A stretch of 64,000 nucleotides of DNA from an uncultured delta proteobacterium (GTDB lineage: Bacteria; Desulfobacterota; Desulfobacteria; Desulfobacterales; SG8-13). Both the position numbers and the translations under genes were made by a program. Under the pieces are notes generated by a model. That model did no database searches. It was not told where the DNA came from and was given only the letters and a program-made list of their open reading frames with translations. This document shows, in pieces, positions 1-64,000 of this stretch. Position 1 is the first letter of the stretch, and each line of letters opens with the position of its first letter. The stretch lies in the NCBI GenBank assembly GCA_963848135.1, contig CAWKCK010000003.1, positions 620,001 to 684,000 of the forward strand, read 5' to 3'.

Positions 1-2
1 AG

Positions 3-875
3 ATTTCCGAAAGAGGATCTGGCTATGAACCGCAAGGCTCAGAGTTTAGGGCTGAAAACGAGAAGGGGAAAACGGAAAGCGATAAGCATAGAGCTGAAAG
101 CTCAAGGCTCAAAGCTGAAAGGAATAAGGAATACAAACATGGCCGTCGATTCGATCCGTTGAATGACGGTAGTTTTCAAATGCGGGGGTGGAATAAAAAA
201 CCGGCGGCACGAGACCCGGATACCACCGACGAAGGGTGGAAATATGTACCGGGACCGCGTGGTGATCAGGCCCGTTTTTGGCCGGTTCAGCGTTTCGGTG
301 ACCTGCAGGTCATCGGGCAGTTGAGAAATACCTATATCGCGTGTGAAACCCCTGCGGGATTGCTTCTTCTGGACCAGCATGCCGCCCACGAACGGGTGCT
401 TTACGAGCAGCTTCAAAAACGATCTGGAGCCCTGACGAAGGAGGCCCAGCGACTGCTTGTGCCGGAGACGGTCGAACTGGGGTTCCGGGAGGCCGGCATT
501 TTGGAAGAACTGCTGGCTGAGTTCAAATCCCTCGGGCTCGAGATCGAGCCTTTCGGCACCAACACGTTTGTCGTGCGAGCGGTTCCCGCTCTACTGACCG
601 GTCGAGAGATTGAACCGCTGATCCGCGAAATCGTGGAAAAATTGGCGGCTGACGGATTTACAAACGGTCTTGAGCAATCCATTGACACCTGTTTAAAACT
701 CATGGCCTGCCACGGGTCGATTCGGGCCAATCAGGCGCTCGATGAGCGACAGATCCGCCAACTGTTGCAGCAGCTCGATGCTTGCGAGAATCCTTCCCAT
801 TGCCCTCACGGGCGGCCGACGTGGTTGCAGTGGACGCGCCAGGAGATAGAAAAAGCTTTCAGCCGAATTATATGA
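3..875 (+). CDS. mutL: DNA mismatch repair protein MutL, C-terminal part (5' end outside window)
   Basis: Endonuclease motif DQHAAHERVLYE, ACH and CPHGRP motifs. The frame is open from position 3 to the TGA at 873-875. Confidence 0.96.
   Translation: MSERGSGYEPQGSEFRAENEKGKTESDKHRAESSRLKAERNKEYKHGRRFDPLNDGSFQMRGWNKKPAARDPDTTDEGWKYVPGPRGDQARFWPVQRFGDLQVIGQLRNTYIACETPAGLLLLDQHAAHERVLYEQLQKRSGALTKEAQRLLVPETVELGFREAGILEELLAEFKSLGLEIEPFGTNTFVVRAVPALLTGREIEPLIREIVEKLAADGFTNGLEQSIDTCLKLMACHGSIRANQALDERQIRQLLQQLDACENPSHCPHGRPTWLQWTRQEIEKAFSRII
93..120. repeat. Four tandem heptamers inside the MutL linker
   Basis: gctgaaa gctcaag gctcaaa gctgaaa read directly. Confidence 0.7.
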
Positions 876-901
876 GTCCTCGGGGAGTGTTCATCAACCG
901 G

Positions 902-1112
902 GAGCGGAGGGAATGATCAGCGACTTCAGCGGGCAAACTCTTGCATAAGGCAACCTAAGGAAAGAACAGTTTTCATAATAATATTTAATTGTTAAACAAA
1001 CCTCACCAATTGTCGCCCCCACCTGACAGCGATTGTTTTCTCTGTTCTTTCCCAAGGCTGCCTAATGCATTCAAACAGTGCCCGCTTGCGCTGCTGATCA
1101 TTCCCTCCGCTC
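902..1112. mobile_element. ~210-bp long inverted-repeat element (MITE-like)
   Basis: Perfect 20-bp terminal inverted repeat GAGCGGAGGGAATGATCAGC / GCTGATCATTCCCTCCGCTC, plus inner pairs agcgggca/tgcccgct and ggaaagaacag/ctgttctttcc around an AT-rich loop. Confidence 0.6.
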
Positions 1113-1155
1113 TGATGCCTCATTTGCGAGATAAACTCCCGATTATGAATTATAT

Positions 1156-1191
1156 AAAAAACCCCTGGAGGATTCGTCTCCAGGGGTTTTT
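1156..1191. terminator. Bidirectional intrinsic terminator between mutL and the FadL-like gene
   Basis: AAAAAA-CCCCTGGAG-gattcgt-CTCCAGGGG-TTTTT. Confidence 0.85.
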
Positions 1192-1228
1192 ATGTTTTTT
1201 CACATAAATTTTTCGTCGAAAAATTTAT

Positions 1229-2569
1229 TTAGAAGAACTTCCAGGTCACACCGGCTGACAGGTTCCACACATTTTTGTCGTATTCGACAGGCACACCAAA
1301 TAACTGGGTTGGATCGTTAGACACGCCAGTCACGGTTTTGTAGAAGACGTATGCGCCACCCAAAGTGATGTCCCAGGCCGGGGTCGGGCTGAACACGACA
1401 CCGCCGCCGAGGGTGTTGGCACTCAGTTTGGGCTCTTCAGGTTCGTTGATCTGCTGGTTGTTGTCAATCTTGATGTCTGTGTACAGATACCCGAGGCTGG
1501 CCTTCCACTTGGGGGAGAAGATGTATTCGGCGGTCAGGCCCAGGTCCCAGCTGTTGCCTTCGCCTTCGTACGTGTCGATGGTGGCGCTTTTTTCAAGGTA
1601 GAGGACATAGTTGACATCCACTTTGAACTGGGGCAGGAATTGATAGGATGCCCCGATTCCAATTTGGCCCGGGACATCGATCCGCCGCCGCGAGCCGTCC
1701 GCAAACCCCAACGCCGGTGCAATACCGAGGGTGTCCTGCTTGACGTCCATCTTGTAGTCCATCTTGGTGTTCATGATGTACGTCACGGCCCCGTTGAACT
1801 TTTTATAGGCGAAGTTGGCGCCGAAGATTCCGGCCCACCCGTCGGCATCCTCCTCGAGGTTAAGGCTCGGGACGAGGGGGGCGTTTATACCCGCAGGAAA
1901 CGGGGGTGAAGGTGCGGGGTTGGCGGCACTGATGATGGCTCCGCCATCGAATTCGCGAGTGCCGGTGGAATAGCGCACGCCTGCTGCAAAAGAGAACATC
2001 TCGTTGAGGGCGAAGGAGCCGCCGAGGGTGAAACCGAGCACCGAACTCTGCTTGACATTGAGCTCCATGGCATCGATCTGGTTGTAAAAAAACGTGGATG
2101 GAACACCGCCGGCTCCCAACAAGGCGTTTGCATTGGCGGCAACCCCCTGGGCCAGGGCCACGGTGCGGGCGTCACCGTCCTTGTAATCCAGCTCTCCGCC
2201 GCCGGCCGGAACGGTGAAAGCGAAAAACCCGGCCCAACGGTCTCTTTTGTAAAGGGCGAAGGCCGCCGGGATAATCGAGGGATCGTCCGCACTCAGCTTC
2301 CCGAATCCCGGGACATTGTTGGAATAATCCTTGTTAAAGTATAATCCGTCGATCTTGGCGTAGGCGCCGTTTTCCATCTTCATGATACCGGCGGGGTTGT
2401 AGACGGCAATGTCGGGATAATCCGTTGCCGCGCTGCGATTGAGCGTGCGCATGTAGTCCGCGCTCTGGTTGTTCTTGTTGATGATGCCGCCGGCATACAG
2501 CGGGGATGCCGTCAAGGTCAGCAGGCACAAAATTCCGATAGCCCCAAACAGTGTTAAGCCCTTTCTCAT
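1229..2569 (-). CDS. OmpP1/FadL-family outer-membrane long-chain fatty acid/hydrophobic compound transporter
   Basis: Signal peptide MRKGLTLF...LYA, hatch motif YNPAG, alternating beta strands, C-terminal aromatic F. ATG at 2569 preceded by a GA-rich SD; the ORF-track start at 2707 is probably too long. Confidence 0.85.
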   Translation of the reverse strand: MRKGLTLFGAIGILCLLTLTASPLYAGGIINKNNQSADYMRTLNRSAATDYPDIAVYNPAGIMKMENGAYAKIDGLYFNKDYSNNVPGFGKLSADDPSIIPAAFALYKRDRWAGFFAFTVPAGGGELDYKDGDARTVALAQGVAANANALLGAGGVPSTFFYNQIDAMELNVKQSSVLGFTLGGSFALNEMFSFAAGVRYSTGTREFDGGAIISAANPAPSPPFPAGINAPLVPSLNLEEDADGWAGIFGANFAYKKFNGAVTYIMNTKMDYKMDVKQDTLGIAPALGFADGSRRRIDVPGQIGIGASYQFLPQFKVDVNYVLYLEKSATIDTYEGEGNSWDLGLTAEYIFSPKWKASLGYLYTDIKIDNNQQINEPEEPKLSANTLGGGVVFSPTPAWDITLGGAYVFYKTVTGVSNDPTQLFGVPVEYDKNVWNLSAGVTWKFF

Positions 2570-3790
2570 CCTTCCTCCCTCCTCTCGGCGATTAACTGGA
2601 AAAAAACGGTTTCCTCTCTGATCTTCTCCCCAATATTTTAAATGATTTATCCAGGTTAAGTCAAATATATTCTTCAGTGTTGCGTAAAGTTTGTGAATCC
2701 GGTTCAAGTGATTCTCTCCTCAGTTTCTTGCTGTATCCCGGCGCGGCGTCTGATCCCGTTCCAACGGCTGACAACCTCAGGAAAATGGGCCTGTGAGTTC
2801 GATCGCGGCCGTATTCGTCGGCAAGATACCGATAGTTTCATGTATACAAGGCCTCACCCTTCAGCTCCGGTATGCCAGGGAACTAATAACAATATTAACA
2901 GACTGTTAATGAAATGTCTGGGGAAAGCGTTCCAATATGTCAATGCCCCCGGGCAAGTCGCCCGGGGAATAAGGGTTTGACTGCGTTATGTCTGCGTGCG
3001 TCTGCGGTTAATTTATGTATTAATTTTAATAAGATATGAATAATTTACCCGCAAAATCCACCAACTTTTGAGATTATCCTCTTTTTTTAGGGGCCGGTTC
3101 TTATCGCGAAAAGAAGTAATTGGCGACGCCTAAATAGGCATAAATAGGCCGGTTGCGAAAAAATAAGTTGATTTTTAGAAAAATTTCCGCTACGATTTTT
3201 GCGGTTTGTTTTTTAGGGTCGGAAAGAACGGTATTGGAAGATAAACGGTTCAACGTCTTATTTGCTTGACTTCCGTTTTCCGGCTTGATAATTGAACCAC
3301 TCCATGCGCGAGTTTCCATGCCGCGCAGACTGAAAGCTGAATACCGACGGTAACGGGCTTTGGTTCCTTGAGTGACGTTTCGCAAGTTGAGCCGATCAAA
3401 CCCTATCCGGACTGTAGAAATATGACGAATCGTCTCTTGCAGATATTCGTGGACACCATTGGTAAAATTTTCGCAACAGGGCCCTTGGGCCCCGTCAGGA
3501 TGCTGATCTCTTGCGGCCGTGCTGGCACGGTGCCGGAAGGGGCGGCGTCCTTTTTGCTTTTATAGTGTGGTCCCGGCGCCGTTCGCCAAGCATGTGAGTG
3601 GCGACGGTGCCTTTTTCCGCGGCAACCCTCGAGGGCTGCCGGAACCTGAAACCCGCTAAACGATAACGAAAGGAGGTGGTGGCCCCAGCGCTTTTTTACG
3701 ATGATGATTATGAGGATGATCATTATTGAGGATGTTTCATTGGTTTGAGGATTTTTTGTTTGTTTGACACTTTTTAAGGAGGAACTACAG

Positions 3791-5013
3791 ATGAAAAAGT
3801 ATACCATTATTTTTATTGCCGTTGCGCTGGCCGTCGTTTTCGTCGGCACCGCCATGGCCAACGAGTGGAACCTGTACGGCAGCGCCCGTGTAGCGACCTT
3901 TTACACCAGCGACAAACTCGAAGCTCGGCAACTGCTCGATGACGCCGACCGTGACAGCATCAAAAACACCGATGTGGAATCTGCAGACCAACTCCCGCAT
4001 CGGCGCCAACGTCAAGGGTGACGTGATCGACGCCCAGTTCGAGTTTGGTGTTACCTCCGATGGTGGTGGCGGTAATGTCAGCTCCCGCCGGATCTACGGC
4101 GTGTGGAAGTTCGCCGAGGGTTGGGGGCTCAAGGTCGGTAAAGACTACACCCCGATGACCTTCTTTCTGTCCGGCCAGGCCTTCGGTGACGATGCCGGTC
4201 TGCTCCAGGTCGGTAACGCTTACGGCGCCCGCCGCGGCCAGTTGGAGCTGCGGGGTAAGCTAGGACCCGGAATGTTCAAGTTCGCCGCTATCGATAACCC
4301 GGCCGGCACGGTATCGGTCGTCGATGATGACCCACTCGACTCGGTACCACCTATGTCGGTGCGGGGAACGAGTCCTATATCCCGAAACTGGAAGCGTCTT
4401 ACCAGATGATGTTCGGTGACCTGGGATCGGCCCATGCCTTCGCCGGTTTTGCCAGCCAGAAATACTATTTTACTGAAACCACTGCCGGTGTCCCGATCCC
4501 GAATCAATTCAGCAAAACCACCACCTCCTGGATGGTCGGTTTGGGCGCTGATTTAAACTTCGGCCCGATGTTCGTCAAACCCCAGGCCAGTTACTACCAG
4601 AACGGCGGATCTGCCGGCTGGCTCGGTGGTGCCATTGCGAATGCCTCCGGTCTTGGCGTGGATGACGGCTTCCTTTCTACCGGCCCCGTTCTGGTGGGCA
4701 ACAAAGTTAATCGACGCCAACGCCTTCATGGCCATGCTGGCCCTCGGATTTTGCTCCCACGGAGCAGCTGACTCTCGAGATCGGCGGTGGATATCTCTAC
4801 AACAAGGGCAAGGATGACGCCCCAATCAAAGACAACACTTACTACGAACTGTACCTGCAGGCGGTCTATGCCATGGCCCCGGGCGTCTTCCTGGTGCCTG
4901 AAGTCGGTTACCGTGATTTCGGCAAGCTCGAGTTACGAATGATGGTCTTGACCCCGGATGCCGATCTTGGCAACCTGTGGTATGTGGGTGCCAAATGGCA
5001 GATCAACTTCTAA
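3791..5013 (+). pseudogene. Outer-membrane porin-like beta-barrel protein broken by at least four frameshifts (possibly sequencing errors)
   Basis: SD AGGAGG, signal peptide MKKYTIIF...TAMA, mature start NEWNLYGSAR, C-terminus YVGAKWQINF*. Frame jumps near 3970, 4340, 4709 and 4750 join the ORF-track pieces 3764-4021, 3939-4409, 4406-4771, 4626-4817 and a final segment. Confidence 0.8.
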
Positions 5014-5049
5014 TTTAAATTCGGCCTGGCCGAGTTTAAATGGGTAAAC

Positions 5050-5083
5050 AAAAAAACCCGGAGCTTTGGCTCCGGGTTTTTTT
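5050..5083 (+). terminator. Intrinsic terminator after the porin gene
   Basis: AAAAAAA-CCCGGAGC-tttg-GCTCCGGG-TTTTTTT. Confidence 0.88.
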
Positions 5084-5135
5084 ATGGCGGCGGCTATGCC
5101 GCCGGAGGGTAAGCCACTGGGATGAACGCGACTAT

Positions 5136-5402
5136 CTATTCATGGTGTGCGACCCATTCTAAGGATGTGAACAACGCGGAGATCTTTATCCAGGGCATAG
5201 ACGATGCGATCTTGAGTAATGATGCGGCGGGAATAAAACCCTTGAGGTTTCCGGTGTGTTTTTCGAACGACGGTGGCGGTGACTTGAAAGGATTCTCCTG
5301 CAGCAAATCCAAAAGGAGTTCCGCCTGAGGTTTCAGACCGGAGGCTTTAAGTCTATCGGCATCTTTAACGGTCTTCCTATACAGAATGACCCGTCAACTC
5401 AC
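5136..5402 (-). pseudogene. yoeB: Txe/YoeB-family toxin pseudogene, with a remnant of the antitoxin 3' end at ~5399-5460
   Basis: Manual translation: MS*RVILYRKTVKDADRLKASGLKPQAELLLDLLQENPFKSPPPSFEKHTGNLKG / YSRRIITQDRIVYALDKDLRVVHILRM, with a codon-3 TGA and frameshifts. Upstream fragments IKEGM and EELGW* overlap the GTG start. Confidence 0.8.
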
Positions 5403-5572
5403 CAGCCGAGTTCCTCCCCAGCGGCATTCCCTCTTTGATGGGCTCTTCGGCTGCCGCATGTATACTCTCAACCAACCCTGACATTCGGTTCAAATAAAGT
5501 GTTTCTATAGTGGCCATCCAATCTTTTTCACCCAGGACAACAAAGTTTTCTCCATTGCGTCGGTTTACTCTT

Positions 5573-5774
5573 ACCTCGGTTGAGCGGTTGAAGGTTCACG
5601 GTTCCCAGTTAAAGTGCCATAACGGGTCTCTAACAATCGTAACCGCATCAATGGGGTTGAATTCTAAATTCACCCAATGGAGTGAAAGTGGCCAATCCAA
5701 TCAATGGCGTGTAAAGTCTAAGATATCAATTTTTTATAACCTCTGAACCTTGAACCCTGAACCTGGAACCAATC
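5573..5774 (+). repeat. ~200-bp dispersed repeat, copy A
   Basis: Aligns over its full length with 19323-19541 and the reverse complement of 17795-18007. Confidence 0.85.
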
Positions 5775-5809
5775 AGGTCTTAAGATCAGAGAGAATTTTC
5801 GCCGATGGG

Positions 5810-5945
5810 AAATTCCCCCTGGCCTCCCTTTATGAATGGGGGGGACGTTTGCACGCCGGCAGCCTTTCTTGTCGCAAGGGTCGTGTTGAAGCCACTCCAC
5901 GTCTTAAACCGTTCCCCCTTTGACAAAGGGGGTCAGGGGGATTTT
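5810..5945. repeat. REP-like composite palindrome
   Basis: Arms AATTCCCCCTGGCCTCCCTTT..GGGGGGAC and GTTCCCCCTTTGACAAAGGGGGTCAGGGGGATTT. Confidence 0.65.
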
Positions 5946-6062
5946 ATTCCGCGCAAATATCGGGATGGTTGTAAAACAGGAGTTTACCAGTTTGAAATCG
6001 CTTTATCCCCTTTCAAACCAAAACGGGGATAAAGCGTGAGGGATGATGACACGAAAAAGTCT

Positions 6063-7766
6063 TTACTGCCCGGTGGTGGTGTCCGGGTTGGCGGGGACGG
6101 CTTCCAGCTCGTAGGCGATCAGGGCCGATTTGGGGGAGGTCAGCATGACCGAACCCGATTTTGCCACCAGGGCGATCAGCAGTTCCTCGCGGCCGTCATC
6201 ATCGAAGTCGGCCACCTGGATGTCGCGGATGAACCCGGACACCTTGCGGGTCGACCACACCGGCGCCAGCCCGACCCCGTCCCAGGAGAAGGCCTCGATG
6301 CTGGCGTCGGTAAAATCGCGCCGGTCCAAGCGCATGCCCGCGAAATCATGGTTCCTGACCGCGACCACCTGGCTCTTGGCCCCTTCTTCGCCCGGGGTGG
6401 CGTTGCGGACCAAAATCCGCATGGGCAGCCAGACGGGGTTTTGGATCTGCCCTTGGTCGGTCTTTTCGCCTTCGAGAAAGAGGGTGCTGCCGCCATATCT
6501 GTCACCGCTTTTCCAGAGCGACTCCCCGCCCGGCGAGACGATCACGATGCGGTTGCCTTGATTGATGGCCACCAGGGTCTCCTCGCCATTGTTCTGCACG
6601 TCGCCCAGGGCGACCCCCAGGACGTTGATGCGCGTGCGCCCGGGGGTACTCACAGGGTTCTGGGGCACGTAGGCGCCACCGTCCCATCCCATTTCGAAAA
6701 TCGCGCCCCGGTAGGGATCATACAGGCGCGCCTTCTGCCCCAGAAGGACGCGGCCGCGGACCGGCAGGTCGCTGGCCCTGAAATACCAGGCCAGACCCTT
6801 TTCGAGCTCAACGATCGCCTTGCCGTCGAATTCACGGACATAGGATCGTACGGCAGTCTTGAACTGGTTCAGGGCCGTGACGAAAATTTCGGCCCGGCCG
6901 TTACCGTTGAGGTCGGCCACATCCACGCCGATGTTATAATTTTCAGAATCGGTGTCCTGGCGGGCGATTTCCACGAGGCGGCTCGTCCTGAAGACGGTAG
7001 ATGTACATCTGATCAGGGCTGACTACGACAATTTCGCTGCGGCCGTCACCATCCACGTCGCCGACGGCCATGCCGTTGATCAGGTACTTGAAATTGGGGC
7101 CTTTCCACATGTTGGGCGATCGCAGGAGCAGATCATTCCGGGTGACAAACGGGGAGACCTGGGTCTCACCCTTGCGGTAGAGCGTTTCCGGGTGCGCCTG
7201 GGACGCATCCTTGGCGCTTGGTGGGGGAGCCGCGGGGGCCGGTGCGGCGGCAACGGATTTACCCGGTGTTCCCCGGTCGAAAACCCGCGCGTTGATGTCG
7301 GCCGCAAACTGGTCGATCGACGGGATGATCCCCCCGATATCCGGGCTTTGGGTGAAAACAGCCACCGGCGGTTTGGCACCCGACACATCGATCATTTTGG
7401 CGTCGATGCTGAGGCTTTCACCGAGCATGGTCAGGCTGCCGAAAAGAACGTGGTCCGCGGCCAGTGTTTGACCGAGTTTGCGGGCAGCGGCCTCATCCTG
7501 CGGGCCAACCGCACCCGCGAGTGCCGTGTCGATCTCGGCCCGGCTCAGGACCTGGACCTGGCCCGGGTCAGACAAGCGACTGGAGAGCATGTCGAAGATG
7601 CCGTTTTGCAGGAATGTCAGGTCCTTTTCGGCATTGATCTTAAACGGCAACAGGGCCACCCGCTGCGGATCGGCGGCCGATCGCACCTCCCGTTAACCTT
7701 CCGGTGACGATCGAACATCGTTGCGATGATGATAATGATGAATCGAATGAAAACTCTATTTTTCAA
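6063..7766 (-). pseudogene. Secreted FG-GAP/VCBS-repeat protein with TolB-N/CsgG-like N-terminal domain, frameshifted (possibly sequencing errors)
   Basis: RVALLPF...DMLSSRL domain; repeats VGDVDGDGRSEIV, VADLNGNGRAEIF, VADFDDDGREELL. SD GGAGG plus TTG at 7766. Single-base frame jumps near 7712, 7678 and 6982. Confidence 0.75.
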
Positions 7767-7793
7767 AAAATACCTCCGATGCAAAAAGTCTGC

Positions 7794-8207
7794 TTACATA
7801 GTCCTTCCTTCGATAAAATCTTTTGGCCTCATGGCCGTATCAGGAAAGGATCTTAATATCTTTTTATCCATCGTTATTAATGGGATGCGATGTTCGCGAG
7901 CAAGGGCAACGAATTCGCAATCATAGGCTGAGCAATCGCTTTTCGAAACCAGTCGAAGTATGCTCGGTGAAGTCAATGAATACTCATTTCCCCTCATAAG
8001 CAGTTCTGCCTGCTCCACTATTTCCAGCGCATCTTCTATCGTTAACAGGCTTTTCCGAACGCTTACAGCAAGGACATTTCGAAATTCACTCCGCCACAAG
8101 AATGGTGCTGCCCAATGATGATCCTTGTGTAAAACTGTTTCAGAAATTTCTGTGAAATCACCATATATAAAAAGATAACAGATAATATTTGTGTCTACCG
8201 CGATCAT
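7794..8207 (-). CDS. vapC: PIN-domain VapC toxin
   Basis: IAVDTN, E..NVL, SAYD..FVALA and LITMD motifs; 4-nt overlap with the upstream antitoxin. Confidence 0.92.
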   Translation of the reverse strand: MIAVDTNIICYLFIYGDFTEISETVLHKDHHWAAPFLWRSEFRNVLAVSVRKSLLTIEDALEIVEQAELLMRGNEYSLTSPSILRLVSKSDCSAYDCEFVALAREHRIPLITMDKKILRSFPDTAMRPKDFIEGRTM

Positions 8208-8449
8208 GGACGACCTTCATTTTTAGCTTTGTATATAAAATTATCTGTCAATTGAATTCGATTTGTTCTTTCCCTTAGTTTTCTGACGGTGATGAGAAAT
8301 TTCTCCGGATCTATTTTTTTGCAGCATAAGGCGTTTTCGATGATCGAGATGACTTCATTGTTTATACTGCGGCGGTGCTCGGCAGCATTTTGTTTGATCA
8401 ATTCATACAGATCATGCGGAATGTTTTTTAAGGTTATAGTTGTCGGCAT
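8204..8449 (-). CDS. Arc/ribbon-helix-helix (FitA-like) antitoxin
   Basis: TITLKNIP.DLYE.IK..A..HRRSINNE pattern; directly upstream of the PIN toxin. Confidence 0.88.
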   Translation of the reverse strand: MPTTITLKNIPHDLYELIKQNAAEHRRSINNEVISIIENALCCKKIDPEKFLITVRKLRERTNRIQLTDNFIYKAKNEGRP

Positions 8450-8481
8450 GTCACCTCCCAGTTTGGTTCCAAATTGGTTCT

Positions 8482-8510
8482 ATATTGGAACTATTCCTTT
8501 GCCGTGTCAA
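8482..8510 (-). promoter_or_regulatory. Putative sigma70 promoter of the TA operon
   Basis: TTGACA-17 nt-CAATAT on the minus strand; TTGGTTC direct repeats at ~8463-8480 are a possible operator. Confidence 0.5.
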
Positions 8511-8541
8511 GTACATTAAACAGCTGATGTCCCTATCGTAC

Positions 8542-8676
8542 GTCTAATTCATAAATGAGGATATTTTTCGTTGGGCAAGGCCGCACATAGGTTTGCGGTG
8601 AGGCGTACTTTTGTACGCCGCAACCGGAAAACCTGCGGAGAACGCCGTCCAGCGGAAAATAGACCATTTATGTTGA
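8542..8676. repeat. REP/MITE-like hairpin element, homologous to 38336-38488 in opposite orientation
   Basis: Termini CATAAATG/CATTTATG, central GGCGTAC-tttt-GTACGCC; shared internal sequence with the second copy. Confidence 0.75.
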
Positions 8677-8677
8677 T

Positions 8678-10105
8678 TTATCGAAGTTTTGATTTCAGTA
8701 TTTCATTAACCACCTGTGGATTGGCCTTGCCCTTGGTTTCGCGCATCACCTGCCCCACGAAAAAGCCGATCAGTTTGTCCTTCCCATTCCGAAAAGCCTG
8801 CGCTTCTTCGGGGTGTGCGGCCAGTATTTTGTCGATGAGCGTCTCGATTTGGGAGGCATCGCTGACCTGCACCAGGCCTTGTTCCTTCACGATCCGATCC
8901 GGGTCCCGGCCACTCAGAGCCATCTCGTCAAAGACAGTTTTGGCGATCTTGCCGCTGATGGTCCCGTCTTCGATGAGTTTAAGCAGGCGAGCCAAATCTG
9001 CCGGAGAAACCGGAGAGGCATCGATGGTTTTGCCCGCGGCATTCAGCAAACCCAAAAGGGGCCCCATGATCCAGTTGCTGACCTGTTTGGGGTTGTCGAA
9101 AGATGTGATGCAGTCCTCGAAATACTGGGCCAGTTCGCGGTCGGATGTCAAGAGCTCGGCATCGTAGGCCGGTAGTCCGTACTCCTTGATGAACCGCGAT
9201 TTCCTGGCTTCCGGCAGTTCGGGCAGATCCTTACGCACACTTTCGATCCATGCTGCTTCGATCACCAGCGGCAGCAAGTCCGGGTCGGGGAAATAGCGGT
9301 AATCATGGGCCTCTTCCTTGCCGCGCATGGCGGTCGAGCGGTTGTGTTCCGGATCCCACAGCCGCGTTTCCTGGATTACCGTGTGGCCGTCTATGATTGT
9401 TTCCTTTTGGCGCAAGATCTCGTACTGCAGGGCTTTTTCAACGTGCCTGAAGGAATTGAGGTTTTTCAGTTCGGTGCGGGTTCCCAAGGTCTGGGTGCCG
9501 GCCGGCCGGATCGACACGTTGGCATCACAGCGGAAACTTCCCTCTTCGAGGTTACCGTCACAAATTCCAAGGTAGCGCACCACGGCGCGCAGTTTGCGCA
9601 GGTAGGCCCCGGCTTCTTCCGGTGAACCGAGGTCCGGTTCACTGACAATTTCGATCAGAGGCACACCGGTGCGGTTGAAATCGACCTGGCTGACCGGCTG
9701 CGTGGGGTCGTGCACCAGTTTGCCGGCGTCCTCTTCCATGTGAATCCGGTTGATGCCGATCCGTTTTGGTTTTCCGTTGGCCGGGATGTCAATCCAGCCG
9801 TTTTTGGCGATGGGAAGCTCGTACTGGGAAATCTGATACCCTTTGGGCAAGTCGGGGTAGAAGTAATTTTTACGGGCGAAACGGCTTTCGGTATTGATTT
9901 CGCAATGCGTCGCCAGGGCCATGCGCAGGGTGTACTCGACCACCTTGCGATTGAGCACCGGCAGAACTCCCGGCATACCGAGGCAGACCGGACAGGTGTG
10001 CGTGTTGGGGGGTGATCCGAAGGCGGTAGAGCAGCTGCAGAAGATTTTTGTCCTGGTTTTGAGCTGGGCGTGGATTTCCAGCCCGATGACCGGTTCAAAT
10101 TCCAT
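8678..10105 (-). CDS. gatB: Asp-tRNA(Asn)/Glu-tRNA(Gln) amidotransferase subunit B
   Basis: [53 protein letters not shown] at 10105 with SD AGGAG. Confidence 0.98.
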
Positions 10106-10320
10106 CCTGACTCCTATGATCAACGGGGACGGCTGTTGCCAGAATAGGCACAACGGCCCTCCAGGATCAATATCAGCGGTTGCGAGAAACTCAAAATATT
10201 GATTGATTGCCGCTCAATAGTCAAGTGAATAAATAACCGTTTTTCACCGCAAAATAGACGCTATCGGCGCCGTTGGGTAAGGGGCCCGCATGTCGGTCGA
10301 TCTCAACCCATCCGGTTCAA

Positions 10321-10791
10321 TCAATCCGGGGTCAGAACGGAACCGCCGCTGTCGGCATCGGCGAAGGGCTCTGGATTTGAGATCATGATCCGATCACCAT
10401 CGAACTTGACGGAGGCAATCCTCACCCAGGAATACCATACGCCGGCCTTGCGGCCGTCGGGAGTCAACATGACGGCCCCGTTAAGAAATCCGTAATCAGG
10501 GGGCGACAAGCGCCCGACCATGGTTTGGAACTGATCGGGTTCGATGACGGTCCAGAATCGTGATTCGAATTGGAATGCCGGATCGATACCGATAATCGCC
10601 GAGGGTTTGTTCGATCGACCGCTGAAGTAGTACGCATAATCATCAAGCATCTCGAAACTTTGGAACGCCTGACCAACCGCATTGCTGTTGCGCAGCGTGC
10701 CGTATTTGCCGCTGCAGGCGGCCAGAAGCACCACCAAAAGGGCGATCAATACGGCCATCCACAATCCATATGTTTTCGAAGCGTGTCGCAT
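10321..10791 (-). CDS. Hypothetical lipoprotein (paralogue of 10987-11436)
   Basis: Lipobox LAAC; colinear with its neighbour. Confidence 0.8.
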   Translation of the reverse strand: MRHASKTYGLWMAVLIALLVVLLAACSGKYGTLRNSNAVGQAFQSFEMLDDYAYYFSGRSNKPSAIIGIDPAFQFESRFWTVIEPDQFQTMVGRLSPPDYGFLNGAVMLTPDGRKAGVWYSWVRIASVKFDGDRIMISNPEPFADADSGGSVLTPD

Positions 10792-10986
10792 TTTACTCCT
10801 CCGGGAGGGAAAATATTTCTTTTGTCGTATGCCGATGTCTTGTTAAGCAAGATGTTACCATCGGTCCTGCAAGCGCGGGGACAACAATAAAATAAGTCCT
10901 TGCTGCAGCAAGAGCAAGCCGATTGCACCCGCCGGGTGGTCAGCCGGTATTCAGCCGTGAGGCTTTGCCGGGTAGAAGCCAAAGCC

Positions 10987-11436
10987 TTATCCGGATCTTC
11001 GCACGGAAGGGTCGGGAAACGTGATGATGATCCGATTGCCCTCATACTTTACCGATACCGTGTTGACCCGGGAATACCACACGCCGGCTCTGCGGCCGTC
11101 CGGAGTGATCAGGTTGGCGCCATTGAGAAGGCCATACACGGGCGGCGACAACCGATTGACCATGGTTTTAAATTCATTGGGTTCGATGGCGGTCCAAAAT
11201 ATTGAACTGAATTCGAACGCCGGATCGATACCCACAATCGCTGTGGGCAGGCTTTGCCTCCCGCTGTAGAAATATTTATACCCATCAATCATTTCAAACT
11301 CTCGGAAAGCCTGGCCGACTTCATTGCGGTATTGAAGTTTACCATAGTTATCGCTGCAGGCGGTCGTTAATGCGATCAGAAAGGCCGCCAACACCATCAA
11401 CCACTTGAAATTAGATCGTGAAAAGTACCGCATCAT
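10987..11436 (-). CDS. Hypothetical lipoprotein (paralogue of 10321-10791)
   Basis: Lipobox TTAC; start re-assigned to ATG 11436 by alignment with the paralogue. Confidence 0.8.
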   Translation of the reverse strand: MMRYFSRSNFKWLMVLAAFLIALTTACSDNYGKLQYRNEVGQAFREFEMIDGYKYFYSGRQSLPTAIVGIDPAFEFSSIFWTAIEPNEFKTMVNRLSPPVYGLLNGANLITPDGRRAGVWYSRVNTVSVKYEGNRIIITFPDPSVRRSG

Positions 11437-11507
11437 ATTGCACCTATTAAGAAGTATACTTTTTCGAAACTCCATGATCTCTGACTTTTCAGAAAAATTT
11501 CGAACCG

Positions 11508-12470
11508 CTACTCTTTCTGGATTCCGGAATAGATGTTGAAAAAATTGCGCATGATGAACTTCACGGTTTGCTTGTCGACGTGAAAATTCTCTTTGCCATC
11601 GGCGAACCACGTCCGCCCCATGAGCGGCTGGTAGATCGTGGCCATTTCAAAGGCTGGAAAATAAAACACATTTTCGTGGCGGGCAGCGAACTCATCCGCG
11701 ACGGCTCGCAGTGTTGATTTGGAGTTGCAGCTGGCACCAATCACGTCGATATCCTTACGAAAGGTAGCCCAAAGATGTACCGGCGAAACCGTTACCAACA
11801 GGGCGCAGCGGTGATTGTGGGCGGCCATTATGGAATGGATCCGTTCGAGATTGGCCAGGTTATCCTCATATCGGCTCACTCTGAAGCGGTAGCGACTCAT
11901 GTCGCCGCCTTCTGCTACATACGGACCGGATGGCAAACAGATCACCGATCCATCACTGCGGTCCTTCCAGATCTCCGTTAAACCGAGGGTCAGAATCAGC
12001 ACCTCGGCGCCTACCAGGGCGCGTTGCGAGTGATAGCGATGCCGGGTAAAATCCGCCTCAGCCTCTTCCAAATTGTCATAGAGAATTATCCGCCGGTAGG
12101 GATCCTGGATTATATTAGAATCCGGTGCTTGCCACCAACGCAAGTTCGGCTGCCAATCCTCGAAGGTGTACTCGAATATCTGGCGCATGGAAAAGGTGTT
12201 GTAACACCTCTCCCAGGCGGCACTGGCGTGGACGGCCGCCGGGTGATGGGTTTCCTCGGTGATGTAATTGAAACCCTTGGCAATCAATCGCCTGCGGATT
12301 TCGCGCGCGAAGCAGGATCCCATGGAGGCTATGGGCGTTTCGGGAGTAATGGCTAAGCCTGGTTCCGGCGGGAAAAGGTAGGTGCCGTCCGCTACGGGAT
12401 TTTTATAGGATCCCGGCCATACCTGCCAGGGTTCGAATGTATGAACCGGATGGACATCTGAGCGGGCCAT
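11508..12470 (-). CDS. GSCFA-family protein (SGNH-like fold)
   Basis: GSCFA motif, TLGLTE.W, TVSPV, SKSTLR, YFPAFE and a late His. Confidence 0.9.
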   Translation of the reverse strand: MARSDVHPVHTFEPWQVWPGSYKNPVADGTYLFPPEPGLAITPETPIASMGSCFAREIRRRLIAKGFNYITEETHHPAAVHASAAWERCYNTFSMRQIFEYTFEDWQPNLRWWQAPDSNIIQDPYRRIILYDNLEEAEADFTRHRYHSQRALVGAEVLILTLGLTEIWKDRSDGSVICLPSGPYVAEGGDMSRYRFRVSRYEDNLANLERIHSIMAAHNHRCALLVTVSPVHLWATFRKDIDVIGASCNSKSTLRAVADEFAARHENVFYFPAFEMATIYQPLMGRTWFADGKENFHVDKQTVKFIMRNFFNIYSGIQKE

Positions 12471-12649
12471 AGTGAGTGCCTTGTTTGGTGTTTGGTGTTA
12501 AATTTTACGCGAAAAACCTTATTATTATCCGATAATATAAGCATTTGCAAACAGTGCACACCCGATGGTATGAAGTTGCGATTTATTTGACATCAAGCCA
12601 GTATCGGTTTTATTGTTTACTGGTTTCGAACTGCGGCTGTAAACGTTGA

Positions 12650-12758
12650 CCCGCCCAGGCGGGATTTAGGGTTCAAAGTTTAAAGGTTACAAAACGCTGA
12701 TAACCGGACTCCTATACGCTATAGTTTGGATTGGCCGTTTTAAACCATTGGGTGAAAC
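12650..12758 (-). repeat. Partial (3' half) copy D of the ~200-bp dispersed repeat
   Basis: Reverse complement matches 19415-19522 (tttcacccaatgg ... ttgaaccct.aatcccgcctgg). Confidence 0.7.
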
Positions 12759-12946
12759 GGCTTTATAAGAACCATAAACCAGAATCATTTAGACATATGC
12801 AGGTTGCCTTTCACCCCAGAACGTATAATTCCACCTGGGCCGGAAACCGCTCAGCATAGTTTATACTAAACACCAAACACCAAACACCAAAACAAATGCA
12901 ACTCTCTAATCTTTAGATACCGGCGCACCCAGTTTAAGGATTATCA

Positions 12947-14530
12947 ATGAAGATACTATCTCTATATTTCGCCCATGACGCCAACTGCACGTTGCTTGAA
13001 GATGGCGAGCCGGTGGTGGTCATCGAAAAAGAGCGCCTGACCAGGAATAAACACGACCACGGCCCCATCGAACTGGAAACCCTGCTCGAGACCTATGGTT
13101 GGAATCCGGCGTCCATCGATCTCGTGGTTATCAACCCGTATATCGTGCGGGCAGATCGGTTGAAGTTCCAGTGGCAACTGGAGGGCAACACCTATCAGCA
13201 GAACGACAATTACCGCCAAAGCGGCTGGTCCGGACCGGTTGACAACCGTTACAGCCGCCATCGCATCCGTATGTTCGGGCGCCGGTATGACGGTTATGCC
13301 GTGGATCATCACCTGGCACACATCGCCGGTGCGCTGTTTACATCCCCCTTCGATACGGCCGGGATCTTGAGCGCCGATGGTGGCGGTGATCTTCGGATGT
13401 GCGCCCTGGCAGAGGGGAACGGAAATCGGATCAACCACATCGAATACGGCTGGGGCCACGAGGGCAACGGTCGGCAACTCAACATCGGTTCGGTCTGGGC
13501 CTCCGTTGGGGAGCACCATTTCGGTATGAAGCGACTGGAGGGCGCCGGTAAACTCATGGGGCTTGCCAGTTATGGCATCCCGCAGGCCGACCTGATCGCT
13601 CTGCTCAAGGATCAGATGCTTCACCGTCACTATGAACCCCTGTCGCTCAAAAGATTCGGAGTCGAAAACGATGCGACTCTCGATCCGAAAAGTCAATTTT
13701 CCAAAGATCTGTGCGCATCCTTGCAGCAGTTGACCACCGAGCTGTATCTGGCTGCCGCCGCCCGCATAAAAACCTGGCCGCTTCCGGTCAACCGTTTGAT
13801 CATGACCGGCGGCTGCTCGATGAATTGCATTGCCAACACCGCTATTCACCACAGCGGTCTGTTCGACGATACCTGGGTTCCCGCCCAGCCGCATGACGGC
13901 GGATTGAGTTTGGGGCAGGCGCTTTTTGTCTGGCATCACGTGCTTGGTCGGCCGCGAACAGCCAAGGCATGGCCGCCATACCTGGGGACGGATACCGGAC
14001 CCCTTTCTGAAAAATATATTCCTGAAATCATACGTTTTTTAGAGCAGGGCAAGAGTGTCGGTCTCTGTTACGGACGCGCAGAATCCGGTCCCCGGGCGCT
14101 CGGGCACCGCAGCATCCTGCTTGATCCGCGGATCGTCGACGGGAAAGACCGTCTCAACCGGCACGTCAAGCACCGCGAATGGTACCGGCCGTTTGCCCCC
14201 ATGGTGCTTGGTGATTGCGGTGTTCCCAGCAAATACATGTCCTATGTCATCGATCTGGCTGCCGACCGGGTGCCGGCTGTCACCCACGTGGACGGCACCA
14301 GCCGGCCTCAGGTCATCGGCGAAGGTGAGGACCCCTTTATCCGGCAACTGCTGAAAGCCTGGCAGGCGAAGACCGGCTGCCCCATGTTGCTTAACACGTC
14401 TTTCAACTGCCAGGAGCCGCTTGTGGATACCGTCGCGCAGGCGCGGGCCACCTGGCGACGGACGGGTCTCGATGTGCTGGTGTCGCCAGTGGGGATCGAG
14501 ACCGAAAAGTCCGGTATTATTATATTTTAA
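12947..14530 (+). CDS. O-carbamoyltransferase (NodU/CmcH/TobZ family)
   Basis: HD...E.ERLTR.KH, HHLAH, DGGGD, GKLMGLASYG, E.GPRALGHRS, RPFAP, HVDGTSR, LNTSFN. Confidence 0.93.
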   Translation: MKILSLYFAHDANCTLLEDGEPVVVIEKERLTRNKHDHGPIELETLLETYGWNPASIDLVVINPYIVRADRLKFQWQLEGNTYQQNDNYRQSGWSGPVDNRYSRHRIRMFGRRYDGYAVDHHLAHIAGALFTSPFDTAGILSADGGGDLRMCALAEGNGNRINHIEYGWGHEGNGRQLNIGSVWASVGEHHFGMKRLEGAGKLMGLASYGIPQADLIALLKDQMLHRHYEPLSLKRFGVENDATLDPKSQFSKDLCASLQQLTTELYLAAAARIKTWPLPVNRLIMTGGCSMNCIANTAIHHSGLFDDTWVPAQPHDGGLSLGQALFVWHHVLGRPRTAKAWPPYLGTDTGPLSEKYIPEIIRFLEQGKSVGLCYGRAESGPRALGHRSILLDPRIVDGKDRLNRHVKHREWYRPFAPMVLGDCGVPSKYMSYVIDLAADRVPAVTHVDGTSRPQVIGEGEDPFIRQLLKAWQAKTGCPMLLNTSFNCQEPLVDTVAQARATWRRTGLDVLVSPVGIETEKSGIIIF

Positions 14531-14746
14531 ACAAATTATTGTCTTTCTTAGCTATATTTGATAACAATAACACCTTGATTTTCGGTGTTTCGGGGTTTAC
14601 GATCTGCTCCGGGTGCGCTACAGGACCACGATAACAAACTATAGCGATAACCCGACGCGCACGATTTTGCGTTGTCGGTGCGAGATATGACACACCTGCA
14701 TGACCAGGTGCGACGACTAAACAACCATTAAAATTCGCAGCTGTTA

Positions 14747-16033
14747 ATGCCCCGAAACGCCACATACAACATATTGATGTATTCCCACGACACTTATGGC
14801 CTCGGCCATATCCGTCGCACGCTGGCCATTGCCACACAGCTACGGGAAGCCAATATTAATATCCTCATTTTGACCGGCTCACCGATTGTCGGCCGGTTCT
14901 CCTTCCCGGAGCAGATCGATTTCGTGCGGATTCCGGGAATGATCAAAAAAACCAATGAGGAATACCTGCCGCTTTCGATCAAGATCAATGCCAAGCACGC
15001 CCTGGATATCCGTAAAAACATCATAACAGCCACGGCCAAGACATTTCAGCCGCATCTTTTTATTGTCGACAAGGAGCCTTTGGGGCTCAAGAAGGAGGTA
15101 TTACCGACCCTGCAGTGGTTGCGGCGCTGCCAGCCCAACACCCAAACCATTCTGGGGCTGCGGGACATCATGGACGATCGCCAAATTGTTCGGAAAGATT
15201 GGAACAAAAAGGGCATTTACGAAACACTGGATAAACTCTACAGCGAAATATGGGTTTACGGAAACCGGGAGTTTTATGATCCTGCCGTCGAATATGCCAT
15301 CCCCGAGAACGTCAGCCGTAAAATCGTCTACACTGGTTATATCCCCCGCAAGGTGCCGTCTGACAGCCAGACGGTGAAGGCCCGCAAGGAACAGGGCCTA
15401 CCAAACGGTGAAAAGCTCATCGTTGTGACCACCGGTGGCGGCGGTGACGGGTATGTCCTGATGGATGCATACCTGTCTATGCTCGAAAAAGAACCCCGGC
15501 CGATACCTTTTAAATCGGTTTTGATTACCGGACCGTTCATGCCGAAACAGGACCGTAAAAAGGTGGTCAAGCGTGCGCGCAAGCTCGGGTTGAGAACCTA
15601 CCATTTTTACCGCAACATGGAAAAGCTCCTGGCGGCCGCCGATGTCGTTGTCAGCATGGGTGGTTACAATACCATCTGTGAGCTGCTTTCATTAGGGACC
15701 GTATCGTTGATTGTTCCCCGGGAAACACCGCGTAAGGAGCAATTGATCCGTGCCAAAATATTTCACCGCAACAACCTTGTGGAGTATATTCCCTGGCACC
15801 GATGCACCGCCGAGCAAATGCGCGCGAAAGTGCTTTCCCTGTTGGAAAATCCTGCACCATTTAAACAGGCCATTTCTCAATTCAGGATGAACGGCATCAG
15901 CACCATGCAGGAGCGATTGAAAGCATTCAGAGGGCTGGAGCCCCTCAACACGTGCGAGCCGCCCATTAACGTGGAATCCTGCAAACAGGCCAAGGAAGTC
16001 ATGTCGGCCGCATATATGCGCAAAGTAGTATAA
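14747..16033 (+). CDS. GT-B glycosyltransferase (COG4671 / GT28-like)
   Basis: YSHD.YGLGH, LGLRDI.D, TTGGGGDG, SMGGYNT, EQ..RA. Confidence 0.88.
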   Translation: MPRNATYNILMYSHDTYGLGHIRRTLAIATQLREANINILILTGSPIVGRFSFPEQIDFVRIPGMIKKTNEEYLPLSIKINAKHALDIRKNIITATAKTFQPHLFIVDKEPLGLKKEVLPTLQWLRRCQPNTQTILGLRDIMDDRQIVRKDWNKKGIYETLDKLYSEIWVYGNREFYDPAVEYAIPENVSRKIVYTGYIPRKVPSDSQTVKARKEQGLPNGEKLIVVTTGGGGDGYVLMDAYLSMLEKEPRPIPFKSVLITGPFMPKQDRKKVVKRARKLGLRTYHFYRNMEKLLAAADVVVSMGGYNTICELLSLGTVSLIVPRETPRKEQLIRAKIFHRNNLVEYIPWHRCTAEQMRAKVLSLLENPAPFKQAISQFRMNGISTMQERLKAFRGLEPLNTCEPPINVESCKQAKEVMSAAYMRKVV

Positions 16034-16080
16034 CGATTAAAAGTCGTTGATGTTTTTCACCAAGTGTTAAAAGCGGTAAT

Positions 16081-16114
16081 CTAGCCCGGATATTTCATGA
16101 AATATTTGGGCTAG
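16081..16114. repeat. 34-bp near-perfect palindrome
   Basis: CTAGCCCGGATATTTCATGAAATATTTGGGCTAG. Confidence 0.6.
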
Positions 16115-16447
16115 GCACCTGCAAATGCATCAGGGATCTGCACGTCGATGAGGGGTGACACAAGCCCCTTTTTTAATTTCAAGTTCCTGAATGCCCACTT
16201 CGGACCGATGCATTATAGCGAATGACGGGGTTTTTCCCGGCCGCATTATTATGTATTGTCGGAATAACGTTGTATTATCTAAACTGCATTTTAGACTCCA
16301 GGCTTCAGATTTTGGATTGGCGGTGTCGCTCCGCTCTTCCCTTGAGAAAAGACAATCAGGAAGCAATAAAAACCAAATTCCGCATTCTCTAAAATTACCA
16401 CATCGCCCATCATCAATATTCGATTAAGGTTCAAAAGGAACTCGACA

Positions 16448-17704
16448 GTGGCGACAAAGGATACACCGGTACTGGGGATGATTCTGAAAGGATACCCCCG
16501 CATATCAGAAACGTTTATTTCCAACGAGATTTTACTGCTGGAGCACCTGGGCTTTTCCGTCCATATTTTTTCAATGCGCGCCCCCAGGGAAAATTTTACC
16601 CACCAGAATATTGAACAGATCCGGGCGCGGGTGGACTATCTGCCGGAGACGCTTCTGCTGCCCTTGCCCCGGTTTTTTTATCACAACCTCCTGTTGGCCT
16701 TGAAAATCCCGCGCTTATATCTGGAGACATTCAAGACAGCCCTGCGGCGCTTTGGCAGAACTCATCGACCGGCCACCTTCAAACATTTTCTACAGGCCGG
16801 TTACCTCGTTCAGCGCCTGCTGCCTGGCACAGGGGTCTGCCATCTGCACGCCCATTTTGCCCATTCTCCCGCCTCCGTAGCCATGTTTTCTGCACAGCTC
16901 AGCGGCTTGAAATTCAGTTTTACCGCCCATGCCAAGGATATCTACACCTCTAACCAGGAACAGCTGCGTGAAAAGCTGGCGCTGGCGAAATTCGTCGTGA
17001 CCTGCACCGAGTACAATCGCCGGCACCTCATGTCCCTTGCAGACGGTGACAGCGCTCCGATACACCGGGTGTATCACGGCATCGACACCGGCCTTTTTTC
17101 CCAAGCCCCGGGGACTCGATCGCCGGCACCGCCGTACCAACTATTGACCGTTGCCCGCATGACCCCCAAAAAGGGGTTGAAGACCGTCTTTAGGGCTGTC
17201 AAATGGCTTCTCGAAAACGGCTTCGCGGTGCAGCATGCGCTGGTAGGCGATGGTGAGGATCGCGAAAAGATTCTGGCGTATATCAAAGGTCTCGATCTCA
17301 ACAGTGTGGCAAGCTGGCACGGTACCCAGCCGCATCAGGCGGTTCTCGGGTTTTACCGTCGCGCCGATGTGTTCGTGCTGGGGTGCGAGGTGGCCGCCAA
17401 TGGTGACCGCGACGGCATCCCCAACGTATTATTGGAAAGCATGGCCATGGGCGTACCGGTGGTTGCCACAACGGTTTCCGCCATTCCCGAATTGGTGCAG
17501 GATAGCGACACGGGATTGCTGGTGCCGCCGGGGGAACCTGAGAAGCTTGCCGCAGCCATCGTCCGCATCTTGACCGAAGATGATTTACGGGAAAGGATCG
17601 TACGGAAGGCCCGGGAACGGGTGATGCAAGAATTTTACAATCATGACCATATTCAGCGATTGGCAGAGATTTATCGGCGGGAAATACGTGAATTTGGTGT
17701 TTAG
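16448..17704 (+). CDS. GT4 glycosyltransferase (WcaL-like)
   Basis: YP.ISETFI..EI, HAHF, SFTAHAKDIY, KKG, DGIPNVLLESMA.G.PVV. Confidence 0.9.
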   Translation: MATKDTPVLGMILKGYPRISETFISNEILLLEHLGFSVHIFSMRAPRENFTHQNIEQIRARVDYLPETLLLPLPRFFYHNLLLALKIPRLYLETFKTALRRFGRTHRPATFKHFLQAGYLVQRLLPGTGVCHLHAHFAHSPASVAMFSAQLSGLKFSFTAHAKDIYTSNQEQLREKLALAKFVVTCTEYNRRHLMSLADGDSAPIHRVYHGIDTGLFSQAPGTRSPAPPYQLLTVARMTPKKGLKTVFRAVKWLLENGFAVQHALVGDGEDREKILAYIKGLDLNSVASWHGTQPHQAVLGFYRRADVFVLGCEVAANGDRDGIPNVLLESMAMGVPVVATTVSAIPELVQDSDTGLLVPPGEPEKLAAAIVRILTEDDLRERIVRKARERVMQEFYNHDHIQRLAEIYRREIREFGV

Positions 17705-17794
17705 TGTTTGGTATGTAAGGCTGAAATGCTATGTCTCTGAATTTAATAGCAAGCGCCTCAATTGCCTTCAGTCAAAGAACACATGTGTGACTGT

Positions 17795-18007
17795 AACTTA
17801 AACGGATCGGTTCCAGGTTCAGGGTTCCCGGTTAAAAGGCTATAATATATTGATATATTTAACTTTATGATAAATGGTTTGAATCGACCGCTTTCGCCCA
17901 CCGGGTGAAACATAGAATTCAACCCAATTGATGCGCAATACGATTGTTAGAGACCAGTTATGGCATTTTAACCGGGAACCGTGAACGTTGAACCGCTCAA
18001 CCGAGGT
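17795..18007 (-). repeat. ~200-bp dispersed repeat, copy B
   Basis: Reverse complement aligns with copies A and C. Confidence 0.85.
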
Positions 18008-18064
18008 GTAAGAAATATTGTTTCACAGAACTTCTATTTATAAATAATCATCGAATTCGAATCC

Positions 18065-19249
18065 ATGCATTCAGCTCACCAAATACCAAACACCAAACAC
18101 CAAACACTAAATATTCTTTTTTATGCCCCATTTAAACCTCTGGGGCACCGCCACCCTTCCGGCGATCTGGTCATCGGCACCGGCCTGTTTCGGTTCCTCG
18201 AGGCGAAAGGTCACCGGTTGCAGGTGGCCAGCTCGCTGCGGACCCGTTGGATATTCTGGAAACCCTGGTTGCTGCCCCATTTGCTGGTGGAGCGCGGGCG
18301 GCTTCTTCGGCGTTTGCGCCCCGGCGGTTCTGATTTATGGCTGACCTACCACGCCTATTATAAGGGACCAGACCTGTTAGGACCGCATGTTGCCGCCCGC
18401 AAGGGCATCCCCTATGCCATATTCCAAGGTGCATATGCAACAAAATACCGGCGTGACTTACGCACGCTGCCAGGATTCTATTTGAACCGAAGAGCGTTGC
18501 AGGCGGCACGGCATGTCTTCGTCAATAAAAAGGTCGATCTTATCAATCTGAAACGCCTGCTGCCTCCGGAGCGGGTATCCTACGTCGCCCCCGGTATTTG
18601 CCCGGCCGACTTCTGTTTCGATTCTAAACGCCGAACTGAATTGCGATTACAGTGGCATAGCGATGATGGGCCCGTTCTCCTGACAGCGGCGATGCTTCGC
18701 CCCGGTGTCAAGGCGCAAGGGGTGGCGTGGGTCATCCGTGCCTGTGGACGCCTGCTGCGCCGCGGGCATGACTTTAAACTGGTCGTCATCGGCGACGGCG
18801 AAGAGGCGGGCGCTCTCCAACGGTTGGCGGACGTCCAGATTCCCGGTAAATGTCGATTTGTGGGCAAAGCTCCACGGTCAGAGATGTACCATTTTTACAG
18901 CGCTGCCGACCTGTTCGTCTTTCCGGGGATCGCAGAGTCTCTGGGCATGGTGTTTCTTGAAGCCCAGTCCTGCCGTCTTCCGGTTGTCGCGTTTGATAAT
19001 GCCGGCGTGCCTGAGGTCGTGGAAAACGGCAGGACCGGCGTGCTGACACCTTTTAATGAGATGACCCCTTTTGTACGGGCCATAGAAGATTTAATACGAG
19101 AGCCAGGCCGTCGACAAAAAATGGGGCGTGCGGCAGAGGAATATATTCGGCGGAAGCGCGATCTGGCAATGAACTACACCGCTGTTGAAAAGATGTTGAA
19201 AAAGATTGCAACGACCAAGGGCTCGTCGAAAATATTTCACCTAAATTGA
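18065..19249 (+). CDS. GT4 glycosyltransferase
   Basis: FYAPFKP...PSGD, ESLGMVFLEAQ...PVV. The N-terminal residues are encoded by a heptamer tract, so the start is uncertain. Confidence 0.9.
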   Translation: MHSAHQIPNTKHQTLNILFYAPFKPLGHRHPSGDLVIGTGLFRFLEAKGHRLQVASSLRTRWIFWKPWLLPHLLVERGRLLRRLRPGGSDLWLTYHAYYKGPDLLGPHVAARKGIPYAIFQGAYATKYRRDLRTLPGFYLNRRALQAARHVFVNKKVDLINLKRLLPPERVSYVAPGICPADFCFDSKRRTELRLQWHSDDGPVLLTAAMLRPGVKAQGVAWVIRACGRLLRRGHDFKLVVIGDGEEAGALQRLADVQIPGKCRFVGKAPRSEMYHFYSAADLFVFPGIAESLGMVFLEAQSCRLPVVAFDNAGVPEVVENGRTGVLTPFNEMTPFVRAIEDLIREPGRRQKMGRAAEEYIRRKRDLAMNYTAVEKMLKKIATTKGSSKIFHLN

Positions 19250-19322
19250 GCGTTTCGAATATTAAATGGAAGGGGAACCGCTTTATTAATCAGGAATTCT
19301 ATCATATCCTTAGTTGGATACA

Positions 19323-19541
19323 GGTTGAGCGGTTGAACGTTCACGGTTCCCAGCTAAAGTGCCATAACTGGTTTCTAACAATCGTATTTCGGATCAATTG
19401 GTTTGAATTCTATGTTTCACCCAATGGGTGAAAGCGGTCAATCCTAACTATGGAGTGTAAAATTAAATATATCAAAACTTTATAACCTTTGGACCTTGAA
19501 CCCTGAATCCCGCCTGGACGGGAAACCGATCCGTTTAGGTT
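19323..19541 (+). repeat. ~200-bp dispersed repeat, copy C
   Basis: Aligns with copies A, B and D. Confidence 0.85.
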
Positions 19542-19558
19542 GGGCTCCATCAGAGCGA

Positions 19559-20203
19559 ATGAAAAAATTCTCGAGCAATACTCATTCAGAAAACCAGACC
19601 CGTTTCGGCCTTATCCGCCACGCCCAGACTGTTTGGAATAAGGAAAAAAGGATCCAGGGCCAGCTCGATTCCGTCTTGACGGGCCAGGGTAAAAAGCAGG
19701 CCGAAGCCTGGGCGGGTATTCTCAGCCACTATCGATGGGACCGCTGCCTTTGCAGCGATCTCGGTCGGGCGCAGTCAACCGCAGCTATCATCAACAGCAT
19801 GATAAAAGTTCCCCTTGTTTATGAGGCTGGGCTGCGGGAGCAGAACTGGGGACGCTGGTCAGGTTTAACTTTAGCACAGCTCGCACAGGAGAAATCCGAC
19901 CATCTGGCCGCGCAGACACGCAGGGGTTGGCGGTTTTGCCCCAGTGGTGGAGAAGACAGGAACCATGTCTGGGAAAGAGGCCGGCGCGCGCTCGAGTCAG
20001 CAGCGGCGAAATGGCCGGGTGAATCGATCCTCGTTGTCACCCATGAAGGTGTCATCAAGTGCCTGGTTTACCATTTGCTGCAGCGGCGCTTTCTCCCGAC
20101 GGAAGCGCGTCTCCTGCGACCGGCACATCTTCATTTGCTGCTTGCCAGTCCAGGCCGGATATCCATAGAAAAAATCAATGCATTGGCTTTGGGGAGTGGT
20201 TGA
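19559..20203 (+). CDS. Histidine phosphatase (phosphoglycerate mutase-like) family protein
   Basis: LIRHAQT.WN...IQG, SDL.RA..TA, LRE..WG.W.G, VTHEG. Start moved to ATG 19559 because the longer ORF begins inside a repeat. Confidence 0.9.
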   Translation: MKKFSSNTHSENQTRFGLIRHAQTVWNKEKRIQGQLDSVLTGQGKKQAEAWAGILSHYRWDRCLCSDLGRAQSTAAIINSMIKVPLVYEAGLREQNWGRWSGLTLAQLAQEKSDHLAAQTRRGWRFCPSGGEDRNHVWERGRRALESAAAKWPGESILVVTHEGVIKCLVYHLLQRRFLPTEARLLRPAHLHLLLASPGRISIEKINALALGSG

Positions 20204-20215
20204 TAAAAGGATACC

Positions 20216-21391
20216 ATGAAGATCATTTACTACTGTCAGCATATCTGGGGAGTGGGGCATTTCTTCAGAAGTCTTGAAATCTGCAAGGCTCTGGCGGCGC
20301 ATGAGATCATCATGGTCACCGGCGGCCCCGAGATCGATACGCCAGTACCGGCCAATGTCCGGGTCGTCCGTCTACCCGGCCTGATGACGGACCGCAATTA
20401 CAGTGGACTCTTTCCCACCGACAAGAGCCGGACCTTGGAAGCCGTCAAAGCGGAACGCCAGAAACTTCTTTTTCAACTGATCGAGCGAGAGGCCCCGGAG
20501 GTCTTTGTGGTCGAGCTCTATCCTTTCGGTCGCAAAGCCTTTGGGTTCGAACTTGACCCGGTATTGGAAGGTATACGAAGCGGACGACTCCACCGGAGTA
20601 GGGTGGCGTGCAGTCTCCGGGATATTCTGGTCGAGAAGAATGATCCTGTCGCGTATGAAAGAAGAGTCGTCGGCATTCTCAACCGTTGGTTCGACGTGTT
20701 ACTGGTTCACGCCGACCCGAAGTTGGTCAGGCTTGACTGCACCTTCTCGCGCCTTGCTGACATCGCCATACCCGTGGTTTACACGGGCTTCATCACGCCG
20801 AAGCCACCGCCAGGTATCCGCGGCCAAATCCGATCCGGTATTGGTGTCGACGAAGATGCGTTTCTTATCATCGCCAGTGCCGGGGGAGGGCAGGCGGGAA
20901 TCGTGCTCCTGGAACCGCTGGTGGAATGTTTCCCGGAGTTGAACGCCGATCGACCGGCTTTTTTGCATGTTTTTACAGGCCCTTACATGCCAGATGATGA
21001 GTTTGCACGGCTGCTTGCGCGGGCGGATCGTCACTTAAAAATCGAACGCTTTACCTCTGATTTTCTGTCTCTGCTGGCGACAGCCGATCTGTCGATCAGC
21101 ATGGGAGGATACAATACGAGTATGAATCTTCTGGCCACGAGAACTCCGGCCCTTGTCTGGCCTTATCCGGGCGACAGAGAACAGGGATTACGGGCAGACC
21201 GTTTGGCTCAGATTGGTGCGGTAACCGTTCTGAAAGAAAAAGACCTGCAACCGGAACGGCTGTTGGAAGTTATCCGTGGCCGGATCTTGAATCCGGCGGC
21301 GGCTTCCCATTCGATCGATCTTGAAGGTGCGATCACTACCGCCAGGCATATCGAGGTGGCAACCACAGCGGATTCCGGAACCGAATTCTGA
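20216..21391 (+). CDS. GT-B glycosyltransferase (COG4671 / GT28-like), paralogue of 14747-16033
   Basis: QH..G.GH, ELYPFGR, SLRDIL, SAGGG, SMGGYNT, EQ..RA. Confidence 0.88.
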   Translation: MKIIYYCQHIWGVGHFFRSLEICKALAAHEIIMVTGGPEIDTPVPANVRVVRLPGLMTDRNYSGLFPTDKSRTLEAVKAERQKLLFQLIEREAPEVFVVELYPFGRKAFGFELDPVLEGIRSGRLHRSRVACSLRDILVEKNDPVAYERRVVGILNRWFDVLLVHADPKLVRLDCTFSRLADIAIPVVYTGFITPKPPPGIRGQIRSGIGVDEDAFLIIASAGGGQAGIVLLEPLVECFPELNADRPAFLHVFTGPYMPDDEFARLLARADRHLKIERFTSDFLSLLATADLSISMGGYNTSMNLLATRTPALVWPYPGDREQGLRADRLAQIGAVTVLKEKDLQPERLLEVIRGRILNPAAASHSIDLEGAITTARHIEVATTADSGTEF

Positions 21392-21641
21392 TGGCAGTCA
21401 ATCGAGGGAATTTGTCGGATTCCGTCATAAATATCCCCCGCTCCTATGGGTTCAATACCGGTTGATGGGCTCCTGTTTTTGTGTTACCGTCCAAAAGTTT
21501 CGGCAAATCAAAGCAGAGCATACCTCTGATCCATCCCTATCGCGCCCTGGCGGCCGCATGGCGCGCATCCTCTGACGGAGGTTTCCGTTCTCCCACGATC
21601 GCCGGAGAACCACCCCCCGTCGTCTTCAGAGGTGAGACCTT

Positions 21642-22340
21642 ATGGCTGATAAACCTGATGAGTTGGTTTCCACATCCGTCACCGATCCCGTGAAACGGCT
21701 TGTCGTTCTGCCGCTCAAGAAAGCAATCGAGATCGCATTCAAGAGTATTCGGGTTCGATTCTTACGGTCGCTAATTACGACCTTGAGCCTGGTGCTGGCA
21801 GTGGCGTTCCTTTCATTTACCAATGTCGGCACGGACGTGGCAGACGGGTTACTGGCAACCGGCCACGTCGATTCCCGGCAGATCCTGATCAATGCCGGCT
21901 ATGACATCGGGCCGGAAGATACCAGCGTCGCGGCCTCGGCCAAACAGCGTTGGATCGTGATCCTCTCACTGGTGGTCTGTGTCGTGGGTATCGTCAATGC
22001 GCAGCTGATGGCTGTCACAGAGAGGTTCCGGGAAATTGGAACCATGAAATGCCTCGGGGCTCTGGATCGATTTATTCTGCGACTCTTTTTTCTGGAAGCC
22101 GGAATGCAGGGCCTGGCTGGCGGCGCTGCGGGCGCCGTGATAGGGGCCCTGTTCTCACTGCTCAATGCGGCCGTCAGCTTTGGTGCCACGGCACTGGCCA
22201 CCCTTTCTTGGCGGGCGGTTTTAGTTTCGATCCTGTCAGCCACCATCGTCGGATTTCTCCTGAGCCTTTTGGGGGTTGTCTATCCGGCAATCGTAGCGGC
22301 CAGGATGCAGCCGGTGGAGGCCATGCGCTCGGAACACTGA
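21642..22340 (+). CDS. Small FtsX-like ABC permease with a very short extracytoplasmic loop
   Basis: Four hydrophobic segments; V.ER.REIGTMKCLGA; YPA..AARM.PVEAMR. Confidence 0.88.
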   Translation: MADKPDELVSTSVTDPVKRLVVLPLKKAIEIAFKSIRVRFLRSLITTLSLVLAVAFLSFTNVGTDVADGLLATGHVDSRQILINAGYDIGPEDTSVAASAKQRWIVILSLVVCVVGIVNAQLMAVTERFREIGTMKCLGALDRFILRLFFLEAGMQGLAGGAAGAVIGALFSLLNAAVSFGATALATLSWRAVLVSILSATIVGFLLSLLGVVYPAIVAARMQPVEAMRSEH

Positions 22341-22395
22341 ATCGTGTTGCCGCTGCGGCAGAAACCCCGCCAACGGAGCCGGGTGAGGAAATTTG

Positions 22396-23133
22396 ATGAA
22401 AGATAAGCATAACATCGTCAGGGTTTCTAACGTTACCAAGTCTTTTCACTTGGGGAAGATCGACGTTCAGGCACTCAAAGGGGTTGACCTTGAAATTCAG
22501 TCCGGCCACTACATTTCCATCATGGGGCCCTCAGGATCCGGCAAAAGCACGCTCTTCAACATGATCGGCGGGCTGGACAAACCAAGTTCCGGCAAGGTTT
22601 TCATCGACGAAGTCGATATTGCACAACTCGACGCTTACGAACTCGCATGGTTACGCTGTCGTAAGATCGGCTACATCTTTCAAACGTTCAACCTGATTCA
22701 GGTCATGTCAGCCCTTGAGAACGTGACCCTACCCATGACATTTGCAGGGATGAACGGCGACGATGCCACCGAGAAGGGCTTCCGTCTGCTTGAGCTCGTC
22801 GGCCTGGCCGATCGATATCATCACAAACCCTCGGAACTTTCCGGCGGCCAGCAGCAACGCGTGGCTGTGGCCAGAGCGCTGGCCAACGATCCGGCGATCA
22901 TACTGGCTGACGAGCCCACCGGCAACCTCGACCTCAGCACGGGTGAAGAGATTATTGCTCTGTTGAAGAATTTGAGTCGTGAGAGGTCGGTGACAGTGAT
23001 TTCCGCCACCCATGACTTTAAAATGTTGAATGTTTCGGATCAGGTCGTTTGGATCCGTGACGGACGCGTCGATAAAATCGAAAACCGGGACGAACTGTCC
23101 ATCTCCCTTGGGAAAATCGGAGCCAAGGAGTAA
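22396..23133 (+). CDS. ABC ATPase, LolD/MacB type
   Basis: GPSGSGKST, IFQTFNL, LSGGQQQRVAVARAL, ADEPTGNLD, TH. Confidence 0.95.
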   Translation: MKDKHNIVRVSNVTKSFHLGKIDVQALKGVDLEIQSGHYISIMGPSGSGKSTLFNMIGGLDKPSSGKVFIDEVDIAQLDAYELAWLRCRKIGYIFQTFNLIQVMSALENVTLPMTFAGMNGDDATEKGFRLLELVGLADRYHHKPSELSGGQQQRVAVARALANDPAIILADEPTGNLDLSTGEEIIALLKNLSRERSVTVISATHDFKMLNVSDQVVWIRDGRVDKIENRDELSISLGKIGAKE

Positions 23134-23197
23134 TATCGACCCGTCTTATTCGTTCCAATATAAACATTCACCTCTGGTGGCGGCCCCAGAGAGATTC

Positions 23198-23305
23198 GTA
23201 AGCATTCACAGGGCACTGCATCTGCCTTGTTGTCAGGCGTTTGAAGTACAAAAGTACATCTGCGCGCCCGACGCCTTGTATCCGCGGCACCCTGTAAACG
23301 CTTAC
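23198..23305. repeat. REP/MITE-like hairpin element
   Basis: Termini GTAAGCATTCACAGGG / CCCTGTAAACGCTTAC; central GTAC-aaaa-GTAC. Confidence 0.7.
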
Positions 23306-23464
23306 AACTCTGTGGTCTGAAGAACATTGGACGTTGCAACCCTGTGAACAGATACAGAGATTCTACCAGTCCGGGTAGAATTAAAAATACGAATATTCTT
23401 TATCATCGGACCTTACGGAACATATCATCAACCCTATTACCAACAAGACCAGATACCATTTCAA

Positions 23465-26400
23465 ATGCCGGTTTTCTCTAAAAAGAACATTCAGAGTTTT
23501 TCGCCCCTTCGCCGGCGACAGCGGTCTAATTTCATTTACGTTCCGATAAAAAACGCAATATTGACAGCCGGATTGCTTTTGCTCTGGATACTCCAGTCGG
23601 CCTCACCCGCTTTTTCAGTTGACGCTGCAACATCCGCGGATCGCTTTTTGGCTGAAATCCACAAAATGGCCGCCTTGGAAGATCGCAGTACCGGTACCCC
23701 CGGATGCGCTGCTGCTGCCAAATTTATAAAGAGCCGTTTTGAGCAATTCGGCTTGGAAGCCGTTGGTACGCAACTTTTCAAGGTGCCGGTGATTCGGCAT
23801 CTAAGCAGCCGCATCTATTTACCAGACCGACAGGTCAGCCTCGCGGTTCAGCCGGTCATCGCCAATGCTGTCGCACCGCAGACGATCCCGACAGAGGGCC
23901 TTCAGGGACCGGTCATTTACGTCGGACCAGGTGAACTCCATCACTTTAACGGCAAGCCTGTAGAAGGCGCTATCGTTTTGATGGACATCGATTCCGGAAA
24001 GAATTGGCTGAACGCCGCTTCGTTGGGAGCCGTCGCCCTGATCTATCTCGATGGTGCCGCCACACCGAAGATGCTTTACGATGACAAACTGGAGCTGACG
24101 CCGCTTTCATTCCCCCGCTTCCGTATCGATCGAGAAGCGGCCCGTCGGATTTTCGGATCCTTTGAATCGACGCCGGGAGAATTGGTTTCCCAGTCCGCGG
24201 TTCTTTACTCAAAATCTGGCTGGGAGGATGTGACCGCAGAGAACGTGTTCGGGTTGATTCCGGGTTCAGATCCCAAGCTGAAGGAGCAACTCATCATCGT
24301 CGAGGCCTTTTATGATACCGGAGCCCTGGTACCGGGATTGGCACCCGGGGCGGATGAAGCCGTTGGGATCATTACCTTGCTGGATTTGGCCCGCACGCTG
24401 CAGACGTCACCGCCGGGCCGCTCGGTACTTCTCGTGGCCACTGCCGGTCATGCGCAGACCCTCGCCGGTATGCGCGAAATGATGTGGGGCATCCGGTCAC
24501 GCAGCAAAGATCTGCGCAAACTGCAAAAAAGCCTCAATAAAACCGTGAAACAGGCCGGTGGCATCCTGGAAATGCTTAACGAGATCCGCCAGAAGGGTGT
24601 CACGGCCTTCCTGGCAACAGAAGCTTCCGACCGGAATCAACAGGGTCAGAGACTGCTCGATGCCGACAGCGATTCGATCAAAACCGAGGTGGACGGCATC
24701 TCAAAACAGCTTATGCGATTGCGATTGGAGAGCGATGGCGAAGAAAACCAGGATCGCATCCGGAAGCTGGTTCAGGAGCGGCGTCTCCTTCGTCGCATCC
24801 TCTGGCGTACCGATCTCAATGACCTTTCCATAGAAGAAATAGCAGCCATCGAGCAGGTGACGCCGAATGCCATCGACGAATACCGACGGATAGAGAAAGA
24901 TGCCAAGCGACAGGAGCAGTTGATCCGCAGCACCAAGAGTTTCCGCGGCCTTGCCAAATCAATGGAGATCTCGGCCATTGTCTCCCTGCATCTTTCCAGT
25001 CACGGGGACGGATTCGGTGCCTTTAACTATGGTTGGCTCTACCCGTTGCGGCCGCGGGTCAACCGTACGGCCATTTACAGCACGCTGGACGACGTGTTGA
25101 AGAAAAGTGCTGCAACAATAAATGACAAAGGGTTGGGTCCGGTACTTTATCAGGATACCCTGCGACCCCGTCGCGTGCGTTCATGGCAAAGCTATTTTCT
25201 CGATCGGCCGCCGCTGGGCGGGGAAGTCAGTGCTCTGGCCGGCTTCTTGGGCGTTTCTATGGTCACGGTGAACGATGCCCGGCCGCTGTGGGGGACACCG
25301 GGTGATCAACCCGATACCATCGACCCCGAATTTGCCGCTCGCCAGAGTGCACAGATCGCGGCGATGATCAACGATATCTCACAGGCAGAGCGGTTGTATG
25401 AAGGCAGCCTGCCCAGGGACGGATTTACTACTGTCACGGCCCAGGCAAAATTTCTGCGGCACGGTGAACTATTTCCCGATCAACCGGCACCGGGAACAGT
25501 GGTCATGACCTTTCAGGGCCAGGGACGCTATTACAACATGGTGGATGCCCTGGGGAGGTTCACCATCAAGGGCGTGGCCACCAAAAAACTGGTTCAAGAC
25601 AAGCTGGTCATCGAAGCCTACCGATTCGATTCCGAAAACGGACAGATTGTGTGGGCCATCGATAAAAAGCAGACCGGTAAGGACGCTTATCGGGTCAAAG
25701 TGCAACGCAACAACATCGAAACCAACCTGGTGATGTTCGGGTGCAAGCAGAGCGTCGTATTTAACCTGCTCGAACCGCGCACCTTCCGTTACATGAACAA
25801 GGTCCAGTTGATCGATGCCAGGCGCGAAGCCCGCCCGAGCCGCTATAGCTTCAGCAGGTTCGACACCTGGTCCTCGGCCATGTCCTCGCTGATGCTCGAG
25901 CCCGGCACACCCTGGAAATTGACATTATCGGACACAGTGCTGCGCTGGAAACTCTTACTTCTCAATGCCGATGTCGACCACCCACAAGGCCGGGGTTATC
26001 TTGTCGACGATTGGCCCTTCGTTTATCGCACGGATTACAAGGTCGCCCGTGATATGTGGTACCTGCTCGTACCGCGCATTCAGGCGCTCGAATCGCACGG
26101 CATCTACAACCAGAGAATTTCCCGGCTCCAGCAGGAAGGGATAGAAGTGCTGGAGAAAGCCCGCAAGGCCCTTGATGAAAGGCAATACGATCGTTTTGTC
26201 AAACATGCATCGAGCTCCTGGGCGCTGGCCACTCGTGTTTATGGTGACATCGAGGACACACAAAAAGACGTCCTATTCGGTGTGTTGTTCTACATTGCCC
26301 TTTTTGTGCCTTTTGCCTTTTGCATGGAGCGGCTGCTTTTTTCTTATACAAACATCCACAAACGCATCATCGCCTTCTGCGGCATCCTGATTACCCTCAT

Positions 26401-28471
26401 CGCCATTATTTATAATGTACACCCCGCGTTTCAACTGGCTTACAGCCCGACGGTCGTCATTCTGGCTTTTTTCATCATGGGCCTTTCCGCCATTGTGACC
26501 CTGATCATTTACTTTCGTTTCGAAGAAGAAATGGCCAAACTCCAACAGCATGCCCGGCAGATGAAAGCCATACAGATGGGACGCTGGAAGGCCTTTGCGG
26601 CGGCATTTCTTTTAGGGGTCAGCAATCTCAGGCGTCGGCGGTTGCGAACGGCCCTGACCAGTGTCACCTTGATTATTCTGACCTTCACTGTCATGAGCTT
26701 TACTTCCGTTAAGTCGTTGCGCCACCACAGCCGGTTGCTCTACCAGGAACGCTCGCCTTATAACGGATATTTGTTCAAGAATGTCAACTGGACCGATTTG
26801 CCTACCGAGAGCTTGAGTTTTGTTGCCGATTATTTCGGAAACAATAGTATCACCGTACCGCGGGTATGGCTTGAAGACAAAGATCGGACCCGCACACTGA
26901 CAGTGCCGGTTCAGCGTAACGAACGGCGGTACACCGCGTACGGCGTGGTTGGATTGTCTGCCGCTGAAGTCCATGTGACCAGTATGGAGAGAATTCTTGT
27001 CGGCGGTCGCTGGTTCCGGGATTCGGAACAGCAGGCGGTTCTGCTGTCCGAGCGGATGGCTAAGGAACTGGACATCGATCCGGGGGTAAATCAGAAAGTC
27101 GATGTACTCATCTGGGGGCTTCCGTTTCGGGTCGTCGGTGTGTTTTCAAGCCGTCTGTTGATGGAAAACACTGACTTGGACGGAGAGCCGCTTTCAACGG
27201 TGACTTTCCCCAGCGAAATGTCCATGGAGATGACCGAAGTTGAAATGGAGGCCCTGGAGTCCGGAGAGGAAGTCCGTTCGTACCAGAGCCGCTACCAGCA
27301 CGTCGATGCCGACCGCATGCTGATCGTCCCCGATAAATTTTTAATGTCTGCCGGGGGAAAACTCAAGGGGATTGCCGTAAAACCCGCGGGTGGCCGGGTC
27401 GACCGAACGGACGCCGAACGTATCGTCGACCGGTTCGGCCTGACGCTCTTTGCCGGGCAAACGGATGGTACGTATCTTTACCAGGCCAGTGACACCATGA
27501 GTTACAGCGGTGTCCCCAATGTTGTCATACCGCTGGTGATTTCTGTTTTCATCGTACTCAACACGATGATCGGTAGCGTCTACGAAAGAAAAAAAGAAAT
27601 TGGTATATACACTGCCGTGGGACTGGCGCCGTCCCACGTGTCATTTCTTTTCATTGCCGAGGCGCTGGCGTTCGCGGTACTCAGCGTTGTTCTCGGGTAC
27701 TTGTTGGCCCAGGTGACGGCCGGAGTGCTCGCCGGCTCCGCTCTGTGGTCCGGAATAACCGTCAACTATTCTTCCATTGCGGGCGTGGCGGCCATGATCC
27801 TGGTTATTCTGGTCGTACTGGTATCCGTAATTTATCCATCCAGGGTTGCGGCCAACATCGCCATACCGGACGTCAACCGCTCCTGGCGGCTTCCGGCGGC
27901 TGTCGGGCACCGCTTGGAGGTGACACTCCCTTTTCTGATGAAGCCTCGTGAGCACCTGAGTATCGGTGGTTTCCTTCTTGATCACTTCGAAGGGCACCGA
28001 GATGTTTCCCACGGTTTGTTTTCCGCCGGAAAGATAAATTTCTCACTGGCACAGTGCATGGCTCCAGAAGACAATCCCAATCGCAAGGCCTTCGATAATA
28101 CGTCGGAGGGCGCCGAAAGCAGCGAAGTTTTTTTGCAGATGACGACCGATATTTGGTTGGCACCGTTTGATTTCGGTATTATGCAACAGGTTGTGGTCGC
28201 ATTCTGCCGATCTGCGGATGACCCTGGATTCCTTGAAATCAGAATCCTCCTGGAACGGCTTTCCGGAGAAGCCAACGCCTGGTATAGAATCAACAAGGCT
28301 TTCCTGCATGAACTGCGAAAAACTTTGTTGGTATGGCGATCGCTCGATACGGTTTCCAAAGATCACTACGCAGAACTTATCGCCGTAGAAGGACGGAAGC
28401 GCGGCATCGATGTCAGGCAGTATTTGGAAGCGGCCCCTGAAAACAGCGCATCGATATCGGACGGGACTTGA
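23465..28471 (+). CDS. 1668-aa fusion: PA/M28 peptidase-like ectodomain plus MacB/FtsX-like permease and a C-terminal soluble domain
   Basis: Signal-like segment; R.TGT.G...AA, PA-like insert, ENV.G...G, APGADE; TM cluster; NLRRRRLRT.LT; VYERKKEIGIY.AVGL; YPS..A. Confidence 0.8.
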   Translation: MPVFSKKNIQSFSPLRRRQRSNFIYVPIKNAILTAGLLLLWILQSASPAFSVDAATSADRFLAEIHKMAALEDRSTGTPGCAAAAKFIKSRFEQFGLEAVGTQLFKVPVIRHLSSRIYLPDRQVSLAVQPVIANAVAPQTIPTEGLQGPVIYVGPGELHHFNGKPVEGAIVLMDIDSGKNWLNAASLGAVALIYLDGAATPKMLYDDKLELTPLSFPRFRIDREAARRIFGSFESTPGELVSQSAVLYSKSGWEDVTAENVFGLIPGSDPKLKEQLIIVEAFYDTGALVPGLAPGADEAVGIITLLDLARTLQTSPPGRSVLLVATAGHAQTLAGMREMMWGIRSRSKDLRKLQKSLNKTVKQAGGILEMLNEIRQKGVTAFLATEASDRNQQGQRLLDADSDSIKTEVDGISKQLMRLRLESDGEENQDRIRKLVQERRLLRRILWRTDLNDLSIEEIAAIEQVTPNAIDEYRRIEKDAKRQEQLIRSTKSFRGLAKSMEISAIVSLHLSSHGDGFGAFNYGWLYPLRPRVNRTAIYSTLDDVLKKSAATINDKGLGPVLYQDTLRPRRVRSWQSYFLDRPPLGGEVSALAGFLGVSMVTVNDARPLWGTPGDQPDTIDPEFAARQSAQIAAMINDISQAERLYEGSLPRDGFTTVTAQAKFLRHGELFPDQPAPGTVVMTFQGQGRYYNMVDALGRFTIKGVATKKLVQDKLVIEAYRFDSENGQIVWAIDKKQTGKDAYRVKVQRNNIETNLVMFGCKQSVVFNLLEPRTFRYMNKVQLIDARREARPSRYSFSRFDTWSSAMSSLMLEPGTPWKLTLSDTVLRWKLLLLNADVDHPQGRGYLVDDWPFVYRTDYKVARDMWYLLVPRIQALESHGIYNQRISRLQQEGIEVLEKARKALDERQYDRFVKHASSSWALATRVYGDIEDTQKDVLFGVLFYIALFVPFAFCMERLLFSYTNIHKRIIAFCGILITLIAIIYNVHPAFQLAYSPTVVILAFFIMGLSAIVTLIIYFRFEEEMAKLQQHARQMKAIQMGRWKAFAAAFLLGVSNLRRRRLRTALTSVTLIILTFTVMSFTSVKSLRHHSRLLYQERSPYNGYLFKNVNWTDLPTESLSFVADYFGNNSITVPRVWLEDKDRTRTLTVPVQRNERRYTAYGVVGLSAAEVHVTSMERILVGGRWFRDSEQQAVLLSERMAKELDIDPGVNQKVDVLIWGLPFRVVGVFSSRLLMENTDLDGEPLSTVTFPSEMSMEMTEVEMEALESGEEVRSYQSRYQHVDADRMLIVPDKFLMSAGGKLKGIAVKPAGGRVDRTDAERIVDRFGLTLFAGQTDGTYLYQASDTMSYSGVPNVVIPLVISVFIVLNTMIGSVYERKKEIGIYTAVGLAPSHVSFLFIAEALAFAVLSVVLGYLLAQVTAGVLAGSALWSGITVNYSSIAGVAAMILVILVVLVSVIYPSRVAANIAIPDVNRSWRLPAAVGHRLEVTLPFLMKPREHLSIGGFLLDHFEGHRDVSHGLFSAGKINFSLAQCMAPEDNPNRKAFDNTSEGAESSEVFLQMTTDIWLAPFDFGIMQQVVVAFCRSADDPGFLEIRILLERLSGEANAWYRINKAFLHELRKTLLVWRSLDTVSKDHYAELIAVEGRKRGIDVRQYLEAAPENSASISDGT

Positions 28472-30540
28472 GCTGTATGGAAAAAATTGATTCAACCGAC
28501 AACAACGATACATCCTGCGTGATTCGCGAATCCGGTGTCCCATCCACCACCGCGGGCGTTAACGGCGGCGGGCCGATACGTTTGCGCGCCGTGACGATCG
28601 GGTTTGCTCTGGCGATGTTGATTTGCGCCATTACACCGTTCAACAATGTGTATCGCTCGGCAACGCCACTGGGTGGCGGGCATTTCCCTCTGGCGCCATT
28701 CTACATTCTTTTCTGGCTGATGGTGGCCACTGCCGGTCTCAGGATTGTCTTTTCACGGTGGACCTGGCTTACGGGTCGAGAGTTGCTTCTTATCTGGATC
28801 CTGATGGTCCTGGCCTCAGGCATTGCCTACACCGGTCTGGTCCGTACCTTCTTTATCAATCTGACGGCACCGCAGTATTTTTCGAGCCTTGGAAGCCGCT
28901 GGGCAGAGGAACTTCTGCCCATTCTTCCCAAGGGGCTCTATCCGCAGAGCCCGGAAGCGGTTTCCTCTCTATACGACGGGCTGGCCGGCGGGCGCAACTT
29001 GAGCTGGTGGGAAGTCTTTCAGCAGATTCCATGGCACGCCTGGCTTCCGCCACTTGCATTTTGGGGCAGTTTTATCTTCATTTGCTACTTTGTGATGCTT
29101 TGCATGATTAACATCCTCAGCCGGCAGGCGATCGAGAACGAGCGGATGAATTTTCCCCTTCTGCGGGTTCCGCAGCTCATGCAGGAAGCTTACGACGGCA
29201 ATGCCTTGGGCCGCTTTTTAACCGATCGGTTTCTGCTTGCAGGTCTCGCTATTCCATTTGTCCTGCACTTGATCAACGGGCTTAATTTCTACATTCCGTC
29301 TGTGCCTCAGGTCCCTACTCTTATTTTGGCCGGGTCATACTTTCCCAAGTACGGCCTTTTTTCCGGATTTTACAAACTCAAGATTTTCATCTATCCGGCA
29401 TTTATCGGATTTGCATTTTTGACCTCCAAGCAGATCTCTTTATCGTTCTGGTTTTTTTTCATCTTCGGTGGGTTGCTGTTCGGTTTACTTGGAATTATGG
29501 GTTACGAGATCCCTGAAGCCGCCCTGGGCGTCACCTTCGGACCCACCCTCTCCCGGCCGGAAGAAACCCAGACCATCGGCGCTTATGGCGTCTTTTTTCT
29601 CTTTCTTCTTTGGCTGGCGCGTTTTCATCTCTGGGGGACCGTGAGGGATGCCGTGCGGTTTCGTGCCTCCGATCCGTCTGATGTGGAGTGGATCTCTTTC
29701 CGGTTTTCCTTCTGGGGCTTCGTTTGCGGTTCGACACTGTTGATCGGTTTGTGCGTTATTTACGGGCTGCCGCTCCTGCCGGCTTTTTTGACGGTGTGTG
29801 CCTTCTTCATGGTGATGCTTGTCGCCACCAGGGTGATCTGCCAGGGTGGCCTGGCCTATTTCACGCTCACTGATGCGCCTCTCGACGGGCTCTTATTTAT
29901 ATTCGGTCCCCGGTTTTTCGGCACTATTGGGCTTCTTCTCAGCGCAGCGGTCCAAAAAGTTCTATTTCTCGATCTACGGGAATCCCTCATGCCGTCGTTG
30001 CTCCATGCCGGCCGGGTGACATTCCGCATGGATCCAAAAAAAATGATTCTCGGCGCCATTGTCATCACTCTTTTGTCCGCCGTTGTGGTTTCGTTTGTCT
30101 CCATGTTGACCCTTTGTTATAAATTCGGCGCCCGCGAACTTGATCTGGACTGGGCCGTGCGGTCCACGGTGTCGGTTTATGAAAACGTACACAATCTTGT
30201 CGAGTCGCCGATGCGCAGTGGAAAGTGGGTATTGGTCTTTTCTTTGGTCGGGGCCGTAATAATGACGGTGCTGGTTGTCTGCTACCATCGTTTCTACTGG
30301 TGGCCCATCCACCCGATTGGGTATCTGACGACATACAGTTCAGCCATGCGGATTCTCTGGTTCAGTTTTTTTATCGGCTGGTTGTGTAACGTCCTCTGCA
30401 TGCGCTATGGCGGCGTGCACCTGTATAAAAAGCTACGGTTTTTCTTCGTCGGACTGATAATCGGTGACTTTCTCATGGCCGGCAGCTGGGCGATTGTGGG
30501 TTTGTTCTCGGACGCAAGCTATTTGGTTTTGCCGTCCTGA
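28468..30540 (+). CDS. Polytopic membrane protein, DUF6785/DUF6784-like (distant OPT resemblance)
   Basis: Many TM segments; W..W..PL..W, ERMNFPL, WWPIHPIGY, RYGG..LY, F.GLIIGD. Confidence 0.7.
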   Translation: MSCMEKIDSTDNNDTSCVIRESGVPSTTAGVNGGGPIRLRAVTIGFALAMLICAITPFNNVYRSATPLGGGHFPLAPFYILFWLMVATAGLRIVFSRWTWLTGRELLLIWILMVLASGIAYTGLVRTFFINLTAPQYFSSLGSRWAEELLPILPKGLYPQSPEAVSSLYDGLAGGRNLSWWEVFQQIPWHAWLPPLAFWGSFIFICYFVMLCMINILSRQAIENERMNFPLLRVPQLMQEAYDGNALGRFLTDRFLLAGLAIPFVLHLINGLNFYIPSVPQVPTLILAGSYFPKYGLFSGFYKLKIFIYPAFIGFAFLTSKQISLSFWFFFIFGGLLFGLLGIMGYEIPEAALGVTFGPTLSRPEETQTIGAYGVFFLFLLWLARFHLWGTVRDAVRFRASDPSDVEWISFRFSFWGFVCGSTLLIGLCVIYGLPLLPAFLTVCAFFMVMLVATRVICQGGLAYFTLTDAPLDGLLFIFGPRFFGTIGLLLSAAVQKVLFLDLRESLMPSLLHAGRVTFRMDPKKMILGAIVITLLSAVVVSFVSMLTLCYKFGARELDLDWAVRSTVSVYENVHNLVESPMRSGKWVLVFSLVGAVIMTVLVVCYHRFYWWPIHPIGYLTTYSSAMRILWFSFFIGWLCNVLCMRYGGVHLYKKLRFFFVGLIIGDFLMAGSWAIVGLFSDASYLVLPS

Positions 30541-30618
30541 TGTCGGAATTACCTTTTCGCCGGTCTCGCCGGGAACAATAGACCCAATTGGATAAAAGGT
30601 CCGGGTTGATATGAATTT

Positions 30619-30730
30619 ACCCGCAACCCGTAACTCGCAACCCGTAACCCGTAACTCGCAACCCGTAACTCGCAACCCGTAACCCGTAACTCGCAACCCG
30701 TAACCCGTAACCCGCAACCCGTAACCCGCA
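30619..30730. repeat. Tandem heptamer array, 16 units of ACCCGTA/ACTCGCA/ACCCGCA
   Basis: Counted directly; ends 8 nt before the ATG at 30739. Confidence 0.95.
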
Positions 30731-30738
30731 ACGCAAAT

Positions 30739-32700
30739 ATGTACGACGACAAAGAACTCAAAGAATACCGGGATCTACTCCAACCTCCAGACCACTTTGA
30801 AGAAGGGTTTGACTGGAAGACCGTCATCGGGGCCATATTCATCGGATTTCTGATGATGCCCGGCAGTATGTATTTGCAATTGGTGATCGGTACCGGCATC
30901 GGTCCGGCCGCCCGTTGGGTAACCATCATCCTGTTCGCCGAAGTGGCCAAGCGCTCCTACACCGAATTGAAGCAACAGGAAATATTTCTACTGTATTATA
31001 TGGCCGGGGCCGCCATGGCGACGCCTTTTCAAGGGTTGCTCTGGAACCAGTACCTGGTTCAGTCCGATGCGGCCCGGATGCTTGGATTGACCGAATTTAT
31101 TCCGACCTGGATAGCGCCATCCGCCGATTCGGATTCTCTCGTACAGCGGAGTTTTTTCCACAGGGACTGGCTCATACCGATTTTGCTGCTTGTCGGCACC
31201 CAGTTGATTCAACGGATCGACCGTTTCGGACTTGGGTACACATTGTACCGTCTCACCTCCGACGTTGAAAAACTTCCCTTTCCCATGGCACCGGTGGGGG
31301 CACTGGGAACGATGGCCCTGGCCGAGTCCACCGAGGACAAAAAGAAGAGCTGGAAGTGGCGCGTGTTTTCCATCGGCGGGATGATCGGTCTGGTATTCGG
31401 AGCCATCTACGTGCTGCTGCCCACGGTCTCGGGCCTGGTTCTGATGGAACCCATCCGATTGCTACCAATACCGTGGGTTGATTTGACCCGCTATACCGAA
31501 AGGGTGATGCCGGCGGTGGCGACAGGCATCCAGTTCGACCTGACCCTGCTTTTCGTCGGAATGGTACTGCCTTTCTGGGCGGTGATCGGTGGTCTGATCG
31601 GTGTGCTCATCACCTTCGTGGCCAATCCGATCCTCTTCCGCCACGGTATCCTCTATCGCTGGCACGAGGGTATGGGGACGGTCGACACGGTTTTTGCCAA
31701 TAATTTCGATTTTTACATGAGTTTCGGCATCGGCCTTGGCCTGGCAATAGCCGCCATCGGCATCTGGGCGGTTCTGAGATCTTTTGGTAAAAACGCACCC
31801 GGGCAGCGCGGGAGCCTCAGGGATTTGCTGACGTCTCATCCCAGTCGGGGCGACATCAATATCTGGATTTCTATCGGAATCTATGTGTTCTCCACCCTGT
31901 CGTACGTGGGGCTCTGCGTCTGGCTCGTTCCCAATTTTCCCTGGTTGTTTTTTCTCGGATACGGTTTTGTTTACACGCCGTTGGTCTCTTATATCACCGC
32001 CCGGATGGAAGGGATAGCCGGTCAGTTTGTCAGCCTGCCGATGGTGCGCGAGGCCAGCTTTATCGCCGGTGCCCGGTTTTTCGGCTATCAGGGCATCGAG
32101 ATCTGGTATGCGCCGATTCCGATTCACAATTACGGTGAAGCAACGGTATCCTTTCGCGAGATCGAGCTGACCGGTACCAGTTTGCGCGGCATCATCAAAG
32201 CTGAGATCATCGTGTTTCCGGTGGTCATGATTGCCAGCCTCCTTTTTTCACAGTTCATTTGGCGTCTGGCGCCGATTCCTTCCAGCAACTATCCTTACGC
32301 CCAAGAACTCTGGCACCTTCAGGCCCTTAATTCCCTGCTGATGCAGACCTCGACTCTGGAAGGCAACTCCCTGTTTTTTCAGGCACTCAGAGCCAGCTAT
32401 GTACTCACGGGCATGTTATTCGGTCTGGTGACCTACGCCGTGCTGTCGCTGCTGGGGCTGCCGGTTCTGCTGATTTACGGCGTGGTTCGTGGTCTGGGTC
32501 AGTCCACCCCCCACGGATTTATCCTGGAAGTGATCGGTGCCCTTTTGGGGCGCTTTTTCTTCATTAAACGCTACGGCGCCATGTGGCGGCAATACGCACC
32601 GGTGCTTCTGGCCGGGTTTTCCTGCGGCATGGGCCTGACCGGTATGTTTGCGATGGGCTTTGCTCTGATTCTTAAATCCCTCGGTAGGCTCTTGTACTGA
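30739..32700 (+). CDS. OPT/YSL-superfamily-like peptide transporter
   Basis: Many TM segments; L..QE, EKLPFP and C-terminal LAGF..G motifs reminiscent of OPT. Confidence 0.7.
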   Translation: MYDDKELKEYRDLLQPPDHFEEGFDWKTVIGAIFIGFLMMPGSMYLQLVIGTGIGPAARWVTIILFAEVAKRSYTELKQQEIFLLYYMAGAAMATPFQGLLWNQYLVQSDAARMLGLTEFIPTWIAPSADSDSLVQRSFFHRDWLIPILLLVGTQLIQRIDRFGLGYTLYRLTSDVEKLPFPMAPVGALGTMALAESTEDKKKSWKWRVFSIGGMIGLVFGAIYVLLPTVSGLVLMEPIRLLPIPWVDLTRYTERVMPAVATGIQFDLTLLFVGMVLPFWAVIGGLIGVLITFVANPILFRHGILYRWHEGMGTVDTVFANNFDFYMSFGIGLGLAIAAIGIWAVLRSFGKNAPGQRGSLRDLLTSHPSRGDINIWISIGIYVFSTLSYVGLCVWLVPNFPWLFFLGYGFVYTPLVSYITARMEGIAGQFVSLPMVREASFIAGARFFGYQGIEIWYAPIPIHNYGEATVSFREIELTGTSLRGIIKAEIIVFPVVMIASLLFSQFIWRLAPIPSSNYPYAQELWHLQALNSLLMQTSTLEGNSLFFQALRASYVLTGMLFGLVTYAVLSLLGLPVLLIYGVVRGLGQSTPHGFILEVIGALLGRFFFIKRYGAMWRQYAPVLLAGFSCGMGLTGMFAMGFALILKSLGRLLY

Positions 32701-32724
32701 TACCGGTATCTCAGAAGACAGACC

Positions 32725-33639
32725 GTGGTCAATCAACCCAAAAAGTCCGCCTCGCCGCAATGGCGTGAAGTCGCCTGGAACGGGGTGCGTTTAGAGGTTC
32801 CGGCGAATTGGGAAATCGGAGAAATCGGCCGGCAGCACCTGTTTTTGGAAACCATCGACGGACCAAAGTTGGAGATAAAATGGGGGCCGGTGAAAGGCAG
32901 ATTTTCACCCCGCGCACAGCTCAAACGGTTGGCTGCTTCCCAAGGGCGAAAACTGCGCAAGGATCTGCACGAGGCGGCATTACCGACCGCCTGGGCGCAG
33001 GTTCTCAGCCGCTTCGAAAGCGTCGGGTTTCTTTGGCGCAGCGGTACTGGCACTATCGGCGGGCGCGGTATCGTGCTCTATTGTCCTGCCTGTCGGCAAG
33101 CGACTCTGCTGCAATTCTACCGGGCCCCGTTTGATCGACCCATTCCTTACGCCACCCGGCTGCTGGCATCCTTTGTGGACCACACCAATCGACCGTTAAC
33201 GACATGGGCGGTCTTCGATGTTCACGTGAAGATACCAACAGAATATGTATTAAAGGCATTTCGTTTCGAAACTGGATTCTACGAGCTTGCCTTCTCAAGC
33301 CGGGCATCGAAGCTCACTCTGCAGCGCTGGAGTCCTGCTGACGTGCTCCTCGGGGATGACGGATTATCGGGATTCGAAAGAAAATACCTGGCCTATTCCA
33401 CGAAGCGTCCCGTCACATTCAAAACACGATCAACGGATATTGTCGAAGTGGAGGACCGTCTACCCAAAGCTATTTTGCAACGTTTAATACGTCATTTGCG
33501 GCGTCAGCCGCTATACATCCGCGAACGATTGTGGCACGAAGCCGACAAGAACCGTATCCTCGGGGTACGGCTGGAAGGAAGGGAGCCCATCGACTCGCAA
33601 CATCTGCATTCGATTTGTACAAGTTATGGGACCATTTAA
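32725..33639 (+). CDS. Hypothetical soluble protein, possibly an internally duplicated PsbP/DcrB-like fold
   Basis: In operon (overlaps the next gene); WNGVRLEVPANWEI and FDVHVKIPTEYVL are similar; one CPAC; no signal peptide. Confidence 0.65.
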   Translation: MVNQPKKSASPQWREVAWNGVRLEVPANWEIGEIGRQHLFLETIDGPKLEIKWGPVKGRFSPRAQLKRLAASQGRKLRKDLHEAALPTAWAQVLSRFESVGFLWRSGTGTIGGRGIVLYCPACRQATLLQFYRAPFDRPIPYATRLLASFVDHTNRPLTTWAVFDVHVKIPTEYVLKAFRFETGFYELAFSSRASKLTLQRWSPADVLLGDDGLSGFERKYLAYSTKRPVTFKTRSTDIVEVEDRLPKAILQRLIRHLRRQPLYIRERLWHEADKNRILGVRLEGREPIDSQHLHSICTSYGTI

Positions 33640-34009
33640 ACGCAAAAAACGGTTAGAGGGGCCGGATCGAAGCGAGGCCCTCGACTGCACTCCCGTAAAA
33701 AATAACCAGATCGAGGAATCCCGCTTGGAGAGCGGGGAGCTGCTTCTGAGTTATCCCATGATCACACGACCATGGTTGGCCGGTCTTTTCAGACGGTTGG
33801 GGGGAAACAGCGAACGGACCGTAGTGAAGAAGCTCCAGTTGGATATTCTCGGAACTGAAGTCTGGGAACTTATTGACGGTGATACCCGGGTCCGTGATGT
33901 CATTCGGCGATTCGCCGGGACACACCGACTGCCTCACAGAGAGGCAGAGGTTGCGGTTACCCGGTTTCTGTGGGATCTGGGGAAGCGGGGTCTCATTGGG
34001 TTGCGTTGA
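33626..34009 (+). CDS. Stand-alone PqqD-family / RiPP recognition element-like protein
   Basis: LD..G..VWELIDG...V.DVI..F.....L...EAE..V..FL..L.KRGLI winged-helix pattern. Confidence 0.82.
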   Translation: MGPFKRKKRLEGPDRSEALDCTPVKNNQIEESRLESGELLLSYPMITRPWLAGLFRRLGGNSERTVVKKLQLDILGTEVWELIDGDTRVRDVIRRFAGTHRLPHREAEVAVTRFLWDLGKRGLIGLR

Positions 34010-34220
34010 TTTTATACCGTTTTTGAAAAATAAATTTCGAAATACAGAAGACGGGTATAAGTGGTTGGTGAATGAAACGTTTGAACAACGGAACGTTTTT
34101 TGACGTCGACGATACATTTTGCAGGACGTTTGGTGCCGTATGAATAGTCAGACGGCAGGGCTGCTTTTCAACCGATAGTGCCGGAGCGTGCGCCGATCGC
34201 ATCGATCCGGATGGTGTGGG

Positions 34221-34553
34221 CTAAACTTTCGATAGTGCGTTTTCCACTGTCGGCACGATTGTCAGAAAGGAATCGAATCCGGCGATTTCAAAGACCTCCT
34301 TGACGTAATCCTGCATCGCGCAAAGGACGATGTTTCCCTCTGTTCTTTTCAGATCTTTGGTCGTTTTCAGAATTATGCGTAGCCCGGCACTGGAAATATA
34401 ATCCAAATTCTCAAAGTCAATGACCACATTTCGTGCACCGCTTTCCATCGCTTCCATTAACCTTTTTTCCAAAGCAGGGGAGGTGTTCGAATCAAGGCGC
34501 CCGTTCAATTTGAAAATATTGATTTCATCTTTTTTCGTTTCGAGTATTTCCAT
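34221..34553 (-). CDS. STAS-domain anti-sigma-factor antagonist (RsbV/SpoIIAA-like)
   Basis: GRLDS, YISSAGLR (phospho-Ser motif), VFEIAGF. Confidence 0.93.
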   Translation of the reverse strand: MEILETKKDEINIFKLNGRLDSNTSPALEKRLMEAMESGARNVVIDFENLDYISSAGLRIILKTTKDLKRTEGNIVLCAMQDYVKEVFEIAGFDSFLTIVPTVENALSKV

Positions 34554-34644
34554 CTGACGTCCCTCTTTGTATCACATAGTTTGGTGCCATTTATTTTCGT
34601 ATAACCGGTAATTTCAGAGTTCTGAACGCTGCGATTAAAGCGCT

Positions 34645-35070
34645 TCAGCACTTGGAAACATTTTTAACCAACGTGATGATGTTTTTCTTGCCACAGCGTT
34701 GGTATGTGATTTCATCCATTATTTTTTTTACCAAATGTAAGCCGAGCCCACCAATCTTGCAATCCTCAATTTTTGTTTCCGGAGTCGACATTTGCCGACT
34801 CGCCGGGTCGAAGGGAATACCGCTGTCTTCTAATTTCACACTGATTTTACCGTTGTCATGAGAAAGTGCCACCAAAATCGATTGCCTCCCATTATCCGGA
34901 AATCCATAGCTTACGATATTGGTGAATAACTCGTCCAGTGCCAAATTAATCTGAAAAATACACTTTTTAGACAATCCTATACCTTCTCCGAAGGCATTGA
35001 GTTTGCGACCCAGTTTGTCGAGTTCGGAAATATTGTTTTTAAGTTTGAATGAAAGATTTTTCCTTGCCAT
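34645..35070 (-). CDS. Anti-sigma factor / Ser kinase (RsbW-like HATPase)
   Basis: LDELFTNIVSYG, D.G.PFDP, GGLGLHLV...MD. Confidence 0.92.
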   Translation of the reverse strand: MARKNLSFKLKNNISELDKLGRKLNAFGEGIGLSKKCIFQINLALDELFTNIVSYGFPDNGRQSILVALSHDNGKISVKLEDSGIPFDPASRQMSTPETKIEDCKIGGLGLHLVKKIMDEITYQRCGKKNIITLVKNVSKC

Positions 35071-35189
35071 GACGATGTCGTCTCGTCCGCTTTTGTGTTG
35101 TGGACACTCGGATGACCGGCTCTGGGACTGTGCGGGTCAATCGTTGATGACAATACGAAATCGATTGATTTCTATCACGTTTGCCGCAG

Positions 35190-35717
35190 TCAAACAAGAC
35201 TGACGCCGATTTCCCTGTAGCAGTCGATGCATTCCGCCTTTTGGCGGGCGACGAAGCGCTTTTCCCAGTTATAAATGTTGTCGACAATGACTTTGATCAT
35301 TTTCGGCATTACATCCGGGAATTGTGCCAGAGCCTTCGAGAATTTTTCACCGGTAATGGTCAGGCACGCGACGTCTGTGCGGGCTTTTAGTGAAAAGAGG
35401 TGGCGCAAGCTTCCCAACAGAGCCAATCGCCCAATGAATTCGCCGTCGCCATAATCCCGGATCTCCTGCTCGTCACCGTTGTTTGTGAGCAGGAGGCCCG
35501 CACTTCCGGATATAATATAATACGCTTGTTCGTCTTCGTCGCCTTTTTGAAATATATACTCGCCGGTTTTGTAAAATTCTCTGTCGCACAGGTAGGCAAA
35601 CACCTTTGTTGCCTCAAGGGGCAACCCGGAGAAAAAATCGACCTGGCGAAGGAAGCGTAAATTTTCTTGATATTCACTGTCCGTTCCGTCGCTATCTTTT
35701 TCCATATTCGAGTTCAT
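35190..35717 (-). CDS. Stand-alone cyclic-nucleotide-binding domain protein
   Basis: L....FF.GL, GE.IF..GD....AYYIISG, GEFIG.LALL; start overlaps the ABC gene stop. Confidence 0.85.
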   Translation of the reverse strand: MNSNMEKDSDGTDSEYQENLRFLRQVDFFSGLPLEATKVFAYLCDREFYKTGEYIFQKGDEDEQAYYIISGSAGLLLTNNGDEQEIRDYGDGEFIGRLALLGSLRHLFSLKARTDVACLTITGEKFSKALAQFPDVMPKMIKVIVDNIYNWEKRFVARQKAECIDCYREIGVSLV

Positions 35718-38208
35718 ACAGCAAACCTTTCTTGGCAATTAATTCATCGTAAGGTCCCATTTCAGCAATTCTTCCGGCCTTCATTACCGCTACTTGATCA
35801 AAATTTTTAATGATGTCCAAGCGATGAACGACGGAGATCACCGTACTCTTGCCTTTCCATCGGTTTTCAAGCAAATTCTGAATTCGGGTCTGGGAGTTGT
35901 TGTCAAGGGCCGATGTGGCCTCGTCCATAATCAACACTTTTGGATGTTTCAGTAAGGTCCGGGCAATGGCCAGCTTCTGCCGCTGGCCTCCAGAAAGTTT
36001 GTCTCCCTTGCTGCCGACCTCATACTGCATGCCGATTTCGATGACGGTCTCGAGGAAGTCTTCTTCGATCAGCAAGTGGACGATACTCTGGTTGATTTTT
36101 TCCTGGGCCTTCGGGTTGAAGGTTTTCATCTTGCCAAAAAATATGTTGTTCAAAATTGTTTGGGAGTAAATATACTGCGACGATTGATAAAAGGTGAATG
36201 CCGTCGGATCGTCGGTGGTGATATTTTTAGTGAACAGCTCCCGTCCCTCCAAAATGAGGTTTTCCAGGTTATTGGGCAAAGAGACGGTCTTGTGGATACC
36301 CGGGGTGAAGCGCAAAGCCAGATCCAGAAGTTTTGCCCGCTCTTCGTTTTCGAGTTGATGGGGTTCGACTTTTTTGGCGTGATCGACGATTCGCCTGTAG
36401 TCATCCAGTTCATCCGGAGCAATCGGGCTCTGTTCGAAGAACACCGCATCCGGGGGCAGATTGCCCAGAATGTCGACCATCTGGCTTGCCAGGCGAAAAC
36501 CAAGGGCCAGTAACGGTTGTTCCAGCTTCGCATTGTCTAAAAATCGGCTGAAATACCCGTTGTGCGATAAATTGCTGTGGTCGAAATCAGTCCGGTTGGG
36601 CGTGCCGAAGGTGAGGTTTTCCGAAATGCTGGAGAAATAGAGATAGTTTTTTTCATCAAAAAATTCTACGAACTCGGCGAGTTTCTGACCAAATCCGCTA
36701 CGGAAGCTGTCCCTTGTCCGCAGTATTCTTGCAACAAGTTCCCGATCTTGATCTTTAGACAAAATAGTGTTGAGCCCAAAGCGCAGGACATCGACAAAGA
36801 GTCCGGTTTGCTGCAAAACCGCGATGATTTCATCCCGGGTCGGCATCCGGTGGCTGCTGTCTTCGACATTATCGCTGAATTCAGCGGCGCAGCCGTACAG
36901 CAGATTCTCCTGGATCGTGCCGGCAAAGATAAACGGCGCCTGAGAAACAAATCCCACGTTCATGATGATATCTTTTTTAGACAAGTCTGCGACCTCTTTA
37001 TCGTCCAACAGAATATGTCCGGCAGAATAAGGGTAGAGCTGGCCGACACAAAGGGCCAGCGTACTCTTACCGCTGCCGGAAAATCCGACCAAAGCCAAAT
37101 TTTGACCCTGCTTGAGGGTAAAGGAAATGTCGTCCAACAGGTGGATACCGTCTTCGGTGACAAACGAGAGGTTCTGCACATCGATATTTCCCTCAAATGT
37201 GTAAGGCTCCCGATTGCTTGGTTCTATTTGGTGGTCCGCTTCGTGATCGAAATATTCCATGGTGCGGTAGTACTGTACCTTGGCGTCCTGATACACCTGG
37301 TACATTGCGATTAATTCCTTCCAGGGTGTGTACAGTTTTTCCTGCGCTGAGAGAAAGGCCACCAAGGCACCGAGTTCCAACTGGCCCTGCATGGCCAGAT
37401 AACCGCCGAGCAGGAAGACCAGAAAGGGGCTCAGATTCGAAAAAAAATTATTAAGAAGTTTTATTCCCTGAGTATAAAGGGTCCATAAGATCCTGATATC
37501 TTGCAGTTTGTCTACCAGTTGGGCGAATTTTCCATTTTCGATCCGGTAAGCCCCGTTGCTGTGTATCTCGTGGATCCCGGTGACAGATTCGGCGATTTTA
37601 CCGGCCATCACCCGGGAAGCATCCACACGACGTTTGTTTTGCAGATTGGCCCGTTTCTGAAGCCGGGGCAGAAGGATCATCACCACCGGATAGATGCTGA
37701 GAGAAACACCGGCCAACAAGGGGTTTAACCAGAACAGGTATCCGGCAAAGGCCAGCAGGGTCAGGATATTGGTAACGGGCACCGACACCGCCATACCGAT
37801 GAAGTTACCAGGGGTGGTCAGCTCGGTGGTCAGGGTCGATACCACCAGGCCCGGTTGGGTTTTGCGGAAAAATCCGAGAGGCAGCGTCAGGATGTGGCGA
37901 TAGAGTTCTTTTCGCATGGCGGCCGTGGCGCGCTGGCCAATGAGTGTCTGAATGTAATTGATCCAATACTTCAATGCCCCTTGTAAAATAACAGCGGCCA
38001 AATAGATGCCACAGTAAATCAGCAGCAGGTCAACCTTCCGCAAAGAGATCGCTTCGTTGACGACCCGTTTCTGCATTTCCAGGGGGATGACGCGGCTGAC
38101 GACCGTGATCAGAATAATGAAAATCAGGAAGATCTGAAGCTTGAGGTTGGTCGTTATAACCCATGACCCCAATTTCCTTTTAACGACCGAAGTTTGTTTG
38201 GTTTTCAT
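35692..38208 (-). CDS. ABC exporter (TMD-NBD fusion) with a large insertion inside the NBD
   Basis: N-terminal TMD; GFSGSGKST; Q-loop VSQ; LSGGQRQ, DEATSALD and HRL roughly 300 aa downstream. Confidence 0.9.
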   Translation of the reverse strand: MKTKQTSVVKRKLGSWVITTNLKLQIFLIFIILITVVSRVIPLEMQKRVVNEAISLRKVDLLLIYCGIYLAAVILQGALKYWINYIQTLIGQRATAAMRKELYRHILTLPLGFFRKTQPGLVVSTLTTELTTPGNFIGMAVSVPVTNILTLLAFAGYLFWLNPLLAGVSLSIYPVVMILLPRLQKRANLQNKRRVDASRVMAGKIAESVTGIHEIHSNGAYRIENGKFAQLVDKLQDIRILWTLYTQGIKLLNNFFSNLSPFLVFLLGGYLAMQGQLELGALVAFLSAQEKLYTPWKELIAMYQVYQDAKVQYYRTMEYFDHEADHQIEPSNREPYTFEGNIDVQNLSFVTEDGIHLLDDISFTLKQGQNLALVGFSGSGKSTLALCVGQLYPYSAGHILLDDKEVADLSKKDIIMNVGFVSQAPFIFAGTIQENLLYGCAAEFSDNVEDSSHRMPTRDEIIAVLQQTGLFVDVLRFGLNTILSKDQDRELVARILRTRDSFRSGFGQKLAEFVEFFDEKNYLYFSSISENLTFGTPNRTDFDHSNLSHNGYFSRFLDNAKLEQPLLALGFRLASQMVDILGNLPPDAVFFEQSPIAPDELDDYRRIVDHAKKVEPHQLENEERAKLLDLALRFTPGIHKTVSLPNNLENLILEGRELFTKNITTDDPTAFTFYQSSQYIYSQTILNNIFFGKMKTFNPKAQEKINQSIVHLLIEEDFLETVIEIGMQYEVGSKGDKLSGGQRQKLAIARTLLKHPKVLIMDEATSALDNNSQTRIQNLLENRWKGKSTVISVVHRLDIIKNFDQVAVMKAGRIAEMGPYDELIAKKGLLYELEYGKR

Positions 38209-38335
38209 AATTCATAGTTCCGGTTTTACTGCTGTTGTACCAGTGAATGATTTTTCGTGGGCTAAGAAGGGACAATCAGAGGTTTCGGGCAGCCTGATTG
38301 CGCCGGTGACATTTTGGGCTTGCCAGATGAGCCTG

Positions 38336-38488
38336 GTGTCCATCCATAAATGGCCTTTTTCTCGCTGGGTCCCGCCATGGCGGGATTATCCTCAGGTTTC
38401 CGGCTGCGGCGTACGAAAAGTACGCCTCGCCACAAACCTCTGTGCGGCCTTGCCCAGCGAAAAAAATTCTCATTTATGAATTGGACAC
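38336..38488. repeat. REP/MITE-like hairpin element, homologous to 8542-8676
   Basis: Termini GTGTCCATCCATAAATG / CATTTATGAATTGGACAC; carries an extra CCCGCCATGGCGGG palindrome. Confidence 0.78.
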
Positions 38489-38544
38489 TCAATCGTGCCA
38501 TCACCACATACGTGGACGGACACTAGCCTAAGCATTAATATAGG

Positions 38545-39534
38545 ATGAATCAATTTGACAAGCACAAAACCGGTTTCCCAACTTTGACAAAATTCAATCG
38601 AGAGGATAGTTTGAACACGATGAATGTAGCGAACGAACCACAATCCAGCGATCCGATCGCCATCGCACCGCCAGAGAACGTGCAAATACAAACGGTCGCG
38701 GGATGCAATGGCGGATGTGTTTTTTGCCCGAATGGAAAAACGCGGTTAAAGATACCCTTCGGGCGCCGCATGGATGGGAAAATGTTTCGTTCGGTTGCTG
38801 ACCAATGCCTTGAGCTTGGCATTCGGCGATATACGCTCTACTTGATGAACGAACCTCTGCTGGACCGTCACCTCCCCGAGAGGATTGCCTATATCAGCGC
38901 CCGAATACAAAAACCTCAGTTAACGAAGATTACCACCAATGGTGGGCTGCTGTCAGGTAAAATGGCGAGGGGCTTGCTTGATTCCGGTCTCGACAAACTG
39001 AAAATATCGGTTCAAAGTATCGATCCCGAAACGTACCGGCGCATCATGAATCTCCCCCTGGAAAGGACGTTAAGCAATATCGACAGGTTCGTGGAGCTCA
39101 AGGAGAAGGGTGGCTATAAAAGGCCCCGACTGCAAATCGTCACGGTCGATTCCATCCAAACCCGTGATGAACTTCCCGCGATTCGTCGATATTGGGAAAA
39201 ACGGAAAATCAAACTTCACATTGAACCGGTTGAAAACAGGATTGATCACCATGAGATTCGTGATGCTGCCATCGGCGCTGACAAACTTATCCCTTTTACA
39301 TGGTGCCGGCGATTGCTGGAGCAAATCTTCGTTCTTTACGACGGCCGAATGATCTTGTGTTGTTCGGATTGGGAACAAGAAAGCGTCATGGGGGATCTTG
39401 CCAATGAGCGTATGTCTGATATATGGCAAAGCGCACGGTATGCAGACTACCGCCGTCGGTTTGTCGCTGGTGATATCGAGGGTATGATCTGTTACGGTTG
39501 CCGCAAGCAGGTTCCGGTCAAATCCACAGTTTAA
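38545..39534 (+). CDS. Radical SAM enzyme with a twitch/short SPASM domain (true start may be 38611 or 38620)
   Basis: CNGGCVFC; NEPLLD; TTNG; C-terminal C..x..DG...CC.DW...GD....IW...C..C. Confidence 0.9.
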   Translation: MNQFDKHKTGFPTLTKFNREDSLNTMNVANEPQSSDPIAIAPPENVQIQTVAGCNGGCVFCPNGKTRLKIPFGRRMDGKMFRSVADQCLELGIRRYTLYLMNEPLLDRHLPERIAYISARIQKPQLTKITTNGGLLSGKMARGLLDSGLDKLKISVQSIDPETYRRIMNLPLERTLSNIDRFVELKEKGGYKRPRLQIVTVDSIQTRDELPAIRRYWEKRKIKLHIEPVENRIDHHEIRDAAIGADKLIPFTWCRRLLEQIFVLYDGRMILCCSDWEQESVMGDLANERMSDIWQSARYADYRRRFVAGDIEGMICYGCRKQVPVKSTV

Positions 39535-39557
39535 ATTACCGGTCGTTAAGAAGTTGT

Positions 39558-41018
39558 TCAAAGGAGCTTCGCAACCACAAGGGTGATGTCGTCCTCCTGA
39601 AGAGACGAACCTCTGAAGGCTCCTAATTCCTCTAATATGGCCGTTTGAAGTGAAACGGCCTTTTCCATGTGATGCCGACCGATGATTTCCTGCAATCGTT
39701 CGCGGCCGAACATCTCTCCCTCTTTGTTTCGGGTTTCATGGATACCATCGGTGCCAATAACAACGACGCTTCCGGGTTTCCAAAGGTGGCAGCTGGTGGA
39801 CTGAAATCGATAGTCGCTGTCGACTCCCAGCACGATTCCCTCGCCGGAGAGTAGCTGAAATTCATTCGACTCCGGTTCGTAAAGAATCGCCGGTTCATGT
39901 CCCGCCCGCACCCAGCGAAGGGTCTTGCGCTGGGGATCGATTTCCAGCAGGAACAGGGATACAAATCGACCCGTCTGCAAACTGTCCCGAACAAGATGGC
40001 CGTTGATGTCGTCGATGAGAGCTGAAATATCATCAGCCTTTTGGGAACCGTATAGTAGAAAAGCCCTGGCTGTTGCCATTTGGAGTGCGGCACTGACCCC
40101 GTGATCGGCAGCATCGGCGACGACGATACCTAATCGATCGCCCGGCAACTTGAGATAGTCATAATAATCACCGCCGGTTTCATCGCAGTAAATGCTTATC
40201 CCGGAGATGTCCAGGCCGGGAATCTTGGGTGCGTGGTTCGGCAAGAGATTGCGCTGCACCTCTTCGGCCAGTTTAAGCGCAGAAATCATACGGATTCGGT
40301 CCCGAAGACCGTTTATCATGGCGTTGGTGTGGGCGGCGATGAGGCCGAATTCGTCGTTGGTGGCCACCGGCACAAAGCCTGACAAATCCCCGCGGCTTAC
40401 CCCCTCAAGAACGCTGGTTTCATTTTGAAACAGGATTTTTAAATTTTTGGAGTAGGAGACAATCAGGTTGATGACCATGGTCAGCAAGATGGCCATGATG
40501 AAAAATATTTCATAGGATACGGAAAGTTGGGCATCGATTAGGGCGGATTCAGATTGTTCGATTTTCGAAAGCCAGACAATGTCACGAGAAATAACCAGAA
40601 CAATGACCCCTGTCACAAAAAGAGCGGTCGATATGGCCACCAGAAAAAATTTGCGGGTAACCGGAAAAAGACGGTCTCTAAGCGGTAGGCTGCGCTCGGT
40701 TTTCAGGGCCGTCAGTATATTTCGCCTTTCCCGATCCAGCGCCATATCGATGCCAATGAAGAATCCGACCACAAGGCAACCAAAGAGTAGGCTCAATGCG
40801 CTGACCGCTGGAAAATCAAACATGAGTGTGTTGACGATGGCACCGATCATACCGGCCAACAGGCAGAGCGATACGTCCAGAATGATTTGTCGTTTCGGCT
40901 GGTCAGAAACCGGTGCTTGCCGAACAATAATCTTCTCCAGAGGCAGCCTGAGAAACGCCACGGTGGTGAACGCCCCAAATATGATGGCCCCCAGGATCAC
41001 GGGGGGCAGCGTCTCCAT
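39558..41018 (-). CDS. Membrane-bound HAMP + SpoIIE/PP2C phosphatase (RsbU-like)
   Basis: Several TMs, DEFG..A...N.M (HAMP), GGDYYD, AD..DHG, AGH, TDG..E, DDITL. Confidence 0.92.
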   Translation of the reverse strand: METLPPVILGAIIFGAFTTVAFLRLPLEKIIVRQAPVSDQPKRQIILDVSLCLLAGMIGAIVNTLMFDFPAVSALSLLFGCLVVGFFIGIDMALDRERRNILTALKTERSLPLRDRLFPVTRKFFLVAISTALFVTGVIVLVISRDIVWLSKIEQSESALIDAQLSVSYEIFFIMAILLTMVINLIVSYSKNLKILFQNETSVLEGVSRGDLSGFVPVATNDEFGLIAAHTNAMINGLRDRIRMISALKLAEEVQRNLLPNHAPKIPGLDISGISIYCDETGGDYYDYLKLPGDRLGIVVADAADHGVSAALQMATARAFLLYGSQKADDISALIDDINGHLVRDSLQTGRFVSLFLLEIDPQRKTLRWVRAGHEPAILYEPESNEFQLLSGEGIVLGVDSDYRFQSTSCHLWKPGSVVVIGTDGIHETRNKEGEMFGRERLQEIIGRHHMEKAVSLQTAILEELGAFRGSSLQEDDITLVVAKLL

Positions 41019-41638
41019 CCAAGGTCAGACTTGACCGCCGTAAATCGTCAGCATGACGGTTGCAACGGTGTAATATACGTAGATCATCGCGATGGGCTGC
41101 TTTTCGGTGGTACTCTCCATTTTATCTCCAGTATACATTTAATGGATTCGGCATTCATTTTATCTCGTCGGGGCGCTATCAGCTTGATAATACCTAATTT
41201 GAGCGATTGTCGAGGTTGCCGCAGCTACAAGGAAGATGTCGTTCCGCTATAGTCGGCTATGCGGGACGGCATATGACGCCGTAGATGCGGCAACCCTCCA
41301 GAGGCGGATAAAGATCGGCAATCCCGAAGCGTTTTCAAATTTTAAAATCAAACTTTGATAGAATTCCTTATAAATAAAGCAGTTCCCTCTCCATTTAAAA
41401 TTTGAAACGCTCATTTTAGGTGATACTAACGACCGCTGTGTTCTGAGTCAAGCGATGAATGGGCAAGACACAGGCCCGTTCGTGCTTGATCTTTCCTGCA
41501 CGCGATCTTTTGGGCCGTTGGGGGGCGGTTTGTTACCCTTGAGGAGGAAGGGCTGGTCAACGGCGTCAGCGGGCAAGTGCACACAAAGCAGGATAGAGAA
41601 AGATCAGGCGTCCATAATGAACTGAGATGGCTTTTACT

Positions 41639-41668
41639 TTGACAATATTCAGGTGATGGAATTATAAA
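41639..41668 (+). promoter_or_regulatory. Putative sigma70 promoter for DUF2065-queA-tgt
   Basis: TTGACA-18 nt-TATAAA. Confidence 0.45.
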
Positions 41669-41821
41669 TAAAAGTTTTGAACACGATTTTATACTGCTTA
41701 ACCATAATAAATTCCGAAATATGGAAGGGTGGTATACGTGGTCGGTGAAAAAACGGACACTTAATGCATCGTTTTTCTGACAACCACTATAAACGGAAAT
41801 CGAGTGGCATAAGGGCATCAT

Positions 41822-42007
41822 ATGGATTTTTTTTTGTGTGTTATCGGTATGGTTATGATCGTCGAGGGGTTACCGTATTTCATTTTTCCCCTCAAAATGA
41901 AAACCTGGGTCCTTATGGTCGCTGAAATGCCGGAAGGGAGCCTGCGCCGTGTGGGGCTCGTTTTGATGATTTTGGGGCTCGGGTTGGTCTACATGGGAAA
42001 ACGGTGA
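41822..42007 (+). CDS. DUF2065-family small membrane protein
   Basis: G.V.IVEGLPY..FP..MK...LRR.GL. Confidence 0.85.
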   Translation: MDFFLCVIGMVMIVEGLPYFIFPLKMKTWVLMVAEMPEGSLRRVGLVLMILGLGLVYMGKR

Positions 42008-42021
42008 CTGAAAGCTGAACG

Positions 42022-43074
42022 ATGTATTCTTTGTCTGATTACGATTACATTCTTCCCTCGGAGCGTATCGCCCAGCAACCAGTGGCCACTAGGGACCACT
42101 CGCGGCTCATGGTGATGAACCGTCACAGTGGTGACGTCACCCATTGCACATTCACCGACCTGCTCTCTTTTCTCGAACCACCGGACGTTCTGGTTATCAA
42201 CAATACCGAGGTGATTCCCGGGCGCCTGCTCGGCCGCAAGGCGAGTGGTGGGAAGGTTGAGGTTTTAGTGCTCGACTTTGCCGGCGGAAAGGAAATTGGC
42301 GGCCGGTTTGTCTGCCAGTGCCTGATTAAAGCTGCCAAGGCCCCCCGGATCGGCGCTGAACTTCATTTTGACGCCGGCCTGCGAGCCGCAGTAATGGCCG
42401 GTGCCTCTGGGCGGTATACCCTGGCATTCAATGGCAACGGGTCTTTTGTCGAAATGCTCTATCGCATCGGGCGGGTTCCGCTGCCGCCCTATATCCGACG
42501 TGAATCCAGCGATCCCCTGGCCGGAGACCGCTCGCGTTACCAGACGGTTTATGCCCAACATAAAGGGGCCGTGGCGGCGCCCACAGCCGGCCTTCATTTT
42601 TCTAAAAATTTGCTGACGGCTGTTGCTGCCAAAGGTGTCGGTATCGCTACCTTGACGTTGCATGTCGGCTATGGCACGTTTTTACCGGTCAGGGTTTCCG
42701 ATATTCGTGAGCATCGAATGCACGGCGAAAGGTTTTTAATTCCGGACGCAGCGGCCGAAAGGATCAACTCGGCCAAGAAGTCCGGTGGTCGCGTGATAGC
42801 CGTGGGCACAACGTGCGTACGCACCTTAGAGTTTACCGCTGACGAAAACGGCGAGATTATGCCCGGTAACGGGACCTGCGATCTTTATATTTATCCGGGG
42901 TATCGGTTCAAGGTAATCGATGGGCTGGTAACTAATTTTCACTTGCCTAAATCGACGCTGTTGATGCTGATTGCGGCATTTGCTGGAAGAAAAAACATTC
43001 TCAATGCTTATGAAATGGCAATCAGAGAAAATTACAGATTTTACAGTTACGGGGATGCCATGTTGATACTATAG
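42022..43074 (+). CDS. queA: S-adenosylmethionine:tRNA ribosyltransferase-isomerase
   Basis: IAQ.P, PLPPYI, YQTVYA, AAPTAGLHF, LHVG.GTF, TNFHLPKSTL, FYSYGDAM. Confidence 0.98.
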   Translation: MYSLSDYDYILPSERIAQQPVATRDHSRLMVMNRHSGDVTHCTFTDLLSFLEPPDVLVINNTEVIPGRLLGRKASGGKVEVLVLDFAGGKEIGGRFVCQCLIKAAKAPRIGAELHFDAGLRAAVMAGASGRYTLAFNGNGSFVEMLYRIGRVPLPPYIRRESSDPLAGDRSRYQTVYAQHKGAVAAPTAGLHFSKNLLTAVAAKGVGIATLTLHVGYGTFLPVRVSDIREHRMHGERFLIPDAAAERINSAKKSGGRVIAVGTTCVRTLEFTADENGEIMPGNGTCDLYIYPGYRFKVIDGLVTNFHLPKSTLLMLIAAFAGRKNILNAYEMAIRENYRFYSYGDAMLIL

Positions 43075-43141
43075 GCTAACGGCCCTGATTAAATCATTGA
43101 ACCCTATAAAACTTAAATCCAAAACCAACAATCTAAAATGA

Positions 43142-44266
<1,125 letters not shown>

Positions 44267-44460
44267 TCTGCTAACATTGGGAAGCCATTTTTCTTCCAGA
44301 CCGGCGCTTGGAATGGGGTGCTCGTCAATTCATCCGCCTCTGCCGGTGGATTTTTTGTGTTTTGTATTTATTATGTAAAGAATGACAATGTATTCGAGAA
44401 CGATCCAACCCGGTCTTGGATGCTCGATTTGGCATCCTTTACCAGTACCAGGAGGACAAC

Positions 44461-44679
44461 ATGAAAGAAAAAATTGAAGCGGCAATGAAAAAAATCCGTC
44501 CGATGCTCCAGCGCGACGGCGGCGATGTGGAATTGGTCGATGTAGAAGACGGTGTCGTTAAGGTCCGCCTCCAGGGGGCGTGTGCCGGTTGCCCCATGTC
44601 TCAGATGACGATTAAAAATGGTATTGAAAGGATATTGAAGCAGGAAATTCCGGAGATTAAATCGGTCGTATCCGTTTGA
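44461..44679 (+). CDS. NifU/NfuA-like Fe-S carrier (single domain)
   Basis: IRP.LQ.DGGDVELV, GAC.GCP; SD GGAGG before ATG 44461. Confidence 0.93.
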   Translation: MKEKIEAAMKKIRPMLQRDGGDVELVDVEDGVVKVRLQGACAGCPMSQMTIKNGIERILKQEIPEIKSVVSV

Positions 44680-44743
44680 TCATTAGCGGATATTTACCGA
44701 CGCACCTTTTCGCATTGCATGAAAGTTAAGGCGAGGACAGGTA

Positions 44744-45925
44744 ATGAGCATAGCAGCGGAAATCACTGGCATGATGGCCGGAGCTTCGTGGATCCGGAAG
44801 ATGTTCGAGGAGGGGGCCCGGCTGAAGGCCGAACATGGCGCCGAAAATGTTTATGATTTCAGCCTCGGGAACCCTAACCAGGACCCGCCCGAGGCTTTTA
44901 AGAAAGCACTTAAGACCGTTGTCGAAGAAACAGGACCGATGGGGCATGCGTACATGCCAAACACCGGTTATCCGCACGTGCGCCTTGCGGTGGCCGAATA
45001 CCTGAGCGGCGAGTATAATGTGAGCCTCACTCAAGATGACGTTATCATGACATGCGGCGCCGCCGGTGCGCTCAACGTGATCCTGAAAACAATTCTCGAT
45101 CCGGGTGACGAAGTCATTACTCCGGCGCCATTTTTCGTCGAATACAAGTTTTACGCTGCCAACCACGGCGGCGTTTTGAAGACCGTTGCGACACTCCCGG
45201 ATTTCACCCTTGATCTCGATGCCCTGTCAGCGGCCATTTCTGAAAAGACCAAAGCCGTAATGATCAATTTTCCCAACAACCCCACCGGACAAATTTACAC
45301 CAAAGAGAGTTTGCGGGAACTCGGTGAAATCTTGGCTCGAAAGAGTCAGGAACATCAGCGAACGATCTACCTTATTTCTGACGAACCCTACCGTAAGATC
45401 GTTTATGAAGACATCCCGGTCCCAAGCATCTTCGAACATTACCGCGAGAGCATCCTGGCCACTTCCTATTCAAAAGACTTGTCGATACCCGGTGAGCGCA
45501 TCGGTTTGATTGCTGTCAGCCCTCACACCACCTTTCGACGCGAATTGATCAGCGGCATGACGCTGGCCAATAGAATCCTCGGTTTTGTCAATGCGCCGGC
45601 GCTCATTCAACGGGCTGTGGCAATGGTGCAGGGGGCCACGGTCGACATTTCGGTATACGCCCGCAAAAGGGAATTGCTCTGCGACGGCTTGGCCGAATGC
45701 GGGTACGTATTTATACGGCCGCCCGGCGCCTTTTACCTGTTCCCCCAAACGCCGATACCGGACGATGTGGCCTTCGTCAAATCGCTTCAGGAGGAACTGA
45801 TTTTGGCCGTACCGGGGAGTGGTTTCGGCGGGCCGGGGCACTTTCGGCTTTCCTACTGTGTCGAAGATGTAACGATCAAGAAATCTTTGCCCGGGTTTCG
45901 TAAAACCCTTGAGAAGTATAAATAA
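44744..45925 (+). CDS. Class I/II PLP aminotransferase (aspartate aminotransferase-like)
   Basis: LGNP, PNNPTG, SDEPY, SYSK....GERIG. Confidence 0.92.
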   Translation: MSIAAEITGMMAGASWIRKMFEEGARLKAEHGAENVYDFSLGNPNQDPPEAFKKALKTVVEETGPMGHAYMPNTGYPHVRLAVAEYLSGEYNVSLTQDDVIMTCGAAGALNVILKTILDPGDEVITPAPFFVEYKFYAANHGGVLKTVATLPDFTLDLDALSAAISEKTKAVMINFPNNPTGQIYTKESLRELGEILARKSQEHQRTIYLISDEPYRKIVYEDIPVPSIFEHYRESILATSYSKDLSIPGERIGLIAVSPHTTFRRELISGMTLANRILGFVNAPALIQRAVAMVQGATVDISVYARKRELLCDGLAECGYVFIRPPGAFYLFPQTPIPDDVAFVKSLQEELILAVPGSGFGGPGHFRLSYCVEDVTIKKSLPGFRKTLEKYK

Positions 45926-45999
45926 CCTGTCGGGCACAAACATAAGACCAGCAGCCTTGTTCCGGCCATCATTTCATACGTTACAGAAAGGAGCTTTGA

Positions 46000-46401
46000 A
46001 TGAAGATACTCAAAATCGATCACCTCGGCATCGCAGTCAACAGCATCGATGAAGGCAAGAACTTCTGGTCCGACGTTCTCGGTCTGGCCTTTGAAGGCGC
46101 CGAGACCGTCACCGAGCAAAAAGTCACCACGGCCTTTTTTCCGGTAGGGGAGAGCGAAGTTGAACTCTTGGAATCGACTTCTCCGGACGGGCCGGTTGCC
46201 AAGTACATCGAAAAAAAGGGTCAGGGAATTCAACACATTGCTTTTCGCGTGGAAGATATAGAGGCCGCCTTGCAGGAATTGAAAGACAAAGGCATTCAAC
46301 TCATTGATCAAACCCCGCGGATCGGTGCCGGCGGAGCCAAAATTGCCTTTTTGCATCCCAAGGCTACCGGTGGGGTTTTGGTCGAGCTTTGCCAGCGCTG
46401 A
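46000..46401 (+). CDS. mce: Methylmalonyl-CoA epimerase
   Basis: IDHLGIAV, ELLE, G.QHIAF.V, AFLHPK...GVL.EL. Confidence 0.92.
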   Translation: MKILKIDHLGIAVNSIDEGKNFWSDVLGLAFEGAETVTEQKVTTAFFPVGESEVELLESTSPDGPVAKYIEKKGQGIQHIAFRVEDIEAALQELKDKGIQLIDQTPRIGAGGAKIAFLHPKATGGVLVELCQR

Positions 46402-46427
46402 AGCTCTCTTGAAAAGAGGAGTATTCA

Positions 46428-47324
46428 ATGAGCAATGAAAAAACATTTGCGACGGAAGCCGATAATCTGCTGAACGCCTGGATCAGGACCGCATCCGATT
46501 TCTGGGGATCAACGTTACAAAGCTGGCCCGGTACGACAGAAGATACCGCGGAAGATAAGCCGGAAGACGATACCCGTCGAAAGGAGAGCCGGTCCCAGGA
46601 GTCATTCGAATCGGTATTGAAAACCTGGCAGACCATGTCTGCGGTTGTTAACGATCCCGGCGCCATGGAGACTTTTTCGAACATTGGGCATGCCCTCCCG
46701 AAGGTCCTGTTGAAATTGGTGCAGTCGAGCTGGCAGGGAGTTTTTGAACTCCAACAGCAATGGCAGGAAAAGGCGGGAAGGATCGGTCGTAAAACACAGG
46801 CTTACTCATTCGAGAACCTGGAAGAAGAGACATTTAAGTTTTGGACGGACATCTACGAGAAGGAATTTAAACAGTATTTCTACATTCCCCAATTGGGTTT
46901 AACCCGAGTATATCAGGAGAAATTAAACCAGAGCCTGGACAAGTTAAACCGGTTTCAGGCGACATTCAACGAATTTCTTTACGTCTTCTATTTGCCGATG
47001 GAAAAATCGTTCAAAGTACTCCAGGACGAAGTGACCCAAATGGCCCAGGAGGGCCGGCTGGCCGAAGACGCCAACACATACTATAAAATGTGGATAAAGA
47101 TACTCGAAGGGCACTACATGACCCTTTACAAATCTCCTGAATTCAGCCAGATTATGCGCAAGACCATTGATGGTCTCACGGAGGTCATTGCGGCCCGGGA
47201 AGCCATCACCCAGGACCTTTTGACGCTTCTGGCGGTGCCGAATCAGAGCGATTTGGACGATCTCTACAAGGAAATCTATTTATTGAAGAAAAAGGTTAGA
47301 AAACTCGAAAAAAACCAGCAGTAG
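46428..47324 (+). CDS. phaE: Class III PHA synthase subunit PhaE
   Basis: P.LGL.R..QE, Y..W....E..Y, VP...DLD.LYKEIY.LKK.VR; immediately upstream of phaC. Confidence 0.88.
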   Translation: MSNEKTFATEADNLLNAWIRTASDFWGSTLQSWPGTTEDTAEDKPEDDTRRKESRSQESFESVLKTWQTMSAVVNDPGAMETFSNIGHALPKVLLKLVQSSWQGVFELQQQWQEKAGRIGRKTQAYSFENLEEETFKFWTDIYEKEFKQYFYIPQLGLTRVYQEKLNQSLDKLNRFQATFNEFLYVFYLPMEKSFKVLQDEVTQMAQEGRLAEDANTYYKMWIKILEGHYMTLYKSPEFSQIMRKTIDGLTEVIAAREAITQDLLTLLAVPNQSDLDDLYKEIYLLKKKVRKLEKNQQ

Positions 47325-47395
47325 AAATACCGTAACTGATGATCGATGTTCTTCATTAAAGTGACTCTCCCGATCCGATGTGAAAAGGAAGCCCT

Positions 47396-48613
47396 ATGGA
47401 AAAATCCAAAATTCCCGTTAATCTCATTCTTGAAAAAATGGCCGAGGATGCCGAAAGCGTTCAGGCTCGCGCTCGGAAGGCTTCGGATGTCTTGCTGCAG
47501 GATCTCGATACTTCGATAGCACCGACACCCTATGATGTTGTCTATGAGGAGGATCGGGTCAAGCTGAAGCATTATCGCCCGGTTACGCCGGCGCGTTATA
47601 AGCATCCGCTTCTTGTGGTGTATGCTCTGATCAACCGGGAAACCATGCTCGATCTGCAGGCGGGCCGAAGCGTCGTGCAAAGCTTCTTGAATCAGGGAAT
47701 TGATCTTTACATGATCGATTGGGGCTATCCAACCCGCAAAGATCGTTACCTGACGATTGACGATCATGTCAACGGATACATGGACAACATCGTCGATTTC
47801 ATACGCGAGAAAAACGGCGTTTCCAAAATTAATCTCATGGGCATCTGCATGGGCGGCACCTTTTCAGTGATTTATTCCGCCCTGCACAAGGAAAAGATCA
47901 AAAACCTCGTTACGACGGTGACCCCGACAAACTTCGATACCGATCAGGGGTTGCTGCACGTTTGGATGAAGGCTGTCAACCCTGACCGCATGGTCGACAC
48001 GTTCGGCAACATGCCCGGAGATTTTCTTAACTTCGGTTTTCTGCTCCTCAATCCCGCCCGGTTGATGATTGATAAGTATATCGGGTTTCTTGAACATATG
48101 GACGATAAAACGTTTGTCGAAAATTTCGTCCGAATGGAAAAGTGGATATTCGACAGTCCGGATGTTCCCGGGGAAACCTTCCGGCAGTTTATCAAGGACG
48201 GTTACCAGGAAAACCTGCTGATTCAAAGCAAGATGAACATTGGTGGGCAAAGGGTTGACCTTAAAAACATCACGATGCCGGTGCTCAATATTTACGGCAA
48301 ATACGACCATCTCGTCCCGCCAGACGCTTGCAACAAGCTAACCGGATGTATCGGCAGCAAAGATGTCGAAGATGTCTGTCTGGATACCGGACATATCGGC
48401 ATTTACGTCAGTTCAAAATACCAAAGGGAGTTTGCGCCGAAGATTGCCGGTTGGCTAAAGGATCGGGACGCCGAAGAAAAGTCATCCCGGTCGGCGAAAA
48501 GTAAATCATCACCCCGTAAAACAGCAGTAAAAAGGACACGGAAAAAGGCGACCGGGCAACCGGCGCGAAAAGCGATAAAAACGTCGCGGCGAAAGGACAC
48601 TTCGCCTAAATAG
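47396..48613 (+). CDS. phaC: Class III PHA synthase subunit PhaC with a basic C-terminal tail
   Basis: YALINR...DLQ, lipase box GICMGG, RMEKWIFDSPD, DHLVPP, GHIG. Confidence 0.95.
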   Translation: MEKSKIPVNLILEKMAEDAESVQARARKASDVLLQDLDTSIAPTPYDVVYEEDRVKLKHYRPVTPARYKHPLLVVYALINRETMLDLQAGRSVVQSFLNQGIDLYMIDWGYPTRKDRYLTIDDHVNGYMDNIVDFIREKNGVSKINLMGICMGGTFSVIYSALHKEKIKNLVTTVTPTNFDTDQGLLHVWMKAVNPDRMVDTFGNMPGDFLNFGFLLLNPARLMIDKYIGFLEHMDDKTFVENFVRMEKWIFDSPDVPGETFRQFIKDGYQENLLIQSKMNIGGQRVDLKNITMPVLNIYGKYDHLVPPDACNKLTGCIGSKDVEDVCLDTGHIGIYVSSKYQREFAPKIAGWLKDRDAEEKSSRSAKSKSSPRKTAVKRTRKKATGQPARKAIKTSRRKDTSPK

Positions 48614-48668
48614 GCATACCAATAACCATTAGGAGTACACCTCATCCCCTGGAGCAAAGGAACGGTAT

Positions 48669-49715
48669 ATGGCCAAAAAGATCAATTACTTCAAATCATT
48701 CTGCAAAGTCAGCAAAGCCTTTGGAACGACCCTCGGTAAAACCGAATTGCTCGATCTGGTGGTCGCAAGCGCCATTGAAACCATGCAGGCCAAAGCCGCA
48801 TGTCTGTTTCTGGCAGATGAAGAAGAGGATATTTTTATGCCGGTGGCCCAGAAAGGGTTGTCCGATAACTATCTGCATGCCAAGCCATGGCATGCCAAAA
48901 AAATCGTATCCGCCATACTAAAGGGCGGTTATCTCACGATCCGTGATGCGACCAAGGATCCCCGGGTTGAAAACCAACAGATGAAAAAAGACGAGGGGAT
49001 CGCGTCGATTTTAGACGTGCCCGTGATGGTCAAAGACAAGGCCATCGGGGTCCTGGCACTTTATACCGCTAAACCACGGGATTTTTCGCAGGAAGAGATC
49101 GAATTTCTTACTGCTTTGGCCGAGCAGGGGGGTATGGCGATCGAACAAGCCCGGCTCCTCGATCGCATTCTCAGCAATGCAACCCTTTTTTTGAAACTGG
49201 CAACTAATATCAACTCCAGCTTGGAGATCAAAGAAGTTCTGCATAACTTGACCGCCGATATGAGTGAAGCCCTCGGCTTCAAAGGGGTTCTTATTCGGCT
49301 ACTCAACAAGCAGACTCGCGCGCTCGATCTCGTTGCCAGCCATGGTTTGAGTGACGAATTTTTGAACAAAGGACCGGTGTCGGTAAAAAAGAGTCTCGAC
49401 GCTGTTATGGACGGTAAAACCGTTCTGATCAAGGATATTGAGTCCGATCCTACGCTTCAGTACCGTGACGCGGTCCTCAAAGAAGGGATTGCTTCAATGG
49501 TGGTCGTGCCGATAAAGGCCAAGGACGAGGTCATCGGTATTATGCGCCTATGCAGCGCGACGAAGAGAGACTATCCGAAGGATCTGCTGATGCTGGTCGA
49601 GGCTTTGGCCCATACCGGAGGGCTCGCTATCCAGAATGCGGCCATGTACCTGGCGCTGCAGAACGACATGAAAAACCTCAAGGAGGATATCTGGAGCCAT
49701 CGCTCGTGGTTTTAG
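48669..49715 (+). CDS. Tandem GAF-domain protein without an output domain
   Basis: Two repeats of A..GLS..(Y/F)L...EGIAS...VP.....IG...(L)...LA.....AI..A. Confidence 0.88.
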   Translation: MAKKINYFKSFCKVSKAFGTTLGKTELLDLVVASAIETMQAKAACLFLADEEEDIFMPVAQKGLSDNYLHAKPWHAKKIVSAILKGGYLTIRDATKDPRVENQQMKKDEGIASILDVPVMVKDKAIGVLALYTAKPRDFSQEEIEFLTALAEQGGMAIEQARLLDRILSNATLFLKLATNINSSLEIKEVLHNLTADMSEALGFKGVLIRLLNKQTRALDLVASHGLSDEFLNKGPVSVKKSLDAVMDGKTVLIKDIESDPTLQYRDAVLKEGIASMVVVPIKAKDEVIGIMRLCSATKRDYPKDLLMLVEALAHTGGLAIQNAAMYLALQNDMKNLKEDIWSHRSWF

Positions 49716-49867
49716 AAGACATCTTAAAATAGGTTTTTCGCCCGATATGCCAGAGGGCGGACAAACCCTCCAGAGGAGGATAAATCTCGGCGTTGAGCCC
49801 TTGTCTCAAGTCCTCATCGAAAACGGATCAGCGCCGTTAGTGCAACCGTGGATGGGCGCGCGTAAAC

Positions 49868-50350
49868 TCAGGAATCGGTATCGTTTTTGGTCGGAGGGGA
49901 GAGATTTGTCATCAGCCGCTGGAATTCTTCACTTTGCTTCTGAATAAGGTCTTGGAGAACATTGAGGGTCTGATTCTGATCGATGACCGGCTGACTGAGG
50001 AGGCTCTTCAAGAGTTTGACAGTTTGGTCCTGTTCGGCAATCTTGCTCTTGAGTGCCCGGTTTTCTTCTTCAAGGGCCTGATAGTCTTCTTTAGAAATCC
50101 AGCCCATGATTCGTAAATTGTCACTGAAAGATTTTCTGAAGTCTGCCGCGGCCTTTTCCCAGGCCGAAGTACTTTCCGGATTGCTCCGGTCGTATTCGTC
50201 AAGGCCGTAGAAGTTCTTGAACATCGTCGTCATTTCATTCGCACCTTCAAAACCCTGGTGAATCCAGCGCGTAATATCTTCGAGCTGCTTTTGGCCTCTG
50301 GCGACCGAGAGCAGATAGTTTCCCCAGAATTCCAAGAAATGCCTGTCCAT
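49868..50350 (-). CDS. Hypothetical helical/coiled-coil protein, PhaE-like resemblance
   Basis: GWISKEDYQALEEEN..LK.KI resembles the PhaE C-terminus; downstream of the PhaC-like gene. Confidence 0.6.
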   Translation of the reverse strand: MDRHFLEFWGNYLLSVARGQKQLEDITRWIHQGFEGANEMTTMFKNFYGLDEYDRSNPESTSAWEKAAADFRKSFSDNLRIMGWISKEDYQALEEENRALKSKIAEQDQTVKLLKSLLSQPVIDQNQTLNVLQDLIQKQSEEFQRLMTNLSPPTKNDTDS

Positions 50351-50505
50351 AGTGTATCCGGTCGTTCTACCGTTGGGTTATATGTCGCTTTTCAAAAATA
50401 ATTCCGCAATACGGAAAGGTGGTATCAGTGGTTGTAGAAAATAAGGTTCGAATAACGGAACGTTTGTTGACGACCACTGTAAGTAAATGATGACGCCGTG
50501 GCAGG

Positions 50506-52053
50506 TTATCCTTTTGAACTTTCAGACTTTTCGAGATCCAACTGAAACCGCACCGGGCCGCGGGAGCCGTCATCATAACGCTTGTGAAGGGCGAAATCGC
50601 TATCAGGATGCGACCAGGATGTGGCGATGGCGCCGTGTCCCTTGGGAAAACCGGTCACCTCGGCGTCTACAAAATCGAGAGGCGACAGAGCGGCCTCGCG
50701 GTCCACGAGATCGTCTTGCCTGCCGTAGCAGATGAGAAACGGCAGTTTCTTTTCATTCAGCCGGTTGAAATTGAGGGGACGATCGAAGAGCTTAAAGGGA
50801 AGGCTGCCATCTTTCTCCACCGGCAGCGTATAGGAATCGAAACTCATCTTGGTAATGGCCTCGGGCAGATCATTGCGGTCGTATAAGAGCCAGTTGTTGA
50901 TGGCGGCCGCTGTTTTGCTGATGGGGCGCTCGCGGTCGCCATTCCTGTCGAACATCATCAGGTCGCGGTAAAAGTTGTAAAGCGGGGCCTCATTTTCCAT
51001 GCTCTTGAGTTTGTAAACCCAGCTCATGACTTTGCCGTCTACGATTCGGTTGCCGTTGGGTAAATTCTTAACCGCATATCCGAGGTCTCTGAACCGGGGC
51101 GGCAGGTGTTCCAGATAATCGATCAACGCTTTGCTCCGCGTACCGTCCATCGGCGCGACGCACGTGATCAATGCATCCACGAGTCCATCGAGTTTTCCGG
51201 TCAGCAGGCTGCACATGGCAACAAATCCCCCCTGACAGAATCCGTTGAGCGTGACTGGCTTGGCGTGAATGGCCTTGATTTTTTCACAAAAATACCGGGT
51301 GTCGAGCGCTTCATCTTCCCCGGTGAGGGCTTGTACCGACGGGGACGTGTTGATATCCTTGATGATACGGATGTATGTCGGAATCCCCTGATCGGCATAG
51401 GCATGCACGTAACTCTTTTTCTCCCCCGGCAGGAATGCCAGGATATTGGCGCCCAGGACATACGGTGGAATGATCAAAATCGGTTTGCCGCCGGATCGTG
51501 GTGCGCCACCGTTGCGGGGCAGAACCTGGTATACGGTGAACCGGTCGGTTTCGGCGGTTTTTTTGTAACCACTACCGTCGAAATGAAAACCGTAGTCGGG
51601 TTTAATGGCCCGTATCGCTTGCGGATATTCGAACACGACTTTTTCCAAAAGGGCAGCTTGCTTGGCCACAAATGCGGTCAAGTCGTCTTCTACTTGGCCT
51701 GAAAACGTGTTGAGCCAGGCCGATACGACCTGGGTTGACTTTGCAGTGTGATAATCATTGGCAGCCTTCTGGCTGCTCATGAGCCCTTTTTCGGCGACCT
51801 GGAGGTTAAACTGAAGGAGTTCCAGGTAGTCCTTGAGGGAATCGGCCGGCTGGTGGCGTACGAGTTTGTCTTTTTCCGTGGTCAAAAAGGCATTGAGCGC
51901 AGTCCAGAAGGGAAGCATGAATTCATTGCTGTAACGGTAAACACCTGACCAGTAAGCCTGGTACGCCCGAAATATGTTGCTCGTCAGTTGCAGCGGGGCG
52001 TTAACGGCATTTTCCGACAGCCGTCCTATGAAATCGAAACCGAAAATGTTCAT
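50506..52053 (-). CDS. PhaC/PhaZ-like alpha/beta hydrolase with a Cys nucleophile
   Basis: PILIIPP, GFCQGG, G..DDLV, KGH (candidate Cys-Asp-His triad); long helical N-terminus. Confidence 0.7.
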   Translation of the reverse strand: MNIFGFDFIGRLSENAVNAPLQLTSNIFRAYQAYWSGVYRYSNEFMLPFWTALNAFLTTEKDKLVRHQPADSLKDYLELLQFNLQVAEKGLMSSQKAANDYHTAKSTQVVSAWLNTFSGQVEDDLTAFVAKQAALLEKVVFEYPQAIRAIKPDYGFHFDGSGYKKTAETDRFTVYQVLPRNGGAPRSGGKPILIIPPYVLGANILAFLPGEKKSYVHAYADQGIPTYIRIIKDINTSPSVQALTGEDEALDTRYFCEKIKAIHAKPVTLNGFCQGGFVAMCSLLTGKLDGLVDALITCVAPMDGTRSKALIDYLEHLPPRFRDLGYAVKNLPNGNRIVDGKVMSWVYKLKSMENEAPLYNFYRDLMMFDRNGDRERPISKTAAAINNWLLYDRNDLPEAITKMSFDSYTLPVEKDGSLPFKLFDRPLNFNRLNEKKLPFLICYGRQDDLVDREAALSPLDFVDAEVTGFPKGHGAIATSWSHPDSDFALHKRYDDGSRGPVRFQLDLEKSESSKG

Positions 52054-52094
52054 CTATCCAATATCCCTCGCGCGCCACCCATTAAATCTACCGA

Positions 52095-52370
52095 TTATTT
52101 AGATTTTTTTTGGCTCTCAAAAAAATCCAATACTTTTTTGTAATTTCCGTCAGCCGCTTTTTTAAAATCCTGGTTTCCTTTTTTGTACGTTTCGACCCAC
52201 TCCATGATCAGTTTCTTGCCTTCTGCCGGCATCCAGGTCGCCTGCTCCAAGAACGTATTGACCATCTTTTCATTTTGCTCGCCAATAGTCAACATGGCAT
52301 TGAAGCTGTTATCAAAAGCGGTCTTGTTGAATTCGAGCATTTGTTTCAGCATTTGATTTGGATCCATCAT
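52095..52370 (-). CDS. Small helical protein, putative phasin
   Basis: KQM..F.K..FDN.F...EQ.E...W.P.EG....EW...YKKG...FK; PHA context; paralogue of the neighbour. Confidence 0.65.
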   Translation of the reverse strand: MMDPNQMLKQMLEFNKTAFDNSFNAMLTIGEQNEKMVNTFLEQATWMPAEGKKLIMEWVETYKKGNQDFKKAADGNYKKVLDFFESQKKSK

Positions 52371-52408
52371 AATAGCCTCCCTTATTTGTCTTGTTGTTTA
52401 ATCCAGTA

Positions 52409-52711
52409 TTACTTGGTTTTTATCGATGGGCTTGCTTGGGTTTTTACCTCTGGGGGCGTCGTGAAAAGGTCGACAAGTTTTCCAAAACCATCGTCGACGA
52501 TGCCCTTGAAATCAGTACGACCTTTTTTATAGGCGATGTTCCAATCGTCGATCATTCGCCGGTTTTCTTTGGGCAGCCAGGCGGTTTGCGCCAAAGTCGT
52601 TTCGAACAGTCTTTCCGTTTGATCCTGCACCATGACCAGGGCGTTGAAGGTGTTGTTAAAAGTGGCTTTCTGGAAATCAATCAATTGTTTTGCAAAATTT
52701 TCTGTCTCCAT
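52409..52711 (-). CDS. Small helical protein, putative phasin
   Basis: Same pattern as 52095-52370; divergent from phaR. Confidence 0.65.
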   Translation of the reverse strand: METENFAKQLIDFQKATFNNTFNALVMVQDQTERLFETTLAQTAWLPKENRRMIDDWNIAYKKGRTDFKGIVDDGFGKLVDLFTTPPEVKTQASPSIKTK

Positions 52712-52821
52712 GTTATGGATACCTCCTCGGGTAATGAAATTAAAAAAATCAATTCGACGGCGATTTTGACGCTGTAACTGGAAACTAATATAGACACCTG
52801 TGGGATATTGTCAACAAAAAT

Positions 52822-52978
52822 ATTGCACTGCACAATTTTTTTTATTGTTTGATATACATTGTATAAAAACCAGTTAAGTGTTTTAAGTATCTGTAATAAA
52901 TATTTAAAACAATATCTTACCATGGGTTGAAAAGTGAAATTTTAGGTACCAGGCGAACATTTTGTTGCACCGTAGCAT
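52822..52978. promoter_or_regulatory. Two candidate PhaR operators
   Basis: ATTGCACTGCACAAT (~52822) and TGTTGCACCGTAGCA (~52963) resemble TGC-N3-GCA PhaR sites; located between divergent phasin-like genes and phaR. Confidence 0.5.
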
Positions 52979-53018
52979 CTTGGTGACTGCTCTTAGATAT
53001 GCCGAAAGGAAAAATTGA

Positions 53019-53495
53019 ATGACCGATAATACGATCGTGCTCAAGAAATACGCCAATAGACGGTTGTATGACACGACCCGGAGCGCTTATGTCACTCTCG
53101 ATGAGGTGGCGGAGATGGTCAGGCAGGGCCAGGTCGTCCGTGCCGTCGATGCCAAAACCAATGAGGATGTGACCGCTTTTGTTCTGACGCAAATCGTTCT
53201 TGAAGAGGCCCGGAAGAAAAATGCTTTGTTGCCGGTGCCGTTACTGCACATGGTCATCCGCTACGGTGACAACGTCTTGGTTGATTTTTTTGACAAATAC
53301 CTGGAGAAAATCGTCAGAAACTATCTCGAATACAAGAGTACGATGGATGAGCAGTTCAAAAAGTGGCTTAATTTCGGCGCCGGTATGTCGGAACTGACTC
53401 AGAAATCGATGGTGAGCATGGCGCCATTTTCCACCTTGTTCAAACCAAAGCCGGAATCGAGAAAGAAAGAGAATAAAAACAGCGATTCGGAATGA
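53019..53495 (+). CDS. phaR: PHA synthesis repressor
   Basis: KKYANRRLYDT..S.YVTL, D.KT.EDVT..VLTQI..EE, LP...LH. Confidence 0.93.
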   Translation: MTDNTIVLKKYANRRLYDTTRSAYVTLDEVAEMVRQGQVVRAVDAKTNEDVTAFVLTQIVLEEARKKNALLPVPLLHMVIRYGDNVLVDFFDKYLEKIVRNYLEYKSTMDEQFKKWLNFGAGMSELTQKSMVSMAPFSTLFKPKPESRKKENKNSDSE

Positions 53496-53596
53496 CCATG
53501 GTATCCAGTAATTTCAAAACAAAGGCAGGTTTTTGCTATCTTATTGACCGAAATCGGTCACTCGGATAAGCTTGAATGCTATTGAGAGGCTTTCAA

Positions 53597-53790
53597 TAGA
53601 AGCCATCTCAAAATTTGGATTTTAGCCCAATGTCAAGGCGGATCCGAGTTTCCCAGCTGTGCGGGACTTCCCGTCTGATCGATTCTCCCTTGTGGGTCGC
53701 AGTTCGCAGGCATACTGAAGTATGTCGAGGACTTGAAACGAGGATCCAACACGGAGATTGAGCAAAAAAACTTTTTTGAGATAGCTTCTA
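53597..53790. repeat. REP/MITE-like element
   Basis: Termini TAGAAGCCATCTCAAAA / TTTTGAGATAGCTTCTA (TA at both ends); inner GCATAC-tgaa-GTATGT. Confidence 0.72.
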
Positions 53791-53836
53791 ATCATGAAAT
53801 GCCGTCTTCGCAGGGAACAAAAAGGGAGGATGACTT

Positions 53837-54262
53837 ATGGTTGGAAAAACGATCGAAGAACTCAGTGTCGGGCAGCAGGCCCGCTTTTCGAAAACGATCA
53901 CCGAAACCGATATTTACCTGTTCGCCGGTGTATCGGGAGATTTCAACCCGGCCCATGTCGATGAAACCTTTGCGGCCGGAACCTATTTCAAGACCCGTAT
54001 CGCCCATGGCATGCTGACCGCCAGTTTTATCTCCACCATCATCGGAACGATGCTACCCGGGCCGGGATCCATTTACATGAGCCAGAATGTCAATTTCCTG
54101 GCGCCGGTCAAAATCGGAGAAACGGTGACGGCCATTGCCGAGGTTGCTGAAATTATTTCGGACAAAAAGCGGGTTCGCCTCAAGACTTGGTGCGTTAACC
54201 AGGCGGGGACAACGGTTCTTGACGGCGAGGCGATGGTGAGTCCACCGCGTAAGCCCAAATAG
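53837..54262 (+). CDS. MaoC/PhaJ-type (R)-specific enoyl-CoA hydratase
   Basis: FA..SGD.NP.H.D, IAHGML, LPG.G.IY..Q...F.APV. Confidence 0.9.
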   Translation: MVGKTIEELSVGQQARFSKTITETDIYLFAGVSGDFNPAHVDETFAAGTYFKTRIAHGMLTASFISTIIGTMLPGPGSIYMSQNVNFLAPVKIGETVTAIAEVAEIISDKKRVRLKTWCVNQAGTTVLDGEAMVSPPRKPK

Positions 54263-54399
54263 TGTCCGTCCAGAAACGGCATCTTTCGACCTTGGCCGGC
54301 GTTCTCACTCTTTTGCAATCCTCGACGTAGCGCGGCTACGCTTGCGAAATCGCTGCGGCTTTGGCCAGGGCCGAATTCTACCATTTCATGACAGACACT
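54261..54399. repeat. REP/MITE-like element
   Basis: Termini AGTGTCCGTCCAGAAACGG / CCATTTCATGACAGACACT; inner CGTAGC-gcg-GCTACG. Confidence 0.68.
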
Positions 54400-54572
54400 C
54401 ATTGGAATTTGGAATGCGGGAATTGGTTTTAAGAAATTCTGCCGGTATTATCAAAAGGAAAAAGCAAAACGATACCGCCAATCCAAATTCTAAAATCAAA
54501 AATTAACGATGAAAGATATATCGTGGACTAAACAACGTTATACTGACAACCACTATACTTATTTTTTGTCGA

Positions 54573-55841
54573 CTATTTAAGCCTGCGCAATGTCGTGGTA
54601 CAGTTTGTGACCGCGGATCCCCCAACGTTAAAAACAACACCGATTTCCGGTATGCCTTTCTTTGGCGCCAGGCCGATTGGCTCCCCCAGCAACTGTTTGT
54701 AGGCCAACGCGTGCATGGAAGCGCCGGTAGCGCCGACGGGGTGCCCTTTCGATTTCAGTCCCCCGGACAAATTGATGGGGCACGTGTCTTCAGGCGTATA
54801 TTTACCGTCAATAAAATCCTGGCCACCCCGGCCATCCTCGGACAGACCCAAGGCCTCGACGCTCAAGATCTGATTGATGGTGAAGCAGTCGTGCACCTCG
54901 GCAAAATCAACATCGGTAATGGTGATCCCGGCTTCGGCAAATGATTTTTTGATCGACAGCTTTCCGGCCACCAGTTCGTGCATGTTGGGACGAACGTTCT
55001 CCGGCATCCTTTCTGTGGTCAGCCCGATTCCGGCGATTTCGACAACTTTTGGGGTGATCGATCCCGCATCGACGGTGGGTGCGAGGACCACTGCCGCCGC
55101 GCCATCTGTCACCAGCGAGCAGTCATGGAGACGCAATGGCGGGGCGATCATCGGATTGCCCCCCTTGCCGCTGTCGGGAAGTTCGAGAATGGCCTTTGCC
55201 GTTGTCAATCCCATCCGGTCCGGTGGGCTCCCTTTTCCGAAATGGGCCAACGGATTATCGATCCCATTACGATAACACAGGGCTGATACGGCCGCGAGCA
55301 TCTGCCGCAAATCCTCATCGCTGTATCCGTAATGCTCCTGGTAGCCTTTGGCATATTCGGCAAAGAGGCCCGGAAAAGTCATACCCTGGGAGCCCTCCGT
55401 CGGCCAGTGGGACGAGCAGGCCAAGGCATGGGTCATCTCCCGGGTGCCGAGCAGGTTCATTTTCTCGACACCGATAACCAGGACTCTGTTGAATCGTCCG
55501 GATTCGATGCCATAAATCGCGTTATAGAGGGCCACGGAAGAGGATGCGCAGGCCCCCTCAGTCCGTGTCGTGGGAACAAAGCGCAAGGCCTCAGGCGCCA
55601 CCTCCAGTCCCAACGGCCCGACGTGTTCCTGGTGAATAAAAAGAGACGGCGAACAGGATCCAATCCAGATACCGTCGATCTCCTTCGGTGCCAATCCGGC
55701 GTCCTCAAGCGCTCCTCTGCCAGCTTCGATCAACAGCTCATAATATGACTTGGTGTCCCGTATCTCACCGGTATCCCTGTTTTTTTCGACGAAGGCGCCA
55801 AATTTGGTGTTATAGGCGCCGACGATACTGACCTTGCTCAT
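54573..55841 (-). CDS. Thiolase, SCP2/SCP-x-like subfamily
   Basis: EGACASS, EVHDCF, GHPVGATG, NVGG. Confidence 0.9.
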   Translation of the reverse strand: MSKVSIVGAYNTKFGAFVEKNRDTGEIRDTKSYYELLIEAGRGALEDAGLAPKEIDGIWIGSCSPSLFIHQEHVGPLGLEVAPEALRFVPTTRTEGACASSSVALYNAIYGIESGRFNRVLVIGVEKMNLLGTREMTHALACSSHWPTEGSQGMTFPGLFAEYAKGYQEHYGYSDEDLRQMLAAVSALCYRNGIDNPLAHFGKGSPPDRMGLTTAKAILELPDSGKGGNPMIAPPLRLHDCSLVTDGAAAVVLAPTVDAGSITPKVVEIAGIGLTTERMPENVRPNMHELVAGKLSIKKSFAEAGITITDVDFAEVHDCFTINQILSVEALGLSEDGRGGQDFIDGKYTPEDTCPINLSGGLKSKGHPVGATGASMHALAYKQLLGEPIGLAPKKGIPEIGVVFNVGGSAVTNCTTTLRRLK

Positions 55842-55880
55842 TCGGTCTCCTTTCCGTTACGATTGCAGGCCGACCACTGG

Positions 55881-56666
55881 TCAACCCCTTGAGCCCAATC
55901 GCAGTCCGCCGTGGATGTAGTAAACATCACCGGCAAGGGCCTCATTGCGGTAAAGTTCGGATACCAGTGAAGCCACTTCTTCAGTATTTATGAGACGCCC
56001 GATCGGAACGTCTGCCAGAATCTTGTCCAGGGCTTTCTGATTCATCCCTTCCAGGATTGGGGTCGCACAATAACCGGGTGCAATGGCCACACAGCGAATC
56101 TTGTCGGCCATGCCGCGCCGAAAGAATTCGGCCGTGATTACTTTCGGCATCACCGACATACCGGCCTTGGTGGCGGAGTAATTGATCTGACCAGCCGTGC
56201 CCAAGGAACCGGTGGAAGAGACCAGGCAGATCAGGCCCCGGCAATTATTGTTGATCATCCGTTCGGCACATTCGCGCACCGTCAAGAAAACGCCGGTCAG
56301 GTTAATGTCGACCACTTTCTGGAAGTTCTCCAACGACATCTTCTTGATGACCTTGCCGGTGTCCCGGCTGGTTGACAGCAACAACCCATCCCTGATGATA
56401 CCGGCAAAAGGGGCCACAAGGTTGATCCGGCCGAGCTTTTCGATGGCTGTGTCGGCCAAGCGGGCATTGTCTTCCTCTTTGGCGACGTCGCAGACTACCG
56501 TAACGGCACCACCCTCGATTTCCGCTGCCGCTTTTTCGAGTCCATCGGCAGAAACATCACCGAGAACGACTTTTCCACCGTTTTTCACCCAGTATTTGGC
56601 CAGCGCCAGGCCGATGCCGCTGGCACCACCCGTGATAACCGCCACCGCATCTTTTATTTCCAGCAT
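55881..56666 (-). CDS. SDR oxidoreductase (3-oxoacyl-CoA/acetoacetyl-CoA reductase-like)
   Basis: TGGASGIG, AGI.RDG, SS, GQ.NYSATK. Confidence 0.88.
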   Translation of the reverse strand: MLEIKDAVAVITGGASGIGLALAKYWVKNGGKVVLGDVSADGLEKAAAEIEGGAVTVVCDVAKEEDNARLADTAIEKLGRINLVAPFAGIIRDGLLLSTSRDTGKVIKKMSLENFQKVVDINLTGVFLTVRECAERMINNNCRGLICLVSSTGSLGTAGQINYSATKAGMSVMPKVITAEFFRRGMADKIRCVAIAPGYCATPILEGMNQKALDKILADVPIGRLINTEEVASLVSELYRNEALAGDVYYIHGGLRLGSRG

Positions 56667-56864
56667 CTGTTATCCTCCTTATCTGCTTTTGAATGAAATT
56701 TTTGGAAGTCTGCATTGGACAGATTGCAAATGTTTGATTGCGCTTGGTTCCGTACGATACGCTAACTGGCGGGTGGGGGCAACAGAAAAGGTCGGTGGCG
56801 GCGAAGCCGGACGGTGTGGCCCTGAATACTGCAAGTCATATCTTTTACAATCAGGTTCTCAAGG

Positions 56865-57623
56865 CTACGCGGCGAGGTCGAGCCATTCGAGAATCTCTCT
56901 GCGGATTTGATTGGCTTCAAGACTGGTCCGATCCCGCGGGCGTTCTAGATTTATATCAAAAATTTTCAATATTCTCGATGGCCTCGGTGCCATCACGGCG
57001 ATGCGGTCGCTCAGGTAAACGGCTTCGTCGACATTATGGGTCACAAACAGAATTGTGTCGTTTCTCTCTTCCCATATTTTGAGTAGAAAGTTTTGCATCT
57101 TGTCGCGGTTTTGACTATCAAGTGATCCAAAGGGTTCATCCATCAATACCACTTGAGGATTGGCGATAAGCGCGCGCGCGATGGCCACGCGTTGTTTCAT
57201 TCCTCCGGACAACTCTTTTGGGTACTTGTTTTCGAAACCCTGTAACCCGAAGGCCTTGACGTATGCCATCGCTTGTGTCCGCCTTTCTCTGGCCGGAACA
57301 CGCTTGATCTCAAGGCCGACTTCGATGTTTGCGATCAGCCTGCGCCAGGGAAATAGTGCGTATTCCTGAAAGACCATTCCCACCTTGTCGTTAGGACCGT
57401 TAAGGCGTTCACCGTTCAAGAGGATATTTCCCGCCGTTATCGCTTCCAGGCCGGCAATCATTCGCAACAGGGTGGTCTTGCCGCAACCGCTCGGGCCCAC
57501 AAGGGTAAAAAACTGCCCTTTTTCGACGGTACAATCAACCCGGTCAAAAACCTGTACGGCATCATCGGCGGCAGCACCGGTGTACACTTTTTTCAAACCG
57601 GATATATCGAGTGTAAGTGCCAT
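56865..57623 (-). CDS. ABC ATPase, SsuB/TauB/NrtD type
   Basis: [33 protein letters not shown]. Confidence 0.93.
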
Positions 57624-57632
57624 GACTTTCTC

Positions 57633-58388
57633 TTAACGCCATTGGATTATTTGGCGTTCGATGATCTTGAGGCAGGCATCGATACCCAAACCGATGAGGC
57701 CGATGACAAGCATACCGGCAATGATTTCATCGGATCGCTGAATATCCCTTGCCGTCATGATCATATAACCGAGCCCATATCCTTGTTTGACGCCCGTAAA
57801 CTCGGCCGCGACAAGCGTCATCCACCCGATACCGATACCGATACGCATACCGGTCAGAATCGAGGGGATGGCCCCGGGCACCAATACTTTGAGAAAAATA
57901 AATCGACGGCCCGCGTTCAGAACACGTGCAGCTTCGATGAGAACCGGATCAATGGAATGGACCCCGCTGATTGTATTCAAAAGGATCGGGAAAAAGGCGC
58001 CAAGGAAGATGATAAAAGCCGCCGATTTGCCACCGATGCCAAACCAGAGAATGGCAATAGGAATCCAGGCCAACGGTGGTATGGGGCGAATCATTTCAAT
58101 CAAAGGTTCGATTAGGCCTCTGATTGTACCTGACCACCCCATCAGGAGGCCCAAGGGAATGGCGGTCAGTAAAGCCAGTGCATACCCCCACATGACCCGT
58201 TGCAGGCTATGGTATATGTGAACATGCAGCAGATGTCCCGGCGGCATTCCCGTCTGGACCAGATCGATCAACCCTGCGGCGACTTCCACCGGTGACGGCA
58301 GCTTATAGGCTGGAATTATTCCGGAAGTGGACAAGCCCTGCCATACCAAAATAAGGATTACAGGCGGCAGTAGCCGTTTCCAACTCAT
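57633..58388 (-). CDS. ABC permease, SsuC/TauC type
   Basis: RPIPPLAWIP.AILWFG, EAAR, W..LVAAE. Confidence 0.93.
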   Translation of the reverse strand: MSWKRLLPPVILILVWQGLSTSGIIPAYKLPSPVEVAAGLIDLVQTGMPPGHLLHVHIYHSLQRVMWGYALALLTAIPLGLLMGWSGTIRGLIEPLIEMIRPIPPLAWIPIAILWFGIGGKSAAFIIFLGAFFPILLNTISGVHSIDPVLIEAARVLNAGRRFIFLKVLVPGAIPSILTGMRIGIGIGWMTLVAAEFTGVKQGYGLGYMIMTARDIQRSDEIIAGMLVIGLIGLGIDACLKIIERQIIQWR

Positions 58389-59356
58389 TGCGGCAAAATT
58401 TCCTTAAGTATGTCCGGCTGGATGAACTGGTCAACAAATCGGTCCGGGTCATCCAGGTGGATGTAACCGAGCTCGGAAAGAAATTGCACGTATTCCTTTT
58501 CGCCCTGAATGCTCAGATCATAGGTATAGTGGACGTTCTGCATGGCCTGCCGAACCGTTTGCTCATCCATGCCGGTATACTTGACACCAATCTTAACGGC
58601 TTCATCCGGATACCGGTGAATATAGTCAGTGGCCTGAACATGGGATTTTACAACGGCTTTGACCCTTTCAGGCTGCGCGGTCATAAACCCTTTGTCCGTG
58701 ACGAGAACGCAGCATGGGTGGCCGGGCCACAATTTCTTCGATGTGGCCAGATTCCGACCGACCGACTGGGTGTCGGCTTTTGAGGGGTAGGGTTCCCAGG
58801 CAATAAAGGCATCGATTTGATCGGTGCGGAGCGCACCAATCATCTCTGGCGGTTTCAACACAATAATATTCACGAGCTTTAGTTCAATGCCCTTTTCTCG
58901 AAGCGCCCGGCGCAGAAGAAAATCCTGGACCGTTGAATGTCCCGGAACGGCAACCGTTTTACCGCGCAAATCGGATAGCTTATCAATTCCGGTGTTATTT
59001 TTGGCCACGACCAGGGCAGAACCTTCGGTGTTGACCTGGGATACGACCACGACCCTGGCGGCTTTGTTCGCGACGGCGGTAGTAGACGGTGCTTCGCCGA
59101 CGTAGGCCATATCCAGTTCTCCAGCGGCAAAGGCCGTCATGATCTCGGGGCCGGCTTTAAACACACCCCCCACTTCAACGTTTGCGCCGTTTTGTTCGAA
59201 AAGTCCTTTTTCAATAGCGACCCAAAGGGCAAGATGATGTATATCGCTCTGAAGGTAGGCCATCCGGATCGGCTTGTTCAAAGATTCAGCGCCGCATCCG
59301 GTGCCGGTAATCAACATGAAGGCGATGATTGTTGCGGCCGTGTAGATTCGTTTCAT
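58385..59356 (-). CDS. ABC substrate-binding lipoprotein, SsuA/NMT1 type
   Basis: Lipobox GTGC, G.E...A..AGELD..Y.G, DL.GK.VAVP, AWEP. Confidence 0.9.
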   Translation of the reverse strand: MKRIYTAATIIAFMLITGTGCGAESLNKPIRMAYLQSDIHHLALWVAIEKGLFEQNGANVEVGGVFKAGPEIMTAFAAGELDMAYVGEAPSTTAVANKAARVVVVSQVNTEGSALVVAKNNTGIDKLSDLRGKTVAVPGHSTVQDFLLRRALREKGIELKLVNIIVLKPPEMIGALRTDQIDAFIAWEPYPSKADTQSVGRNLATSKKLWPGHPCCVLVTDKGFMTAQPERVKAVVKSHVQATDYIHRYPDEAVKIGVKYTGMDEQTVRQAMQNVHYTYDLSIQGEKEYVQFLSELGYIHLDDPDRFVDQFIQPDILKEILPQ

Positions 59357-59481
59357 TGGTTCACCCTTATACCACCCTCCAATATTTCGGAATATTTTTC
59401 GAAAAACGGCATACTATCATTCCATTGGCTACGAGTGCAAGAGGGCAATCAGTTAAATAGGCTAACGGTTTAGGAATCGCG

Positions 59482-61365
59482 TTATTCGCGGGCGGCCCGC
59501 CGATCCGCTTTTTCTCTTTCACGTGCGGCACGCCTTTCGGCACGTTTGCGTTCCCTTTCGGACATTTTCTCTGCCTTCGAATCGGTTTTCCGGGTGGACC
59601 GGTCTGGTGCCGCAGGGGCATCTGCCGTTGTTTCGGCCGCCTTGGAATCGACTGTCGCTGAAGCGAGTTCCTGGGGCGGCATCTTTCGGCCTGCAGCGCG
59701 TCTTTCGGCGCGCCTGCGCTCCCTTTCGGCCTTTTTGTCGGCTTTGTCGGTTTTGGGGGTGGCCCGTTTCGGTACTGCAGGGGCATCTGTAACGGCATTG
59801 ACCGCCTGCGAATCGACTGTCGCTGAAGTGGGTTCCTGAGCCGGCACCTTTCGGCGTGCGGCGCGTCTTGCGGCGCGCTGGCGCTTTTTTTCGGCCTTTT
59901 CGTCGGTCTGGGTGCTGTCGGAAGAACCCACCGGTGTGACCGATTGTTTGGCATCAGACGATATAATGGATGTCTTCTCTTTGCTCTTGACCTTTGGTGC
60001 GGCGCTTTCCGCATTTTTTTCAAATACGTCATATCCCAGCAGCGATTCCGCCACCAGGCTACTCATATCTCTCATCATCAACTGCGATTCGACGGCCGTG
60101 ATGCCAACGTTCAGTCCCTGGAAACAGAAGGGGCAGCAGGAAACCAGGCATTCGGCACCGGTATCTTCGGCTTCTCTCACACGCCGTTGCGCCATCTTGT
60201 TCTGGATGTCCGGATAACCGGCCTTAAGTCCACCCCCGGCGCCGCAGCAGCGTGAGTACTCCCTGTTCCGGGGCATTTCGACAAGTTTGAGTCCGGGGAT
60301 GGCTTCCATTATCATACGGGGGGCATCGAACCCTCCCGTCGCACGTCCCAAGTGACAGGGATCGTGAAAGGTTACCGTCCGGTCGACCGAATGCGGAAAT
60401 ACCAACTCACCCTGCTTGAGCAGACGAGCAAGAAATTCTATGGTGTGCAGCACTTCGAAATTGAGCGGCGCCACCCGTGGGTAATCCTGCATAATCGTTT
60501 TAAAGCAGCCCGAACAGGAGCTGATCAGCGTTTTGATACCGAGGCTGTTGAACAAATCGATGTTTTGTTTGAAGACTCTTTCGTGTTCCGGATCGCCCAT
60601 CCGCAGCAAAACACTGGCACAGCATTTTTCTTCGCTGCCCAGAATTCCGTAGTCGATGTTCAGGGCTTCGAGAATATTGATCGTGTTAATGGCCACCTGC
60701 TTGACGTTGACGTCATAAGAGGCGGTGCATCCAAAAAATAGAAGGACTTTGGCGTTGGTTTTTCTAACCTCCCGGGGAAGTTTTTGGATAAGGCCGTCTT
60801 TTTTCGCTCTTCGGGCCCATTTTACTCTCGCCGCCCGGGGTTGCTGCCAGGGGTTATCAAAGGCTTTGACGCTTTTGACCAATGCCTTTTGAGCCTCCAG
60901 CGGTCCATAACCGGCCTGGACAATGATCCGCCGCAACTCTTCCCACAGCGTCACAGTCTCAATGTGTGCTGGACACACCACCTCGCATTGCCCACAGGTG
61001 GAGCACTCATAGAGGTTTTGAACAAAGTCGTCAATTTCCGTCTCACCGATGGTGCGATAACGGAAAATTTTGGCCAGCATGTTTTTAAGTGGCGCGCTGA
61101 TTTTTTCGTTACGCATTATTTTTGCTAAAAAACCCTGTTGCGCTTTGGCGATCTTCAGAAAATCGATGACTTTGCGCCGGGGGATAATGGCTTCTTTAGC
61201 GTCCTGATCGTGTACCGGGCACCACGTGAGGCATTCGCCGCACCGCGTGCAGGCATCCAGTTCGATCAATTGCTTCATCTTCAGGCTGTGAAGCGGAATA
61301 TCCCTTGATGCGTCCGTTTGCAGATGCTCATGGTTTTCAGGGTCTGTTTTGCGATCTTCGGTCAT
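59482..61365 (-). CDS. HdrD/GlpC-like Fe-S protein (2x[4Fe-4S] plus two CCG domains) with a repetitive charged C-terminal tail
   Basis: CTRCGECLTWCP, CSTCGQCEVVCP, FFGC, KCC, SCSGC, HDPCH, CCGAGGG, CPFC. Confidence 0.92.
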   Translation of the reverse strand: MTEDRKTDPENHEHLQTDASRDIPLHSLKMKQLIELDACTRCGECLTWCPVHDQDAKEAIIPRRKVIDFLKIAKAQQGFLAKIMRNEKISAPLKNMLAKIFRYRTIGETEIDDFVQNLYECSTCGQCEVVCPAHIETVTLWEELRRIIVQAGYGPLEAQKALVKSVKAFDNPWQQPRAARVKWARRAKKDGLIQKLPREVRKTNAKVLLFFGCTASYDVNVKQVAINTINILEALNIDYGILGSEEKCCASVLLRMGDPEHERVFKQNIDLFNSLGIKTLISSCSGCFKTIMQDYPRVAPLNFEVLHTIEFLARLLKQGELVFPHSVDRTVTFHDPCHLGRATGGFDAPRMIMEAIPGLKLVEMPRNREYSRCCGAGGGLKAGYPDIQNKMAQRRVREAEDTGAECLVSCCPFCFQGLNVGITAVESQLMMRDMSSLVAESLLGYDVFEKNAESAAPKVKSKEKTSIISSDAKQSVTPVGSSDSTQTDEKAEKKRQRAARRAARRKVPAQEPTSATVDSQAVNAVTDAPAVPKRATPKTDKADKKAERERRRAERRAAGRKMPPQELASATVDSKAAETTADAPAAPDRSTRKTDSKAEKMSERERKRAERRAAREREKADRRAARE

Positions 61366-61492
61366 GATCTCAACCTATATTCTTTCGGACAGTCATTATG
61401 CCATGTGGTTCGGGTCCGGACCTTTCCCATCGATCCGGCGGCTCCGACTATGAAATGGTTGGTTTTACAAATCGCCCGGTGGAGGACTGATT

Positions 61493-62950
61493 CTATACCC
61501 GTTGCTCCTTTTTTATTCCTGAAATTTCCTCCAATAAGTGGGTCAGCGGCACGTTGAATATGTGCTTTAGCTTGCCGAAGGGAAGATAGGCGACGAAAAC
61601 GGCGCCCATGACGGCATGGGCATACCAGAGGTAAGGATAAACCGAGCGCCAGTCGACCGGTAAAACCGATAAAACGGTAGCAAGAGAGTACCCGATGAAG
61701 GCAAACCCGGCAACCTCAGCGGGCATTTGTGTCATCAGGATTCGGGCCGCTTCAGCAAAAAAACCCAGAGCGATGAGGATTCCGAGGATACCCAGAGTGA
61801 TGTTGTCCTCGATTTCGGTCACTATGTGGGGCGGTTTGACGACAAAGCGTTGGGTGGCGGCCCACAGCACCCCAAGGAGTATGCACAAACCGAGAAAGTC
61901 GTATACGAAGGCCATAAATGGATCGTTCTTGTTGATCAGTGCCAAAGCCAATGGGTTTTCTGGTGCGATGCTGAACAGAAGGCCTGTGAACACGCTCAGC
62001 CCAAACCGGATCAGGATGGCAATAAAAATAAGTGAGTGTAGGGACCAGCGTTGAATACTGTTTTTTAGAATCCGCCGTTGTAAAACAATGTCCAGGACAA
62101 TTACCCTGATTGCCGTGAGGAATTTGCGTGAAAAGATCGTCTGCCAAACCGCATCGGAAGTCAGACTGATTTTCCGGTGCAGTGATTCGCCTTCGCCCTT
62201 AACACTGCCGATAAACCAGAAGCGGACCATCAAAAACGTACCGCCGAGAAACGTGATCAATGCGATCCAGAATATGGGATGTCCGACGCCGAGAGATGAC
62301 GGATGGCACATGATGCACAGCAGGCTTTTGGCCGGTAAGACGGCCGTTGGCGCACCGACCGTGTTTTGCGCTTGGTGACATCGCCGGCAGTTTTTTTCAT
62401 CGCTGACATCATCGAGCGTATGATCGACCAGGCCGATCGGTTGTTGATCGGCATCCAAAAATGCCAACTTGACACGGTTGTCCCTGCTGTCGAGCATAAT
62501 GGCTTTATGCTTGAAATGGCAGGCTTGGCAGTCAATTCTCAGGTGCGGGGCATGGGCGGTGCCTTCTCCGTGAAGCGAGTGACAGTCGCGGCATTGCCCT
62601 CCTATCTCGGATCGGTGAGGCGATCGGGCCACGTCGGTATGACAATGGATGCAGGCCACGTATTGATGTGGATTGTCTTGAAACGTGCCGGCGATTACTT
62701 GCAGCGGCACTTCCTTGCCGTCAACCACACGGCGGCAGTCGGGGTTGGCGTGGCATTCGTTGCAGAAGGCTCGGGAGGATTGCACGCCTTCATTGGTATT
62801 TATATTGGGTTGCCGGTGGCAATCCAGGCAGATCGATTCCGCGTTTTTGGTGGCAAAATCCTGGCCGGCCATCAACGGATATACGCTAACAGCCAGAAGA
62901 ATGGCGACACCGGCCGCGATCACCAGACCTATTCTACCCCTATTTCTCAT
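61493..62950 (-). CDS. Heptaheme cytochrome c fused to a NarI/DsrM-like membrane domain
   Basis: Signal peptide; seven CxxCH (CLDCH, CNECH, CIHCH, CRDCH, CQACH, CRRCH, CIMCH); RW.LH, RRF-like QRF, H...Y.PFGKL.H. Confidence 0.88.
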   Translation of the reverse strand: MRNRGRIGLVIAAGVAILLAVSVYPLMAGQDFATKNAESICLDCHRQPNINTNEGVQSSRAFCNECHANPDCRRVVDGKEVPLQVIAGTFQDNPHQYVACIHCHTDVARSPHRSEIGGQCRDCHSLHGEGTAHAPHLRIDCQACHFKHKAIMLDSRDNRVKLAFLDADQQPIGLVDHTLDDVSDEKNCRRCHQAQNTVGAPTAVLPAKSLLCIMCHPSSLGVGHPIFWIALITFLGGTFLMVRFWFIGSVKGEGESLHRKISLTSDAVWQTIFSRKFLTAIRVIVLDIVLQRRILKNSIQRWSLHSLIFIAILIRFGLSVFTGLLFSIAPENPLALALINKNDPFMAFVYDFLGLCILLGVLWAATQRFVVKPPHIVTEIEDNITLGILGILIALGFFAEAARILMTQMPAEVAGFAFIGYSLATVLSVLPVDWRSVYPYLWYAHAVMGAVFVAYLPFGKLKHIFNVPLTHLLEEISGIKKEQRV

Positions 62951-63039
62951 CTGAGTTATGTTTCCTCTCCATCTAATGAGCCGCGTGTGATTTTTTCACC
63001 GGCAAACGATCGCGTGTCCGGACGAACCCATTCGAAAGC

Positions 63040-63756
63040 TCACTCCTCGGCAGAATCTCCGCCATCGTGAGCGGTCGCCCATTCGCCCGGATGTTCCGCG
63101 ATAATTTTTTCTTTTGTCGTTCTTCCGGTAAAAATGCTTGTGTCGGCCGGATATACGGCCGGTCTCAAATGGGCCAGTCCAATATGAAGAAAAAATTTAA
63201 CGGCAATCGCCAGAATAGCTTCGAAAAAATGCAGCACCTGGGCGATATTGATGAAATATCCCGGGATAAAACGGGTGAAGAACTCCGGAAACCACATCAC
63301 CAGGCCGGTAAGCCCCATGGTGTTCATACCGATAAAAAGGGCCCAGTAATCGATTTTTTCCATATAAGTGAATTTGTCGAATTTTGGAGGCGTTTCTCTG
63401 CGGCCCAAAAAATAACGTAAATTTTGAGAGAAGTCTTTGAAATCCTTAATAGAAGGGGCGATTGAAAGCGGGCCGGAGAGTTGACCTGAAAGGGCCGCTT
63501 TATAGTAGAGAAACCACAACGCATGCACGACCACACATAAATAAGTGGCAACAGCGAAAAAACGATGCAGCCATGCAGCACCGCCGGATCCGCCGACAAG
63601 CCAAATAAATGCTCGGGCGGGCGCCGTTGAGCTAAATCCCAACGACAGGCCCGTAACGGCCAGTCCGGTGAAGCCGATCATCACCACCAAATGCAGGAAC
63701 CGGTGAAGAACGGAGAATCGAATCGGGAGGTCTTGGGAGTACTTTTCTGCAGCCAT
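63040..63756 (-). CDS. FdnI-like di-heme cytochrome b subunit
   Basis: RF...HR..H, LHR, KF...EK.DYWA, H..EA.LA.....H, EHP. Confidence 0.88.
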   Translation of the reverse strand: MAAEKYSQDLPIRFSVLHRFLHLVVMIGFTGLAVTGLSLGFSSTAPARAFIWLVGGSGGAAWLHRFFAVATYLCVVVHALWFLYYKAALSGQLSGPLSIAPSIKDFKDFSQNLRYFLGRRETPPKFDKFTYMEKIDYWALFIGMNTMGLTGLVMWFPEFFTRFIPGYFINIAQVLHFFEAILAIAVKFFLHIGLAHLRPAVYPADTSIFTGRTTKEKIIAEHPGEWATAHDGGDSAEE

Positions 63757-63757
63757 C

Positions 63758-64000
63758 CTAATGTTTCCTCAGTTTTTCATGCAGTTCTCTCAAAAGCCAA
63801 AGAAGACTGTGTCCGAAAAAGAAAATCAGCGACAATGCCACCACCGCTATCACCGCAATCTTGATGCGATGGATCCAGAGGATCGATCGATGCTTGGGGG
63901 ATTCGGTGGCAGATAATTCGTCCATAGAGGCGTGGATAACGATATTGGTGAATTCGGTTTCAGCGGTCGGGTGGCATCGGCGGCAGACCGGCAACGCAGC
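63758..64000 (-). CDS. C-terminal end of a membrane-anchored (multi)heme cytochrome c (partial)
   Basis: CRRCH followed by a C-terminal TM helix and H..LW..R. Confidence 0.75.
   Translation of the reverse strand, partial: AALPVCRRCHPTAETEFTNIVIHASMDELSATESPKHRSILWIHRIKIAVIAVVALSLIFFFGHSLLWLLRELHEKLRKH

Follow-up and report, generated by a model that had tools for sequence, protein, structure and literature searches.

Glycosyltransferases, an ABC exporter and an ABC-OPT membrane machine are probably inherited as one system in Desulfobacterota

A set of glycosyltransferases (GTs), an ABC exporter and a membrane machine with OPT-like permeases probably form one system that handles a sugar-bearing molecule. 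Four genes from the GT, FtsX/OPT and exporter blocks share one set of 19 genomes out of 301, and the blocks stay neighbours through rearrangements in several classes. In our best reading, which we hold tentatively and as a whole, the system at 14.7-38.2 kb of the window consists of three modules differing in age: a glycoside made in the cytoplasm leaves through the exporter, after which the ABC-OPT machine handles or retrieves it. An earlier note had joined these blocks and further genes into a super-locus; the linkage of the three blocks stands, the GSCFA gene does not belong to it, and several other genes are variable or lineage-restricted accessories.

Gene content of the locus

The window is the whole analysed stretch of 64,000 nucleotides; its host genome is of the sulfate-reducer type. 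All genes named in the earlier note were found in their places (ORFs, Pfam, NCBIfam), and a Pfam family was assigned to 18 of 21 ORFs (Table 1). When the 53 ORFs across the window were searched with Pfam, no match was obtained to Wzx, Wzy, Wzz, a priming GT, NRPS or PKS, as already noted before, nor to sigma-factor families. No sugar-nucleotide synthesis gene was found in the locus, and the window ORF scan showed no lipid-carrier or acyl-transfer gene, outer-membrane channel or membrane-fusion protein there.

Table 1. Features in and around the locus (positions in the window)
Feature	Position	Strand	Basis
Tandem paralogous small lipoproteins, 156 aa and ~150 aa (from internal Met)	10321..11610	-	
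GSCFA protein, control	11508..12470	-	profile of 301 genomes
NodU-like carbamoyltransferase, ahead of GT block, lineage-specific insertion	12947..14530	+	Pfam Carbam_trans_N/C
GT28a, GT-B with GT28 C-terminal domain	14747..16033	+	Pfam Glyco_tran_28_C, E 5e-15
GT4a, family-4 GT, strictly co-occurring	16448..17704	+	Pfam Glycos_transf_1, E 5e-32
GT4b, family-4 GT, MshA/BshA/PimB-like, optional	18065..19249	+	Pfam, NCBIfam
Histidine phosphatase (branch 1), lineage-restricted	19496..20203	+	Pfam His_Phos_1, E 1.5e-47
GT28b, GT-B, adjoins FtsX gene upstream, strictly co-occurring	20216..21391	+	Pfam
Short FtsX-type permease, 232 aa, without periplasmic core domain	21642..22340	+	Pfam FtsX, E 1.4e-15
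LolD/MacB-type ABC ATPase	22393..23133	+	NCBIfam LolD, E 2.6e-67; MacB, E 1.6e-63 (both below cut-off)
GIANT, 1668 aa, M28-like/MacB_PCD/FtsX	23465..28471	+	Pfam
DUF6785+DUF6784 polytopic membrane protein, OPT-like	28468..30540	+	Pfam, E 3.7e-160 and 1.7e-36
Heptamer array, ~16 units (ACCCGTA/ACTCGCA/ACCCGCA)	30619..30732	+	TRF, sequence
U653, OPT-superfamily-like polytopic membrane protein	30739..32700	+	Atlas neighbours
U304, 304 aa, before PqqD-like gene	32725..33639	+	model, VIA-align
PqqD-like (RRE-type) small protein	33626..34009	+	Pfam PqqD, E 1.6e-6, 28.8 bits, cut-off 23.4
STAS anti-sigma-antagonist-type protein, last in exporter operon	34221..34553	-	Pfam STAS, E 9e-23
RsbW-like serine kinase/anti-sigma-type protein	34645..35070	-	Pfam HATPase_c_2, E 4.4e-26
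cNMP-binding protein	35190..35738	-	Pfam cNMP_binding, E 8.7e-18
ABC838, half-size ABC exporter, MsbA/bacteriocin/glucan-exporter-like, 838 aa	35692..38208	-	Pfam, NCBIfam
Radical SAM/SPASM protein, variable neighbour	38545..39534	+	Pfam
MASE10-PP2C phosphatase, accessory	39558..41018	-	Pfam SpoIIE, E 2e-41; MASE10, E 2e-25

Three gene blocks are inherited together

Phyletic profiles were determined in one sample of 301 genomes of the phylum with thresholds fixed before the results were seen (ortholog cut-offs E ≤ 1e-70 for GT4a, E ≤ 1e-30 for GT28b and E ≤ 1e-10 for the ABC838 insert). The homolog search found U653, GT28b, GT4a and the insert in the nucleotide-binding domain (NBD) of ABC838, four genes drawn from three blocks, in an identical set of 19 genomes, which span 12 families; the other 282 had none of the four. 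This co-occurrence survives separation, since many of the positive genomes carry the genes on separate contigs, as in G337 (U653 on C3, the exporter on C2, GT4a on C16) and G118 (U653 on C25, the exporter on C11, GT4a on C31, GT28b on C26). The adjacent GSCFA gene served as a control. It occurred in 15 of the 301 genomes, with 3 common to the 19 system-positive ones, and was rejected as a member. Because the 19 positive genomes are relatives of one another, the independent gains and losses are fewer than 19. The GT set, the exporter and the ABC-OPT machine were gained or lost together in these related genomes and are therefore probably one system. Judged by the phyletic profiles and the GSCFA control, the linkage of the blocks is far above chance; the earlier note had named unlinked blocks in related genomes as the finding that would speak against it, and the opposite was found.

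The genes form layers of different age

Profiling, proposed earlier for sorting core from accessory genes, gave a multi-phylum core and a phylum-level GT and exporter layer, whereas the STAS/RsbW, PP2C, radical SAM, histidine phosphatase and carbamoyltransferase genes were lineage-restricted accessories. The core consists of FtsX, the ATPase, the 1668-aa pseudo-peptidase/FtsX protein (GIANT) and U653, often with DUF6785, U304 and the PqqD-like gene. Additions at the phylum level are the GT enzymes and the exporter together with its cNMP protein. In metagenome loci of other phyla the core GIANT-U653-U304-PqqD-FtsX-ATPase was met again; in it U304 again follows U653 and the PqqD-like gene is kept with U304; U653 was 40-50% and the ATPase 65-74% identical. 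Since these phyla have the core without the GTs and the exporter, its cargo need not come from the GT block.

The genes GT4a-GT4b-phosphatase-GT28b lie immediately upstream of the core in all five extended genomes, which represent other classes. Among 80 loci on genome contigs, counted where enough flank was available, neighbours were DUF6785 in 66/68, GIANT in 49/52, the ATPase in 46/49, FtsX in 41/46, U304 in 48/63, PqqD in 46/61, ABC838 in 27/44, RsbW-like in 30/55 and STAS in 31/57. The rearranged order ABC838-cNMP-X-U304-PqqD was found in G192, G238 and Desulfobulbaceae-type loci, and in G024 X-U304-PqqD faces STAS-RsbW-cNMP-ABC838 at a distance from the core.

The glycosyltransferase block

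None of the enzymes of the GT set has a membrane helix. The two GT28-C-like GT-B enzymes are the genes that had been called COG4671-like. GT28a usually leads the block and is adjacent in the window's order, in Desulfarculia and in Syntrophaceae; it is located elsewhere in the genome in G042 and G043, and no ortholog was found in G045. GT28b stays beside FtsX even when no other GTs are nearby (G337, G267). Among solved proteins GT4b is closest to PimB' (E 1.7e-15), followed by BshA- and MshA-type chains; in G178 and G238 no match to it was found between GT4a and the phosphatase. The histidine phosphatase gene is close to GT4b or overlaps it in several relatives. It was not found in any of the five deep-branching system-positive genomes searched (families f103, f67, f54; E ≤ 1e-15), and the phosphatase can no longer be taken as a fixed member. 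The carbamoyltransferase scored 136 bits with the NodU model of NCBIfam (cut-off 1000). When the window and the loci of 18 relatives were compared, it occurred only in the window, G003 and G006, so that the carbamoylated product of the earlier note is not a general trait.

The ABC-OPT machine and its cytoplasmic partners

After an N-terminal TM helix, GIANT has an ectodomain of the PA/M28 fold, which also contains a coiled-coil insert and a beta-sandwich; a MacB-like periplasmic domain and a membrane module of the FtsX type follow. The model of residues 45-940 (pLDDT 89, pTM 0.88) matched M28 aminopeptidases, the transferrin receptor and GCPII in Foldseek (E 8e-19 downwards). The peptidase metal site appears to be lost, as the positions that we take to be the canonical metal ligands are substituted. 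In two loci (L168, L171) a sugar-type SBP_bac_1 gene lies immediately upstream of GIANT, which together with the OPT-like U653 hints at uptake.

The gene formerly noted as OPT does encode an OPT-like membrane protein, but its family is DUF6785+DUF6784 and a second OPT-like gene, U653, lies next to it; the two are distant relatives (hhalign probability 77%, E 2e-5). U653 had no Pfam match at E ≤ 5 and no solved relative by profile search, and is assigned as OPT-superfamily-like by its Atlas neighbours, clusters labelled "peptide transporter" with PF03169 in 15-33%. It is the slowest-evolving gene of the locus, with 81-98% protein identity across the 80 genome loci, and a protein identity of 82-86% goes with only 40-51% at third codon positions, a sign of selection. 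The heptamer array ends 6 nt ahead of its start codon. Of 97 distinct loci, 21 had a period-7 array ahead of U653, compared to 0-1 for periods 4-6 and 8-10, 10 for period 14 and 0 in shuffles.

The U304 model (pLDDT 88, pTM 0.84) shows tandem PsbP/Mog1-like domains in VIA-align, PsbP with Z 11.7 (residues 11-153) and Mog1 with Z 11.1 (residues 156-304). By this predicted fold, which is not that of an enzyme, U304 is a cytoplasmic binder. Its gene is overlapped by the PqqD-like gene by 14 nt. The U304 profile was missing from four of five deep-branching system-positive Desulfobacterota genomes.

The exporter operon and neighbouring genes

The NBD of ABC838 carries an insert of ~225 aa (aa ~455-685) that has no Pfam family. 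The top NCBIfam match of the exporter is MsbA (E 6.6e-92, under the cut-off of that model). The cNMP-binding gene overlaps the end of the exporter gene by 47 nt and comes after the ABC838-type gene in 53 of 60 cases among the loci compared, some genomes being counted twice. The STAS and RsbW genes accompany the exporter in some lineages, but are not beside it in families f67, f103, f115 and f66. Full-length MASE10-PP2C orthologs occur in only 3 of the 301 genomes (G000, G180, G024), and the gene is lost or a remnant in several genus members. Membership is doubtful for the radical SAM gene, which 8 of the 18 relatives have in their loci, G029 at another place and strand. The small lipoproteins, mutual paralogs with a lipobox-like LLAAC/LTTAC, are possible extra parts: in other lineages their homologs lie beside GT28a (L130, L132) or after the exporter operon (L111, L245), and like the exported protein X they travel with the system.

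A proposed route and its alternatives

OPT proteins are importers and half transporters of the MsbA type are exporters, and we assumed the directions from these family habits. We infer the following for the product, for the way each transport step runs, for the protein contacts and for the role of the switch. GT28a, GT4a, GT4b with the histidine phosphatase, and GT28b would make a small glycoside or glycoconjugate in the cytoplasm; in the window's lineage they would probably start from a phosphorylated acceptor, whose phosphate is removed afterwards, and in its closest relatives only, the carbamoyltransferase may decorate the product. ABC838, with its NBD insert and the translationally coupled cNMP-binding partner, would carry this product through the inner membrane. 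In the window's lineage, the RsbW/STAS partner switch may gate the exporter post-translationally with input from MASE10-PP2C. The short FtsX, GIANT and the LolD-type ATPase would form a heteromeric type VII "mechanotransmission" ABC complex, and the ABC-OPT machine would handle the exported molecule at the outer face. Most likely, the GIANT ectodomain captures it, and ATP-driven movement would pass the molecule, or a loaded or processed form, to DUF6785/6784 and U653 and so into the cytoplasm, where U304 and the PqqD-like protein may bind it. The receiver and phospho-primer steps cannot be universal, because U304 was not found in four of five deep-branching system-positive genomes, nor the phosphatase in any of the five searched for it.

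It is possible, though rather unlikely, that the route leads outward only. The GT-B enzymes would then glycosylate an inner-leaflet lipid, ABC838 would flip this envelope glycolipid or other membrane-anchored glycoconjugate, and the type VII complex would extract it from the outer leaflet with the OPT-like proteins as scaffolds or channels. The co-inheritance data fit this equally well. In its favour are the MsbA match (below cut-off), the lipid GTs known among GT28-type and GT4 enzymes, PimB' as the closest solved relative of GT4b, which acts on a phosphatidylinositol mannoside, and the accompanying lipoproteins and protein X. Known type VII ABC systems, as described in the available part of PMC12646458, extract substances from the membrane or periplasm or expel them. 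However, the locus is without lipid-carrier, acyl-transfer, outer-membrane channel and membrane-fusion genes, no clear role is left for the two OPT-like permeases, of which U653 is the system's most constrained gene, and the cytoplasmic binders are left unexplained.

We consider it improbable that the product is a glycopeptide or RiPP, with a ribosomal peptide bound by the PqqD-like RRE, modified by the radical SAM protein, GTs and carbamoyltransferase, exported by the bacteriocin-type ABC838 and sensed or re-imported by the peptide-type OPT permeases. The above-cut-off PqqD match, with a weak one to a lasso-peptide PqqD chaperone (NCBIfam), the SPASM gene, the exporter's NCBIfam matches to bacteriocin and NHLM exporters, the weak match of the cNMP protein to a "bacteriocin-type transport-associated" model (E 9e-5), the aminopeptidase fold of the GIANT ectodomain and the name "peptide transporter" that U653 itself bears in source records would fit. 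But none of 74 small non-genic ORFs at 10-42 kb resembled a conserved precursor peptide, the widely conserved ones being the repeat array or overlaps with conserved genes. Moreover, the radical SAM gene is variable, the PqqD-like and U304 genes belong to the ancient core, which in other phyla comes without GTs and exporter, the U304 profile was not found in four of five deep genomes and the metal site of GIANT appears lost.

Synthesis of a compatible solute, also suggested earlier, with GT4 and phosphatase making a glycoside osmolyte beside unrelated transport and signalling genes, is very improbable: GT4b resembles MshA/BshA-type enzymes for small acceptors and in several relatives is close to the phosphatase or overlaps it, but it has no match at its usual place in G178 and G238, the phosphatase was not found in the five deep genomes searched, and strict co-inheritance with the exporter and the envelope machine is seen for GT4a and GT28b instead. 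Chance adjacency of independent units held by vertical synteny alone, for which the likewise syntenic flanks gatB and queA/tgt in the window's order, the convergent exporter operon that is not co-transcribed with the core and the solitary core of other phyla could be cited, is scarcely credible and already contradicted by the identical profiles of four genes, unlinked cases included, the deviating GSCFA gene and the partners that stay together in rearranged loci.

Compared with known systems, the outward route would have ABC838 flip like MsbA and the type VII complex extract and hand on like LolCDE or YbbAP. In our best reading of export followed by retrieval, the GIANT complex would take part in an import step and would differ in this from those type VII ABC systems that have been characterised, which, in the available part of PMC12646458, expel, extract or activate and of which none imports.

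Gene content of the locus

The locus lies between the housekeeping genes gatB on the left and queA/tgt on the right. ORF calls and searches with Pfam and NCBIfam recovered the named genes as the earlier note had listed them. Its single 'OPT' gene proved to be two OPT-like genes, encoding the DUF6785/DUF6784 protein and U653, which is the one correction to an otherwise confirmed observation. ABC838, a half-ABC exporter with an insert in its nucleotide-binding domain (NBD), forms a four-gene minus-strand operon with the cNMP-binding, RsbW-like and STAS proteins, convergent on the plus-strand ABC-OPT core that runs from FtsX to the PqqD-like gene. The family-4 glycosyltransferases GT4a and GT4b, the GT28-C-like enzymes GT28a and GT28b and the histidine phosphatase are referred to as the GT block.

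Coordinates of the genes of the locus and its flanks (window positions)
Feature	Position	Strand	Assignment or remark
gatB	8678-10153	-	left flank
GSCFA	11508-12470	-	left edge of the super-locus drawn in the earlier note
NodU-like carbamoyltransferase	12947-14530	+	Pfam, NCBIfam
GT28a, GT28-C-like GT-B enzyme	14747-16033	+	Pfam
GT4a	16448-17704	+	Pfam
GT4b	18065-19249	+	Pfam
Branch-1 histidine phosphatase	19496-20203	+	Pfam
GT28b, second GT28-C-like enzyme	20216-21391	+	Pfam
FtsX permease, 232 aa	21642-22340	+	Pfam
LolD/MacB-type ATPase	22393-23133	+	NCBIfam
GIANT, 1668 aa; M28-like, MacB_PCD and FtsX matches	23465-28471	+	Pfam
DUF6785+DUF6784 membrane protein, 690 aa	28468-30540	+	Pfam
U653, 653-aa polytopic protein, without Pfam family	30739-32700	+	
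U304, 304 aa, without family	32725-33639	+	
PqqD-like protein	33626-34009	+	Pfam
STAS protein	34221-34553	-	Pfam STAS
RsbW-like kinase	34645-35070	-	Pfam HATPase_c_2
cNMP-binding protein	35190-35738	-	gene overlaps the ABC838 end by 47 nt
ABC838 exporter, 838 aa	35692-38208	-	Pfam, NCBIfam
Radical SAM/SPASM gene	38545-39534	+	past the exporter operon
MASE10-PP2C gene	39558-41018	-	past the exporter operon
queA/tgt	42022-44266		right flank

The absence of Wzx/Wzy/Wzz, a priming transferase, NRPS and PKS, noted earlier, held when 53 window ORFs were scanned with Pfam. These ORFs contained no family for the flippase, polymerase, chain-length or priming phosphoglycosyl transferase proteins that mark capsule and LPS loci, and no sigma-factor family. 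No Rfam family was found across the whole window. Promoter-like sites numbered 26 against a shuffle mean of 14.8, which is not separable from consensus noise, and terminator-like sites were as numerous as expected by chance.

Elsewhere in the window, a polyhydroxyalkanoate set of ordinary composition occupies 46428-56666, with a PhaE/PhaC class III synthase, a GAF protein, a PhaR-type regulator, a MaoC dehydratase, a thiolase and a reductase. A PIN-domain protein (7794-8207, minus strand) adjoins gatB and is probably a toxin-antitoxin remnant or pair. At 6036-7707, long ORFs overlap on both strands and match no family, save for weak FG-GAP repeat matches in one.

Co-inheritance of the glycosyltransferases, the exporter and the core

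The linkage of the parts was examined in 301 genomes drawn evenly from the phylum, each at least 90% complete, with thresholds fixed beforehand. U653 was found at E<=1e-50 in 19 of them. The same 19 genomes carried the ABC838 NBD insert (E<=1e-10), GT28b (E<=1e-30) and GT4a (E<=1e-70), and the remaining 282 gave no match to any of the four. The positives (G000, which is the window's own genome, G024, G069, G082, G106, G118, G149, G178, G180, G192, G210, G238, G240, G267, G289, G291, G314, G336 and G337) belong to 12 families and, being related, do not count as 19 independent events. In family f42 one of six genomes was positive, and there all four profiled genes occurred together.

In many of the 19 genomes the four genes are not neighbours. 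In G337, contig C3 holds U653, C2 the exporter and C16 GT4a; the corresponding contigs of G118 are C25, C11 and C31, and GT28b is on C26 there. GIANT, the 1668-aa pseudo-peptidase/FtsX protein, was present in all five genomes checked in which it was away from U653 or had previously been unexamined. As a control, the adjoining GSCFA gene was found in 15 of the 301 genomes, only 3 of which were common to the 19 positives.

By the earlier note's own criterion, a lack of linkage among the GT, transport and switch blocks in relatives would have shown its super-locus to be a chance adjacency. The GT genes, the core and the exporter co-occur in the same 19 genomes. Their coupling is strong, but the earlier interpretation is supported only in part and its boundaries have to be narrowed. 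GSCFA is no member of the system by its mismatched profile, and the carbamoyltransferase, radical SAM and PP2C genes are accessory only. Gene order alone could reflect vertical inheritance, because gatB and queA/tgt are also syntenic in relatives. The phyletic profile is the decisive linkage test; it fits poorly with independent units lying side by side by chance, a hardly credible explanation that is thereby excluded for practical purposes. We conclude with high confidence that the GT set, the exporter and the ABC-OPT core form one system.

Gene order in relatives

In 18 loci of relatives, the run FtsX-ATPase-GIANT-DUF6785-U653-U304-PqqD facing STAS-RsbW-cNMP-ABC838 was intact wherever the contig was long enough. 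This was seen in 13 genomes, a 14th being cut at STAS, and the GT block stood upstream of the core in these loci. A wider search found 80 species-genome loci with U653, and the following rates count only those with enough flank. The large core partners were nearly constant (DUF6785 66/68, GIANT 49/52, ATPase 46/49, FtsX 41/46), the small ones were frequent (U304 48/63, PqqD 46/61), and the exporter-operon genes were found in somewhat more than half (STAS 31/57, RsbW 30/55, cNMP 27/50, ABC838 27/44).

When five genomes of other classes were extended upstream, all had GT4a-GT4b-phosphatase-GT28b directly before the core; GT28a was adjacent in two, elsewhere in two and without an ortholog in one. 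GT28b adjoined FtsX in 14 of 36 loci with 10-kb flanks, where the upstream DNA is too short for a rate: L060 and L110, for example, had been scored as 'without' the GT block, yet it was seen after extension.

Rearranged loci still hold the partners together. In Desulfobulbaceae-type loci and in G238, U653 is followed on a single strand by ABC838-like-cNMP-(X)-U304-PqqD, where X is an exported protein of ~205 aa. G024 and G192 have X-U304-PqqD, with the exporter operon and the core on different contigs. In G069, PqqD lies ahead of FtsX and U304 comes after U653.

The core in other phyla and the ages of the parts

Outside the phylum, U653 relatives reach at most 51% identity and come from records of Lentisphaerae, Poribacteria and Bathyarchaeia (the last at 33%). 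About 1000 representative clusters matched U653 at E<=0.001, and 562 species-genome stretches encode a relative. An alignment of the out-of-phylum relatives was used to find 80 metagenome loci. Their recurrent order is GIANT-U653-U304-PqqD-FtsX-ATPase, sometimes with DUF6785. By tblastn, which has limited sensitivity at 20-30% identity, the end of GIANT lies no more than 600 bp ahead of U653 in 40 of 56 loci, and U304 begins no more than 600 bp past U653 in 21 of 53. Of the metagenome loci, 22 extend >=6 kb upstream and >=4 kb downstream; none of these matched STAS, RsbW, cNMP, ABC838 or PP2C, and weak GT matches appeared in single loci. Since the out-of-phylum loci hold the core without the exporter-operon genes, we infer an ancient origin for the ABC-OPT core and its two small cytoplasmic proteins, and an addition of the GT set and the exporter-cNMP pair within the Desulfobacterota.

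Other parts have narrower distributions. STAS and RsbW lie beside the exporter in some lineages only, the full-length MASE10-PP2C was found in 3 of the 301 genomes, and the carbamoyltransferase occurred in the window and in 2 of the 18 relatives' loci. The histidine phosphatase was not found in any of five genomes of families f103, f67 and f54, and the U304 profile not in four of five deep genomes.

In 13 core loci from other phyla, the neighbouring genes had no GT or peptide theme. The recurrences were scattered: SBP_bac_1 with rhomboid, DUF1559 pseudopilin-like, GHMP kinase and S49 peptidase genes (neighbour genes at L168:2856-5404, L171:415-3165 and L155:767-2044). In loci of another phylum, a sugar-type SBP_bac_1 gene (two loci) and a rhomboid-TPR gene stand directly upstream of GIANT, and in Planctomycete-like loci DUF1559/N-methyl pseudopilin-like or GHMP kinase genes follow U653. 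Literature searches found no publication on DUF6785 or DUF6784, and nothing relevant on FtsX with the OPT family and PqqD or on the combination of type VII ABC, oligopeptide transporter, glycosyltransferase and sulfate-reducing.

GIANT and the type VII ABC complex

GIANT begins with one N-terminal helix, an ectodomain of ~890 aa and four further helices; the MacB-like periplasmic domain, the FtsX module and ~200 aa of tail come next. Pfam FtsX matched both the 232-aa protein (E 1.4e-15) and GIANT residues 1355-1465 (E 4.3e-12), and MacB_PCD matched GIANT residues 1150-1230 (E 5e-7); the 232-aa partner is too short for a periplasmic core domain. MacB chains were the best solved matches (E 7e-7). 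The ATPase matched LolD (E 2.6e-67) and MacB (E 1.6e-63) in NCBIfam at family level, below the equivalog cut-offs.

Residues 45-940 of GIANT were modelled from a 20-sequence alignment with a pLDDT of 89 and a pTM of 0.88. In Foldseek searches the model matched PA+M28 aminopeptidases, the transferrin receptor and glutamate carboxypeptidase II (GCPII) with E 8e-19 to 1e-13, including 2ek8 (8e-19), 6hc6 (5e-17) and 8acg (7.5e-17), and a partial Peptidase_M28 match was found in Pfam (E 1.3e-5). The predicted fold is broken by a coiled coil of ~150 aa, followed by a beta-sandwich. M28 enzymes bind two zinc ions through His, Asp, Glu, Asp/Glu and His in the motifs HxD, a bridging D, EE and H. With positions set from these motifs, neither the two-zinc site nor the catalytic Glu appears to be kept in the 20 aligned orthologs, which have AFYD/AYYD, GADE/GAE, AGH and WGTPxD/VDTPxD at the expected ligand places. 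Like its transferrin receptor counterpart, the modelled ectodomain most likely serves in binding. By its domains and ATPase, the machine is a type VII ABC complex of heteromeric make-up, with a peptidase-fold ectodomain that is probably non-catalytic.

In PADLOC, GIANT residues 872-1502 (window 26078-27970) matched CARF_LolE_TM models at E 7e-55, far better than MacB. The match concerns the membrane module only, and no CARF domain, cyclase or CRISPR part was found by PADLOC. One LolE_TM model matched by GIANT has a beta-galactosidase-like domain (E 2e-19). As GIANT matches both CARF-fused and beta-galactosidase-like models, its type of membrane module seems to be joined elsewhere to other sensor or ectodomain types.

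The OPT-like pair

U653 matched neither PF03169 (OPT) nor any other Pfam family at E<=5, and the 690-aa protein matched only DUF6785 and DUF6784. In the language-model Atlas, the neighbours of U653 were 'peptide transporter' clusters (score 0.98) with PF03169 in 15-33% of their members, and the DUF6785/6784 clusters had it in 11-19%; the source records likewise name U653 a 'peptide transporter'. A direct BLASTP comparison between U653 and the DUF6785 protein was not significant, but hhalign joined the two families as distant relatives with a probability of 77% and E 2e-5, in an alignment that includes the ERLPFP/ERMNFP motif. Against solved chains, U653 gave chance-level matches as a single sequence and none at E<=1 as a profile. 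For OPT membership, the family profile speaks against U653 and the remaining evidence is suggestive.

Across the phylum, U653 is 81-98% identical, whereas its locus neighbours reach 47-65% and the flanking gatB and tgt 69-87% and 58-78%, respectively. The third codon positions of U653 are only 40-51% identical, near saturation. The conservation of the protein despite these codon positions points to strong purifying selection and not to recent transfer.

Heptamer arrays occupy spacers of the locus. The longest, of ~16 ACCCGTA/ACTCGCA units (30619-30732), stops 6 nt short of the U653 start codon, and further arrays lie at 12482-12499, 12868-12891, 17808-17833, 17970-17995 and 18077-18111. Perfect heptamer arrays of at least three copies number only 14 genome-wide. 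Of 97 distinct Desulfobacterota loci, 21 have period-7 arrays ahead of U653, some as inverted pairs with a possible hairpin; other periods from 4 to 10 gave 0-1, period 14 gave 10 and shuffles gave 0. The array before U653 may be a leader element.

The exporter operon and the small proteins

The NBD insert of ABC838 comprises ~225 aa (window 36154-36846, minus strand) between the Q-loop region and the signature motif. It has no Pfam family and is present in all orthologs, which makes it a clean marker of the system. A second exporter copy in the window's genome (G000:C3:907662-908345) is 43% identical in the insert and is not followed by a cNMP gene. The partner-switch parts were all present by Pfam (STAS E 9e-23, HATPase_c_2 E 4e-26, SpoIIE E 2e-41). 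MlaB is a STAS protein on the MlaFEDB ABC transporter, a partner-switch-like target that is not a sigma factor, and the locus has a weak match to the MlaB model of NCBIfam (E 1.7e-4).

U304 was modelled from 19 sequences (pLDDT 88, pTM 0.84) as tandem PsbP/Mog1-type domains, matched in VIA-align by PsbP at residues 11-153 (Z 11.7) and by Mog1 at 156-304 (Z 11.1). The model also matched the T6SS chaperone SciW, two immunity proteins (Tsi3 and TplEi) and the MucB/RseB C-terminal domain. The predicted fold of U304 is that of a binder, not of an enzyme. The PqqD-like, RRE-type protein scored 28.8 bits with Pfam PqqD, against a cut-off of 23.4, and U304 is the constant partner of its gene. Most other Desulfobacterota encode X, which carries the GDPFHVVIAWKWSF motif, in the interval from U653 to U304 (for example L054:12087-12704); in the window's own genome X is on a different contig (G000:C17:1393391-1393993).

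Two tandem paralogous small lipoproteins without family (10321-10791 and 10987-11610, both minus strand) have homologs beside GT28a in two Desulfobulbia genomes and, in L111 and L245, immediately past the exporter operon. Both may belong to the system as additional parts.

Product class and proposed mechanism

No membrane helices were predicted in the five GT-block proteins, and GT28b found only its own phylum-specific GT28_C clusters in the Atlas. A Nod-factor-type pathway was not supported: the carbamoyltransferase scored 136 bits with the NodU model, whose cut-off is 1000, and no chitin-synthase-type GT2, deacetylase or NodA occurred among the window ORFs scanned. A defence system was rejected, as PADLOC gave no several-gene match to one system; its other matches were to generic ABC ATPases, to cNMP domains and, for the radical SAM gene, a weak pVip (viperin) match (E 8e-6).

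We tentatively favour the following chain, which as a whole is somewhat less likely than not. The GTs would build a small glycoside or glycoconjugate, which ABC838 would release under nucleotide control, with partner-switch control added in the window's lineage. Outside the cell the ABC-OPT machine would capture the product or a processed form of it, and the OPT-like permeases would return the captured molecule to U304 and the PqqD-like protein in the cytoplasm. Uptake is the habit of the OPT family and is counted as a hint for import; a second hint is the SBP_bac_1 gene just upstream of GIANT in two other-phylum loci. Against the proposed chain, the core occurs without these GTs in other phyla. 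Also against it, the part of PMC12646458 drawn on here gives the E. coli type VII ABC systems roles in cell division, lipoprotein trafficking, efflux and lipid extraction and describes none as importing. The main rival is an outward route, in which a glycolipid would be flipped in an MsbA-like manner and then extracted as by Lol or YbbAP; we consider it rather unlikely.

Another reading, which we regard as quite unlikely, is a secreted-shuttle cycle. A small glycoside made by the GTs and released by the cNMP-gated exporter would bind a scarce resource outside, for example a trace metal of low availability in sulfidic sediment. The type VII ABC complex would catch the loaded form with its transferrin-receptor-like ectodomain, and the Yellow-Stripe-like OPT permeases would let it be pulled back to the cytoplasmic binders. 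If true, the cycle would add a new class of ATP-assisted uptake, for chelates or shuttles, and give a type VII ABC system its first role in import.

A glycopeptide or RiPP system, suggested by the PqqD-like RRE, is very doubtful. When 74 small non-genic ORFs were searched by tblastn in three sets of related loci, no convincing conserved precursor peptide was found. No modifying enzyme travels with the RRE: the radical SAM gene is variable (8 of the 18 relatives' loci), and the PqqD-like protein and U304 belong to the ancient core that lacks GTs. Synthesis of a compatible solute by the GTs fits the phyletic profiles poorly and is highly improbable.

The ABC-OPT core is widespread, and the locus is a first handle on its possible substrate. 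Its strict co-inheritance with defined GTs and a nucleotide-sensing exporter in one phylum makes a testable pathway of what was an orphan machine, which would widen the known roles of type VII ABC transporters and OPT-like proteins.

Comparison with known systems

The system has no characterised counterpart. It resembles the glycan-exporter systems NdvA/ChvA, NodIJ with NodU and DevBCA/HepA in that soluble GTs adjoin an ABC exporter. ABC838 matched the glucan model NF010178 (E 3.7e-65) and the HepA family (E 2e-78) and the ATPase matched DevA (E 4.5e-60), all far below the curated cut-offs, and the window's lineage has the NodU-like carbamoyltransferase. In contrast to those systems, Cgs, NodC/NodA/NodB and polyketide-type glycolipid genes are missing among the 53 window ORFs, and an ABC-OPT machine, a cNMP partner and the NBD insert are added.

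The locus also resembles partner-switching modules of the RsbV/RsbW/RsbU type that regulate non-sigma targets. It has a STAS antagonist, a kinase of RsbW type and a PP2C, no sigma-factor gene was seen among the window ORFs scanned, and the STAS and RsbW-like genes share an operon with the ABC exporter, so that the partner switch is attached to a transporter operon and not to a sigma factor. It differs in that the module accompanies the exporter in some lineages only and the rare PP2C has a MASE10 membrane domain.

OPT and Yellow-Stripe-like transporters form TC 2.A.67. U653 and the DUF6785 protein are likewise polytopic, ~650-690 aa long and share an ERLPFP-type motif, but U653 has no match to the OPT profile in Pfam and no solved relative in a profile search, is always paired with an ABC machine and is conserved far beyond its neighbours.

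The GIANT ectodomain shares the predicted PA plus M28 fold with the transferrin receptor and GCPII (Foldseek E 1e-16 to 1e-14) and, with the transferrin receptor, the loss of metal-ligand positions as judged against the known motifs. It differs from both in being bacterial, fused to an FtsX permease and interrupted by the coiled coil.

In architecture the locus resembles the type VII ABC systems MacAB-TolC, LolCDE-LolA, FtsEX-EnvC and YbbAP-TesA, with FtsX modules, a MacB-like periplasmic domain and a LolD/MacB-type ATPase. As in LolCDE, two different FtsX proteins go with one ATPase gene, and the large predicted extracytoplasmic part of GIANT would suit mechanotransmission as treated in the part of PMC12646458 drawn on here. 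Unlike in those systems, the locus has no counterpart of TolC, a membrane-fusion protein, LolA or EnvC, and the partner FtsX is without a periplasmic domain. The ~890-aa PA/M28 ectodomain, with its coiled coil and beta-sandwich, is fused to the permease, and the two OPT-like permeases are obligate genetic partners of the complex, joined in this phylum by the GTs and a second ABC exporter.

Follow-up and report, generated by a model that had tools for sequence, protein, structure and literature searches.

A conserved gene module predicted to combine an FtsX/MacB-type ABC engine bearing a peptidase-like outer domain with two OPT-like carriers

Type VII ABC systems, which include MacB, LolCDE, FtsEX and YtrEF, share a four-helix FtsX domain and a cognate ATPase. 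LolCDE, FtsEX and MacB perform mechanical work outside the membrane and do not carry a substrate through it, and systems of this type extract or expel rather than import. Among them, LolC, LolE and LolD represent the case of two different FtsX proteins with one ATPase gene. TRAP and TTT are binding-protein-dependent transporters, in which a secondary carrier works with a receptor on the extracytoplasmic side. Here we describe a locus in the 64,000-nucleotide stretch of DNA that was analysed (the window), from a sulfate-reducer-type bacterium. Judged from sequence, it encodes an undescribed conserved module, recurring in distant bacteria, that unites an ATP-driven engine of the FtsX/MacB type, bearing a large peptidase-like outer domain, with a pair of OPT-like carriers. 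An earlier note on this DNA knew of no described pathway that combines these parts, and our literature search likewise found no description: queries for OPT proteins with FtsX and ABC components, or with MacB mechanotransmission, returned nothing relevant, and DUF6785 and DUF6784, to which one of the carriers is assigned, are not mentioned in the literature searched.

The locus comprises seven co-oriented open reading frames on the + strand, here called g1 to g7, which lie where the earlier note had placed them, and its list of their parts proved correct by Pfam, NCBIfam, and fold and profile comparison. The two gene overlaps that it reported are not equally secure. That between g6 and g7 (33626/33639) is supported, since it matches the aligned starts of 31 homologues, whereas that between g3 and g4 (28468/28471) is less certain because it needs a TTG start and residue 4 of the g4 frame is also a methionine. 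Gaps of 332 bp and of 199 bp, the latter containing a repeat array, separate g2 from g3 and g4 from g5, respectively.

The first two genes have the features of a type VII ABC engine. g1 (21642..22340, + strand, 232 aa) encodes a small FtsX-type permease (Pfam FtsX, 1.4e-15) with four hydrophobic segments, and g2 (22393..23133, + strand, 246 aa) encodes an ABC ATPase (Pfam ABC_tran, 6e-33) whose best NCBIfam matches, all under the equivalog cut-offs, are LolD (2.6e-67), the MacB NBD (1.6e-63) and FtsE (4.7e-60), and in whose translation we can read what we take to be the Walker A, signature, Walker B and H-loop motifs. A second FtsX domain is present in g3 (23465..28471, + strand, 1668 aa), an arrangement that resembles LolC/LolE/LolD in that one ATPase gene adjoins two different FtsX proteins. 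The large periplasmic domain that type VII permeases hold between TM1 and TM2 is found in g3 and is absent from g1, where hydropathy places only ~45 aa between the two helices. Compared with known type VII ABC systems, the locus has an FtsX partner with almost no periplasmic domain, a second permease extended by an ectodomain of ~890 aa, by three TM segments and by a C-domain in the cytoplasm, and, unlike the members described in the literature searched, the constant company of two OPT-fold proteins. It also differs from MacAB-TolC, as no MacA/HlyD membrane-fusion gene and no TolC-type outer-membrane gene was found among the 14 genes scanned (18065-38208).

The giant protein g3 runs from an N-terminal anchor through the ectodomain, three TM segments, FtsX TM1, a MacB-type periplasmic domain and FtsX TM2-4 to the C-domain, with hydropathy segments at residues 24-42, 936-954, 968-986, 997-1015, 1064-1082, 1353-1371, ~1387-1418 and 1438-1456. 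Pfam recognizes FtsX (4.3e-12), MacB_PCD (5.2e-7; 30.6 bits, cut-off 27) and Peptidase_M28 (1.3e-5), and homologues on metagenome contigs match HMM positions ~45-1640. The first part of the ectodomain (residues 60-647; 23642..25405, + strand) is predicted to adopt a PA plus M28-like fold, which in the AF2 model (pLDDT 91.7) is interrupted by a helical hairpin of ~150 residues (model residues 288-438). Foldseek matched this model to 2ek8 (5.5e-18), and also to the transferrin receptor and GCPII; VIA, the search of which effectively covered model residues 1-588, retrieved 1rtq (Z 24.6, rmsd 2.5, 252 residues aligned) and the transferrin receptor (Z 24.4); and comparison of the g3 profile with the PDB again gave 2ek8 (1.7e-21), with further matches to the transferrin receptor, nicalin and nicastrin. 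All three approaches uphold the earlier description of an M28-like/FtsX giant, in which an FtsX body bears an ectodomain of the PA-M28 fold. The second part of the ectodomain (residues 648-1000; 25406..26464, + strand) appears from AF2 secondary structure to be a beta-rich domain with a helical stalk leading into the membrane. In the FtsX module (residues 1064-1456; 26654..27832, + strand), which matches MacB in the PDB (5gko, 7.4e-7), ~270 aa between the segments at 1064-1082 and 1353-1371 form the MacB-type domain that separates TM1 from TM2-4. The cytoplasmic C-domain of ~200 aa (27866..28468, + strand) is conserved among homologues and has no Pfam or PDB match.

Peptidases of the M28 family hold a two-zinc site and a catalytic glutamate, formed by His, Asp, Glu-Glu, Asp and His. 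The g3 ectodomain has the fold of this family but not its canonical site: in an alignment to 2ek8, with what we take to be the catalytic residues of the latter as a guide, g3 has Phe at a metal-ligand His, His-Ala at the Glu-Glu pair (f, H and a in the consensus) and Gly in place of the HTP His, and retains the acidic pair after PGA. Within the M28-like domain, His270, Asp225 and the acidic pair are nearly invariant. As these residues could form a new active site, 'inactive' would be too strong a word for the domain. Because the canonical catalytic residues are missing, we favor a receptor over an enzyme as the role of the ectodomain. The transferrin receptor, nicastrin and nicalin likewise present, on the outer side of membrane complexes, a PA-M28 fold that has lost the canonical metal and catalytic residues; unlike these, g3 is bacterial, is fused to an FtsX permease and contains the inserted hairpin.

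The hairpin bears on another reading of the ectodomain, according to which the ATPase and FtsX proteins would switch a periplasmic activity of the ectodomain itself or of a partner bound to the hairpin, as FtsEX does with EnvC or PcsB, and the OPT-like carriers would merely take up the resulting fragments. EnvC consists of a coiled coil and a degenerate LytM domain, and a long helical hairpin within a degenerate metallopeptidase-like domain recalls this design. In addition, a PADLOC model with a beta-galactosidase-like head on the same FtsX body, discussed below, suggests that hydrolase-like heads are exchangeable. The loss of the canonical catalytic residues and the lack of a conserved hydrolase gene in the neighborhood speak against this reading, which we consider quite unlikely; it differs from the receptor reading mainly in making the head a regulator of an enzyme.

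Downstream of g3 lie the genes for two polytopic membrane proteins, g4 (28468..30540, + strand, 690 aa) and g5 (30739..32700, + strand, 653 aa). g4 matches DUF6785 (3.7e-160; 534.2 bits against 25) and DUF6784 (1.7e-36; 124.8 against 26.4), g5 has no Pfam match at all, and neither matches Pfam OPT even at E up to 10. The AF2 model of g5 (pLDDT 90.2, pTM 0.91) nonetheless matched barley YS1 over its whole length in Foldseek (7wst and 7wsr; E 7.6e-12 and 6.1e-11, probability 1.00, TM 0.64-0.71), YS1 being alone under E 1e-3 and the next match at E 3e-3, so that g5 is predicted to have the fold of OPT/YSL carriers. Eighteen of 44 full-length g5 homologues do match Pfam OPT (best 1.3e-17), and the g4 and g5 profiles align to each other in hhalign (probability 99.1%, E 9.7e-19, 572 columns), which points to g4 as a distant OPT-superfamily paralogue of g5. 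The label 'OPT-like' that both proteins had received from their letters, invisible to Pfam as it is, was thus borne out by the g5 fold, the matches of its relatives and the profile comparison. While g5 shares the fold of the OPT/YSL carriers (TC 2.A.67, PF03169), it is just 15% identical to YS1, and, unlike those carriers, g4 and g5 come as a constant pair of paralogues linked to an ABC engine. In longer g5 homologues, beta-propeller, PDZ or FGE-like domains are inserted near residue 542. YS1 is described as a homodimer (PMC9691689), which makes a heterodimer of the g4 and g5 paralogues plausible. As outlined in a 2011 survey (PMC3061005), the characterized OPTs are all cation symport uptake systems, and at the time of that survey no prokaryotic OPT had been characterized biochemically.

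The seven families recur together well beyond the window. The earlier note proposed to work on a Desulfovibrio homologue; the names of close homologues point instead to Desulfobacterales. Among species-representative genomes of the order that have a g4 homologue, and counting only loci with enough flank, linkage to g4 was found for g3 in 58 of 58, g5 in 58 of 59, g2 in 48 of 50, g1 in 45 of 48, and g6 and g7 in 35 of 43 each; g1 and g2 together precede g3 in 45 of 48 loci, and g5 is the best conserved of the seven, with 78-95% identity across the order. In a sample of 151 genomes from the phylum, g5 occurs in nine, and the same nine hold both a full-length g3 ectodomain and DUF6785; these genomes belong to six families and are not independent of one another. 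The association holds without adjacency, as g4 and g5 start ~14 kb past the start of g3 in one genome (G153) and a second (G119) has its g5 on a separate contig. On metagenome contigs with a g5 of 35-50% identity, g3 precedes g5 by no more than 600 bp in 31 of the 55 loci that have at least 1.5 kb upstream, and three contigs (L124, L152 and L154) carry all seven families co-oriented in shuffled order (g4 g3 g5 g6 g7 g1 g2; g6 g7 g1 g2 g4 g3 g5). The recurrence of the arrangement is far above chance. Co-occurrence in other genomes, on which the earlier note had staked its proposal, is therefore clear in the order, in the phylum sample and on metagenome contigs alike.

What these comparisons do not bear out is the notion of seven genes as one indivisible unit. 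g6 and g7 were found in five of the nine core-bearing genomes and not in the other four, and in G024 they are on a different contig from the core, beside STAS, anti-sigma kinase, cNMP and ABCB genes. Since g3 to g5 occupy the same nine genomes and g6 and g7 only five of them, we regard g1 to g5 as the core and g6 and g7 as an accessory pair. The best explanation of the data is that g1 to g5 constitute one conserved inner-membrane module, with g6 and g7 as its accessory cytoplasmic pair.

We also considered that the locus might simply juxtapose an ABC system of the FtsX type and a pair of unrelated peptide carriers that share no function. Of the 19 metagenome loci flanked by at least 8 kb on either side, six have a g5 homologue but no g3, and only three have g1, g2, g6 and g7 within reach; twelve g5 loci without g3 were picked and nine of these scanned, and their neighbors were unrelated, so that a carrier of the g5 type is able to exist by itself or with partners encoded elsewhere. 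The g2-g3 and g4-g5 gaps are compatible with separate units, and a scan for promoters and terminators was uninformative. Against this stand the presence of g3, g4 and g5 in the same nine of 151 genomes even where they are not adjacent and a neighborhood that persists on contigs of 25-47% identity although the gene order is shuffled, and we find such a chance assembly very improbable.

The core protein g3 has one further resemblance, to a family in the PADLOC collection. Residues 872-1502, which span the stalk, the three TM segments, the FtsX module and the start of the C-domain, match PDLC01991 at 7.2e-55, a match that covers the membrane part. The C-domains of 16 of 26 g3 homologues match the same model, 'CARF_m8--CARF_LolE_TM', at positions ~530-690 of 810 (best E 7.4e-11), and a related model, 'CARF_m8--CARF_Beta-galactosidase_LolE_TM', has a beta-galactosidase-like part, and not M28, on the same FtsX body; the 'CARF_m8' names apparently derive from the 2020 CARF census. 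These matches, together with a cNMP-binding protein and a STAS/RsbW pair conserved next door, raise the idea of a nucleotide-signal effector of a defense or stress pathway, in which a second messenger might switch the machine on through a putative cytoplasmic sensor domain of g3. However, g3 differs from the model in having an M28-like head, the window's own C-domain has no match to it, the homologue matches end ~120 positions short of its end and the CARF part itself may be absent, and the C-domain profile has no similarity to any solved structure. Moreover, the stable gene order and the high identity of g5 across an order are unlike a defense island, and no cyclic-oligonucleotide synthase of the type III CRISPR or CBASS kind is present among 14 neighboring genes. 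Such an effector role seems to us remote.

The accessory pair encodes two smaller proteins. g6 (32725..33639, + strand, 304 aa) is a soluble protein of an unnamed family: it has no Pfam, NCBIfam or PDB match, its atlas neighbors are all 'hypothetical', and hydropathy shows no hydrophobic segment. In the alignment, C120, C123, D152 and H153 are nearly invariant and a C-terminal Cys is conserved within alignment blocks; these Cys, Asp and His residues are a possible metal site. g7 (33626..34009, + strand, 127 aa) is a PqqD-like, RRE-type protein, in which the C-terminal half matches Pfam PqqD (1.6e-6; 28.8 bits, cut-off 23.4) and the N-terminal half has a conserved sequence of its own; NCBIfam models for lasso peptides (23.9 against 80) and GeoRSP chaperones (17.6 against 100) stay below their cut-offs. 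In the 151-genome sample, full-length g7 matches are confined to the five genomes that also hold g6. While the C-terminal half of g7 has this profile match in common with PqqD and RiPP recognition elements such as lasso-peptide B1, g7 differs from them in being always paired with g6 and, in other phyla, followed directly by g1-g2. It also differs from RiPP clusters, as the six intergenic gaps yielded no small conserved ORF to serve as a precursor and the window no maturation enzyme.

How might these proteins work together? The earlier note proposed that all of them would form one complex, in which a ligand would be captured, released, carried across and then received by the PqqD-like and hypothetical proteins; this scheme is hypothetical. 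By analogy with LolCDE, FtsEX and MacB, two copies of g2 would power a heteromeric pair formed by g1 and the FtsX module of g3. The pseudo-peptidase ectodomain, by analogy with the transferrin receptor, nicastrin and nicalin, would be the receptor for a peptide-like ligand, or a lid over it, and ATP-driven motion would load or release this ligand at a g4/g5 heterodimer, which would carry it across the membrane. Inward movement is more likely, because every characterized OPT outlined in the survey is an uptake symporter (PMC3061005). Where present, g7 and the Cys/His-bearing g6 may act in the cytoplasm, either by binding the cargo or by signaling that it is there. That the OPT pair cooperates with an ATP-driven FtsX engine and its pseudo-peptidase receptor, probably in the uptake of a peptide-like ligand, is a tentative reading, quite possible without being probable. 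A more far-reaching version, which we hold to be doubtful, is that the locus represents a composite class of transporter, spread over several bacterial phyla, in which a mechanotransmission engine built from g1, g2 and the FtsX body of g3 loads the g4/g5 heterodimer by means of the tethered receptor, ATP primes or gates this secondary carrier, and the engine is subject to feedback from a cytoplasmic sensor domain of g3 and from the g6/PqqD pair. If true, this would be a new class of transporter, one in which ATP primes or gates a secondary carrier. TRAP and TTT would be its conceptual analogues only: they too join a receptor to a secondary carrier, but they have no sequence relation to the module, the receptor of which would be anchored in the membrane and moved by ATP via the FtsX engine.

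The genes around the locus bear on the direction of transport. Upstream, 250 bp before g1, lie genes for a GT4 glycosyltransferase, a histidine-phosphatase family protein and a GT28/MurG-like glycosyltransferase (18065..21391, + strand; Pfam, NCBIfam), and downstream, convergent with the locus, genes for STAS, an RsbW-like kinase (HATPase_c_2), a cNMP-binding protein and an ABCB-type fused exporter (34221..38208, - strand; Pfam); both groups are possibly linked to the module. Of 45 loci, 31 have a GT28-like gene upstream, and G024 and G081 likewise have glycosyltransferase genes ahead of g1. STAS comes next after g7 in 32 of 42 loci, the STAS/kinase/cNMP/ABCB genes of G024 adjoin x2-g6-g7 away from g1-g5, and L089 has an ABCB homologue between g5 and g6. 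A few relatives (L049 and L069) carry a B12-binding radical-SAM gene between g5 and g6, recognized by Pfam, and ORFs of 498-500 aa occupy its place in L050, L051 and L070. The PqqD-type proteins, the radical-SAM genes and the ABCB exporter, which is conserved next to g7, point away from uptake and toward the export of a product made in the cytoplasm: a peptide or glycoconjugate made with the help of the PqqD-like protein, and in some lineages of radical-SAM enzymes and glycosyltransferases, would leave through the OPT-like pair or ABCB, and the FtsX engine with its ectodomain would then extract it, hand it on or anchor it in the envelope, in the manner of LolCDE or MacB and in keeping with the outward work of type VII systems. 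We judge this route unlikely, given that the intergenic gaps hold no conserved precursor ORF, that the window's genome has no clear radical-SAM orthologue (best match 29% identity), that g6 and g7 are missing from four core-bearing genomes, that the 14 genes scanned include no membrane-fusion or outer-membrane partner, and that the characterized OPTs import, as the survey has it (PMC3061005). Uptake by the g4/g5 pair remains our preferred, if tentative, reading. Finally, relatives of the locus contain parts outside the seven genes of the earlier note, namely the B12 radical-SAM gene and an unknown protein of 205-220 aa, the latter in 29 of 50 loci.

Our analysis identifies in the window a seven-gene module, g1 to g7, whose parts are each of a known kind and whose fixed combination is undescribed. 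The earlier note had claimed seven co-oriented open reading frames, and we recovered all of them on the + strand at identical coordinates. The core set comprises g1 (21642-22340, 232 aa), a small FtsX protein, and g2 (22393-23133, 246 aa), a LolD/MacB/FtsE-like ATPase, both assigned by Pfam and NCBIfam; g3 (23465-28471, 1668 aa), in which Pfam finds a weak Peptidase_M28 match (residues 260-339), MacB_PCD (1150-1230) and FtsX (1355-1465); g4 (28468-30540, 690 aa), consisting of the Pfam families DUF6785 and DUF6784; and g5 (30739-32700, 653 aa). The accessory pair is formed by g6 (32725-33639, 304 aa), which like g5 has no Pfam or NCBIfam match, and g7 (33626-34009, 127 aa), which scores narrowly over the gathering threshold of PqqD. 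The proposed overlap of g6 and g7 (33626/33639) is borne out by the start positions of aligned homologues, while that of g3 and g4 (28468/28471) is uncertain, as it requires a TTG start and residue 4 of the g4 reading frame is likewise a Met. Base composition is even throughout the cluster and gives no island signal, a scan for promoters and terminators returned counts not above those of shuffled sequence, and a search of the intergenic gaps for a conserved, precursor-like small reading frame found none.

When one evenly drawn sample of 151 genomes from the phylum was searched with each part, g5-type carriers were found in nine, which span six families and are not independent of one another. 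The same nine genomes contain the full-length g3 ectodomain (E ≤3.8e-173) and DUF6785; 29 other genomes gave partial M28-like matches only in the ectodomain search (E ≥1.8e-21). Five of the nine carry g6, and full-length g7 occurs in those same five (E ≤1.1e-34), with 13 further genomes matching in the PqqD part only or weakly (E 1.3e-11 or weaker). One of these genomes (G068) has the order g7 g1 g2 g3 g4 g5 g6. In another (G081), glycosyltransferase genes stand ahead of g1-g5 and a search of the genome found neither g6 nor g7, and a third (G024) has g1-g5 with the three upstream genes on one contig and x2, g6 and g7 on another, beside STAS, kinase, cNMP and ABCB genes; x2 is a gene of 205-220 aa that lies between g5 and g6 in relatives. 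In G153, g1-g3 stand together and g4-g5 begin about 14 kb past the g3 start, and in G119 g5 is on a separate contig; therefore, the g3/g4/g5 trio keeps to the same genomes even when its members are not adjacent.

Within the order, g4 homologues from species-representative genomes served as anchors for the loci, and presence was counted only in loci with sufficient flank among the best 80 of 454 relatives (554 pattern matches). On this basis, g3 was present in 58/58 loci, g5 in 58/59, g2 in 48/50, g1 in 45/48 and g6 and g7 in 35/43 each, the downstream STAS gene in 32/42 and the upstream GT28-like gene in 31/45. The best conserved gene of the set is g5, with 78-95% identity among order-level relatives. 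The most frequent gene order (18 loci) has x2, which lacks a Pfam match, inserted between g5 and g6, and nine loci share the order of the window; x2 occupies this position in 29 of 50 related loci (e.g. L049:11439-12092) and is absent from the window's cluster. Close homologues carry Desulfobacterales names and not Desulfovibrio ones. That the seven are independent genes that merely happen to be neighbors is made unlikely by these co-occurrence data, and we consider it improbable.

The module is conserved across phyla. We scanned metagenome contigs with a distant g5 homologue as query, taking the best 80 of 541 relatives (599 pattern matches), and classed their reading frames by iterated profiles; g5 on these contigs is 35-50% identical to that of the window. 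Of the 55 loci whose upstream sequence spans 1.5 kb or more, 31 have a g3-type giant no further than 600 bp upstream of g5, and the match covers almost the whole length of the giant. Where the flanks reach 8 kb or more on each side (19 loci), g3 is present in 13 and g4 in eight, and g1, g2, g6 and g7 are found in three each. Seven loci (L112, L114, L120, L124, L152, L154 and L176) keep the block g6-g7-g1-g2, and in L124, L152 and L154 all seven families are co-oriented, in gene orders unlike that of the window, with identities as low as 25-31% for g3, g4 and g6. Nine metagenome loci without g3 were also scanned and have unrelated neighbors.

Both g4 and g5 are related to the OPT/YSL superfamily of oligopeptide carriers. 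Although g5 itself gives no match to Pfam OPT, 18 of 44 full-length g5 homologues do (best 1.3e-17), and a 50%-identity library contains 1015 cluster representatives that match g5 at E ≤1e-3. A confident AlphaFold2 model of g5, built from an alignment of homologues (pLDDT 90.2, pTM 0.91), matches among solved structures only barley Yellow Stripe 1 (YS1) at E <1e-3 (7wst, 7.6e-12; 7wsr, 6.1e-11; TM 0.64-0.71), the match after it having an E of 3e-3 and a TM of 0.11. The homology between g4 and g5 is visible solely with deeper alignments that include distant members: BLASTP shows no evident kinship (E 0.34) and a shallow profile comparison gives a probability of 19%, whereas hhalign with profiles containing distant members reaches 99.1% (E 9.7e-19, 572 columns). 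We therefore regard g4 and g5 as divergent paralogues of the OPT superfamily, and the result of an Atlas search agrees with their relationship to it. The account of the YS1 structure presents a homodimer and an elevator-like model (PMC9691689), and by analogy it would be reasonable to infer that g4 and g5 form a heterodimer. In a 2011 survey, the characterized OPTs are all cation-coupled uptake carriers, and prokaryotic OPTs are widespread, none being listed there as biochemically characterized (PMC3061005). Those members of related g5 clusters that bear a name belong to Lentisphaerae and Poribacteria, each being annotated as hypothetical. Seven g5 homologues (P0122, P0126, P0127, P0130, P0143, P0144 and P0145) are 820-1080 aa long and carry a domain inserted after about residue 542, which may be a Reg_prop or WD40 beta-propeller, a PDZ domain or an FGE-sulfatase-like domain.

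The giant g3 joins an FtsX body to a large outer head. By hydropathy, an N-terminal anchor leads into an outer domain (about 890 residues) and three transmembrane segments; FtsX TM1 comes next, then a periplasmic domain (about 270 residues), FtsX TM2-4 and, last, a cytoplasmic tail (about 200 residues). In a confident model of residues 60-1000 (pLDDT 91.7), the first 588 residues adopt a PA-M28 fold that is interrupted by a long helical hairpin (model residues 288-438), after which come a beta-rich domain and a helical stalk. Foldseek places the outer domain closest to 2ek8 (5.5e-18), with transferrin receptor and GCPII next, and VIA, whose wide search was effective on model residues 1-588, returns Aeromonas aminopeptidase (Z 24.6, rmsd 2.5, 252 aligned) and transferrin receptor (Z 24.4); the family profile also matches nicalin and nicastrin. 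In a profile alignment to 2ek8 read against the window's sequence, the HxD His is replaced by Phe, the Glu-Glu pair by His-Ala and the HTP His by Gly, and the acidic pair following PGA is retained. Since the replaced positions are what we take to be the catalytic positions of M28, the head looks like a non-catalytic M28 domain. Two residues that hardly vary, His270 and Asp225, may provide the basis for a new active site.

Residues 872-1502 of g3 match the PADLOC model 'CARF_m8--CARF_LolE_TM' (PDLC01991) at 7.2e-55, and the sister model PDLC01990 at 1.7e-19. In the latter, the stalk, transmembrane, FtsX and tail body appears to be shared with g3 and topped by a beta-galactosidase-like head, which suggests one chassis with exchangeable outer heads. 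The CARF_m8 lead could also point to an effector controlled by a nucleotide signal: the tail of 16 of 26 g3 homologues matches about positions 530-690 of the 810-position model. The tail of the window's copy has no such match, nor did searches of Pfam and PDB with this C-domain return one, and we give this explanation little credence.

The accessory proteins g6 and g7 lack hydrophobic segments. In g6, C120, C123, D152 and H153 are nearly invariant and a C-terminal Cys is kept in the alignment blocks, residues that may form a putative metal site; g6 has no match in PDB and no Atlas neighbor with a Pfam family, and a search for fused or longer forms found none, which is weak evidence. The C-terminal half of g7 is PqqD-like, and its N-terminal half is conserved and distinctive to g7.

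Type VII ABC systems use ATP hydrolysis in the cytoplasm to perform work outside the membrane. Our preferred reading of the module is that g2 would power the g1/g3 FtsX pair, that the pseudo-peptidase head of g3 would be a receptor or lid, and that ATP-driven motion of this head would pass a peptide-like ligand to the g4/g5 carrier pair, probably inward, with g6 and g7 working on the cytoplasmic side only in lineages possessing them. As a whole, this mechanism is tentative and falls somewhat short of probable. It is unlikely that the module instead regulates an outer activity in the manner of FtsEX and that its carriers do the salvage. An export or biogenesis route in place of uptake deserves more weight, though we still think it rather unlikely; it is favored by the presence of PqqD, radical SAM, glycosyltransferase and ABCB exporter genes. 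The B12-binding radical-SAM gene (about 500 aa, Pfam) lies between g5 and x2 in the Desulfobacterales relatives L049 (9914-11428) and L069 (14940-16442), with reading frames of 498-500 aa at its place in L050, L051 and L070, and the window's genome has no clear orthologue, only paralogues of ≤29% identity.

There is a real chance that the module represents a new class of composite transporter. In the literature searched, we found no mention of DUF6785 or DUF6784 and nothing relevant on the OPT family combined with FtsX and an ABC transporter, or on an oligopeptide transporter with MacB and mechanotransmission. The module supplies prokaryotic OPT-type carriers with a defined partner set, and opens the question of whether a secondary carrier can be served by an ABC engine whose work is confined to the outside of the membrane. 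With the g3 head, a bacterial membrane complex would have an inactive M28 domain as its receptor. If the parts assemble, they offer a clear target for co-purification and cryo-EM, and a function could be assigned to at least four protein families now labeled hypothetical.

Upstream of the module lies a + strand trio (18065-21391) of a GT4 glycosyltransferase, a histidine-phosphatase family protein and a GT28/MurG-like glycosyltransferase, which could make a small glycoside; the best NCBIfam matches of the GT4 gene are of the MshA and BshA types, far under cut-off. Glycosyltransferases also precede g1 in G024 and G081. Downstream, a convergent set on the - strand (34221-38208) encodes a STAS protein, an RsbW-like kinase, a cNMP-binding protein and an 838-aa ABCB-type exporter, and is kept beside g7 in most relatives; in G024 it accompanies x2-g6-g7, not g1-g5. 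The cNMP gene overlaps the start of the exporter (35692-35738), whose ATPase domain is matched by Pfam in two stretches (one at 358-457), with SMC_N at 599-809.

The window's genome contains a homologue of the 217-aa x2 gene (G000:C17:1393385-1393993, 50% identical), whose neighbors, encoding a redoxin, a DsbA-like protein and a PAS kinase, are unrelated. A second, partial module copy exists in some genomes: L032 and L035 both come from record CP070652.1, L035 showing only g4, g5 and part of g3, and G106 has two DUF6785 matches. Finally, heptamers (ACCCGTA, ACTCGCA and ACCCGCA) repeated in tandem over 114 bp (30619-30732) stop 7 bases 5' of the g5 start codon, and four related loci (L022, L078, L088 and L093) have shorter arrays built from these units, which end 5-11 bases ahead of g5. 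Across five contigs of the window's genome there are about nine such arrays (76 matches to the pattern, 0 in the reversed control), and the heptamers are therefore a dispersed short tandem repeat family rather than an operon-specific element, with a copy number that varies among genomes from 4 to 16 units.
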